A DNA stretch of 64,000 nt, from IMG/VR virus record IMGVR_UViG_3300033233_001970. One strand, 5' to 3'. The DNA comes from a virus (Duplodnaviria > Caudoviricetes). The first letter of the stretch is position 1. The number at the start of each line of letters is the position of its first letter. Shown piece by piece: positions 1-64,000 of this stretch. The position numbers and the translations under genes are program-made. The notes beneath the pieces are model-generated. The model had not been told where the DNA came from, searched no databases, and saw nothing but the letters and a program-made list of their open reading frames with translations.

Positions 1-20347: not shown

Positions 20348-20857
20348 ATGAATACTCCGCACGGACTCGGCCAGGCGCCCCAACCTTCTGCTCCTACGCC
20401 CACATGGGTCTGGGTCTCGGTAGGCGCCGTTGTCCTTGCCGAAATTGGTGCAGCGATTTGGTTTTTCAACCAACCGAAATCAAATCCAGCTACTCCGCGC
20501 TCGAGCTATTGGGACATCTACGAGCTCAAGATCACGCCCGTCAACAAAAACACGAGCATCACGGATGCGATGGGAATCCCAATCCGTGTTCGGCACGGCG
20601 ACTGGATCATCCGTTCGCTTCTCGCGGTGCCCAACGAATACGATCCGCAAAAACCGCGCACGATCACCTCCAAGCTCGAGCGCATCGAGCACAGCAAAAA
20701 CACAGCGATGTACGAAGCGGGCAAGCTCGCCACCGCGTACGCGAACTTCAACATCCGCAACCCGAATCCGGCACGGGTGACCGACGAGAAAGGCAAATGC
20801 ATCTTCTCTGTTGTGGGCGACCCGAGCACCAACAGAGCGGTCGAAACCACGTGCTGA
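20348..20857 (+). CDS. TM + NPxTP module protein
   Basis: GLG leader, TM, SNPATP...RNPNPARVTDEKGKC. Confidence 0.75.
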   Translation: MNTPHGLGQAPQPSAPTPTWVWVSVGAVVLAEIGAAIWFFNQPKSNPATPRSSYWDIYELKITPVNKNTSITDAMGIPIRVRHGDWIIRSLLAVPNEYDPQKPRTITSKLERIEHSKNTAMYEAGKLATAYANFNIRNPNPARVTDEKGKCIFSVVGDPSTNRAVETTC

Positions 20858-20858
20858 G

Positions 20859-21158
20859 ATGACGATCAAGCTTTCCGTCGACGGGAAAGAAATCCCCATG
20901 AGCGCCGCCGCGAGCGCGGCGTACGGCACGCTCCCCAACTCGGAGAAGGCGATTGGTCAGCTTTTCGAGCTTCTCCGCGAATTCGATTTCGAAGAGGAAG
21001 ACCGCAAGGAGCTCAACGAGCAGATTCAATTGGTGATCGCGATCTTCGGTGGCGAAATGGCCGAATACATCGCGCGTCACCAGTGTGCTACATGCGCCGC
21101 CGAATCGGAACGCAAGCACAGGGAGTTTGTCGTGAAGGCGAGCGAGAAGTCGTCGTGA
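20859..21158 (+). CDS. hypothetical protein
   Basis: Coupled ORF. Confidence 0.6.
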   Translation: MTIKLSVDGKEIPMSAAASAAYGTLPNSEKAIGQLFELLREFDFEEEDRKELNEQIQLVIAIFGGEMAEYIARHQCATCAAESERKHREFVVKASEKSS

Positions 21159-21979
21159 ACGGCAAGCTTGTCGGATCCATCGGCGACATCGGCGTTCCGG
21201 AGGAAGCCGGCGGGCGCGTGTACGAAACTTCGCCAGGCCATTTCGAGCTCGAATGGATCGAACCGCCGCCCGATGATCGTCGTATGGAGCCTGGAACGTA
21301 CGATGCGCCGGACGGGCAATGGACGATCTATGGAGTGTTGCTCGATCCCGAGATCCCAGATTGGGGCGATTTGCGAGACGCAGCACGAAGCGTCGGCATG
21401 CCCTGGATGGAACTTGCGGACGCGTTCATGAGTACCGATCCTATCAAACGAGCATACGCTTACGAAACGTGGGCGAGTTACTACGGCTGGCACGAGCTCG
21501 ATTCGTATCCGACGCATCTCTACAGGAGCGAAGTCGAGAAACGGTTCAAGACCGAGCTCTACCCGTCGGCGAGCTGGATCAAGGTCAAATCGATGCCGTA
21601 CACGATGGGATCGGTACCCGTGATTGTGGCGGGGAAGACGCTCCTGTTCTCGTCTTTGCTCGTGACGCCTTCGGACGGCAGTACGCCTTTCAATCTCTTG
21701 GCACCTGCTGCCACGGCGGTAGACACGCATCTGTTCGAGATCGAAAACGAGAACGACAGTTATTACGTTCTCATCGTCGCTGATTTCGTATTTCTAGGAA
21801 AGTACGACAGCTACGATCCCGACGATCCGAGACCCGCAAAAGCCGATCGAGAGATCATGTTCGATGAGGAGCGGGACATACGGGGTGTATTCCCTGAAAT
21901 TGGTAATTCTGCGGATCTGTCACAAATCAACATCACTCATGAAGAAATGATCCGCCGCCTCTCGAAATGGCTGGACTGA
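21155..21979 (+). CDS. hypothetical protein; N-domain paralogous to 24005-24805
   Basis: Shared ELEWI..W..Y.V.LD.EIP.WG.L..AA.SVG...F.S.DP..RA.A.E..GW.E.D. Confidence 0.75.
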   Translation: MNGKLVGSIGDIGVPEEAGGRVYETSPGHFELEWIEPPPDDRRMEPGTYDAPDGQWTIYGVLLDPEIPDWGDLRDAARSVGMPWMELADAFMSTDPIKRAYAYETWASYYGWHELDSYPTHLYRSEVEKRFKTELYPSASWIKVKSMPYTMGSVPVIVAGKTLLFSSLLVTPSDGSTPFNLLAPAATAVDTHLFEIENENDSYYVLIVADFVFLGKYDSYDPDDPRPAKADREIMFDEERDIRGVFPEIGNSADLSQINITHEEMIRRLSKWLD

Positions 21980-21980
21980 A

Positions 21981-22259
21981 ATGATCACCGAAGAGCACAT
22001 CGAAAAACTGATCCACCGCGTGCTGGATATCTTCCCAGACGCAACGGGTGTAAGCGTCGCAAGGTTCATACTTCGTTTCGGACATAGCGATTCATGGGGC
22101 TGGGATTGCACCATCGACATTCCGCGACGTAGCAAAGGCAAACAAAAGCGACGGTTGCACGGAAATGAAGCCTTCCGAGGCAGCGGCGAAACACCAGAAG
22201 AAGCTGTCGAAAAAGCCATTCAGTTCGTGCAATGGGACAAAGCCGGCCTCCTCGATTGA
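21981..22259 (+). CDS. hypothetical protein
   Basis: Coupled ORF. Confidence 0.6.
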   Translation: MITEEHIEKLIHRVLDIFPDATGVSVARFILRFGHSDSWGWDCTIDIPRRSKGKQKRRLHGNEAFRGSGETPEEAVEKAIQFVQWDKAGLLD

Positions 22260-22268
22260 GACGAGAAC

Positions 22269-23327
22269 ATGCAAGCCACTGCCCTCCGCTCCTATCAAAG
22301 CGCCTTCAGCTCCCCGCCAGGAGTCTACGTCGTGCATTCCGGCGACGAAGCGTACTTCCCTGCGATGGGACTCATTACGGATGGTCACGCGTTTTCGAGG
22401 TACGTCGGAGCGATTCCAGGGTTCTTGATCGCCGAGCTCACGGCACCATCGGTCGAAATTCTGACCGCCAACCGCGACGGGTTCCGAGATCGTTCGGTGT
22501 CGTACGCGGTGGATCGGCTCGCCGAGCGCATCGCCAAAGACAACATGAGCGCGCTCAAGGCAAAGAAGGGCCTCATTCGGAAGAAATACGAGGGTTCCGG
22601 CAAGTTCAAAGCCCGAAGCCTCGCGGCCAGCCTTCTTGAGCGCATCGGGCCAAGCGCAACGGCGCTTTCCACGGCCGATACCGAAGAAATCGTTGCGACG
22701 ATCGGGGACTACGCGCGTCGAGAAGAGGAGTCGCGTCGTGAGCTACGACTCCCCGCCGCGCCCGCCGCCATCGCGATGCTCGATCAGAAATTCGCGGGTC
22801 CGAACCACATCGAAGCTGCCATCAAGCAGCTCGTTTGGGAGCCTGACTTCTACCTGATGAACGACATCGAAGGATTCACCGTTCCGAAGAAGTTCTTCCC
22901 CGAGACGATGACGCCGACCATCCTGAAGCTCGCCAAGACGTGGACCGAGCTTTGCCGGTACGTGCTCATGCAGCTTGGTTCGGAAGCGCGGTTCGGAGTC
23001 GGGTTCGTGTTCTCGAACCATATGGCGGCAGCGGCGATGGAAGAGGAAGACAAAGACGGGCGGCCCGAGCCGTGGATCATGTTGAATCCTCACAAGGACA
23101 TGTACAATCTCGACGAGATTTGGCGCCCTTCGCAAAATCCCGATCTCAAATGGCTTTACGCCGCCGCGATTCACGAAGCGACACACATCGCCGATCGCAT
23201 TTCGTACCACGACGAGAGCTTCGCAGCGGCTCTTACTAGAAACATGGCCAAATGCGCGGATGGGTACCGCAAGATTCGGCAGATCGTGGACGGACTGCGG
23301 ATGCGTGGTGGGCCGGAGCTCGACTGA
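22269..23327 (+). CDS. protein with C-terminal HExxH zinc-metallopeptidase-like motif; possibly N-terminally truncated
   Basis: AIHEATH...YHDESF; LTANRDG resembles the segment following GHKL ATPase domains. Confidence 0.5.
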   Translation: MQATALRSYQSAFSSPPGVYVVHSGDEAYFPAMGLITDGHAFSRYVGAIPGFLIAELTAPSVEILTANRDGFRDRSVSYAVDRLAERIAKDNMSALKAKKGLIRKKYEGSGKFKARSLAASLLERIGPSATALSTADTEEIVATIGDYARREEESRRELRLPAAPAAIAMLDQKFAGPNHIEAAIKQLVWEPDFYLMNDIEGFTVPKKFFPETMTPTILKLAKTWTELCRYVLMQLGSEARFGVGFVFSNHMAAAAMEEEDKDGRPEPWIMLNPHKDMYNLDEIWRPSQNPDLKWLYAAAIHEATHIADRISYHDESFAAALTRNMAKCADGYRKIRQIVDGLRMRGGPELD

Positions 23328-23328
23328 A

Positions 23329-24015
23329 ATGCGTCGGAAGATCCAGACGACGAACAATGCCGGCGCAGACGCCGTCACCTACGCCAAGGCTCGCGATGGA
23401 CTTTATTGGTATTTTCGTCGCTACGGCATCGACGAGAGCCGGTTCGGATGGCAGATTGAGCCGCTCGGAGGAAAGCTGGAGATCAAGTACGGAAGCAAAG
23501 TGAAAATCTATCGCGTGCCGGCGGCTCCGCTTCTCGAGCACGTGCCTGATGATCCCGCTTGGGGTTACCGTGGCATGTCCTGGGAAGAGTGGAAATTCAT
23601 CCGCATCGAGAAACGTATCGAGAGCCTGTACGCGCACAACTTGGGCGAAGAGCAAACAGGTTTCACATTCTTCGGCAAGGCAAGCCAAGCAGAATCCTAC
23701 GCTTCGGGTTTCGCGCCGCTGCCGTACTTGCCGGCCTTTCGCCGACCAGGTGTTGTTGTCGCTGTACCGCGAGAGCTTTTGCTTACGCACAAGGACAGGC
23801 CCAAGGCCATTCCGGGCTCGGAGTTGGCCGCGTTCGGGGCGTTGCCAGCAAGTGTCATTGGCGGCGTGTGGTACCTCATTCCGAATCGCATTCGGTTTGG
23901 GGCGCTAGACATTGTACTCGATCTTCTCTCCAACGTTACGCGATGGACGGACGGCAGCCGACACAACCCAAGCGTGAGCTACATCGTGTATCATGAGGCG
24001 TCCCATGCGACGTAA
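23329..24015 (+). CDS. hypothetical protein
   Basis: Coupled ORF of 228 aa. Confidence 0.65.
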   Translation: MRRKIQTTNNAGADAVTYAKARDGLYWYFRRYGIDESRFGWQIEPLGGKLEIKYGSKVKIYRVPAAPLLEHVPDDPAWGYRGMSWEEWKFIRIEKRIESLYAHNLGEEQTGFTFFGKASQAESYASGFAPLPYLPAFRRPGVVVAVPRELLLTHKDRPKAIPGSELAAFGALPASVIGGVWYLIPNRIRFGALDIVLDLLSNVTRWTDGSRHNPSVSYIVYHEASHAT

Positions 24016-24805
24016 CCCAGAAATCAAAAAACTTCTAGGCACCCTCGACAGCCCGCCAGGCAACGGCGGATTCGTCTACGAGGTTCAGGGAGACTCCACA
24101 ACCTGGCACGAGCTTGAATGGATTGTCCGTAAAGGAAAAAAGTGGCGGGTCTACACGGTGCCTTTGGATCAAGAAATTCCTCACTGGGGCAATCTTGCCG
24201 AGGCCGCAGGATCCGTCGGGATCAGTTTCGTCGAGCTCGGCAGAAGATTCGAGAGCGATGATCCGATGGAGCGAGCGAACGCATGGGAGATTTACGGCGA
24301 TTCCGAAGGCTGGGATGAAGTCGATGACACGTGGGAGGAGCTCGACGCGGACGAAGTCAACGACCGGTACTCGCTCGCCGTACCTGTCAAAGATCCAGTT
24401 CCGACAAAAATCCCGCCGCTCGACAATTTCACCGATGCGTACATCACGGCCGCGCTCTGGTCGACGAACGACGAATCAACACCGGCGGGCGGTGTACCGC
24501 TCGATCAGAACTACGGCATTCACGACATCCACCGCGACACGCTCAAGAAGATGATCGAGGACTGCGAGCGATTTCAGGCGATGAACATGCACGATCTCGA
24601 TCTCGCGTATCAACACAGCGGCGGACACGGCGGGTACGCTCCAGGCAACGCGGGCCATGATTTTTGGTTGACGCGCGGTGGCCATGGCACAGGATTCTGG
24701 GACCGTGGACTTGGCGACGTCGGCGACCGGCTCACGAAAGTGTCGGAAAAGTTCGGTGAATTCAATCTCTACGTCGGCGACGACGGGAAGATTCACGGTT
24801 CGTGA
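24005..24805 (+). CDS. two-domain hypothetical protein with MRRNP leader
   Basis: Paralog domain of 21155 followed by AYITAALWS...AGHDFWLTRGGHGTGFWDR. Confidence 0.8.
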   Translation: MRRNPEIKKLLGTLDSPPGNGGFVYEVQGDSTTWHELEWIVRKGKKWRVYTVPLDQEIPHWGNLAEAAGSVGISFVELGRRFESDDPMERANAWEIYGDSEGWDEVDDTWEELDADEVNDRYSLAVPVKDPVPTKIPPLDNFTDAYITAALWSTNDESTPAGGVPLDQNYGIHDIHRDTLKKMIEDCERFQAMNMHDLDLAYQHSGGHGGYAPGNAGHDFWLTRGGHGTGFWDRGLGDVGDRLTKVSEKFGEFNLYVGDDGKIHGS

Positions 24806-25173
24806 GCCTCTGGCTTTCACCGCAAAAACCTTCGCTCGTGAAGCTCGAGCGCTTCGCTTGGTATCCGCACTTTCTCGACAACCTCGAAGACACGCTCATG
24901 GGTCATCGAGGAAAACCTGGCTTGCCGGAATACGTCACCGTTCGGTGGAAGAAGTACGACAAATTTCTTTTCACCATTGAGACCGATGACGAAGAAGACG
25001 ATCAGGAAGAATGGGCGTTTATCGATCACGTTGCAGAGCTCATCGGGGGCGGCGCCGATGTTCCGCCACTTGTTGCGCGACGCAATCGTCCTGAAGACGG
25101 CATTCATCGCGCATGGGCGGCGCGTAAGCTCGGACTCGAGGTCGCGCCGGTGATCGATCTCACAGAGATGTGA
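24802..25173 (+). CDS. ParB/Srx-like domain protein
   Basis: VPPLV...EDGIHRAWAARKLG. Confidence 0.55.
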   Translation: MSLWLSPQKPSLVKLERFAWYPHFLDNLEDTLMGHRGKPGLPEYVTVRWKKYDKFLFTIETDDEEDDQEEWAFIDHVAELIGGGADVPPLVARRNRPEDGIHRAWAARKLGLEVAPVIDLTEM

Positions 25174-26037
25174 TCATTCTTCAGCGTCGACCATTTTAGC
25201 GTAGGCGTCACCGATTCGTCCCGCATGAGCGCTTGCTGAAGCCGCAGCTATTTGAATACTGCACGCCTCTCCCACTTTCGCGCCGCACAATCGACACGGC
25301 ACTTCGGTTACCAAGATACTTTTTTCGCCGCGTGTGAGCTTGAGAACGGTCGTCATTGCTTCATCTTCCGCGATGTTCGAAAAAAGCATTCGGCCACCGG
25401 CTGCCGATCCCTACTTCGACGGACTCGATTTTCCGCTCGGGCTCCCACCATCCACCTTGCTGGATGCCGATGCATGGGAAGATCGTGCAGTACCCGCCGA
25501 TTGCTTTGGCGGTGTACATGTGCCCTCGACCGCAGCGACCGGCAAAAGCAGCGGATGTTCGGTAGATGTTCATTTTGAAAGCGCCGCCTCTCCGGGTAGC
25601 TAATTCCGGGTGGACCGATACCGCCGCGTGGGATTGATTTGTTGCGAACATTGCAGTTCGGTGCGCGGTACCAGCGACGCCTTCCGGGCGGCAGCATCTC
25701 CCGCACCTCCAACCCAGACTTCGAGCGAACGGATCAGGGAGCCGAGGCGGCCCTTAGCCCCATGCCGGAGACATTACGACGGTTTGATACAAGCGGCCAT
25801 CTTCTCGACGCATCGCGAGCAGACGTACGCGTTGTTCTGGATCGGGGAAGGCGGATTCGTAACACCAATGACGCCCTGTGGACAGTCTTCGCCGCAGAGC
25901 GAACAATAGCGAAAGCCGTCGGGATCGGGCCAAAGTGAAACTCGATCGAGGTGGGCGCCCAAGATGCGCGACTCATCGTCGTGACCTAGCACGTTTTCGT
26001 CGCCGTTGCACTACAACTCTGGTATACAAATCGAGCC

Positions 26038-27471
26038 ATGAAAATCCACAACGTCCGCCTCGGCCTCGCCACGAACTCGAGCTCGACCCACTCGATCATC
26101 TTCACGAAGAACCGCGTGAAGGACAAAGACGTCGAGGGGCGCGAATTCGGCTGGGATCTTTGGACTGCTGCCTCGAAAGAAGCGAAGCGGCAGTACGTCG
26201 CGATCCATCTCCTTCACGCCATTCGTGGCCAGGTCTCCAAGGACGTCGCCGATGCGGTGCTCGAGCAGTGGATCCCAGGCGTCGAGCGTCCGGTGAAGGA
26301 AGACGACGAATTCGCATGGGACGAACAGGTTCGCGGCTACGTCGATCATCAGTCGGAATACGTGCTCCCGCGTGCGTGGGACGGCGCGGGTGTCGACAAG
26401 GCGTTCTTCGAGGACTTCCGCGACTTCTTCCTTCGTGACGACGTCGTCATCCTCGGCGGCAACGACAACGACGACGAGACTCACGAGCTCGGTAAGGGTT
26501 TCGTGCTCCCCATCACACGGGACGGCGGCGCAGGCGATATGGTCGCGCGCAAAGACGAACAGGGCGGCTATTGGACGCTCTTCGATCGCAACGACGGTAC
26601 TAAGATTCGGTTCTCGTTCGACACGCCAACTTCGAGAAAAGAAGTCACAAAGGCGTCCGCGCCAGAGCTTGTCGACATCAAGATCACCGACTTCTGTCCC
26701 TACAACTGCGCGTTTTGCTACCAGGGCTCGACCGGCGGCGGCAAACACGCCGATGTCGGCATGTTCTACCGCATTGCAGAAACGCTCGGACAGCTCCGCG
26801 TCTTCGAAGTTGCCATCGGCGGCGGCGAACCGACGCTTCACCCGAAGTTTCTCCAGATTCTCGACGCATTCAAGAGCCGTGGCATCGTCGCGAATTTCAC
26901 GACGAAGAATCTCGCGTGGCTCCGCGATGCGATGGCGTGGCCGAAGATCATGGAAAAGATCGGCGCATTCGCGTTTTCGGTCGATGACGAAAAAGACGTC
27001 GAGCAGCTCGCCGCGCTTCTCGAGGTGAACGGCATCGACACAAGCCAAGCGTCCGTGCAGTACGTCATGGGCTCCACCGACGTCTACAAGATGGAGCGGA
27101 TTATCGAGAAAGCGGCCGACGCCCGTCTTCGCATCACGCTCCTCGGCTACAAGACGACAGGACGTGGTTCGAGCTTCAAGCCGCAGCCGTACAAGGACTG
27201 GGTCAAGCGCGTCAAGAAGCTCTACGAACAGAAGCACTATTTCACGCTCGGCATCGACACCGCACTCGCCAAGGAAAGTGGTGGCGAGCTCGCCGACGAA
27301 CGCATCCCGACCAAGCTCTACGCGACGGACGAAGGCAAGTTCTCGATGTACATCGATGCGGTCGACGGAAAAATCGCGGCGTCGTCCTACGTCGAGGACA
27401 TCGCGATGAAACGCGCGGATCTCCAGAATCTCACCAAAGAGAAGCTCGTCGCGGCGTTCGCGGAGTGGTGA
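26038..27471 (+). CDS. radical SAM protein with N-terminal TNSSS-motif domain
   Basis: CPYNCAFC cluster motif, IGGGEPTLHP; N-terminus MKIHNVRLGLATNSSSTHS. Confidence 0.9.
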   Translation: MKIHNVRLGLATNSSSTHSIIFTKNRVKDKDVEGREFGWDLWTAASKEAKRQYVAIHLLHAIRGQVSKDVADAVLEQWIPGVERPVKEDDEFAWDEQVRGYVDHQSEYVLPRAWDGAGVDKAFFEDFRDFFLRDDVVILGGNDNDDETHELGKGFVLPITRDGGAGDMVARKDEQGGYWTLFDRNDGTKIRFSFDTPTSRKEVTKASAPELVDIKITDFCPYNCAFCYQGSTGGGKHADVGMFYRIAETLGQLRVFEVAIGGGEPTLHPKFLQILDAFKSRGIVANFTTKNLAWLRDAMAWPKIMEKIGAFAFSVDDEKDVEQLAALLEVNGIDTSQASVQYVMGSTDVYKMERIIEKAADARLRITLLGYKTTGRGSSFKPQPYKDWVKRVKKLYEQKHYFTLGIDTALAKESGGELADERIPTKLYATDEGKFSMYIDAVDGKIAASSYVEDIAMKRADLQNLTKEKLVAAFAEW

Positions 27472-27514
27472 CCGCGTCTTGACTTTCCGCGCCCGTCATG
27501 TCCGTAATGCAAGA

Positions 27515-28087
27515 ATGGCGAAACCGCCGTGGCCGTACGATCCGAGATTACGCGAGCTACTTGTCGCCTTTCTCAAGGTGGCAAAAAAAGTACGTAAATC
27601 CTATGCCATTGGCGGCGCCTTAGCGATGAGCGCCCACGGGTACGTACGTCAGACGTCGGATTTGGACGCGTTTCTTTTGGATGAGGATCGGCTCGATTGG
27701 TTACGCGCGCTCCGTAAGGCAGGTCTCACGATTGACAGCGTTTTTCGAGGTATTCACTACATCGCTTTTTTCCCGAAACACGCGGATCCGCGCATCCGTA
27801 TTGATTTGCTTTTCCCGGCTACGGAGCCCGAGTTAAGCGCAGTCGAATTCCCGGTGAGTGCAAAAATAGCTGGATTCAACGCAGAAGTATTCCCGTTGGA
27901 ATTACTTGTTGTGGCCAAGTTTTTGTCCGACAGGCCGGAAGATCAACGAGACTTCGACGTCATGTTCAATCTGGGTATTTTCGAACCGACCGCAGCTCGA
28001 AGAATTATCAAATCCATCGAGCCAAAGAAAGTCGTCGCTACTTTCGATCAAAGAATCAAAGACCTGAGCAGACCTCGCTTGCCGTGA
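27515..28087 (+). CDS. nucleotidyltransferase (pol-beta superfamily, DUF6036/AbiEii-like)
   Basis: YAIGGALAM...RQTSDLD; K...RPED..D; start 27515 follows TTGACT-N18-CGTAAT-N6. Confidence 0.75.
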   Translation: MAKPPWPYDPRLRELLVAFLKVAKKVRKSYAIGGALAMSAHGYVRQTSDLDAFLLDEDRLDWLRALRKAGLTIDSVFRGIHYIAFFPKHADPRIRIDLLFPATEPELSAVEFPVSAKIAGFNAEVFPLELLVVAKFLSDRPEDQRDFDVMFNLGIFEPTAARRIIKSIEPKKVVATFDQRIKDLSRPRLP

Positions 28088-28422
28088 GGGTGCGATGATG
28101 ACTGGCAAAGAAGCGGTTCGGATCATCAACGACTCCCTGAGCCGGTCAGGACGAACGAAATTTCGAAGAGCTACACGATCTCGTGGGTACAAATGCTGTC
28201 GCGACCATCGACGCACTTCAGGCGCTCACGACAGCGATCGAATACGCCATGCTTCTGCGCATGTAATGGACTGCATGTGCCAGACGTGCGGACGCGAATT
28301 TCATCTCTTGGTTCGTGCGTCGGAGTACGCCTCCGAAGCCGAATCGAACGAAGCGCCTCGGCTCTGCCCGCGCTGTTGGAAAGCGCAGCCCAAACCACCT
28401 AACCGCCCTCCGTTCCACGAAA

Positions 28423-28896
28423 ATGACTGAACGCGATCCTGACCCGTACGTGATGTACATCGTCGTGCGTAGGAGCTTGAAGCTCTCCGCTGGCAAAGTC
28501 GGCGCGCAGTGTGGTCACGCCGTCCAGTACCTCATGCAAGAATTTTTGCCCGAGAGATGGCCCACCAGAGACGAGGCGAAGCTCCTGTCACGAAAGGTTG
28601 CCGGAACGCTTACCGACGAAGAACGCACCCGCTTCGAGGCGTTGGAAAAAGAGAAAGACGACCGATACGAACGTTGCGTTACGGCCGGCGAATGGCTTAA
28701 GGGCGATCACGCGAAAATCATCCTCGGCGCGAGCGACGACGAGTTCATGAAAGTGCAGCTCGAGAACGAGCACTTCTTCATGGTCGTCGACCTCGGGTAC
28801 ACCCAGGTTGCGCCTGACACTGAGACGTCGCTCGGCTTATGGCCGATGAGAAAAAGCGCAGCGTCGGAAACCGTCAAGACATTGAGACCGTTGTAA
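28423..28896 (+). CDS. peptidyl-tRNA hydrolase 2 (PTH2) family
   Basis: MYIVVRRSL..SAGKVGAQCGHA...KIIL...VVDLGYTQVAPDTETSLG. Confidence 0.88.
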   Translation: MTERDPDPYVMYIVVRRSLKLSAGKVGAQCGHAVQYLMQEFLPERWPTRDEAKLLSRKVAGTLTDEERTRFEALEKEKDDRYERCVTAGEWLKGDHAKIILGASDDEFMKVQLENEHFFMVVDLGYTQVAPDTETSLGLWPMRKSAASETVKTLRPL

Positions 28897-28950
28897 AGGC
28901 AGCTCGACGCCGTAAAGCTCGAGACACTCGATCCTCGACCGGGAGACATC

Positions 28951-29157
28951 ATGAACGAACACATTCTGCAATTCTTCGTATGGGAACACCTTCCCGAACA
29001 TCTCGCTGAGGTGAGCAAGCCGTTCGGCGAGCTCGCGAACCAGATCGTCGCGACGCTGCCGCGCAATCAGGAGCGCACCGTGGCGCTTCGCAAGCTGCTT
29101 GAGGCGAAGGACGCGGCGGTTCGCGCAAAGCTCGCGAAGGAAGACGTCACGAAGTAA
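28951..29157 (+). CDS. small helical-hairpin phage protein, possibly Acb2/Tad1-like
   Basis: HLPEHLAEVSKPF...LPRNQERTVALRKLLEAKDAAVRA; GGAG RBS. Confidence 0.45.
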   Translation: MNEHILQFFVWEHLPEHLAEVSKPFGELANQIVATLPRNQERTVALRKLLEAKDAAVRAKLAKEDVTK

Positions 29158-29210
29158 CGGTTTTCGTTCCGCAACGTCAACGGCTTTCGTTGATGGTAGT
29201 ATCGGTGACG

Positions 29211-30311
29211 ATGCGTCGCCGTTCGAACCCTTACACGTCGCCGTGGACAGTGATCGAATACCGAATCACCCGTCGCCTGATCGACGGGATCGTGTATCTG
29301 GTTCTTCTCGAGCTCGTACAAGAGCCTGGCGAAAAACCGACGACTGCGGTGTACACGTGGCACGCTTCTAGAGCCGACCTCATAAAAACAGCAAAATTTA
29401 CCATACAAAACGCAGCGAGGCGCGAGAGAAACAGTCCGATTCCGGTTCGCTTGTTCGATGAGCGCGGCCAATGCCTCTACGCCGCGCGTAACAAGATGAT
29501 GCCGCCGAGCCACGACCCGAAATGGGGCTTGATCGGACAACGTCCTACGCCGTCGTGGGAAGAAATTCCGTGCGACGCGCGGCCAAACCCGCATGCCAGC
29601 AGGAAGCAGAACCCGATCTACTTCGACGATCTGCCGCTCGCGGAACGTCAGCGACACGCACAACTGTGGCGTGCGTCAATCGCGAAGCTTCGCGATCTGC
29701 CGTATCCGTTTCAGGCGACGTTCGACGGCGAGCGTATCACCGTGCTCGGTCGCGTACGGGATTTCGAACCCTACACAAGTCATCCATGCCAACAAGCTGA
29801 AGCTACCGACGAATCGATGATGGTTCGTGGATCGGATGGCAAGAAGTTCATCGTCTTCGGCCACAGCTTGTTCGTCGGCGACCAACGCCTCGTGTACCAG
29901 TCCGGCTACCGCCGCCGTCCTGTAGTTGATCCTTTGGGACTAGGATGGAAAGAAAACCCCGTCGGCGTCTTCATCTACGATCTCGACGCGCTCGACAAGC
30001 TCGCGGCGATGGAAGGCCAGGATTGGCTCAAAGACGATCGTCGTATGTGGGAACGGTACCGTAGCGGCAATACAGCGCACGCGTTCGTAACGGCGTGGAA
30101 GTTCACACGCCATCTCTCGCCGGAAGATTCGATCTATTGGAAAGACTATTTCGCGGGCGAGACAGGTGTGGAGCTCGGCGTCATCTACGGTAACGGCGGC
30201 TACGCGAGGTACGCCGTATCCAGCGAAGGTGAGATTCGGCTCGATCCAGGATCGACACGACCAGAGAAGGTAGCTCGAGCTCTCGGGCTAGGGTTTCGGG
30301 TGCCGCGATGA
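29211..30311 (+). CDS. modular NP-linked protein (NPYT module + 2 other domains)
   Basis: MRRRSNPYTSPW; linkers RPNP, KQNP, KENP. Confidence 0.8.
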   Translation: MRRRSNPYTSPWTVIEYRITRRLIDGIVYLVLLELVQEPGEKPTTAVYTWHASRADLIKTAKFTIQNAARRERNSPIPVRLFDERGQCLYAARNKMMPPSHDPKWGLIGQRPTPSWEEIPCDARPNPHASRKQNPIYFDDLPLAERQRHAQLWRASIAKLRDLPYPFQATFDGERITVLGRVRDFEPYTSHPCQQAEATDESMMVRGSDGKKFIVFGHSLFVGDQRLVYQSGYRRRPVVDPLGLGWKENPVGVFIYDLDALDKLAAMEGQDWLKDDRRMWERYRSGNTAHAFVTAWKFTRHLSPEDSIYWKDYFAGETGVELGVIYGNGGYARYAVSSEGEIRLDPGSTRPEKVARALGLGFRVPR

Positions 30312-31519
30312 AACGCAGTCAAGAATGTGCACGTATCCTCGCGAAGAACGCGGGCGCCGTCGAGTGCCGTCGCAACCGCATGAGCGGCACCATCATTACG
30401 CTCTACGACGGAATCGCGGCCGGCATCGAGTCGGATCCGGAGCTACGCTGGTGTACCGTCTGCGAAGATCACTCGACACTCACCTGCCACTCGTCGCTTT
30501 CGCTCGCGCGCCGTCACATGGCAGTGCCGGAATGGTGCGAGGAGTGTCAGGCGATCATGGAGTCGAGGAAATCGAATCCGTACACACCCTCATCAACCGA
30601 TGAACAATACTTTGATTACAAAGTCATCCACTACCCTGTGTATTCGAGCGCCGGTCTGCGCAAACAAGGCTGGCGAGTAGAGGCGGCTCAGTTTACACCC
30701 GGTCAGCAGCCACATTTCTACTGGCCTGACGATCAAGGATTCGAGTTCGAGAAGCATTTAGATGCGATCGATCATGCCAAGTGGCGTGCCCAAGGTGCCG
30801 CTATTGCCGGTGATCATGCGCGCGTACTCGACGAAGCTGGGCGTTGTGTGGTTGCGTACAAACATCAACCACCTGACAACGCTATCGAAGTGTCTTGCGG
30901 CGCCGTTCGATCGAACCCCTGCACGCCAGGCTGGCCCGTCTACGAATTTCGTGTTCGTCAACGCGGTTCCGATCGCTGGTGCATTCAACTCATGACGCAG
31001 CTTCCTGGGCAAGCTCCACGGTTCGAAGAGTTCGGGTGTGGTTCCCTCGGTTTCATGTCGACGAGGGACTGGGCCATTGCCGGCGCAGAACAAGAAGCGT
31101 GGGAGCATTCGCGAAGAGAAGCTTCCAACCCGAACGCGGTGCTCGTTCGCGATGAGCGTGGACGGTGCGTACACGCGTTCGTGGGTGGTGAGCGCGTGGA
31201 GTGTCCTTCGTACCGAGCCAATCCGTACACGCCAAGCTGGCCGCGTTACGAGCTCAAGGTCGAAGCAGCCGAGAGCTACATCGACCGTCACCAGAGTCGC
31301 CGCATCGTATACAAATGGAAAATCACGATGCTCACGTGGACGCCCGAGGGAAAACCGAAATTTCAAGAAATAGGTTTTTCTGGCGATCTCGGTAAAGCCG
31401 AGAGAATCGCCTTTGACTACGCGAACAAACTTCACAGCAAAGAACCGCGCAACCCGAACGACATTCGCGTTTTCAACAATGCAGGCAAGTGCATTTTCTC
31501 GATTCAAGGAGCTTGCTGA
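30308..31519 (+). CDS. modular protein with 3 tandem NPYTP modules
   Basis: SNPYTP / SNPCTP / ANPYTP, each ending in V.(D/N)..G(R/K)C. Confidence 0.85.
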   Translation: MKRSQECARILAKNAGAVECRRNRMSGTIITLYDGIAAGIESDPELRWCTVCEDHSTLTCHSSLSLARRHMAVPEWCEECQAIMESRKSNPYTPSSTDEQYFDYKVIHYPVYSSAGLRKQGWRVEAAQFTPGQQPHFYWPDDQGFEFEKHLDAIDHAKWRAQGAAIAGDHARVLDEAGRCVVAYKHQPPDNAIEVSCGAVRSNPCTPGWPVYEFRVRQRGSDRWCIQLMTQLPGQAPRFEEFGCGSLGFMSTRDWAIAGAEQEAWEHSRREASNPNAVLVRDERGRCVHAFVGGERVECPSYRANPYTPSWPRYELKVEAAESYIDRHQSRRIVYKWKITMLTWTPEGKPKFQEIGFSGDLGKAERIAFDYANKLHSKEPRNPNDIRVFNNAGKCIFSIQGAC

Positions 31520-31989
31520 TGCCGCACGCGCTCACAGGTCGCAAATTCATCGTGACGTACCGCGTGCGATGCCTCGATGTGCACGGACACGGTCCCGATG
31601 AGTGCGGCTCCGAATACGGATGCCCTTGCGTCGGTATCGATCCGGCAACAGGAGAAGAAATCCACGATCCCGAGCAGTTCAACGACGGCGAATGCGATGC
31701 GGAGTACACGGTCAATAATTCGTACGACTGCGGCAGCATCGAGGTCGAAGCCGACGAAGAGGAGTACACGGGTGCGCGCGGAATGCAGATTTTCGCACAG
31801 CAAAATCCAGAATACGATGACATCGTTCGAGCGCTCGTGGATGGCGGATTTCTCAAACCCAACGTGAAACCCAATGACGTCACCATCGACGGCGAGAGCG
31901 ACGGATTGCTCATGATCGACGACGCGACCGACGGTGAACCGCTTTTTCAGCTCAATTGGGAGAGTTCCGTACTCGATACGGGAGATTGA
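31519..31989 (+). CDS. acidic hypothetical protein
   Basis: Coupled ORF. Confidence 0.7.
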   Translation: MPHALTGRKFIVTYRVRCLDVHGHGPDECGSEYGCPCVGIDPATGEEIHDPEQFNDGECDAEYTVNNSYDCGSIEVEADEEEYTGARGMQIFAQQNPEYDDIVRALVDGGFLKPNVKPNDVTIDGESDGLLMIDDATDGEPLFQLNWESSVLDTGD

Positions 31990-31992
31990 GCC

Positions 31993-32862
31993 GTGGCGTC
32001 AAAATTCAAATACGAACCATTTGTCCGTGTCGGCGCCATGTCGTCGGACGATGCACGCGATTTCGTGGTTCGTGAATTCGGAGTGGATCCTGCGCGGATC
32101 TATCTCATCAAGGACGGTGGCCCCGCCAATCCGGAACGCTACAAGCCTGGCGCAAGGGTATGGCACGTCTACATCGGCAAGAAACCCGTGGGCGGGCACC
32201 TGTACCGCGTGAAAGAGAACCCGCGTTACGAAAAAGGCTTCCCGATCGGCCATCATCAAATCATCGTGGACAAACTCGGCGTCGTCTACGACGGCCGCGA
32301 CGAGATCGAAGCGGGCGCCAAGTACGGCGAGTACATTGCGCTCTCGATGTCAGGCGACGGCTACCGCGTCATCTGGCTCGTTGATGGTGAGGTCGAGGAT
32401 CAGTACATTCCGGAGCTCGAGGAAGAGATCAAGCTCGCGTGGTGGGACGAACACATCAAGAAAAATCCGTACACGCCGCCGTCCTTGAAGTGGCCCGTCT
32501 ACGAGTACAAGATTTCACCCGCATGGGGCTACCGAGTCAAATCAGGAGATCCGGACGAGTGGCAAATCTGGGAGCTCGAAAAGCGCCCTGGAGAGCGCGC
32601 AAAAATACGAATCGTCGGCGGCGAGCAGCCGCGCTCCATCCATGGGAACCGAGAACCCTTGTGGAAGGTGAAACACAGAGCGATTGATCGAGCCATCGAT
32701 TTGGCCATTCGTCACGCGACGAACATGGATCCGCGAAATCCAAATCCCATCCGTATTCTCGACGAGAGCGGCCGATGTTACTCCGTCGTTCGGCCGGCGT
32801 ACCGTGGCGCCGCGACCATCGATGAGTGCGATCCTCCGGCACGACCAAACCCTTCGAAGTGA
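31993..32862 (+). CDS. modular NP-linked protein with C-terminal NPYTP module
   Basis: KENP and KKNPYTP linkers; RNPNPIRILDESGRC. Confidence 0.8.
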   Translation: MASKFKYEPFVRVGAMSSDDARDFVVREFGVDPARIYLIKDGGPANPERYKPGARVWHVYIGKKPVGGHLYRVKENPRYEKGFPIGHHQIIVDKLGVVYDGRDEIEAGAKYGEYIALSMSGDGYRVIWLVDGEVEDQYIPELEEEIKLAWWDEHIKKNPYTPPSLKWPVYEYKISPAWGYRVKSGDPDEWQIWELEKRPGERAKIRIVGGEQPRSIHGNREPLWKVKHRAIDRAIDLAIRHATNMDPRNPNPIRILDESGRCYSVVRPAYRGAATIDECDPPARPNPSK

Positions 32863-32871
32863 TTCTGTGTC

Positions 32872-34001
32872 ATGAGACCGAATCCCTACACGCCGCCGTC
32901 GCAGCTCTGGCCACGCTACGAGTTTCGACTGCGGCGGAGGTCGGAGCAAAACCGTGGCTCGTGGACGTCTGGCGCCTCGAGCGACGCTACGGCGAGCAAC
33001 CCAAGATGAAGCAGGTGAGTGTAGCGAATCGCGTGTACACGGTTGCCGTCGACGACGCCAATGATTGGGCGAAAATCCAATCGATGGCCGAGCCGAACAA
33101 TCCGAATCCGGTGCTCGTCATCGATATCCACGGAAGCTGCTACAGCGCGTTCATCAACGGCAAACGCACGCATTGCCCAGACGAGATGGTGCGGCGCAAC
33201 CCATACACATCCTCTTGGCCGATCTACGAGGTACGCATTCGCTACCACAAGCAACGAAATGCGTGGATTCCAGTCACCTACAAAAAGATGCCTGGTGAGA
33301 ATCCGAAGATCGAAGAAGATTTCATGGGGTATCACCAGCGCGGTCAGGCGCTCGAGGCGATCAAAAATTACGCGCACCTGCTCTCGAGACGCCCGTGGGA
33401 TCAATCGTGGGGATCGCCAAATGATCTGCGAAATCCAAATCCCGTTCGCGTCCTCGACGAGCATGGTCGCTGCGTCACGGCGTATCTTGCGGGCAAGGAG
33501 ATCGGCTGCCCGAACCCTGTTCCGCCCGAGCAAAGTAGTGGCATAAAATTGGGGCACATTCTTGCTGGTGGCGCCATTGCTGCGTTGGTATGGACGTTTC
33601 GGCAGAGCATCTTCGGATCGGACAATCCGTTGGCTCAGGTTGCCGGCCGCATTATCAGCCGCGACGCGCGCGCCGCTACGACCTACACGCGACTCGCTAC
33701 ACCCGAAATCGGCGGCGGCCTACACGGCGCCGGACGCTATCTCATCAGCGTAACGCCTTCAGGGTTCGAAACGCTGCGGTCGTACGCCGCAACCGTCCTC
33801 AGGAGCGACACGGGCGCTACCGTGATGGGTCCGTTCCAGGGATGGCGAGACGAAAACGACATGAACCACTTGTCCGAGTTTCAATCGGTGGGTGACGGAG
33901 ACGACGCCAGTCGCGCACGCATGACTGTCGTGCTCGGCATGCCGTACGGCTACGGCACGTTGCCGGACTCGATTGATCCGAAGGTTTGGCAGGTAAAGTA
34001 G
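32872..34001 (+). CDS. modular protein (2 NPYT modules + TM + C-domain) with a frameshift near 32950
   Basis: ATG 32872 gives MRPNPYTPPSQLWPRYEF; adding one A to AAAA at 32948-32951 joins it to the long ORF. Confidence 0.75.
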
Positions 34002-34003
34002 TG

Positions 34004-34939
34004 ATGTGGTGCGCGCCCAACCCGACCGGATATTGCTTCTACAAGAGCTGCGTGCAGTTTCACGGTCCTGAAGTCGAAGCCCTGAACGAGATGATTCGTG
34101 ACGCAAAAGAGATCTCGCGCCGCACGATGCTCAAATACGTCGATCTCCGACCCATCGCGCGAGAGCTCGGTTACGACGCGCATCCGTCGCAAGGACTCAC
34201 GATGGCCAAGGACTGGGCCATCTCGTACTACAAATCGACTTTCCGGGGCTGGCCGGCATTTTTCTTCGCCTGGTCTCACATCGAGCACATCTTCGTGCCC
34301 TGCGAAGCGCTCGAACAGTTTTCGCGGCAAGCGTACGTACCGAACCCTGCTCCCGTCTCGAGCCTTCCCGGAGACGTCGTCCAAGTCTTCGTCGAGCTCG
34401 GGAATGCCCAACGCGGCGCTCCTGAGGCGGCTATGGAGCGCGCGCAGCTCGCCATGGGCGGCGGCGTCATGAACGTCCTCATCGAGCACGTCGGCGACCT
34501 CACGCACCGCATGTCCCACATGGCTCGGCACGACTACGACGGGTACGGCGAGGTTCACGAGAAGCTCAATACGACGCTTTACTACCTTCGCAGCGACTAC
34601 GGCTTCGAACGCGAGATGTGGGAAAATTTCCAGAACAACGCACGCGCTCGAGGCGTGCCCTACGATGGCTACTGGAAACGCATTCGAGAAGCCTTAGCGG
34701 TCTATACCGAAGCTCACAGAAAGCTTCCTGCGTACAACGAGGCCCAGTGGCTCGCGCGCGAAGCCGCTATCGAGACAGGCGAGCTGCATTTCGATCTTGT
34801 CGAAAAGTACCTCAAGAAACTTCAGCGCATGCAGAAGACGCGCGAGATGTGGCACAAGGCAGCGTTCGCGTATGCGCGCGACACGGACGGAAGGCTTCTC
34901 GTGTCGAGGTGGCCGGAGGGTACGGTCCTTACGGATTAG
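34004..34939 (+). CDS. two-domain hypothetical protein with VPNP linker
   Basis: Long ORF; helical C-terminal half. Confidence 0.75.
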   Translation: MWCAPNPTGYCFYKSCVQFHGPEVEALNEMIRDAKEISRRTMLKYVDLRPIARELGYDAHPSQGLTMAKDWAISYYKSTFRGWPAFFFAWSHIEHIFVPCEALEQFSRQAYVPNPAPVSSLPGDVVQVFVELGNAQRGAPEAAMERAQLAMGGGVMNVLIEHVGDLTHRMSHMARHDYDGYGEVHEKLNTTLYYLRSDYGFEREMWENFQNNARARGVPYDGYWKRIREALAVYTEAHRKLPAYNEAQWLAREAAIETGELHFDLVEKYLKKLQRMQKTREMWHKAAFAYARDTDGRLLVSRWPEGTVLTD

Positions 34940-35291
34940 GATTTTTCTTCGAAGATTTTTTGGCCTTCGGCGGCGGATCAACCGGCGCTTCGACCGGCAA
35001 TTCAGCGGCGACTGCTTCGGGCTTCGGTTCTAGCATCGCTGCGCCCTTCGGCTCCGTTGTATCCTGCCCCTTCGGCAAAAACTGCTTTGCGTACTCATCC
35101 GGCACTTCCCGCGTCGTCCAGTGAAGCGGAACATCGAACGAGCGCGGGCCGAGCTGCCGCGATTTCTTCGCGGGGTAGAACTGCGTTCTTTCCTCACGAA
35201 GCGTGTCGCGCGCCAGCGCCTCGTCGGCCGCTGCCTGCGTGGGGAAGATGGTGTGGGTCGGCGATCCGTTGCAAACGAGCTCGATGAACAT
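34929..35291 (-). CDS. small protein downstream of a fibre gene
   Basis: GAGG RBS; CNG...F.TQAAA similar to 36720 and 39381. Confidence 0.65.
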   Translation of the reverse strand: MFIELVCNGSPTHTIFPTQAAADEALARDTLREERTQFYPAKKSRQLGPRSFDVPLHWTTREVPDEYAKQFLPKGQDTTEPKGAAMLEPKPEAVAAELPVEAPVDPPPKAKKSSKKNPNP

Positions 35292-35300
35292 GATGTCCTC

Positions 35301-36701
35301 TCAGGCCAGATCGCGAAGGATCGCGCCGTTTTCGCAGCCCACGGCGTACCCAGAGCCGGTGGGCCCAAAGATCAAATCGCCTAGCGCGAAGCCGCCAAGC
35401 GCGACGGGCGTATCGAGGTTCGCGGCCGTGATCGCTCGTTGAGATGGCGCTGCCGCCTTGTTTCCCGTGGCTACATCGATCGCAAAAGCCATGTCGCCCG
35501 CGTTGATCGGCCCGTTGGCTTCGATGTGTAGCGACGCGAGCAAAAACGTCTGCACGGCCGTGCGGTTGTACTGCCAGAAGAGCTTCGTCTCCGGGTACAC
35601 GAAGATACGGTCGCCCCACAGAACCGGAGGTCCGTAGTCGCCGTTCTGCACGCGGTAGTTGCCGCCTTGGCCTAGCGCACGGAATCCAACAACGAAGAAA
35701 TTTTCGAGACAGGCCAAGCTGAACGCGGTGTCACTTTGCAGATTGTTCGCGCCTTGAAGAAGTACATCCCCATCGAGGAAGAATGTGCCGCCTACGAAAG
35801 ACAGTATAGCCCCGCCTTCGTAGAATGGGATCGTTGTACCTATGCCGGAGCCGAAACCGCCACCGGGAGCGAAACAATTGGCCGCCGATCCCGCAGCGCC
35901 TTCCGCAGCACGCGGAAGATAAAAGTTGGCGAATGAACAGAACGCCGTCCAACAGATGCCGATGAATTGTTCGGCGAATGCTGGATCCCCGTGAAACGCC
36001 GCGTCCACGAAGACGAGCGCGCCTCCGAGCCCATTGACGGCCTGCGCAAACGCCATGTTCAGGCGACCCGGACGAAGCACGCGGTAGGTGTTGGTCGCGA
36101 CGGGATCAACTTGGGTGTTCGCAAAGATCGCGAACGGGTTGATCGGAGTCGGGTTGACGTTCTGGACGAGCGAGCAAATGACAGCGGTCGTTCCGCCCGC
36201 GCTCGCGCGAATGAAGGACTGTGCCGACAGCGTCGTGTCCTCGAAGATAAGCCCGACGTTCGTGTTGATATTGGGGCCGCTCACTGTCTGACGTCCCGCA
36301 ACACCGGCTGCGCGATTTTTCGGCGTCGCCGCCGTCAACATCCCGGACGCGACCACCGCCATCGGCATCGTCCACACGAGTGAGAAGAGCGCCACATCGA
36401 TCACAATCTCGTCTGTCGTTCCCTGCCCAGGAAGCTCTTCACTCAGGAACGTGACGGACATGGGAACCTGAATCGAGCCGTTCTTGGCGCCGATGCGCCG
36501 CAGGAGCTCAGCTTTCGTCAAGAGCGGCATGAGCGCGGTCGCGCCCGTGTTGCTGTCATTGGCAAGGCCGGAGACGTTCTGCGGATCAACGAACCACACA
36601 GGTTGCGAAAGAAAAAACGATGTTCCTCCTGAGCCGACGCTTGACGGAATCGGGTAGGTGGTCGCGGCAAAACCGACACGCTGGCTTCCTCGAAGAGTCA
36701 T
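35301..36701 (-). CDS. fibre/spike-like protein, leader family 2
   Basis: MTLRGSQRVGFAATTYPIP; WFVDPQN..G.ANDSNTG; Gly/Ala-rich. Confidence 0.6.
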   Translation of the reverse strand: MTLRGSQRVGFAATTYPIPSSVGSGGTSFFLSQPVWFVDPQNVSGLANDSNTGATALMPLLTKAELLRRIGAKNGSIQVPMSVTFLSEELPGQGTTDEIVIDVALFSLVWTMPMAVVASGMLTAATPKNRAAGVAGRQTVSGPNINTNVGLIFEDTTLSAQSFIRASAGGTTAVICSLVQNVNPTPINPFAIFANTQVDPVATNTYRVLRPGRLNMAFAQAVNGLGGALVFVDAAFHGDPAFAEQFIGICWTAFCSFANFYLPRAAEGAAGSAANCFAPGGGFGSGIGTTIPFYEGGAILSFVGGTFFLDGDVLLQGANNLQSDTAFSLACLENFFVVGFRALGQGGNYRVQNGDYGPPVLWGDRIFVYPETKLFWQYNRTAVQTFLLASLHIEANGPINAGDMAFAIDVATGNKAAAPSQRAITAANLDTPVALGGFALGDLIFGPTGSGYAVGCENGAILRDLA

Positions 36702-36719
36702 CGCGGCTCACTTTCTCGG

Positions 36720-37022
36720 CTAGGACTCGATCGTATACCAGGCGCGTACGACGTCTTCTTCGTTTGCTCCGCGAAGAAAAGCCGTAGGAACGGATACGGG
36801 ACACTGCTTCACCTGCTCATCAACAAACAGTTGTGCATCAGTGCTGTTGTCGAACGTGTCGACGAGATTTCCGTTGCACTTCACTTTCACCGAACGTGGC
36901 TTGATGGCTTGATAGTCGTTCTTGGCATGACCTTGCGCGACGCGAACAGCGATGAGCTTGGCTGCCGCAGCGGCATCGTCAGCGAACGCGTTGTGATGCC
37001 ATTGGTAGAGAATTTCGATCAC
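36720..37022 (-). CDS. small protein downstream of a fibre gene
   Basis: GAGGAG RBS; KCNGNLVDTFDNSTDAQLFVD. Confidence 0.65.
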   Translation of the reverse strand: MIEILYQWHHNAFADDAAAAAKLIAVRVAQGHAKNDYQAIKPRSVKVKCNGNLVDTFDNSTDAQLFVDEQVKQCPVSVPTAFLRGANEEDVVRAWYTIES

Positions 37023-37032
37023 AAGAATCTCC

Positions 37033-39381
37033 TCACGTCACGAAAAACTGGAGCACGTTACCCGTGGAGCCCGCAGCACCGCTTGCTGCTCCTCCGGTGC
37101 CGCCGGCACCGCCGCTGACATCAAGCCCAACGCCGTCAATCGCGATCTGCGGTCCGATGAGAACGATTGTGCCGCCTCCGCCGCCACCGCCACCGCCTGC
37201 ACCTGCGCCACCAATACCGCCAGCACCACCCTTAGCTTGAAAGATGCCGCCGAAAGCGGAGAGGATGCGTGCGGCGATCCACACAACACCTGCGCCGCCA
37301 CCGCCACCGCCGCCTGCGGCGATGGGGCCACCTCCGCCGCCACCTCCACCTGCGCCGCCTTGCAACGGTACGAGGGCGAGGGCCGGAGGTGCACCCGTGA
37401 TCTGAGGAACTGCCCAATGCGCAATCTCAGGGAGACCTCGCACGTCACCACCGCCTGTGACCGCAGTGTATGTTCCGCCGGCACCGGCCGCGCCTGCGCC
37501 AGCTCCGCCTGCGCCTCCAGTTGGAGCGGATACGGCGTGCGGAATGCCCTGCGTGACGTTCGTGCCGGCCGCGCCTGCTCCGCCGCCTGCCACTCCGCCC
37601 GCGCCTCCATTGGTTCCGCCCGCAAGCGAACCAGCCGGTGCGCCTGCGCCTGCGACGCTCGCAACAGCATTTGCGCCGTTGCAGAAGATGACGGACGCGG
37701 GCGTGATCTTCAACAAGAACTGGCCTGTGCAGCGTATACGGAACCCGTTGGTGTTCATCGTGGGACCGTTGCCGAAATCACAGTTCGTGTAGAAAACATC
37801 GCGCGTGAGTGTGTAATTGCCCGCTAGCAACGTCGAGCCTGCCGGCACGGCAATACCGTCGAACTGGGCAAAGCCATCGGAACCGTCACCAAACAATCCA
37901 GATCCACCGATGACCTGATCGATCTGACGGAATCCAGAGTTCGGCGTTGTGATGGGACCAAGATACGCGCCCGTCGCAGTATCGAAAATCGCGTTATTCG
38001 TGCTGAGCTGAGCAACGGTATAACCACCGCTAAAAATCGATGCCGAAAAACCAAGAAATGCGTTGTTTACGTTGTTGCCGACAACAAGCGGCGTCGTCGT
38101 CGCGAAGCCGAGCGACAACGTTGCTGGAGGTAGATAGTCGAAGTGTCCTCCGGGCTGAATGCTTATTGCGCGCCCAATCGTCGGTGCTGTAGTGCTCAAG
38201 AGACCGTATTGAACGGTTGCTCCATAGAAGATGCTTTTCTGTGTAACAGTTGCATCGGCGTCCACGAAGATGGCGTTTCCTTGAAGTGGAAACTCGCAAA
38301 ACAAGCCGACGGTACCAAGCGTCGCGCGACCTTTGACGATGAGTGCGCCCGCGTCATTGTTGAAGTTGCCAAAGCTGATGTAGAAGTCACCGTCGAGCGA
38401 ACCGTTCTCGTTGATGATCAGTCCACCGACGGAACCTCCGCCTAGAAAAGAGGGTTCAAACCTAGACGATCCCTGCGAACTGATTTCTGGTGCGCGCGTG
38501 AACCAACAATTGAGCGTGAGAGCGGCGACTCCACGAAATTGCATGTTCGTTCCGATTCGACATTCGGAGAACGCAATGAATCCAGTAGCATCGCTGTCGA
38601 TAATCGACGTGCCGAAGCTGCCGGTGAGAAAGTCCCATCCGTAGAAGACGACCTCGCCAAACTGATTAGGCACTCCCTGCGTGTACGTGTCGGCTCCGAA
38701 TACGGCGGTCGGCAACGTGAGAATTTGGTAACTGTCGCCCGCTTGTGGCGCAGCTCCGATAACCGGAACCGCGAAAAATGAGGGCGCCGCGAGCGCGTTG
38801 AAGTTTTGTGTGAGTCTGGCGTTCGAAACGCCAGCTACCGGATCGGTCGCCGGAATCCACTCGATGGTGCCGCGCGTGATGTTCTTCATCATACTGTTGA
38901 TGAAGGGCGTGTAGTTCGCGATGCCTGTACCCGTGATCGTCCACGGCTGCGCAGTTCCCTGACCGCGATTCAGTACATGCGTGATCGCCAAGATCGTGTC
39001 GGCAGCCGCAACCGTAGATGCCGGAGCCTTTATGATGAGTCCGCCCTGAACAAAAACATTGGCGAGAATACCAATCGGATCAGTGGTCGGCGGCGCGCTC
39101 GTAAACGTTACGGTGCAGACACCACCTGTCGGAATCATAGTAGGCTTGTTGCCGGCGACACCGCTCCAAATGGCGTAAAGCCTCGCCGCTGTCTTGACGG
39201 GGTTGCCGGGAAGGCCCGTTCCGGTGACATCATTGCCGTTGATCGGATCAACGACGAACGCAGGCGCGATGACAGGCGCTACCGATCCGCCTGATGATCC
39301 GCCAGACAGGGCAGCGTTCGCGCGAGCAATCGCGAGGTCGATCTCTGGACGACGAATACTTTCATCTCTATGACGAACCAT
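37033..39381 (-). CDS. fibre/spike-like protein with glycine-rich C-terminus, leader family 1
   Basis: RHRDESIRRPEIDLAIARAN; VDPINGND; FGDGSDG followed by GGGGGGG repeats. Confidence 0.7.
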   Translation of the reverse strand: MVRHRDESIRRPEIDLAIARANAALSGGSSGGSVAPVIAPAFVVDPINGNDVTGTGLPGNPVKTAARLYAIWSGVAGNKPTMIPTGGVCTVTFTSAPPTTDPIGILANVFVQGGLIIKAPASTVAAADTILAITHVLNRGQGTAQPWTITGTGIANYTPFINSMMKNITRGTIEWIPATDPVAGVSNARLTQNFNALAAPSFFAVPVIGAAPQAGDSYQILTLPTAVFGADTYTQGVPNQFGEVVFYGWDFLTGSFGTSIIDSDATGFIAFSECRIGTNMQFRGVAALTLNCWFTRAPEISSQGSSRFEPSFLGGGSVGGLIINENGSLDGDFYISFGNFNNDAGALIVKGRATLGTVGLFCEFPLQGNAIFVDADATVTQKSIFYGATVQYGLLSTTAPTIGRAISIQPGGHFDYLPPATLSLGFATTTPLVVGNNVNNAFLGFSASIFSGGYTVAQLSTNNAIFDTATGAYLGPITTPNSGFRQIDQVIGGSGLFGDGSDGFAQFDGIAVPAGSTLLAGNYTLTRDVFYTNCDFGNGPTMNTNGFRIRCTGQFLLKITPASVIFCNGANAVASVAGAGAPAGSLAGGTNGGAGGVAGGGAGAAGTNVTQGIPHAVSAPTGGAGGAGAGAAGAGGTYTAVTGGGDVRGLPEIAHWAVPQITGAPPALALVPLQGGAGGGGGGGGPIAAGGGGGGGAGVVWIAARILSAFGGIFQAKGGAGGIGGAGAGGGGGGGGGTIVLIGPQIAIDGVGLDVSGGAGGTGGAASGAAGSTGNVLQFFVT

Positions 39382-39566
39382 TAGCGAATCTCGTATCCTG
39401 CCCGCAGCGTCGCCTCAATTTGCGGATTGCGCGTGAAACGCACCGCCATCTGGACGGTCTTGTCGAGTACGCCATCGAGATATTTCTGCGCCTCCGCCTT
39501 CGTCGAGAAGTCGTTCGGTTTGCCGTCGGGGAGCTCGCAGAGCTGGTTATTACGGTAGATTTTCAT
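39381..39566 (-). CDS. small protein downstream of a fibre gene
   Basis: AAGGA RBS; YRNNQL...DFSTKAEAQKYLD. Confidence 0.6.
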   Translation of the reverse strand: MKIYRNNQLCELPDGKPNDFSTKAEAQKYLDGVLDKTVQMAVRFTRNPQIEATLRAGYEIR

Positions 39567-39575
39567 GATTGATCC

Positions 39576-41252
39576 TTAGTTCGCGATCATCCAGTCCACA
39601 TCGGCGCCGTTCGCGGCGTCTACGCCCGCGCCATTTAGCGCGGTGATCTTGAAACTGCCTGGGGTACCGATCACGCGATCGACGAAGAGTGCTGCGTAGC
39701 GTGTTGTCGCGGCAGCTCCGACGTCTGTTCGCTCGAAGCCAACGATCTTGCTGCTTGCCGTGATAATCGCAGAAATCGCAGGGGAAACACCTGCGACAAG
39801 CGTGGTAGTTCCTGCTTGAAGCGCAGGCGAGCCGCCACCGGGCCCATTCATACGATCCGTGGTTCCGTTGAGAAAAAGATTTGTATTAACCACAAGTCCG
39901 CCAGGGATTCCGGCTTGTGGCAGGTTCACGTTCGCGCCATCTGTTTGATTCACGCCGACGAAGCCGCCGCCGCTCTGCGCGAGCGAATTGATTCCGATGA
40001 CAGACGCATCGTAGGCGTTGATGACGGTGAACGCGCCGAGCGTGGTGGACGCGAATTGCGCGCCACCGCCACCGCTCGGGAAAATCTGCGAGGCGCGTAG
40101 CATGTCGATGACGGCGATCCCTGCTCCGCTCGACCGAATGAACGGAGCCGTGGCGCCAGCGCCGACGTTGCTCAAGCTCACGTTGTCGAAGATAAATGTG
40201 CGAATATCGATTACGTCGATCAGCGGAGTCGCGCCCGCACCAAACCAGTTGATACCGATGTCCGCGAACCCGATCGAAGCCGTGCCGGCGAACGTTACTC
40301 CGTTCGCGATCGAGAGCGTCGTGGTGATCCATCGATCGCCCTGAAAACGAACCGGATCCGCTCCGAGATTGTAGGCGCCTGGCGCGATCACGGGCGCGGC
40401 GCCTCGGAACTCGAAGGTGCGTGGTCCCTGAAACTGCGCCGCGAAGCCGACAGCCTGCGCGAACGTGTTGAATACATTTCCTCTCGGATCGAACACGGTC
40501 GAATCGATGACGATCGTGTTGACCGGCTTGCTCTCGGGGAAATAGTTGCCACCGGGTACGAGGCCGCCGACGATGCCTGGTTGCGTGAGGCTGATTGACG
40601 TGGACGGCGACGCGCTGTTGACGAAGAAGGTCACTCCGCTGAGAGCACCTGCGCCAATGAAGCTGTCACCGTACGCAAGCAACTGGATGAAGCCGAGCGC
40701 GTTATCGAACACGACGCCGCTCCCAAAACCGCCGGCTTGCGCAAGCTCGAACATGACGATTCCGATGAAGAACCCTGACGAGTTACGAATAAACGGCTGG
40801 CCCCCAAAAGTTGCTACGTTGCATGTCTCGAACGTGTAAAGGCTAAGCGGTTTGGCCGCGATACACGCTGTCGCAGTGCCGAGGTAGACGATTTGAAGAT
40901 CGAGCCCTCGCCAGAACCCGATCAACGTCGCGCCATCCGCGATCGTAGCTACAGTCCCGGCGTTCACTCCGAAAAACGTCACGTCTTCAATGGGACCGAA
41001 ATTCCAGACACCTGCCGGGATCACGCACGCCATAAACGTGTCATCGAATTCAACGATACGAGGCCCCTGAACGGCCGCAGCCGCCGCGACAAGCGCTGCC
41101 CAACTCGTGTAGACGTTTTTGAATGCTGCCCCGCCTGGACGAAATACAAACGTCGTCTGCTCGGCTGCTGCTGAAGATGCTGCGGAATTCGCTCGAGCTA
41201 TCGCGAGATCAATTTCCGGTCGGCGAATACTTTCGTCTCTGTGTCGGCGCAT
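39576..41252 (-). CDS. fibre/spike-like protein, leader family 1
   Basis: First ~100 aa closely match 12123-13280; internal duplication of the NV(Y/F).....QGPR domain. Confidence 0.65.
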   Translation of the reverse strand: MRRHRDESIRRPEIDLAIARANSAASSAAAEQTTFVFRPGGAAFKNVYTSWAALVAAAAAVQGPRIVEFDDTFMACVIPAGVWNFGPIEDVTFFGVNAGTVATIADGATLIGFWRGLDLQIVYLGTATACIAAKPLSLYTFETCNVATFGGQPFIRNSSGFFIGIVMFELAQAGGFGSGVVFDNALGFIQLLAYGDSFIGAGALSGVTFFVNSASPSTSISLTQPGIVGGLVPGGNYFPESKPVNTIVIDSTVFDPRGNVFNTFAQAVGFAAQFQGPRTFEFRGAAPVIAPGAYNLGADPVRFQGDRWITTTLSIANGVTFAGTASIGFADIGINWFGAGATPLIDVIDIRTFIFDNVSLSNVGAGATAPFIRSSGAGIAVIDMLRASQIFPSGGGGAQFASTTLGAFTVINAYDASVIGINSLAQSGGGFVGVNQTDGANVNLPQAGIPGGLVVNTNLFLNGTTDRMNGPGGGSPALQAGTTTLVAGVSPAISAIITASSKIVGFERTDVGAAATTRYAALFVDRVIGTPGSFKITALNGAGVDAANGADVDWMIAN

Positions 41253-41410
41253 GCACCAGATGTATCACTTGCCGTTTGAAAACGAAAGAAGTTACCAATC
41301 GTCAAGGGCCCGTTCCGTCATCCGTCCCGAGCGTCGTAGGCGATGCGCAAGATCTGTGGCCCTTTTCGCCGCGCGCCTTTTTCGTTCGTATTCATTTTTT
41401 GTGTCTTTCA

Positions 41411-42019
41411 TCAGTCACCCGTTCCGTCGTCGAGCGCGCCGGTTTGCGGCATCGCGCATACAGCCATTGCTTGCTCGAACCAAGGATTCAAACATCCGAG
41501 GTTCAATCTCAGCAAATCGTCAGGGAGAAGATACATCGACGGAGGTACGACGATCGTCAACGGTTCGTCGACGATAATCGCGCGCCACATGCAAGGTGGT
41601 TTCTGTCCCTTTGCTTCACACCCATGTCCGGCGTCGAGCGGCAACAATTGCTGCGTTCCGTCATCGCTCAACTTCCAATCACGAGCGATTTTAATGACGA
41701 ACTTCGATCGCTCGAAAGGTAGCGGGAACGTGAGCCCTACGCACGAAGCGCCCGTCGCGCTCTTGTAGACGTCAGGTAACTTCGGCGGGGTTCCGAATGT
41801 CTTCGTGACGCACGCCTCGACCGCGTCAACAACGCGATCGATACGTTTCAAATTAATAGGACCGCCAGCGTCAACACGAATGCCTTTTGGCGTCATCTGC
41901 GTCGGATTGATCGCGTAAGCGTGCTGCGGGAAATAGTAGAGAAAATCGCGCAGAGGGAGGTGCGGCGTGCATGCGCCGACGACGATTACGACAACCGTCA
42001 AAAGAAGAATACGCATCAT
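41411..42019 (-). CDS. lipoprotein
   Basis: MMRILLLTVVVIVVGAC lipobox-type signal; several Cys. Confidence 0.65.
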   Translation of the reverse strand: MMRILLLTVVVIVVGACTPHLPLRDFLYYFPQHAYAINPTQMTPKGIRVDAGGPINLKRIDRVVDAVEACVTKTFGTPPKLPDVYKSATGASCVGLTFPLPFERSKFVIKIARDWKLSDDGTQQLLPLDAGHGCEAKGQKPPCMWRAIIVDEPLTIVVPPSMYLLPDDLLRLNLGCLNPWFEQAMAVCAMPQTGALDDGTGD

Positions 42020-43008
42020 TGTTCGTTGGTACGACGCTGGCGATGAATTTCGTTGAGCGCGCTCGTGCTTCGTCCGCACACGTCGAGCACGTCTTCCATC
42101 TCGAGAAGTTGGTTGAGCATGTCTCCGCGTGGGACGACGCAGCCCATGAGTCCAAAATCGAGACGAATGCGGCCCGCACGAAAAACGGTGACGTCATCGG
42201 AAGGAACGGATGCTCCGCCTTTTCCTTCCGAGGCCGAAAGATGAGACTGCATTTCTCCAAGTGCTTGCATGTCGTGCGCATTAAGAAGAAGTCCCATCGG
42301 GATACCTGCTGGGAGAAGCGCTTTTTTGGGAAGCTTGTAGAAAGGCTCCGTGGCGCCGATACCGACGAACTGCTTGTCGATGGGAGAAATCTTCGTAACG
42401 AAGCTTTCGGGAACGAAGAGCTCGGCGGCTCCGTATCGCTGAAGACGGGCATTCAGCTCTTCAACGTGTTTTTTGATGACGACTTCGCGCTCCTCCATCG
42501 GATCGCGCTTGAAGCTCTCTGGCTGCTTGAGGAAAAGAATCTGGCTGAGCGGATCATCCACAAGCAGATATCGCTGGGAAACCTGAAAGCGCAGGCCGTA
42601 CGCGTGCACCATGCTCGCGAGCGCACGCCACGCCGGCAGCCCGTACTCAAAAAGCGCCGGCTTGCCGCCGGTTGTTTTGCCACGAACAACAAACGACTCA
42701 GCATCGGCGAACGCGTGAAAGCGCAACCCCACGACGAGGGTGTCCTGCTGAAGAATGCCGTTCATGACCAAGGACGACTCGGCGTGGTCGACACCGCCGG
42801 GAACGTGGCGAAAGTCCTGTCCGAGATCAAACTCTTCACCGAACGTTTTTGCAATGTCCGCGTCTTGCATCGGAAGCCCGATGTTGAAACGCATATACTC
42901 GACATCTTGAACGTCCTTGATGTCGAGGTTTTTGACCACGTCCACCGCGTTTTGGTTGCCGGATTTTCGTTCGAGAATTTTCATGAGTTGCTCCCCTATG
43001 TTTCGCAT
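42016..43008 (-). CDS. hypothetical protein (330 aa), possibly a capsid-protein-like beta-sandwich
   Basis: The ORF is solid and has its own -10 motif; the fold guess rests only on alternating beta-strand patterns. Confidence 0.3.
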   Translation of the reverse strand: MRNIGEQLMKILERKSGNQNAVDVVKNLDIKDVQDVEYMRFNIGLPMQDADIAKTFGEEFDLGQDFRHVPGGVDHAESSLVMNGILQQDTLVVGLRFHAFADAESFVVRGKTTGGKPALFEYGLPAWRALASMVHAYGLRFQVSQRYLLVDDPLSQILFLKQPESFKRDPMEEREVVIKKHVEELNARLQRYGAAELFVPESFVTKISPIDKQFVGIGATEPFYKLPKKALLPAGIPMGLLLNAHDMQALGEMQSHLSASEGKGGASVPSDDVTVFRAGRIRLDFGLMGCVVPRGDMLNQLLEMEDVLDVCGRSTSALNEIHRQRRTNEQ

Positions 43009-43103
43009 GAGCGAAAGATAGAGTTGTCATGCAAAAATAACCAGCGTTTTCGATCGATCTCGTGTCTCGGTCTTGTGATACTTTGTCCCGAAGAGGTGCA
43101 GAA

Positions 43104-43475
43104 ATGGATTCCTGGATCGTCGTCGCGAGCACACCCGCAGGCCCCACTTTCTACGGAAAAGACGTAGGTTGGACTTCCGATCCAGCCGGCGCGTCGCGAA
43201 TGAGTGGAAGCAAAGCCAACACTCTCGTCGGCCGCATTCTTCGCGTATCCGCCCAGCGAGCGGCGCAGGCGGGACGCCCGATGCAAACGAGCAACGTACG
43301 CGCGATAAATCTCGCGGGTCGCCACATGCAGCCGAGCGCGGCGATGATGGAGATGTACCGCGCGAATCCGGAGGGCATGGGCGGGTGGATTAGTGAACAT
43401 CCTTGGATGACGTTCTTCTTGGCATTATTTGGAATAAGCGCAATTGCAACTATCTTTGGCCCTCGCCATTGGTAA
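43104..43475 (+). CDS. C-terminally anchored membrane protein
   Basis: RANPEGMGG followed by TM. Confidence 0.65.
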   Translation: MDSWIVVASTPAGPTFYGKDVGWTSDPAGASRMSGSKANTLVGRILRVSAQRAAQAGRPMQTSNVRAINLAGRHMQPSAAMMEMYRANPEGMGGWISEHPWMTFFLALFGISAIATIFGPRHW

Positions 43476-43481
43476 GGATTC

Positions 43482-44816
43482 ATGACGCTCTATTGCGGCA
43501 CGTGCGTCACTCCTACGGGTGAGCCTTGTCTCTTCCCGCTCGATACGCCAAAAACTGCCGGCGTAGGCACGGTCGCGAATTTCGCTTCCATCGCGGAGCT
43601 CCGCGATTTGATCAAAGCGAAAGACTACACGTTAGACCAACTCGGTAAAGCGTACAAAGCCTTCGAGCCCTCATGGGTGACGAAGGATTCGTCAGCGCAA
43701 CAAGATTGGCTGGCCGATTGGAAGGCTCTTCTTTTTCGGTACGACGGCGCGCACGCGAAAGCAGAGGCGGCCATTTTCGCCGCAAAAGCAGTTCCGCTGG
43801 ACGACCGCCTCATCCCTGCACAAATACAATGGGACGCGGTACTTCGTTCTATCCGTAAAAATTGGGACGGACATACTGGCGGCGAGCTCGTAAAGGGAGA
43901 TCTCCAAGACCTAAACAACCGACTGCAATCGGCGCAGAGCAAACCGATTGACTATTCCAATATGCCGCAACCCGTGATCGGCAGCGACGCCGATCTCAAC
44001 TTGTTTCAGGCTGCCGATGTCACGATCAAGAAAGGCTTCCCAACCGCCGCGTACGTAGCGCTCGCACTTCTCGGAAGCATCGGCATCGGATACGGCATCT
44101 ATTTCGCGATGACGCGCACGCGTTCGTCGAATCCGGCTTCCGGTCGCCGCGAGATCACGGGCGGCCCTATTGTCTACATCGAGCGTTACGAGAACAAGTA
44201 CCGCGCATACTTCAGCGACGGTTCGTTTACGGGTTTGCAAGTCGGCCCCGAAGACGAGGACGAAGAAACAGGCTCGTACGATCGTCTCGTGGACCGTCTT
44301 CTGCACAAATGGCCGAACGTCGCCATTGTTCGAAAATCAGAGCGCACGCACTGGGAGCCGTACAAACAATTTCCACGCGGCGTTGTCGCGGCGAATCCGG
44401 TTCCAGAGACCGATCTCGGTTACGCTCAGTACAGAAAACAAGTCCTGAATCTTCTTCTGTATCAAGGTACAACGCGATCTCAGGCCGCTAGACTCATTCA
44501 GGTATACACCTCCGCCATCGCCAGAGCCTACGAACAGAACATGGCGCCCGCCTTCGCTGTGCACGCGATCGTCAACGATCGCGGCTTCATGAAAGTGTTG
44601 GTCGCGAATCCCGTACGGCGGAAAATCATGCGTTCAGGATTGAAACCAGGAGATCATGTTGGCTGGGCCGACAACCGTAGCGATTGGCTCGGCGTTGTCA
44701 CGAAGGTGTGGGTTAAGCGCGTCGACAATGTACCAACCGAAGTGGCGCGCGTCCGATGGGACAAGAGCGGTTACGAAGGATTCGTGCGGCATACGAAACT
44801 CCTGAGGCGCGTATGA
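43482..44816 (+). CDS. modular membrane protein (helical domain, TM, three NP-linked domains, last one KOW/SH3-like)
   Basis: AGVG; SSNP, AANP, VANP; LKPGDHV...GVV. Confidence 0.8.
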   Translation: MTLYCGTCVTPTGEPCLFPLDTPKTAGVGTVANFASIAELRDLIKAKDYTLDQLGKAYKAFEPSWVTKDSSAQQDWLADWKALLFRYDGAHAKAEAAIFAAKAVPLDDRLIPAQIQWDAVLRSIRKNWDGHTGGELVKGDLQDLNNRLQSAQSKPIDYSNMPQPVIGSDADLNLFQAADVTIKKGFPTAAYVALALLGSIGIGYGIYFAMTRTRSSNPASGRREITGGPIVYIERYENKYRAYFSDGSFTGLQVGPEDEDEETGSYDRLVDRLLHKWPNVAIVRKSERTHWEPYKQFPRGVVAANPVPETDLGYAQYRKQVLNLLLYQGTTRSQAARLIQVYTSAIARAYEQNMAPAFAVHAIVNDRGFMKVLVANPVRRKIMRSGLKPGDHVGWADNRSDWLGVVTKVWVKRVDNVPTEVARVRWDKSGYEGFVRHTKLLRRV

Positions 44817-45634
44817 GCAATCTCCAAACAGGCGTTGGCGGCGTCGGCGGCTCGGTTTGCGACGTCGACTCGGTGCTCGGCTACAAACGTCGCTTGATCG
44901 GGCCGTGGACGTCGCTCAAGTCGGACATCGAAGATTGTCCTCGCATCTCGCTCGACCAGAAAACGGCATTCAAGCTCGACCTGATCGCTTTCAACAACTG
45001 GTTCACCGGAAAGATGCCGGAGCTGCCGTTTTGCGGTGACACCCAGCTCATCCACGAAGGGCAAGATTTCGAAGCGCGTTACAACAACTGGCGTCGAGTC
45101 CTGATGGGACTTTCGTGCCCGCCTACGGAGCCGGAGCTACCGCCGCTTCTCGATACCGATCCGCGAAGCCCGAATTACAAACCGCCCGAAAACGATCTGA
45201 TTCGTACGCTGAAGGTGGTGACGACTGCCGTGGCTGTCGTTGGCGGCGTCGCGGCGCTGATTTACGGACTATCGATTGCGGCACCAATCATATCGGCGAC
45301 GGTGAAAACCGCCATCCCGCGCACAGGGGCAAGAATGAGACGACCAAATCCCGCTCGAAACGTAAAGCGTGGCGATCTGGTCGAGTTCACGCGAGATTAT
45401 CGCATTGATTACACGGTGGGCGATGGAGAGTTTGGCGTAGCTGTAGAAGACGAGAGATCGGACAGAACTGTTCTTGTCGAACTGGCGGACGGCTCTACTT
45501 ATCGCGCTCGTTTCATACATGCTTACGCGTGGGGCGGATGGATGCCAGAAGAACTCGAGTCGACGTACATGAAATATCGACCAGTTGACGAAGATGAATG
45601 GCTACGATCCACAATTATTCGCAGTTGGGTCTAA
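44813..45634 (+). CDS. modular membrane protein (helical domain, TM, RPNP, SH3/KOW-like domain)
   Basis: TGVGGVGG; MRRPNP; VKRGDLVEF. Confidence 0.75.
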   Translation: MSNLQTGVGGVGGSVCDVDSVLGYKRRLIGPWTSLKSDIEDCPRISLDQKTAFKLDLIAFNNWFTGKMPELPFCGDTQLIHEGQDFEARYNNWRRVLMGLSCPPTEPELPPLLDTDPRSPNYKPPENDLIRTLKVVTTAVAVVGGVAALIYGLSIAAPIISATVKTAIPRTGARMRRPNPARNVKRGDLVEFTRDYRIDYTVGDGEFGVAVEDERSDRTVLVELADGSTYRARFIHAYAWGGWMPEELESTYMKYRPVDEDEWLRSTIIRSWV

Positions 45635-45635
45635 G

Positions 45636-46289
45636 ATGAAAATCGTCGACAAGTTCAAGGAGCTCCCTCCCGGCGCGCAAATCGGCATCATGCTCATCGG
45701 CGGCGGCGTACTTCTCGCGGGCGGTATCGCGCTCGCGATGAGCGGAAACAAGGCGACCTCAGCGGCAAAACCTCTCCCCGGTCCCGGTCCCGTACCGCTT
45801 CCGCCAAGCACCATTCCGCAAAAGGCGCCGTACCACATCACCTACCGTGGCGTGACCGCAACCATCGGCCAGGATCCTGACGATCCCGAGAAATGGATCG
45901 CCGTCTACGCGATCAATGGCCAGAAGGCTGGAATCTACACGCGTACCAACGAGAGTGGCATCATCAAGCGCTTCAACGATGCGGTCGACGCGTATTACGC
46001 GAACGCAAAGTGGTTCGCGCTGAATCTGTCGAACGGAATTACGCTGAAATCGAACGTCGTCTACCGTTTGTCGCTTCCCACCAACGTTCAGGTAGCCTTA
46101 CCGGTTGTCTCCATGGGACGCACGATTTCCTTCTCCGAATTGCCGGAAGATTGGCCGCCGGACGATCGCACCGATCCGACGCGTTTTCGCTACGAGCTGT
46201 GGCCGACGAGCGACTTGCCGTTGCCGCCGCTCAGCAAAGCGTTTGGATGGGCGCTCTCAACAACGACGGCTCCACAGCCTCGGGCATGA
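45636..46289 (+). CDS. N-anchored membrane protein with two recurring modules
   Basis: TM, Pro linker, YRGV module, then VYRLS..LPEDWPPDD. Confidence 0.75.
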   Translation: MKIVDKFKELPPGAQIGIMLIGGGVLLAGGIALAMSGNKATSAAKPLPGPGPVPLPPSTIPQKAPYHITYRGVTATIGQDPDDPEKWIAVYAINGQKAGIYTRTNESGIIKRFNDAVDAYYANAKWFALNLSNGITLKSNVVYRLSLPTNVQVALPVVSMGRTISFSELPEDWPPDDRTDPTRFRYELWPTSDLPLPPLSKAFGWALSTTTAPQPRA

Positions 46290-46648
46290 AGATGACTCAG
46301 GACATGACTCTTCCGGGTGACCGCTCCGAGGTCACCACCACCGTCGAGAACATCGCGCTCGGCGTTGCGATCGTGGGAGCCGTCGTGGCCGTCGGCAGCG
46401 TCATTTCTGTGCTGCGCCATCCTTACGCGCAATGGAGATCAGAAAATACAACCGCTCCGACGAGTGCGTACGTCGTGGAGCGCATCACAGGCGGCGCTTA
46501 CGTTGGGCTTCCCGTCGCAGGTATTTTCGGTACTGTCGTGGCCGCGACCAGCAACCAATACCAAATGGCCGGCAAGGCGGCTGCCGTAGCCGGATTTGGT
46601 GGAAACGCTTTGCTCTGGGCGTGGATCTTCCGTGGAGTTCCCAAATGA
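46286..46648 (+). CDS. membrane protein (3 TM)
   Basis: Hydrophobic Gly/Ala helices. Confidence 0.65.
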   Translation: MKMTQDMTLPGDRSEVTTTVENIALGVAIVGAVVAVGSVISVLRHPYAQWRSENTTAPTSAYVVERITGGAYVGLPVAGIFGTVVAATSNQYQMAGKAAAVAGFGGNALLWAWIFRGVPK

Positions 46649-47067
46649 AACGCAAAAAGAAACAGCTCCGCACGCTCGAGTCGTATACGCATTCGCCGTA
46701 CCTCTACGAGACTCCAAATCCGTTCACGGATACCGCGAAGAAAATCACGACGATTGCCCTTATCGGCAGCGTATCGGCTGTCGTTGTCGGGTACGTCCTT
46801 GTACGCGTGGGCGTCTCCAAAAGAAAAACCGAAGATCCCTACGTGGCCAGCTCCACGGGTCTCAAGCTGGCGAACGCTGGCGAATGGGCGCTATTCGGCG
46901 GTAGCCTCGCAACCTTCTCCGCGCTCGGCGCTCTTGTTGCGGGTAAAGTAAACGATAGTGATATTGCGGCTGGAGTAGGCGCCGCCGCTGGCGCGATCGT
47001 AGGATTCATACCCGCCGCTATCTCGACCATGATTCTCGCAGGAGACGTGGGAACAGGGCCGCACTAA
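46645..47067 (+). CDS. membrane protein, RTLESYT.SPYLYE..NP leader
   Basis: Leader shared with 47083-47487. Confidence 0.75.
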   Translation: MKRKKKQLRTLESYTHSPYLYETPNPFTDTAKKITTIALIGSVSAVVVGYVLVRVGVSKRKTEDPYVASSTGLKLANAGEWALFGGSLATFSALGALVAGKVNDSDIAAGVGAAAGAIVGFIPAAISTMILAGDVGTGPH

Positions 47068-47082
47068 CCACGTGAGCAATCA

Positions 47083-47487
47083 ATGCCTAAGAAGCGACAC
47101 AAGAAACAGTTCCGTACCCTCGAGTCGTACACGTACTCGCCGTACCTCTACGAGAAAACGAACCCCATCGAGCCACCGACCTCGCCCGTTGGTACGGCCG
47201 TCGTTGCGACGAGCGCTCTCGTCGCCGGAACGGTCGTAGGCGCTACCGCTGTTTACGTGTACGTGCGCAATGAGCCGTCCGTTTGGCGCGGCCTTGCCAT
47301 GATCGGCGGTGGCGTCATGGGCTGGATCGCGACCGGCGCCGCAGGTCTTCTTGTCGCCGCGTTCTCCGAAAAATGGCGCAAAACCGCTCTCACGACAGCA
47401 GGGCTTGGATTTGGTGTGCCTCTCGCGATTGCGCTCCTGGGAGGCGTGCGCCATCCAGTAACCGCAACACCTGCGCCGCAAGCTTGA
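47083..47487 (+). CDS. membrane protein, RTLESYT.SPYLYE..NP leader
   Basis: Leader shared with 46645-47067. Confidence 0.75.
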   Translation: MPKKRHKKQFRTLESYTYSPYLYEKTNPIEPPTSPVGTAVVATSALVAGTVVGATAVYVYVRNEPSVWRGLAMIGGGVMGWIATGAAGLLVAAFSEKWRKTALTTAGLGFGVPLAIALLGGVRHPVTATPAPQA

Positions 47488-47670
47488 CGCCATGGAGTAC
47501 ACGAGCACCGCGCTACTTCTTCTCGAATGGACGCACGAAGACAGATGTGCGTTGTGTCATGCGAATCGTCCCAATCACGAAATTGGCTGCGCGCTCGATA
47601 ACGCCCTGGCAGAACGCGGCTTGACTACCCAAACCAACCGTGACGCCGCACGAAAGCTTCTCGTGCTCCC

Positions 47671-48054
47671 ATGACTGCGCCCATCATCAAAATCTGTAGT
47701 TGCTGCGGCAAATCCTACACACGAGCCGCATGGAAAAAACTTCCACTCGTCGCGGCCAACTACGATGTGGTCGGCGATGGCGTCGAAGTGCTCGAGCTCC
47801 GAAATTGTTCTTGCAACAGCACGATCAGTATCGTCGTCACAAAAAAGAATCCAGTTCAGTATTTCGAAACCTACGTAATCGATGTCGCCAACCTCCTGAC
47901 CGATCGCTACGATCTCCATCCTGACGACGCTGTTGAAATCATCGAGGAGTACCAAGACGCCGTCATCGGATGGCAGGAACGCGGTGTGACCGTCGAAGAT
48001 GCCGCCAAAACGCTCTACGTTTATTTCGAGGAGCTCTTGACGAAATATGCGTAA
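47671..48054 (+). CDS. zinc-ribbon + KKNP + helical module
   Basis: CSCC...RNCSC; NPVQYFETYV. Confidence 0.7.
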   Translation: MTAPIIKICSCCGKSYTRAAWKKLPLVAANYDVVGDGVEVLELRNCSCNSTISIVVTKKNPVQYFETYVIDVANLLTDRYDLHPDDAVEIIEEYQDAVIGWQERGVTVEDAAKTLYVYFEELLTKYA

Positions 48055-48856
48055 TCCAATCCGACTTCGCGGCGAGCACGTCCCGCTTTTTCTGATCTCG
48101 GTTTACGTTGCCGAGCTTGCCGTCTTGATGAAAACGAAGCTAGGACTTTCGCCTGAAGAAGCGAAACGGCTTATCGATCGATACGATGTATACGTCATTC
48201 AACTTTTCTTGAGACGAGTTCCCGCCGACGAAACCGCTCTTCTCGTGCTTGATGCGGAAGAACTTGGCGAGGTCAGGCCCTCCAACGGCGTTCTCTTCGA
48301 AACGGCTGGCTACGTCATCTCTGTCGCCAATTCGCTTCAGTCGCGTTACGGCATGAATCCTCTCGAAGCTCTTGTTCTCTTCGATCAGTACGAAGACGAG
48401 GTGATCAAAGCGGCAGGGTACGGCGTCAAGCCCGCTACGCTTGCGAACCAACTCGTTGAAGGCCATTGCGGCGCGGAGGCGGCACGCAAACACGAACAGA
48501 ATCCTGTCGCTCCGTTCTTCGAGAACAGTCTCCGACGAGCCAGTCTCGAGCTCACCGGCGCGGCGCAGCATTTCAAGCGAACGCGTGAGTGGCTCGACAT
48601 GATGTACTTTCGACGGCTCGCGGCGAAAGAAGATCGTGAGCGCTCTGAGGCAATCCGATCGTTCAATGCAGGTGTTCACTCGTTCGGTCGCGCCATCGGG
48701 CGCCTTGAGGAGCTACAAATGCGCGGACGGGTTCCTTCGCGGTGGGTTCGGCTTTTCGAGCGCAAGATACGCATTGTCGCCGAAGCCCAGAGCGATGCAC
48801 GAGAAGCTATTCTTTTCGCATGCAAATCCTTCCACCGGCGACGAGCAAGAAACTAG
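48047..48856 (+). CDS. modular protein with two helical modules and a C-terminal helical domain
   Basis: MRNP leader; EQNP linker. Confidence 0.75.
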   Translation: MRNPIRLRGEHVPLFLISVYVAELAVLMKTKLGLSPEEAKRLIDRYDVYVIQLFLRRVPADETALLVLDAEELGEVRPSNGVLFETAGYVISVANSLQSRYGMNPLEALVLFDQYEDEVIKAAGYGVKPATLANQLVEGHCGAEAARKHEQNPVAPFFENSLRRASLELTGAAQHFKRTREWLDMMYFRRLAAKEDRERSEAIRSFNAGVHSFGRAIGRLEELQMRGRVPSRWVRLFERKIRIVAEAQSDAREAILFACKSFHRRRARN

Positions 48857-48892
48857 ATTTCTTGCCGAACGATAAGATGGTATCGTGGCCTC

Positions 48893-49198
48893 ATGGCCAA
48901 GCCGACCAAGGGCGAAATTCGCAAGCTGATGAAGCGCATGCGTGACGATATTCTCGGGCTCAGCGACGCGCTCAAAGAAAACAAAGGTCGAAACGCCATG
49001 CTCTTCGTCTGCGACCTTCAGCGCGTGGCTCGCGCGACGCGCGATCTCATCGCCGACAGGTATCCGCAAGAGAATCCTGTCGAAGAAGAGGAAGAGGACG
49101 ACGAAGCGGACGAAGACGACGACGAGGCTGATGAGGATGACGAGGTCGAGGAAGATTTCGACGATGCGGACGAGGACGATGGTGAGGAGGACGACTGA
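48893..49198 (+). CDS. protein with poly-Asp/Glu tail
   Basis: QENPV followed by ~38 mostly D/E residues. Confidence 0.75.
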   Translation: MAKPTKGEIRKLMKRMRDDILGLSDALKENKGRNAMLFVCDLQRVARATRDLIADRYPQENPVEEEEEDDEADEDDDEADEDDEVEEDFDDADEDDGEEDD

Positions 49199-49438
49199 TG
49201 CGGCTGAAAAAAAGCGCCCGCAGCAATCGGTGACGTGATTTTGATCTCTGGCGATATCGACGAATGCGATCGACTTCACTGGTGGAAGTACGAGCCTGCG
49301 ATGAAATTCCGTCGACCCGATGGTACAACGGCCAGCGCAAAGTGGCTCGTCGCCTGCCACGAGCATGCTGCGCGCTACAATTTCGATCCGTCGCGCATGA
49401 AGGTCATGAACGACGCGACCTACACCGGAGATAACTAA

Positions 49439-49699
49439 TTATCCTTCTTCCGGTCTCGATAGGTACATCGGCGTTCGTTCGCCAACCCACGCGCCGGCCG
49501 TGTTAAATTCGAAATACTCCGATGCTTCCTCGTACGATCCGCCGTCGCGCATGAGAATCTCGAGACACTTCTCGCGGTCATACACGACAACTGGCGGCTT
49601 TCCGCATCGTCCTGCGACGCCGAGAATGGCGTCGTCGAAACCGTCCGCGAAGAGAAGCTCATCATCCCCTGTGAGCTCCACGAGCTGTTCACGCGTCAT
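49439..49699 (-). CDS. conserved phage-type small protein
   Basis: DGFDDAILG...VVYD...EEASEYFEFN..GAWVGERTP. Confidence 0.7.
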   Translation of the reverse strand: MTREQLVELTGDDELLFADGFDDAILGVAGRCGKPPVVVYDREKCLEILMRDGGSYEEASEYFEFNTAGAWVGERTPMYLSRPEEG

Positions 49700-49756
49700 G
49701 GAGCGTGGATAATCGAAAACGTAGACGAAGTCACGGACGACGCCTACGATTCACCC

Positions 49757-49978
49757 ATGACACCGAACGAGATCGCCTGGTTCGAGCACGCGCTAGGGTA
49801 CGTCTCGGATTTCATGATGAGATTTCAGACCGGTCTTTCTCCACGAGAACGACTGATCGCTTCGATCTCACTCCACGCAGCCCATGCCGAAGAAGCCATC
49901 GCCGCTGGAGATTCAGCTCGCGCTCATGCGCACATCGCAGGGATGGGCGAAGAGTTGCGGAAGTTGAACGGATCGTAG
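49757..49978 (+). CDS. hypothetical protein
   Basis: TACGAT-N6-ATG start. Confidence 0.6.
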   Translation: MTPNEIAWFEHALGYVSDFMMRFQTGLSPRERLIASISLHAAHAEEAIAAGDSARAHAHIAGMGEELRKLNGS

Positions 49979-50035
49979 TTGGTGACGATTTCTTCACGTC
50001 AACGCAAATCGTTCACGTGCTAGAATCTGCAAACC

Positions 50036-50524
50036 ATGAACGAAGACGGCGACATCATGCAGTACATGGCTCCGTACATCAACGCGCTGAAGGGCATGAT
50101 GGGTACGAGCAGCACGTCGAACGTCGTGCTCGACGAACCTCGTGCATGGGATCAATACATCGGCCACGCGCTCGCGTTCCTTCGTGACAAAGAAAAGCCG
50201 ATGACCGATCCCGTCGTCTTCGCGGTCGAGATGGCCGATCGGATTCTCGCGGAACGCCGTAAGCGTTTTCAGCCCGAAGAGCTCAAGGCGCAGATCATGC
50301 CCGAAGAGGAAAATCCCATGGACAATCTCTGCGGCAAATCCATCAACGGTCGTTGGCGCTGCGTTCTCGCTCCGAATCACGAAGGCGATTGCAGACCCGT
50401 TACAGCGACCGCCACGACGACACCTGCGCCGCCACCCATTCACGACGGCCCCAAAGGCACGCTCGAGGCCCATACGGGCGTTACGCGCTTGCCTCCGCTG
50501 CCGTTCCCGCCACAGGATGCGTGA
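50036..50524 (+). CDS. hypothetical protein
   Basis: TGCTAGAAT upstream. Confidence 0.65.
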   Translation: MNEDGDIMQYMAPYINALKGMMGTSSTSNVVLDEPRAWDQYIGHALAFLRDKEKPMTDPVVFAVEMADRILAERRKRFQPEELKAQIMPEEENPMDNLCGKSINGRWRCVLAPNHEGDCRPVTATATTTPAPPPIHDGPKGTLEAHTGVTRLPPLPFPPQDA

Positions 50525-51186
50525 TGCGGAAGAACCCCGCGCAACGCGGCACGTGCGGTCAGTACAACTACCGAAACGTGCCTTTCACCGCGTACTACAC
50601 ACCTCTGAGGCACGTGTGGTGTTACGACATCCGCGCGGTTCGGGACGTGTACCCGCTCGCGGATGCGGGCGTTCTTCGGTGCGAATCGACGAGCTGCGCG
50701 GCAGCGGTTTTGAGCGCGCGCCTGCACATCGATCGACTCATTAGTACCATCGGCGGAAAGATCGTTGTCGGGGCTCATGTTTCGGTTCCATACGATTCTC
50801 TCTTCGTAGAGCTCCGAACCTCACACGGAGAAGAAGTCGCTGTCGGAAGCAAGAAAATCGCTGGCTCCATTGTCAAAGAAACGCCGAAATTCGTGGTTAT
50901 CGAATTTCGACCCAGTGGAGGAAAAAGGCTCGGACATCTTCTTTACGCCGTTGTCGATCGTAGGTATTTCGAACGACACGCAAAAGAGGAAGGACGCGCC
51001 GAGGTCGGAGAACCTTCACTCGAGAACCCTCTCCCGGACGTCGTTCGCGCGGGGATGCTCATACTCTCGATGGTCTTCGTCGGCACGGGCGTCTACTTCA
51101 TCGCCAAAGCCGTCGATCCTCTGATGCCGCAGCCCAAGGAACAGTATCCAATATTCGGGCAGGAGCCTCAGATTTACTACACGTGA
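50524..51186 (+). CDS. modular protein with MRKNP leader and C-terminal ENP-TM
   Basis: MRKNPAQ; LENPLP + TM. Confidence 0.7.
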   Translation: MRKNPAQRGTCGQYNYRNVPFTAYYTPLRHVWCYDIRAVRDVYPLADAGVLRCESTSCAAAVLSARLHIDRLISTIGGKIVVGAHVSVPYDSLFVELRTSHGEEVAVGSKKIAGSIVKETPKFVVIEFRPSGGKRLGHLLYAVVDRRYFERHAKEEGRAEVGEPSLENPLPDVVRAGMLILSMVFVGTGVYFIAKAVDPLMPQPKEQYPIFGQEPQIYYT

Positions 51187-51249
51187 TCGTCTTGCGTTCC
51201 GACAATGAAAAATGTTTCGGATCCGAAAAAACTCGGCTAAGATCTGTTC

Positions 51250-51723
51250 ATGCATCCCTACGCGCTCGCCAATCCTCGTCGTCGACGCTCTTCGCGCAAG
51301 GCCCGAGCCTCTGCTGGGTGCGCGAGCTGCGCTTCCGAGGGAATGGCATTTCGCGAAAATGTCTCTTGGAGCCCGCACGGCGTAGGCGGCTACAACACGC
51401 CGAATACCATCGAGCACCTCAAGAATCTCTCCAAGCCCGCGAAGATTGGAATCGCGGTTGGTGGCGGCGCCGTCGTTCTCGGACTCATCATCTGGCTCGT
51501 AACACGCGGCGACAAACCGAGCGACGTCGCATACAAGGGTGTCGCAATTCACCTCAAGCCGATTTTCATCGGCGGCGCATCGAAATGGTCGGCGGATTTC
51601 CAGTGGACGCCGCCTGGGCCTGGCGCGAAGACGAAGCAGATTTCGGCGATCGGAAGCTCGTCGGACGAGGCGCTCGATAACGCCAAACGTATGATCGATG
51701 ACTTCGTCAACGCGGTGACGTGA
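51250..51723 (+). CDS. membrane protein with YKGV module
   Basis: ANPRRRR; HGVGG; TM; EALDNAKRMID. Confidence 0.7.
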   Translation: MHPYALANPRRRRSSRKARASAGCASCASEGMAFRENVSWSPHGVGGYNTPNTIEHLKNLSKPAKIGIAVGGGAVVLGLIIWLVTRGDKPSDVAYKGVAIHLKPIFIGGASKWSADFQWTPPGPGAKTKQISAIGSSSDEALDNAKRMIDDFVNAVT

Positions 51724-53285
51724 TGCCCAAACGCCGCAAGAGCGGCGAACGGTCGAATCCGTATACGCCAACTAGCGATTCGTGGCCGAAGTACGAAGTC
51801 AGAGTCGCTCCATGCCATCTCAAGCACCATCTGATGTGGTGCGTGTACGGATGGACAAAACAGCCTGGTGAGCTCCCGAAGACGTTCAAAATAGGTGGCT
51901 ACGCCACGCAGCACGTTCTTTCGGAAGACGCGATTCGGGCAGCAAAACAATACGCGAAAGATTTTTCGACTGCAAATCCTCGCAATCCGAATCCAGCGCG
52001 AGTCCTTGATGAGCGCGGCCGATGCGTCAACGCGTTTCTCAATGGTAAGGCAATTGGCTGCGAAAATCCGCTGCCGCGCATCCCTCGTTGGCAAGAGATC
52101 CCGAAGAAAACCAAACTCATCGCCGCCGGTGCCGCCATTGCTGGCATTGGCGCCATCATCCTGTTCGCAAAATCACGTAAACAGCAAATTACGTCTTCAC
52201 GATTCGGTCGCGACGTCCTCGCTCGAGCCCAGCAAGACGTCGGCGTCACCGAAGTCGATGGCTCGGGCCGTGTCGAACGCATGCTGCTAACGTACGGCAT
52301 CACGTACCCCGTCAACTGGTGCGCGGTCGCCACCGGGACCTGGATCCACGAAGCGGCGCAAGACTTCAGTGTGAAGCCTCCGATTCAAGGATCACCTGGC
52401 GCCAAGGACACGATGCTTCAGTTCCAGAATGCGTCGAACAAAAAAGTCGACTGGATCGATGCGAATACGTTGCGGAGGTATCCCGAGCTCGTGCAGCCTG
52501 GCATGATCTCCGTTTGGCAGCGTGGCCCCGTCGCTTCCTACATGGGCCACATCGGCGTGGTCGAAGCCAATCTTGGGAGCGGAAGCTTCCAAACCATCGA
52601 AGGCAACGCCGGTCCTAGCGCGGGCGCGGTGGTTCGAGGTCGTCGCGAGCTCTCTGCCGACAATTTTCTTGGGATGGGTTACTTCAACGACGCCGAAGTC
52701 TTCAACCCCGAGCAGGCGGGCGTAGCCGGCGTGGGCTTGGGCGCTCCGCCAGACAAGCCCAAGAGCATCGGCTTCCCGACGTACGACACTTGGTGGCGGG
52801 CGATCGGTGGCCCGAGCGGCATGCCGTACGAGCCGACCGATTACGTCGTCACGTTCGACAATGGTTCGAGCGTCGAAACCGAAGTCGTGCGTACGCCGCA
52901 GCATCAGGCACGCGGACTCATGCATCGACAGAGCATGCCCGAAGATCGCGGGATGCTCTTCGTATACGCGACGTCTAGCAAGCGAAGCCTCTGGATGCGC
53001 AACACTTTCATCCCGCTCGACGGCGTCTTCATGGACGGACACGGCGTGGTCGTTGGCATCGTCGAAAATCTCGTTCCTCGAAGCGATGAAATTCGTGGCG
53101 TAGACAAGCCTGTGAAGTACATCCTCGAAACGAACGCGGGATGGGCGAAGAGACACGGCGTTCGCGTTGGAAGTCGTATGATGCCTGTACGTGTCGGCGT
53201 CGGCTTCACGCAAGATCCGCCGAACATCATGAAGTTTGAACCCGTATGCCCAGCTACAAACAACAGCATTGGTTTGCGTCACTAG
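51723..53285 (+). CDS. NPYTP module - TM - CHAP peptidoglycan hydrolase - DUF192 fusion
   Basis: NWCA...GHIGVVE...TIEGN (CHAP); GLMHRQSMPEDRGMLF...WMRNTFIPLD...ILETNAG (DUF192). Confidence 0.85.
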   Translation: MPKRRKSGERSNPYTPTSDSWPKYEVRVAPCHLKHHLMWCVYGWTKQPGELPKTFKIGGYATQHVLSEDAIRAAKQYAKDFSTANPRNPNPARVLDERGRCVNAFLNGKAIGCENPLPRIPRWQEIPKKTKLIAAGAAIAGIGAIILFAKSRKQQITSSRFGRDVLARAQQDVGVTEVDGSGRVERMLLTYGITYPVNWCAVATGTWIHEAAQDFSVKPPIQGSPGAKDTMLQFQNASNKKVDWIDANTLRRYPELVQPGMISVWQRGPVASYMGHIGVVEANLGSGSFQTIEGNAGPSAGAVVRGRRELSADNFLGMGYFNDAEVFNPEQAGVAGVGLGAPPDKPKSIGFPTYDTWWRAIGGPSGMPYEPTDYVVTFDNGSSVETEVVRTPQHQARGLMHRQSMPEDRGMLFVYATSSKRSLWMRNTFIPLDGVFMDGHGVVVGIVENLVPRSDEIRGVDKPVKYILETNAGWAKRHGVRVGSRMMPVRVGVGFTQDPPNIMKFEPVCPATNNSIGLRH

Positions 53286-53351
53286 GTACCGAACGCCTCA
53301 TCATTTGCTCCGAATGCAAGCGTGACGATGATGAAGTGCTGGGCTCCCTAT

Positions 53352-53861
53352 TTACCGAGGGACGACGTTGCCAGAGGTGCCAACGCGACGTGTCGGATCT
53401 GCGTTCATTGGTTGTGATGGTTCCGTTGGCGGATTCGAAACCCTCTCTACCGTAAGCCCAAGCAAGCCCCAAATCGCCGCGTGCGGCCAATCCACGCACG
53501 AACCTTGATAGTCCCACGCGGGCGGCCCGAGCGACCGATCCGCTGCGCATGCGACGTACTCGACGCCTGAAAGTCCTGCGGCGTAAATGGCGCCTCGTGC
53601 AAGAACAGGTACTTGTTGGAGGTGCGGCGCAGCGGCCACGACCGCAGCGGTGCCGAAGGCATACACCGGAAGAAACGGGATGGGCCTGCCACCGAAAAGC
53701 TTCGAGTTTCGTCCGGACCACATCATGTTTTCAAGAACCCAGCCGGCGACGCCACCGATCACGAATGCTGCCGCGATCTTACCGAGAGTTGGATCGATCG
53801 GGTTCGGGCGCGGATTCGAATGCATCGAAATCGTACGCGGACGCATCGGTCTCGGACGCAT
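53352..53861 (-). CDS. membrane protein, CmpB/TMEM229-like permease family
   Basis: GGVAGWVLE...PFLPVYAFG...VEY...WDY...IWG; SNPRPNP leader. Confidence 0.6.
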   Translation of the reverse strand: MRPRPMRPRTISMHSNPRPNPIDPTLGKIAAAFVIGGVAGWVLENMMWSGRNSKLFGGRPIPFLPVYAFGTAAVVAAAPHLQQVPVLARGAIYAAGLSGVEYVACAADRSLGPPAWDYQGSCVDWPHAAIWGLLGLTVERVSNPPTEPSQPMNADPTRRVGTSGNVVPR

Positions 53862-53918
53862 GCTCTGAACGTACCCGATTGTCTTGCGTCACGGAAGACA
53901 CGTGGCTACGTTCGCGCG
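53862..53918. promoter_or_regulatory. divergent promoters
   Basis: TACGTT-N6-ATG on both strands; + side has TTGCGT 17 nt upstream. Confidence 0.65.
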
Positions 53919-54134
53919 ATGGCCGCCATCATTCTTTGCGACGAGTGCGATTCTCAGCAGTGTGTGGACGGGGTTGCCGGCGTTCCGCTTCTCGAATCGT
54001 ACGGCTGGAGGCTTGCGCGTGTCGAGGAGCGCGCTGGAGCCATCGACGCCATCGATCGGTGTCCGTTCTGCGCAGAGCGCGCGTCGCGCGCAAGGCAGCC
54101 TGCCGTTCCCGTGAGTATGCCTGGAGCGAATTGA
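53919..54134 (+). CDS. zinc-finger protein
   Basis: CDEC...CPFC; TTGCGT-N17-TACGTT-N6-ATG. Confidence 0.65.
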   Translation: MAAIILCDECDSQQCVDGVAGVPLLESYGWRLARVEERAGAIDAIDRCPFCAERASRARQPAVPVSMPGAN

Positions 54135-55068
54135 TCCGAGGCGATCGATGAGCGAGGATTTTCAACCAGGCGACCGTGTACGCTTCACCGAAAAAGAAAT
54201 CGTACGTTACCCATGGTTGGTGCGAGGTATTCTCCGTTTCGTGAATCGTAGGATCACCTGGCGCGTCGCGGAAGTCATCGACGGCGATTCGGCCTTTGGG
54301 CAGCTCGCTGTACAGTTCGATGTAAAACGAGATGTCGAGCCTACCGTACTTCCTATCGATATGTTCGAGCACGCAGATCGGAAGACGCGCATTCGGAAAG
54401 GAAGGCAATCATGAGCATGTGCGAGGCAAAAGATCTTACCAATCATTTTTGCTATTCGGATGCGACACAAGTGGCCATTTGGAGCGATGGTCGTCGTAAC
54501 AAACTGTGTGATGCCCACGTCGAACAAATCGAAGCGACCGTAGAAAAAGGCATCAAGCAAAAAGATCTGGTGCCGTTACGGATTCGTAAGAGCTTGCAAA
54601 AAGGCGTTGTTCGTTTCGAGCAGCTCGTCGAAACAGGAATGTCCGCGACAGAAGCAGCGGTCGCGGCATGGGTTCGTAAGTACGAAGATGAGTGATCGCT
54701 GATTGCGGTCCGTACTCGCTGAGATTGTGGCGATTATGGGCGACGCGGAGCGATGCAAACAGTGTGTCTCGCCAACGGTCGGGTTCGAAGGAGAGCATCT
54801 GAGGCGACTGAGAAGCGCCATGCGAAAAGCGAAAGAGATTCTGGCAGCAGAACCGAATTAGAGGAGTGAGCTGTGCTCAAACGAATCGAACGAAAAGCGT
54901 GCATTCGAAAGAAAGCCGAAGCAGACGCCTGCGAGGGACAGACGTATATCGTCCCGGAGTACGTCGCGGAAAGCGAACATCCATGGGATCGGTGCACCGT
55001 CTGCGGCTTGCCGATCTTGATCGATGCGGAAGTTGTCGGTGAAGTCGAGTGAGTGATACGCTCGGCGT

Positions 55069-55614
55069 ATGGAACCGCTGGTTCGACTTCTCGTTCTCGG
55101 TACTGCTGGCGCTGCTGCTTGGTGGTTTCTCAAGTCGCCTCCAGCGCGAGCGGCGCTGAGGACTGCCGCGCCCGATCCGTGGACCATTCCACGACCCGGC
55201 AAAGGACCCGTCGCAACAACGGGCCGACCCGAAGCGCTGAAATGGCTCAACGACAACCCGAATGCATACGCTTTCGGTGTCAACATGTTTCAGAAAACCG
55301 AAAACGCCGCCAAATACGTCAAAGACCTCTACAAACTTGGGGCAGTCAAAGTTATCGTGGCCGACATACGAACGTCGCCTGGTATGCCAGGTGCAGAATC
55401 GGACACACTCTTCGTAAAGATGCCAATCAACAAAGAGCAGCGTTTTGCACTCGCCAATTTCATCCTAAACGGTCCCAACAGTCCGGACGAATTCCATCTG
55501 AATCTACCCAAGAGTGGTGGCGGACGTCGTATCCGTGAAACACCAAATCGAAGAGACGAGACCGGTATCAACGATCTCAAAGGCGGCGCCATAGTCCGTC
55601 TTTGGTGGGACTAA
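55069..55614 (+). CDS. N-anchored membrane protein
   Basis: TM; ends LYKLGAVKV...RLWWD. Confidence 0.7.
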   Translation: MEPLVRLLVLGTAGAAAWWFLKSPPARAALRTAAPDPWTIPRPGKGPVATTGRPEALKWLNDNPNAYAFGVNMFQKTENAAKYVKDLYKLGAVKVIVADIRTSPGMPGAESDTLFVKMPINKEQRFALANFILNGPNSPDEFHLNLPKSGGGRRIRETPNRRDETGINDLKGGAIVRLWWD

Positions 55615-55708
55615 CCGGAATGTTGAAGACCCTCGAACCCTGGCTCGCGGGCGCGTCAATTCTCGCGGTCGTTGTCGTTTTGGCGTACGTGATCTGGAGA
55701 TCAAAATC

Positions 55709-56002
55709 GTGAGCCTGCACCACTGTCACGCCATTGGCTGCAACGTGCCGACGAAACCGACGAAGTTGATGTGTTTGAAACACTGGTTGCTCGTACCGAA
55801 GAGCGTCCAACACGACGTGCTCCGGTTCTACCGTCTTGGACAATGCGACGACAAAAGACCGTCGCTTGCATGGGGTATCGCTGCAACTCGAGCTCGTCTC
55901 GCCGTTGCTGAAAAAGAGGGCCGGCGTCCCGCCGTAGCTCTTCTCTCAAAAATACTCGAGATCAGAACCGCAAAACTTCGTTCCGAAGGGCTCGAGATTT
56001 GA
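55709..56002 (+). CDS. zinc-binding hypothetical protein
   Basis: HHCHAIGC...LMCLKHW. Confidence 0.65.
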   Translation: MSLHHCHAIGCNVPTKPTKLMCLKHWLLVPKSVQHDVLRFYRLGQCDDKRPSLAWGIAATRARLAVAEKEGRRPAVALLSKILEIRTAKLRSEGLEI

Positions 56003-56003
56003 A

Positions 56004-56356
56004 ATGCGCCTCTGGCTCGATGATGTCCGAATGTCGCCTTGGGGTTACGATTTGTGGGCGAAAACCTACGACGAATGCGTTCGGTTACTGGAAGAGCATT
56101 CCGTTGGGCACGTGTCACTCGATCACGATCTAGGTACCGAGCATACGCCGTCGCAGCAGACGCCAGCATCCCAAGAGACTCGTTCAAGGAGAAAACAGGG
56201 TACGACGTTCTTCTCTACATGGCGGAGAACAATAAGTGGGTGAAGGATATTACGATTCACTCTCTCAATCCTGTTGGTCGTGCGGACATGATGCGTTTTC
56301 TCAAGCGACACGCGCCCGACGGCGTCACGTTCGTCGAGAAGCCGTTCGTACGATGA
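56004..56356 (+). CDS. cyclic-phosphate-processing receiver-like domain, frameshifted near 56143
   Basis: LWLDDVR...SLDHDLG in one frame; EKTGYDV...IHSLNPVGRADM in the next; one added base restores EHYA. Confidence 0.75.
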
Positions 56357-56394
56357 GCGTTGTCGGCGACGTCCGCATGTGAGAACATTTCCAA

Positions 56395-56817
56395 ATGCAG
56401 TCGATGGAGATGTCGCCGCCCGCCAAAACCGCTCTTCTCATCAGCGGAGTGGTTCTCGCCATCGGCGCGATCGTTGTGTTTGCAACGCAGAGATCGAGCG
56501 CTGCGTCCGCGCAATCTGCGCCGAATCAGCCGACCAAAACACCGGTTCAACCCACGCAGCCGCCGCCCACGATGTCTACCGACGTGGTGGGCGGCTCCAT
56601 CAACGACACGTACATCTATGCCACGATATGGATGTGGAACGGCACCAACTGGCAATCTGTCGAAGATGGATGGATGCTGTCTTCGCACGCTCGCGCCGTT
56701 CAAAAAAGCGTCGGGCATGCGTTCTGGACATACTGGAGCATCTGGCAGCCGGCGCCGATCAACGCGTGGCACAATGTTCAGGTACCGCCAGACGGACAGC
56801 TAGATATTGCGATCTAG
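56395..56817 (+). CDS. N-anchored Trp-rich membrane protein
   Basis: SPPAKTALL + TM, resembling the ENPISPP family anchor. Confidence 0.7.
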   Translation: MQSMEMSPPAKTALLISGVVLAIGAIVVFATQRSSAASAQSAPNQPTKTPVQPTQPPPTMSTDVVGGSINDTYIYATIWMWNGTNWQSVEDGWMLSSHARAVQKSVGHAFWTYWSIWQPAPINAWHNVQVPPDGQLDIAI

Positions 56818-58359
56818 ATCAGCACAGCACGGCATTCCTTCCGCCACGCTGCGGCGCCCGCCGCGCATGACGCGCGACATCTCTCCGTGGAATCGGTTGG
56901 GTACCTCGAACCGAACGCCGTAGCCTTGGTAGGCTACTTTCTGAAAGTTCTCTTTCCACGGACGACCGTGATACGGCCTGGTTTCGCGACCGGTGCGCAG
57001 GTGAGCGAGCTCGTGAGAAAGAGTCTCGAGAACATCGATCCGATCGACTCCTGGGTAATTCACGATCATGATCATGTGGCGAGCGAATTCGGCGTGTCCG
57101 AGCTTTCGAGGCTTGGCGCTGCGGTTACGCGCATAAATGTTCGGGATCGGCATGCCATGCAAAATAGGAATTTTCATGAGCCGTTTCATCTCTGCCACGA
57201 CGTCGATCCCACCGATGATGAGTGAGCTCGGCATCGGGCAAACACGTCGCTCACGGCGGCGGGTACGTGGAGGAACTATTTGCGGACGACTCCAGCCTCC
57301 GTGCGTCGCTCTCCACGCGTCCTCTTCTCTACGTTCCTGCTCCCGTCGACGCTCTTGCTGTTGCCACCACGGTTCTTCGGGTGGCGGCGCAACCGGTGAA
57401 GGTGGCGCTGCCGGTTCCGGAACGCAGTCCGGCGGAGGCACGATCCAGCGCCCTCCACCGTCCGGGAATACCTCTCGAATCGTGATGGGCCCATCTTTCG
57501 AGAGACGCTGCGCGACCTCGAGCATGCTCGCCGTAGTTGAAACCGTGACGGCTTCACCTGGCGCGCTGATGATGAACGTCGAGCCCGCAACAGGATTCTC
57601 GGAGGCGTAAGCAAACTGAGATCGACGTGCATGCATCCAATACGCGAAACTTCCAAGCACGAAGGCGCCTGCTACAGCCGCGAAAGCAAGCGCTGCGGAT
57701 CGTCCTCCCGAAATTCGAGAAAACGCTTCTCGCAGCATTGCTGGAAGAACGATATCTCCCTGGTACTGGTGCCCAGGCATGTCGTTCGTGGGGTACGAAT
57801 AAATAACGAAATTACCGTCTTGGTAATGCGCGGGACCGGCTCCTGAAATCATCAGAGCATCCGAAGGCCGCCCTGCGACATTTCCGAGAGGAAGCGTAAC
57901 GCCCGCAATGGCGCTCAGGACGTGCCACGTCGACGACGGCACAAGAAGGCTCGTGTTCGACGTTACGAACGCGCGCTCTTTGCGCTTGGCGCGCTCCGCG
58001 TATGCCTGCCATGCGGCCCATCCTTCCGGCGCCGTGGCGTACGTTCCGTCCGCGATTACGAGAGCGTCGGGATCACCACCCTGCTCGAGAATGCGTCGGG
58101 TTGCGAAGCCGCCCGCAGAAAAGCCGGCGATGATGATGGGCGAGAAGCTCGAGGCTCCCGTCATCTGCTTGAGCGTTTGGATCGTCTGATCGAGCGGCGC
58201 CGTATCCGCGTAGCTCGAGCCCACCGTTGTATCGTTCACGATGAGCGCGTTCGAGGGCGAAGCTTGGCGAAGAGCGTCGTCGTTACGAGCGTTCAAATGG
58301 TAAACGAGAAGAAGCGGTCTCGAGCTTCCTGAGCCTTGCTGAACGATGCGAAGCGGCAT
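56800..58359 (-). CDS. alpha/beta-hydrolase - TM - ENP - SprT-like zinc metalloprotease fusion
   Basis: IIIAGFSAGG nucleophile elbow; LSHELAHL...HGRPWK. Confidence 0.7.
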   Translation of the reverse strand: MPLRIVQQGSGSSRPLLLVYHLNARNDDALRQASPSNALIVNDTTVGSSYADTAPLDQTIQTLKQMTGASSFSPIIIAGFSAGGFATRRILEQGGDPDALVIADGTYATAPEGWAAWQAYAERAKRKERAFVTSNTSLLVPSSTWHVLSAIAGVTLPLGNVAGRPSDALMISGAGPAHYQDGNFVIYSYPTNDMPGHQYQGDIVLPAMLREAFSRISGGRSAALAFAAVAGAFVLGSFAYWMHARRSQFAYASENPVAGSTFIISAPGEAVTVSTTASMLEVAQRLSKDGPITIREVFPDGGGRWIVPPPDCVPEPAAPPSPVAPPPEEPWWQQQERRREQERREEDAWRATHGGWSRPQIVPPRTRRRERRVCPMPSSLIIGGIDVVAEMKRLMKIPILHGMPIPNIYARNRSAKPRKLGHAEFARHMIMIVNYPGVDRIDVLETLSHELAHLRTGRETRPYHGRPWKENFQKVAYQGYGVRFEVPNRFHGEMSRVMRGGRRSVAEGMPCCADLDRNI

Positions 58360-58361
58360 GG

Positions 58362-59132
58362 CTACTCGTCGCCCGTATCGGGCTCGTGCCGAACTTCATG
58401 ACCCGTCGGCAAGGACGGATTCGTGTCCGGTGCGCCCACCACTTCGCCGGTTGCCGCCTCGGGCACTTGTCCGTACGCTCCGGGGTGCACCCAGTTCGTC
58501 AGTCCTGTTGTGACCGACGGCAAAATCTTACGTATCGCGTTTGCGTAGTCAGCGACGTTCGCCTCCTCGGCCGCGTTGAGCGGCAGCGGTCTTTTTCCAC
58601 AAACTCTCGGATGCGGCATCCCTTTCGCCGCTTCGGCAGCCGTGGGATGGAAGCCGCCGAAATAGCATTCTTCCAAATAGAGCGTCTGCGCGTACGTTTC
58701 CGGCGAGCATGCCAGATCGTCGAACATGCGACGTGCGCCTCGAATGCCTGCGCGAATCATGTACGCGGCACCTGCGGCATCAGTAGGCCCTGCGAAGAAC
58801 CAAACTTTGAACGCACCCGTATTTGGATCCGAATCTCCGCGAATTGTACCGATACTGTTCGAGCGGTGCTCTTCTCCCCACGTCCCGTCGGGATAGAGCC
58901 ACATTCCGACTTTCAAATCGCCCGAGGCGAACGCGGCGCGCTCCGCATCGTTGAGCGCGCGAAGGTTGCAAGCTCCCCAATTGCAGGAATGATCCCAAGC
59001 ATCTCCGCAATTCGTTTCGTGCTCAGCCTGAGCAAGAACGATGTAAACAGCGTTCGGATTCGGTGGCGGACCGCCGGTTGCGATGACCCATCCGGCCCAA
59101 AGCGAATTTGCTTTTTGCTCCCAGCGGCTCAT
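58362..59132 (-). CDS. lysozyme-fold muramidase/glucosaminidase-like protein
   Basis: IVLAQAEHETNCG...NWG...Y. Confidence 0.5.
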   Translation of the reverse strand: MSRWEQKANSLWAGWVIATGGPPPNPNAVYIVLAQAEHETNCGDAWDHSCNWGACNLRALNDAERAAFASGDLKVGMWLYPDGTWGEEHRSNSIGTIRGDSDPNTGAFKVWFFAGPTDAAGAAYMIRAGIRGARRMFDDLACSPETYAQTLYLEECYFGGFHPTAAEAAKGMPHPRVCGKRPLPLNAAEEANVADYANAIRKILPSVTTGLTNWVHPGAYGQVPEAATGEVVGAPDTNPSLPTGHEVRHEPDTGDE

Positions 59133-59770
59133 CACGTCCCCTTGAACGCTGCAACCGGAGCGCTTCCCAGAAAATCGGGTTGACTCATGTCGTAATCGAT
59201 CACGATTCCTGGCGCGACAATAGTGTTTCCAGGCCAGGCTTGAACGAGTTGGTACCCGCGATGATCGACGTTGGGGACTTGTCCACCACTTCTCCAATAT
59301 CGCGCGATAGTCAAGTTGTTGTAGAGCTGCGACGACGTGAGCTGAACACCAGGCTCGAAATACCCGCCAAGCGCGCTCCCATACATTCCTCCGCTTACCG
59401 CGCCTTGGTACCAGGCGTTGCAATACGCGATGGCGACGTCGGCTGAGCACGGATTGAGATCAAACCAAAGACACGCACCAGGCGGATACCCGATGGCAAG
59501 AGCGGCATGTGCGGCCGTGACGCCGTCAGCGTGTCCCGTGTCTGCGCTCCATCCCGATTTGCGCGCGAACTGAACCAACATGATCCCTTGGCCCGTTGAC
59601 GTGAGGGCGTCGAGCTCCGCCGCCGTAATGCTTGGCGGTGAGCTCCCGTTCGTAACGTAGCGAACCCCGAACTTGAACCCGAGCGCAGCGAGCGTTTTCG
59701 CTTTCGCCGTATCTAATGTTTCTGACGTGTCCCAGCCCCACGCGTTGCTCAGTCCCTTCGGTACGTACAT
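59132..59770 (-). CDS. DUF1906 (Rv2525c/GH25-like) glycoside hydrolase
   Basis: GWDT...GFKFGVRY...GHADG..A...IGYP.G..LWFD. Confidence 0.8.
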   Translation of the reverse strand: MYVPKGLSNAWGWDTSETLDTAKAKTLAALGFKFGVRYVTNGSSPPSITAAELDALTSTGQGIMLVQFARKSGWSADTGHADGVTAAHAALAIGYPPGACLWFDLNPCSADVAIAYCNAWYQGAVSGGMYGSALGGYFEPGVQLTSSQLYNNLTIARYWRSGGQVPNVDHRGYQLVQAWPGNTIVAPGIVIDYDMSQPDFLGSAPVAAFKGT

Positions 59771-59830
59771 GATCGAAGCCTATCATGTTTCGATCCGGCA
59801 ACGATTTACGTTGCGTGATACCATCGCCGC
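59771..59830. promoter_or_regulatory. divergent pair of extended -10 promoters
   Basis: TGA-TACCAT-N6-ATG (+, 59816-59833) and TGA-TAGGCT-N6-ATG (-, 59785-59768). Confidence 0.7.
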
Positions 59831-61027
59831 ATGGCGTGGATCGACATCTCCGCTTCCGGACTTTTGAAGGACGGCGGCGTGTACCAAATCGGCATCGTCA
59901 CATCTCCCACGTGGACCGTCGACATCGTCAAGACAAAGTTCGAGTCCGCCCCTCCTGGTCTTCCGGGTGGCGCCTTCAGCATCGATTCGGTTACGCCGGG
60001 ATCTTCAAGCGGTACCGTCAAAAGCTGGAAATTCCTCGGCACGTGGCACGGTGCGCCCGTAGTCGTAAGTCGGAAGCCTGCGGACACGCCGGACGTGCAG
60101 TACGCCGCCGTCTTCGAACAGGTGCCCGACCCTCCGCCTCCTCCGCCGAAGCCCAATGCGGAGTCCGACACGTCACTTCCCGTCGCCGGAGGCAGTTCGA
60201 AGTCATGGCCCGTGGTGCTCGGGCTTCTCGCGTTGGGAGGGCTCCTGGGCGGCGGAACGTATTTTTTCCTGAAACAAAAAGCGTACGCGACGAGCAATCC
60301 GAAACGCGACTATCCTTACATCTCTTCTCCAAGCGGTAGGTACATTCTGTCACGAGACGGAAAAATCGTGACGCGCGGTACCGAACAAGAAATATGGAAG
60401 TACCTGCACACCACGCACGGCTACAGCGTCGAGCACGCAATCAAATACGAAGGCTACAAAATACAGCCCGATTTGACGCTCCCGCCGAAGCGTAATCCTG
60501 TCGAGCCCTTCGAATACGAGCGTTACCAGCATGGTGGCGTTGACGTCGAGATCAGTCTGAGTCGTCTCGACCCATGTACCAAGTATCCCGAAATGCGCAA
60601 AGCTCTGGGCGATCTCGCTTGTCCAGGTGATTTGTATTACGGGCGAGCCATTTCGCCTACGGGTCACGAGCTCGTGGTGACTGCACGAACATCGACGGGT
60701 GCTCGCCGCATGATCGAAGCCGAGGTCGATCGACGTTGGCTCGGATCGCGCCATCTCGCGAATCCCGTTCGTTACGAAACAACGTTCGACCACCACGGGG
60801 TTCCCGTTCACGTTCACCGTGAAGACATCGACGGTCGGGCCACGTACTGCGCCGACTACCGCGCTGTCGAAATGACTCTTCCTGGCTCTGGCGGCGTCGT
60901 GTGTGGTCCCGACAAGTCTGAAGCCATGAACGAGGCCAAAAGACGTATCGACGCGCTCGGGTGGCGCAGTCGAACCATGGCGAGTCGGGCGCCGCGATTT
61001 CGAACACGTTCACGATCAGGATATTGA
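59831..61027 (+). CDS. modular membrane protein with three NP-linked C-terminal domains
   Basis: Poly-Pro linker, TM, TSNP, KRNP, LANP. Confidence 0.8.
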   Translation: MAWIDISASGLLKDGGVYQIGIVTSPTWTVDIVKTKFESAPPGLPGGAFSIDSVTPGSSSGTVKSWKFLGTWHGAPVVVSRKPADTPDVQYAAVFEQVPDPPPPPPKPNAESDTSLPVAGGSSKSWPVVLGLLALGGLLGGGTYFFLKQKAYATSNPKRDYPYISSPSGRYILSRDGKIVTRGTEQEIWKYLHTTHGYSVEHAIKYEGYKIQPDLTLPPKRNPVEPFEYERYQHGGVDVEISLSRLDPCTKYPEMRKALGDLACPGDLYYGRAISPTGHELVVTARTSTGARRMIEAEVDRRWLGSRHLANPVRYETTFDHHGVPVHVHREDIDGRATYCADYRAVEMTLPGSGGVVCGPDKSEAMNEAKRRIDALGWRSRTMASRAPRFRTRSRSGY

Positions 61028-61030
61028 ATC

Positions 61031-61756
61031 ATGACTATACGCGCCAGATACCACGTCGCTTTCGCTGCCGACAGTTACCCAGTACCTCGCATTGCTGGTC
61101 CTCCTGGTCCTCCACCCGTAGGCGATCCGAATACGGTCGCCTTCTTCAGTCCAGGCGGAGTGTTGACCGACAACACCGCGCTCACGGCGGGCCAAGTTGA
61201 CGCCTTTCAGCGACCGCAAATTCATGATTTTCGCCTCGGGCCTACCAACCGTGGCGCGGTGTATCGCCTTGGCCGGTGGCAAGCCGACGGTGATCCAACA
61301 TCGGTTACGTCCGAGGGCTACGTCACATACGGACCGAACGCGCTCGGTACTGGACCGAGCCCCACCGACGGTGGATTAGGTTTCTACACACCAAACTCGT
61401 TCGGGGTGCTCGACATCATCAACGGCGTCAACGGCAACAACACGTTTTACCTGTGCGGGTTCGAGGACGGGGGACCGGCCGCTCCGTTCGGTCTCGACGG
61501 CTTCATCGTCAACGATAACCTCGCGGCGCCAATCTTTTGGGTCAAGCGCTCAGACAACTCAATCAACGCACGAACGCTTCGCGTCGGGTTCACCCCGGCA
61601 ACGACCGCGAAATGGTCAGCAGGGGCAGGGGCGCCCAACGGCGTTGTCGTTGGTAGCCCTGGCGATCTCTACTCGAACACGGCGGGCGGTGCCGGCACGA
61701 CATTGTGGGTCAAGGAGGCCGGCGTTGCGACGAACGTCGGATGGGTCGGTAAGTAA
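61031..61756 (+). CDS. fibre/spike-like protein, leader family 2
   Basis: HVAFAADSYP; C-terminal GAGAPNGVVVGSPGDLY...GGAGTTLWVKE...GW typical of tail-spike ends. Confidence 0.65.
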   Translation: MTIRARYHVAFAADSYPVPRIAGPPGPPPVGDPNTVAFFSPGGVLTDNTALTAGQVDAFQRPQIHDFRLGPTNRGAVYRLGRWQADGDPTSVTSEGYVTYGPNALGTGPSPTDGGLGFYTPNSFGVLDIINGVNGNNTFYLCGFEDGGPAAPFGLDGFIVNDNLAAPIFWVKRSDNSINARTLRVGFTPATTAKWSAGAGAPNGVVVGSPGDLYSNTAGGAGTTLWVKEAGVATNVGWVGK

Positions 61757-61759
61757 CTC

Positions 61760-62605
61760 ATGACCACACGAGCCAGACAGCACGTCGCCTTCGCTGCCGA
61801 CAACTACCCCACGCCTCATTTCGCGAGCCCAGGCCCTTCCGGCGATCCGAATGCCGTCGCGTTCTTCAGCCCGACAGGTGCCGCGCTCATCGACAACCCG
61901 CAATTCATCGTCGACAACTCTGATCCGAATAACCTCCGCGTTTACATCAACCAAACGGGCCCCGTACCCTACGCGCCTGCGACTCCGAGCGGCGCGGGGA
62001 TGCAGTACAGCAGCAATGTCGCTGGCCGCGCTGCGCTTCGTCTCTCGCAGTATGGAAACAACGGCGGGGCACAGAACGTCTCATTCTTCAAGTCGCGCGG
62101 AACCAACGTCGGAGACGAGGCCGCTCTTATAGCCGGCGACACCATCCTGAACCTCACCGGTGCTGGCGTCGCGGGTGACGGCCTGTCGGTTCCGCTCGCC
62201 GCCATTTTTGACGCCATCATCCCTGCGGGCGGCGTCTTCGCGCAGAGCATCTCGCCGGACTTCCGCTGGCAGCTCGCAAAGAGCGCCATCAACTCGCGTC
62301 GCGAGGTCTGGCGCATGGTCGGTCTGACCGGCGACTTCGTGATGAAGAACGCCGGTCAGCGCATTCTCATCAAAGAGGGCGCGAACGCGATGCAGGGCGT
62401 GGCAACAAACGGCGCCACTGTCCTGAACACACTCATCACGGCGAACACGCGCATCTCGCTCACGTGGCAGGACGGCGGAGGGGTGCCGTCTGGGGCGCCC
62501 TACGTGTCCGCGCGCGTCGTCGGAATAAGCTTTACGATTCAGAGTACGAACGTCCTTGATGCCGGCGTGAACGTCTTCTGGCAGCTCTGGGAGCCCGCGC
62601 CCTGA
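61760..62605 (+). CDS. fibre/spike-like protein, leader family 2
   Basis: HVAFAADNYP...GDPNAVAFFSP; KSRGT motif; C-terminus resembles that of 39576-41252. Confidence 0.65.
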   Translation: MTTRARQHVAFAADNYPTPHFASPGPSGDPNAVAFFSPTGAALIDNPQFIVDNSDPNNLRVYINQTGPVPYAPATPSGAGMQYSSNVAGRAALRLSQYGNNGGAQNVSFFKSRGTNVGDEAALIAGDTILNLTGAGVAGDGLSVPLAAIFDAIIPAGGVFAQSISPDFRWQLAKSAINSRREVWRMVGLTGDFVMKNAGQRILIKEGANAMQGVATNGATVLNTLITANTRISLTWQDGGGVPSGAPYVSARVVGISFTIQSTNVLDAGVNVFWQLWEPAP

Positions 62606-62622
62606 CCTGGTAGACTCGGCGT

Positions 62623-62892
62623 ATGGGAAAGGATTTCTGGGAGCGTTTCCTCGAGAAAATTCTCGGCCCGCACTACCAGCGCAACAGGTTCATTTGCAAA
62701 GCGTGCGTAAGGGACGGCGACAAGAAAGAGTACGTCGGGGTCTCGGACCTCGGCCTCTGCGGACGATGCCGAACAAATAACGCCGAATACCATCTGCGCC
62801 GGCAAGGTTTCGATTGCCCTATTTGCCGACAAAATCACATGGACGCTTGCAGCGAGCGCGCCATCAAGGCTCTCTTGCAGGGCGGCGCGTAA
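62623..62892 (+). CDS. zinc-finger protein
   Basis: CKAC, CGRC, CPIC. Confidence 0.65.
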   Translation: MGKDFWERFLEKILGPHYQRNRFICKACVRDGDKKEYVGVSDLGLCGRCRTNNAEYHLRRQGFDCPICRQNHMDACSERAIKALLQGGA

Positions 62893-63539
62893 TGGCTAGG
62901 CTCGCCGACGTCGCTTTCACCATGTCGCATTTTCGAGATATCGAAGATGTATCGCGTGAAGTATTCGGGCCGCTCTACGGCTCCAAAGAAGAGCAGCTCC
63001 AGGCGCTTCAAGCGTCGTATCGACGCATTAGCTTGGACATCCATCCCGATCGGTACGCGGGGCGTCCTGACGCCAATCTAGCGAACGAGACCTTCATCAA
63101 GATCACGCGCCTCCGCGATCAGATGGAAGCGCGCATTCGTGGCCAAGCTTTGCCTGCGCTTCCCGGCCCTCCTGGTTCTCACTATTCCGAAGAGCTCGTA
63201 ACGAGACGAAACACCGATCTTCGTCCTTGGTCGCCCGCACCACCTGAGCGCGAAACTACTGGTTACGACGAGCCTCCGTACCCACCGCTGCCGAATTGTG
63301 TATGCCTCGGACTTGCGCGGAAAAATCTCCCGTACCGCACCATTTTCTATTTTGCCAATCCCACTCAAGAGTACGCCACCATCAGCGGCCAGCGAAAAAA
63401 CCTCGTGACGCATGCCACGGAATGTACGTCCTATCGAAGCCTTTATTCTGCGACAACCAAGCAAGAGTCTACGTGGACGACCGGCGCCATGGCGGTGATG
63501 ATGCTTCGTGGATGGTACTGGCAGAAGATGGTTTTGTGA
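62892..63539 (+). CDS. J-domain (DnaJ-like) protein
   Basis: SYRRISLDIHPDR...ANETFIKI. Confidence 0.7.
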   Translation: MARLADVAFTMSHFRDIEDVSREVFGPLYGSKEEQLQALQASYRRISLDIHPDRYAGRPDANLANETFIKITRLRDQMEARIRGQALPALPGPPGSHYSEELVTRRNTDLRPWSPAPPERETTGYDEPPYPPLPNCVCLGLARKNLPYRTIFYFANPTQEYATISGQRKNLVTHATECTSYRSLYSATTKQESTWTTGAMAVMMLRGWYWQKMVL

Positions 63540-63551
63540 TACGCTCGCGTC

Positions 63552-64000
63552 ATGCCGATGATCGTGAAAAGACGCGTTATCCCAACGGGCGCTGGCTACA
63601 CGCAGCTCTCTGCAACGCGTACCGACATCACCGATCTCGACGAGCTCGCCGATATGCTCGATGTGCCTGGACCTGAGCAGTGGGGCGAGTGGATAGCCGA
63701 ATCGGAAGAAGTCTCGTACGAAGGCGGAGCCGCATACGACGGAGCCATCGAAGAAGGGCTCACGGAAGAAGAAGCCGAAAAGGCCAGAGATGCAGCCGAG
63801 CAGCAAGCCTCGGACGAGATTTACGAAAACTACGCCAACGCGCTCGTTTCTACCGTCAACCACTTCTTTGGGGAGCACGGACTTACCGTTGTTCCTGTTC
63901 GGCCCCACGTCGCAATTCCGTTCGAGTATCGGATCGTGCCGGAAAAGTCGTGGAGCGATGCAGCAGAAGCCATCATCGACACCATCAACGGCGTCGGAAC
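63552..64000 (+). CDS. acidic hypothetical protein, runs off the window end
   Basis: TGATACGCT-N6-ATG at 63552; open frame MPMIVKRRVIP... Confidence 0.7.
   Translation, partial: MPMIVKRRVIPTGAGYTQLSATRTDITDLDELADMLDVPGPEQWGEWIAESEEVSYEGGAAYDGAIEEGLTEEEAEKARDAAEQQASDEIYENYANALVSTVNHFFGEHGLTVVPVRPHVAIPFEYRIVPEKSWSDAAEAIIDTINGVG

What the first reader, a model, noticed from the sequence alone, without database searches (positions are those of the whole stretch)
20480..52070. A ~100-aa 'NPYTP...WPxYE...NPNPxRVxDExGRC' module present 9 times in 6 genes
Seen: copies start near 20480, 29223, 30572, 30911, 31218, 32461, 32872, 33191 and 51753. Consensus: NPYTP-x-WPxYE(F/L/Y/V)(R/K)...W...PGExP...AIxxAxxxA...RNPNP(I/V/A)RVxDExGRC, usually with a second Cys downstream. 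The ends are conserved and the middle is highly variable. It occurs alone, in tandem, or fused to TM, CHAP or other domains. Seven copies cluster at 29.2-33.5 kb. Inference: an expanded, diversifying binding scaffold; the strand-helix-VxDxxG pattern recalls DUF2188, and the Cys pair may form a disulfide.
Basis: partly seen in the sequence, partly recalled or inferred. Interest (0 to 1): 0.85.

Follow-up and report, generated by a model that had tools for sequence, protein, structure and literature searches.

The report
Orphan 100-residue phage domain, nine copies
A large sediment phage carries nine old copies of a roughly 100-residue protein domain that matched no family in the four libraries I searched. 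The domain often sits next to a membrane anchor and near cell-wall-degrading enzymes, so it is a real new domain family, but its function is still only inferred.

Summary
Nine copies of a ~100-aa module lie in six + strand genes at the stated places.

- **Independent check:** an HMM built only from 35 non-window relatives recovers all nine copies (i-E 5e-11 to 1e-27). Nothing else in the window scores better than E 0.1.
- **Copy 7 is broken:** its first ~25 codons are in another frame because of a 1-nt shift near 32944-32951. The shift is identical in a second assembly.
- **No known family:** the module matches nothing in Pfam, PHROGs, NCBIfam, PADLOC or by PDB sequence profile.
- **Rare family:** an exhaustive HMMER scan of 1.84 billion representatives gives only 45 hits. 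About 40 of them are outside this contig, all unnamed or named only 'hypothetical protein', on phage-like contigs.
- **Fold:** AlphaFold2 gives a confident fold (pLDDT 90) with topology β-β-β-α-β-β and a Cys pair bracketing the last hairpin. No fold search gives a strong match. DUF2188 is only a weak look-alike by shape.
- **Age:** a tree shows the nine copies are old paralogs with orthologs in related phages, not a recently diversifying array.
- **Membrane link:** about 40% of family proteins have one transmembrane helix beside the module, and charge bias puts the module on the cytoplasmic side.
- **Gene links:** module genes recur beside a GDSL lipase and DUF192-type wall hydrolases. In this window the module is fused to one.

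Best guess (about 0.35): a cytoplasmic, membrane-proximal adaptor domain for envelope- or lysis-related proteins.

Another first-stage read of this genome noted the same family (e1-5468584).

The parts
20477..20854 (+). Module copy 1 (P0001 aa 44-169). It is the C-terminal domain of the 169-aa gene 20348-20857, after a TM helix at 20405-20467.
   Evidence: (i-E 3e-21 with the non-window HMM)
29217..29519 (+). Module copy 2 (P0002 aa 10-110). It is the N-terminal domain of gene 29190-30311. It is the most divergent copy and has no nearby second Cys. The ~260-aa C-terminal domain has no family.
   Evidence: (5e-16)
30566..30907 (+). Module copy 3 (P0003 aa 87-200). It is the first of three tandem modules in gene 30308-31519, after a Cys-rich (CxxC...CxxC) N-terminal ~85 aa.
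   Evidence: 5e-11
30908..31213 (+). Module copy 4 (P0003 aa 201-302).
   Evidence: 8e-25
31214..31516 (+). Module copy 5 (P0003 aa 303-403). It has orthologs in P0011, P0015, P0016 and P0020.
   Evidence: 8e-25; clade 100/99
32455..32841 (+). Module copy 6 (P0004 aa 155-283). It is the C-terminal domain of gene 31993-32862. The N-terminal 155 aa is a separate shuffled domain that, by my reading of the sequences, resembles a stretch of P0027 and P0031.
   Evidence: 2e-25
32872..33188 (+). Module copy 7, split by a 1-nt frameshift. The N-terminal ~25 codons run from ATG 32872 in the frame of the upstream gene. The rest is in the frame of the called gene 32859-34001. The shift lies near 32944-32954.
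   Evidence: identical in ERZ27248239; contig depth ~57, no indel; no downstream RNA structure; intact ortholog P0018
33192..33521 (+). Module copy 8 (P0005 aa 123-232). It is followed by a weakly hydrophobic possible TM at 33546-33599 and a 150-aa C-terminal domain. Its ortholog is P0038.
   Evidence: 5e-25; 96/88
51747..52079 (+). Module copy 9 (P0006 aa 10-120). It forms the N-terminus of gene 51720-53285. This copy was modelled with AlphaFold2.
   Evidence: 1e-27
52116..52169 (+). Gly/Ala-rich single TM (signal-anchor-like) of P0006, between the module and the wall-hydrolase part.
52437..53180 (+). CHAP peptidoglycan-hydrolase domain (aa 240-296) and DUF192 domain (aa 386-487) of P0006.
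   Evidence: (CHAP 2.3e-6; DUF192 4.1e-30)
19424..20314 (+). TM-anchored GDSL/SGNH hydrolase gene immediately upstream of the copy-1 gene. The pairing is conserved in related phage contigs.

Best explanation
**What it is (shown).**
- Order of elements: a conserved N-terminal NP(Y/W)TP...WPxYE lead-in, then strands b1, b2 and b3, a helix with an Ala face, the loop PRNPNP, and a final b-hairpin VRVLDxxGxC.
- The hairpin is closed by a second Cys 8 to 31 residues later.
- The domain occurs only in a rare lineage of large phages from sediment and similar metagenomes.
- It exists there as a set of old paralogs, nine in this window, that are shuffled between proteins.

**How it most likely works (inferred).**
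- It is a non-enzymatic, mostly basic protein-binding or adaptor domain on the cytoplasmic face of the host membrane.
- It is carried by single-pass membrane proteins whose other end acts in the envelope. In this window that is the signal-anchored CHAP-DUF192 wall hydrolase. In several phages it is the gene that follows the membrane-anchored GDSL lipase.
- It is also carried by soluble proteins with one to three modules.
- The modules would tether, gather or hold back these envelope or lysis proteins. One example would be keeping the Gly/Ala-rich anchor of the hydrolase in the membrane until lysis.
- The variable loops would give each paralog its own partner.
For: - The family is real.
- It has no Pfam, PHROG, NCBIfam, PADLOC or PDB-sequence match.

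**Fold.**
- The model is confident: pLDDT 90, pTM 0.80, topology b-b-b-a-b-b.
- The same topology appears in all three tandem modules, with no fixed mutual packing (pTM 0.44).
- I saw no catalytic-looking conserved set. The conserved residues are mostly Pro, Asn, Gly, Ala, aromatics and two Cys.

**Membrane association and side.**
- 18 of 44 family proteins have one TM helix next to the module.
- Lys/Arg bias puts the module side inside in 14 cases against 2, with 2 ties (binomial p 0.004).
- Modules are basic: median pI 8.6, and 29 of 44 are above 8.
- In P0006 the CHAP domain must be periplasmic, so the module lies on the other side of the membrane.
- By inspection of the sequences, the parts after the TM in P0014, P0029 and P0040 are Pro- or Ser/Thr-rich, as periplasmic linkers often are.

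**Links to envelope enzymes.**
- A GDSL lipase gene lies directly upstream of a TM+module gene in the window, L002 and L038. In L005 one small gene lies between.
- DUF192-bearing hydrolases lie near module-TM genes in L009, L034 and the P0029 contig, and are fused to the module in this window.

**Age.** The paralogs are old and have orthologs in other phages, so each is kept for its own role.
Against: - No direct functional data exist.
- The co-conserved Cys pair with variable spacing (38 of 44 modules) looks like a disulfide staple. A disulfide would fit an oxidising compartment better than the cytoplasm.
- Two relatives (P0026, P0028) have N-termini that look like cleavable Sec signals. That would put their module outside the cell (inspection).
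- The Lys/Arg count is a crude topology predictor.
- More than half of the family proteins have no TM at all.
- The GDSL and DUF192 links are neighbourhoods on a handful of related contigs, not independent lineages.
- The basic charge, together with fusion to a phage zinc-finger domain and DUF3846 in P0027, would fit nucleic-acid binding equally well.
Confidence: 0.35

Rival explanations
1. The module is a virion or ejection-protein module. It would be a packaging or assembly tag on proteins that are loaded into the particle and delivered to the host envelope. The CHAP protein would then be a virion-associated wall hydrolase with a membrane-inserting helix. The Asn-Pro junctions would be maturation cleavage sites, and the Cys pair would oxidise outside the cell.
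For: - Paralogous families of small domains processed at short motifs are typical of the inner proteins of large phages (general knowledge of phiKZ and T4, not tested here).
- Asn-Pro is about 4.5 times over-represented in family proteins. It marks module starts, TM starts and protein N-termini.
- The Cys pair fits an extracellular state.
- Tail-fibre-like paralogs lie next to the cluster at 35.3-41.3 kb (reading of N-terminal repeats only).
Against: - I searched only ten large ORFs against PHROGs and found no capsid, portal or protease gene beside the cluster.
- The DUF192 hydrolase of relative L009 has a plain N-terminal Gly/Ala-rich anchor like signal-anchored endolysins.
- Its catalytic domain is swapped (GH25 versus CHAP), as is usual for endolysins.
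- No cleavage has been shown.
Confidence: 0.2
2. The module is a distant, elaborated relative of the small DUF2188/DUF6894-type domains seen in conflict systems. It would bind a nucleic acid or a small ligand rather than a protein, and the phage would use it in anti-defence or regulation.
For: - DUF2188 clusters appear in two Atlas structure searches, with TM 0.65-0.68 by row.
- DUF6894 gives weak hits in 4 of 44 members (E from 0.027) and on whole P0003 (E 0.013), over the helix plus hairpin.
- The best PDB row is the anti-CRISPR AcrIF5 (Z 5.2, rmsd 3.2 over 68 residues).
- The modules are basic.
- P0027 fuses the module to DUF3846 and a phage zinc finger.
- A preprint, citing Burroughs & Aravind 2020, describes DUF2188 as uncharacterised but linked to defence (bioRxiv 10.1101/2022.04.27.489752).
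Against: - No member hits the DUF2188 model at E up to 10.
- hhalign gives 33% probability over 22 columns.
- All fold scores are in the range the tools describe as common arrangements.
- PADLOC finds nothing.
Confidence: 0.15
3. The module is an extracytoplasmic, disulfide-stapled binding scaffold, in the periplasm or on the surface. It would recognise host envelope components.
For: - The Cys pair is kept across hairpins of different length.
- P0026 and P0028 have Sec-signal-like N-termini.
- Loop-length variation is concentrated between b1/b2 and b3/helix.
Against: - Charge bias is 14:2 for a cytoplasmic module.
- In P0006 the module and the CHAP domain are on opposite sides of the single TM.
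- The soluble multi-module proteins (P0003, P0004, P0002) have no signal peptide (inspection).
- The paralogs are old and conserved rather than fast-changing.
Confidence: 0.12
4. The module is a degenerate RNase H-like nuclease core (b-b-b-a-b) that acts on nucleic acid.
For: - Foldseek and VIA rows are dominated by RNase H-like folds: UvrC C-terminal half, EndoV, RNase HI, Argonaute PIWI and the Pelota/aRF1 central domain.
- A conserved Glu lies at the start of b1 and a conserved Asp after b4.
Against: - E-values are 0.04 or worse, TM is 0.3-0.4 and Z is 5 or less.
- The second half of the RNase H fold is absent.
- There is no conserved acidic residue on the helix.
- Several members replace the Glu or Asp.
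Confidence: 0.04

Closest known systems
DUF2188 (Pfam PF09954, YdaT-like small proteins)
   Same: - Small domain with a b-hairpin containing Trp, then a helix with an Ala-rich face, then a final hairpin with an Asp/Gly turn.
- Listed in both Atlas structure searches.
- Its function is also unknown.
   Different: - No sequence or profile relationship was detected.
- The module is about 40 residues longer and has the NPYTP...WPxYE lead-in, the PGExP turn and the PRNPNP loop.
- It also has a Cys-closed terminal hairpin.
- It occurs in tandem and beside TM helices.
DUF6894 (Pfam PF21834)
   Same: The helix followed by a 'V-x-D-x-x-G-R' hairpin gives weak hmmscan hits: E 0.013 on P0003 and 4 of 44 modules at E 0.027 or worse.
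   Different: - All hits are below the gathering score of 24.1 bits.
- They cover only the C-terminal half of the module.
RNase H-like fold cores (UvrC C-terminal half 2nrt, EndoV 5aoy, RNase HI, Pelota central domain)
   Same: They share the b-b-b-a-b order of the first five elements.
   Different: - Scores are weak (E 0.04 or worse; Z 5 or less).
- No catalytic residues are present.
- The fold ends in a hairpin instead of the second alpha/beta half.
AcrIF5 anti-CRISPR (PDB 7eqg chain J)
   Same: Best VIA-align row: Z 5.2, rmsd 3.2 Å, 68 of 77 residues aligned, in a small phage alpha/beta protein.
   Different: - Sequence identity is 12%.
- The Z score is within the range the tool calls common.
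- There is no shared motif or context.
Signal-anchor-release (SAR) endolysins such as P1 Lyz and phage 21 R (from my own knowledge, not tested)
   Same: P0006 and the L009 hydrolase P0052 have a Gly/Ala-rich single TM ahead of a wall-hydrolase domain.
   Different: - Classical SAR endolysins have only a few residues before the anchor.
- P0006 has a folded 120-residue module there, which would not pass the membrane.

Membership tests
DUF2188 (PF09954) | Match to the Pfam model above its gathering score (22 bits) | tested here: not met
   None of the 44 modules hits PF09954 even at E up to 10. The six whole proteins give no hit either.
DUF2188 (PF09954) | Profile-profile similarity over most of the domain | tested here: not met
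   hhalign of A3 against an 11-sequence DUF2188 alignment (A5) gives probability 33% over 22 columns, the helix only. The DUF2188 alignment had low diversity, so this test is not very sensitive.
DUF2188 (PF09954) | Same fold | tested here: inconclusive
   TM is 0.48-0.49 by the query and 0.65-0.68 by the DUF2188 model over about 65 residues, in two searches. Both sides are predicted models, and the domains are short.
DUF6894 (PF21834) | Match above the gathering score (24.1 bits) | tested here: not met
   The best hit is 16.1 bits, E 0.013, on P0003 aa 140-181. Four of 44 modules hit at E 0.027 or worse.
RNase H-like superfamily | Five-stranded mixed sheet with helices after b3 and b4, and conserved acidic catalytic residues | tested here: inconclusive
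   Only the first b-b-b-a-b part is present. Foldseek gives E 0.04 or worse and TM 0.3-0.4. No conserved acidic triad is seen in the alignment.
New family (NPYTP/RNPNP module) | Copies significantly related to each other and to sequences from elsewhere | tested here: met
   The non-window HMM finds all nine copies at 5e-11 to 1e-27. The exhaustive search gives 45 proteins at E 1e-3 or better and 27 at 1e-10 or better.
New family (NPYTP/RNPNP module) | Independent folding unit | tested here: met
   The single module has pLDDT 90 and pTM 0.80. Each of the three tandem modules in P0003 folds alike. Stand-alone members exist: P0015 (103 aa) and P0038 (101 aa).
SAR / signal-anchored endolysin (for P0006) | Wall-hydrolase domain preceded by a weakly hydrophobic Gly/Ala-rich TM. 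Membrane release has to be shown experimentally. | not testable with these tools
   The architecture is seen. Release cannot be tested in silico.

The most novel reading that the evidence does not exclude
The module is one unit of a lineage-wide 'Asn-Pro punctuation' system. Proteins of these phages would be assemblies of small domains and TM helices that each begin at x-N-P. The N-P bonds would be processing sites, either self-cleaving through Asn cyclisation (as at the NPTH site of FlhB/EscU or Asn42-Pro43 of reovirus mu1, both recalled from knowledge) or cut by a dedicated protease. The nine modules would then be released or re-sorted as separate Cys-stapled units.
Probability: 0.07. Interest if true: 0.8.

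Novelty: new variant of a known kind. Interest (0 to 1): 0.45.

Why it matters
- Huge phages are full of unassigned genes. This finding turns six 'hypothetical' genes, and about 40 elsewhere, into one definable domain family with a confident fold model, clear boundaries, orthologous groups and recurring neighbours (lipase, DUF192 wall hydrolases, single TM helices).
- If the module is a cytoplasmic latch or adaptor for membrane-anchored lysis enzymes, it would be a way of controlling signal-anchored endolysins that I have not seen described.
- If instead the Cys pair is a true disulfide and the Asn-Pro junctions are cut, it points to an undescribed protein-processing scheme.
- Either way the family gives a concrete, small and expressible target for structure and binding studies.
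- As it stands, it is one more orphan phage domain, so the interest is moderate.

Tried and rejected
- **Word-indexed search of 5.8 billion proteins**, near and longer lengths: only the contig's own proteins.
- **IMG/VR:** a protein query and a degenerate DNA motif both found nothing.
- **Cultured phages:** blastn and tblastn found no relative of the module. Only the DUF192 part and a small upstream gene matched.
- **GTDB genomes:** the motif scan gave 14 hits, about the number I estimated from the pattern's information content. All were motif-only. One is a 'NPNPI..D..GH' stretch that I read as PAS-like, in an HD-GYP-like protein. No real module was found in the species genomes searched.
- **Homodimer prediction of the module:** no verdict.
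- **RNA runs:** no RNA holder is listed. The only run found is a DNA sediment metagenome and is probably the source.
- **Reads laid on the frameshift:** contigs only. They give no extra information beyond no indel at depth ~57.
- **Programmed -1 frameshift for copy 7:** I found no X XXY YYZ slippery site, and there is no unusual downstream structure (z +0.56).
- **dN/dS for positive selection:** not attempted, because paralogs and orthologs are 21-57% identical and synonymous sites would be saturated.
- **Whole-genome search for further copies:** impossible, because no genome is held.
- **Literature:** searches for the motifs found nothing relevant.


Full report

Translations of the + strand ORFs and a motif scan of all six frames show the N-terminal motif NP(Y/C/A)T(P/S) at nine places. 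These are 20483, 29226, 30575, 30914, 31220, 32464, 32881, 33198 and 51756. Each is followed about 80-100 codons later by ...NPNPxRVxDxxGxC.

The nine stretches align at 21-50% identity. Because an HMM trained on the copies would find them by construction, I built a second HMM from the 35 modules that come from other samples. That HMM finds all nine window copies with independent E-values of 5e-11 to 1e-27. The next best of 1224 six-frame ORFs in the window scores E 0.1.

**2. One copy is broken.**

- The N-terminal ~25 codons of copy 7 (MRPNPYTPPSQLWPRYEFRLRRRSEQ) run from ATG 32872. This is the frame of the upstream gene, just after its TGA stop.
- The rest (KPWLVDVWRLERRYGEQPKMK...NPNPVLVIDIHGSC) is in the -1 frame. 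That is the frame of the called 380-aa gene starting at GTG 32859.
- The shift lies near GAGCAAAACCG (32944-32954).
- The same sequence is present in an independent ENA assembly and in a Logan contig at word depth ~57.
- I found no canonical slippery heptamer by eye, and there is no unusual RNA structure downstream (z +0.56).
- A +1 (four-base) reading would land in the wrong frame.
- The closest relative of this copy, P0018, is intact.
- I therefore read it as a real 1-nt lesion or an N-terminally truncated module, not as recoding.

**3. How rare is the family?**

- Pfam, PHROGs, NCBIfam and PADLOC give nothing for the module. A PDB sequence-profile search also gives nothing.
- The only known domains found in the six window proteins are CHAP and DUF192 in P0006.
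- The word-indexed search of 5.8 billion proteins returns only the contig's own proteins.
- The exhaustive HMMER search of 1.84 billion cluster representatives returns 45 proteins at E 1e-3 or better, and 27 at 1e-10 or better.
- Of the ten I looked up, all are in clusters of one or two sequences, unnamed or named only 'hypothetical protein'.
- IMG/VR and cultured-phage collections have none.
- A motif scan of 185,579 species genomes gives only chance-level, motif-only hits.
- A scan of JGI metagenome contigs finds about nine contigs with true modules.

The source is a sediment metagenome and a 246-kb contig. Related contigs share many other genes with the window at 40-85% identity. They also carry phage-type genes such as a GH25-DUF192 endolysin, an RNA ligase, NUDIX, an N6-methyltransferase and an Acb2/Tad1-like gene. 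The family is therefore confined, as far as these searches can see, to one rare lineage of large phages. Relatives carry two or more copies per 20 kb.

**4. Fold.**

AlphaFold2 on the 44-row alignment gives pLDDT 90 and pTM 0.80 for P0006 aa 10-120. The elements are:
- a less ordered lead-in holding NPYTP;
- strands 15-25, 28-38 and 45-52;
- a helix at 60-76;
- strand 84-87;
- a turn, then strand 93-98 and a short strand at 101-102.

Cys93 and Cys105 flank the last hairpin. The three tandem modules of P0003 each adopt the same topology, with no confident mutual packing (pTM 0.44).

Fold searches give no convincing relative:
- Foldseek against PDB: best E 0.04, bits of RNase H-like folds.
- VIA-align against 48,161 chains: best Z 5.2 (AcrIF5), then Z 5.0 and below, within the range the tool itself calls common.
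- BFVD: best E 0.01.
- ESM Atlas: TM about 0.5 with several small families, among them DUF2188.

The result was 33% probability over 22 columns, the helix only. The module resembles DUF2188 in outline but cannot be filed there.

**5. Conservation and evolution.**

- Positions conserved in at least 80% of 44 modules are P5, W13, A62, A66, A70, N80, P81, N82, R85, V86, D88, G91, C93 and C105. Length variation sits between b1/b2 and between b3 and the helix.
- The Cys pair occurs in 38 of 44 modules, at spacings of 8, 12, 16-19 or 28-31.
- In the maximum-likelihood tree no two window copies are sisters; the label needs nine changes.
- Five copies pair with metagenomic orthologs: copy 7 with P0018 (100/90), copy 8 with P0038 (96/88), copy 5 within a 100/99 clade, copy 1 with P0017 (93/75) and copy 6 with P0013 (86/70).
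- The expansion therefore predates the split of these phages. The copies are stably kept, which argues for separate roles rather than ongoing diversification.
- The module is also shuffled. For example, the C-terminal domain of P0002 occurs at 74% identity in L005 in a protein without a module.

**6. Context and likely location.**

- Eighteen of 44 family proteins have one TM helix beside the module. A nineteenth, P0005, has a weaker one.
- Lys/Arg counts put the module on the positive (cytoplasmic) side in 14 cases, on the other side in 2, with 2 ties (p 0.004).
- The modules are basic, with median pI 8.6.
- In P0006 the module and the CHAP-DUF192 part lie on opposite sides of a Gly/Ala-rich TM. 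A wall hydrolase must act in the periplasm, so the module should be cytoplasmic.
- The related hydrolase in L009 (GH25-DUF192) has the same kind of anchor but no module.
- A membrane-anchored GDSL lipase gene is followed by a TM+module gene in the window, L002 and L038. In L005 one small gene lies between.
- DUF192 hydrolases lie near module-TM genes in L009, L034 and the P0029 contig.

Against a cytoplasmic location stand the disulfide-like Cys pair and the Sec-signal-like N-termini of P0026 and P0028. I could not resolve this conflict.

**7. Explanation.**

The best-supported reading has two parts.
- **Shown:** this is a new, non-enzymatic alpha/beta domain family of a rare large-phage lineage.
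- **Inferred:** it is used as a cytoplasmic, membrane-proximal adaptor on proteins that act on the envelope, including a signal-anchored wall hydrolase, and in soluble multi-module proteins that could bridge them.

I give this mechanism about 0.35. The rivals are:
- a virion or ejection-protein tag with cleavage at Asn-Pro (0.2);
- a DUF2188-like nucleic-acid or ligand binder in conflict functions (0.15);
- an extracytoplasmic disulfide-stapled binder (0.12);
- a decayed RNase H-like nuclease (0.04).

The homodimer prediction gave no verdict and is not used as evidence.

**8. A wider signal.**

Asn-Pro is strongly over-represented in the family proteins. There are 159 occurrences against 35 ± 5.4 in shuffles. 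Outside the modules there are 54 against 13.9 expected. Asn-Pro marks module starts, the residues just before TM helices, and protein N-termini. In 23 window genes the Asn of Asn-Pro is AAT in 32 of 50 cases, against 60 of 197 elsewhere (p 2.9e-5). So the module's NP start is not specific to the module.

**9. Novelty and score.**

Its function is not established, and orphan domain families are common in huge phages. I rate it a new variant of a known kind (a lineage-specific paralogous phage domain) with interest 0.45.

Noticed in passing
window 13695-64000 and family proteins P0001-P0049: The Asn-Pro dipeptide is about 4.5 times over-represented: 159 observed against 35 ± 5.4 in shuffles, and 54 against 13.9 expected outside the modules. 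It sits at module starts, just before TM helices (for example ENPLPK..., NPISRNAE...) and at protein N-termini (MRRNP...). In 23 window genes the Asn codon before Pro is AAT in 64% of cases, against 30% elsewhere (p 2.9e-5).
   Followed up: partly
window 32860-32954: The N-terminal fragment of broken copy 7 is in the same frame as the upstream gene 31993-32862, separated from it only by one TGA and three codons. The two genes may once have been a single multi-module gene.
   Followed up: partly
window 28951-29157: A 68-aa gene just upstream of the cluster has 75-82% nucleotide identity, over about 100 nt, to hypothetical genes of unrelated cultured phages (Mesorhizobium, Microcystis, Mycobacterium, Myxococcus Mx4). 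That is unusually wide DNA-level conservation. It has no Pfam hit.
   Followed up: partly
window 50353-51723: Two small genes with single TM helices lie directly upstream of the module-TM-CHAP-DUF192 gene. This resembles a lysis cassette with holin-like proteins. They have no family hits.
   Followed up: no
window 12123-13280, 37033-39381, 39576-41252 (- strand); 35301-36701 (- strand); 61031-62605 (+ strand): Two further paralog sets share conserved N-termini: MRHRDESIRRPEIDLAIARAN... and MT(L/I/T)R...(V/H)(G/A)FAA..YP.P.... They look like interchangeable fibre or receptor-binding proteins on a common anchor. One has a weak match to PHROG 5596.
   Followed up: no
L006 2112-2342: A 76-aa gene in a related contig encodes a mini-module that keeps NPYTP, b1-b3 and the Cys-closed hairpin but lacks the helix and the PRNPNP loop.
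   Followed up: no
L011 2615-3988 (Armatimonadetes MAG): The motif 'INPNPISVFDSQGHC', together with a second copy 'NPSPVIDLDESGH', occurs in what I read as PAS-like repeats of an HD-GYP-like protein. The module's terminal hairpin motif therefore also occurs in an unrelated bacterial protein, where I read it as the first hairpin of a PAS-like domain.
   Followed up: no
window 26038-27471 and 28315-28896: A radical SAM enzyme (477 aa) and a PTH2-type peptidyl-tRNA hydrolase lie just upstream of the module cluster.
   Followed up: no
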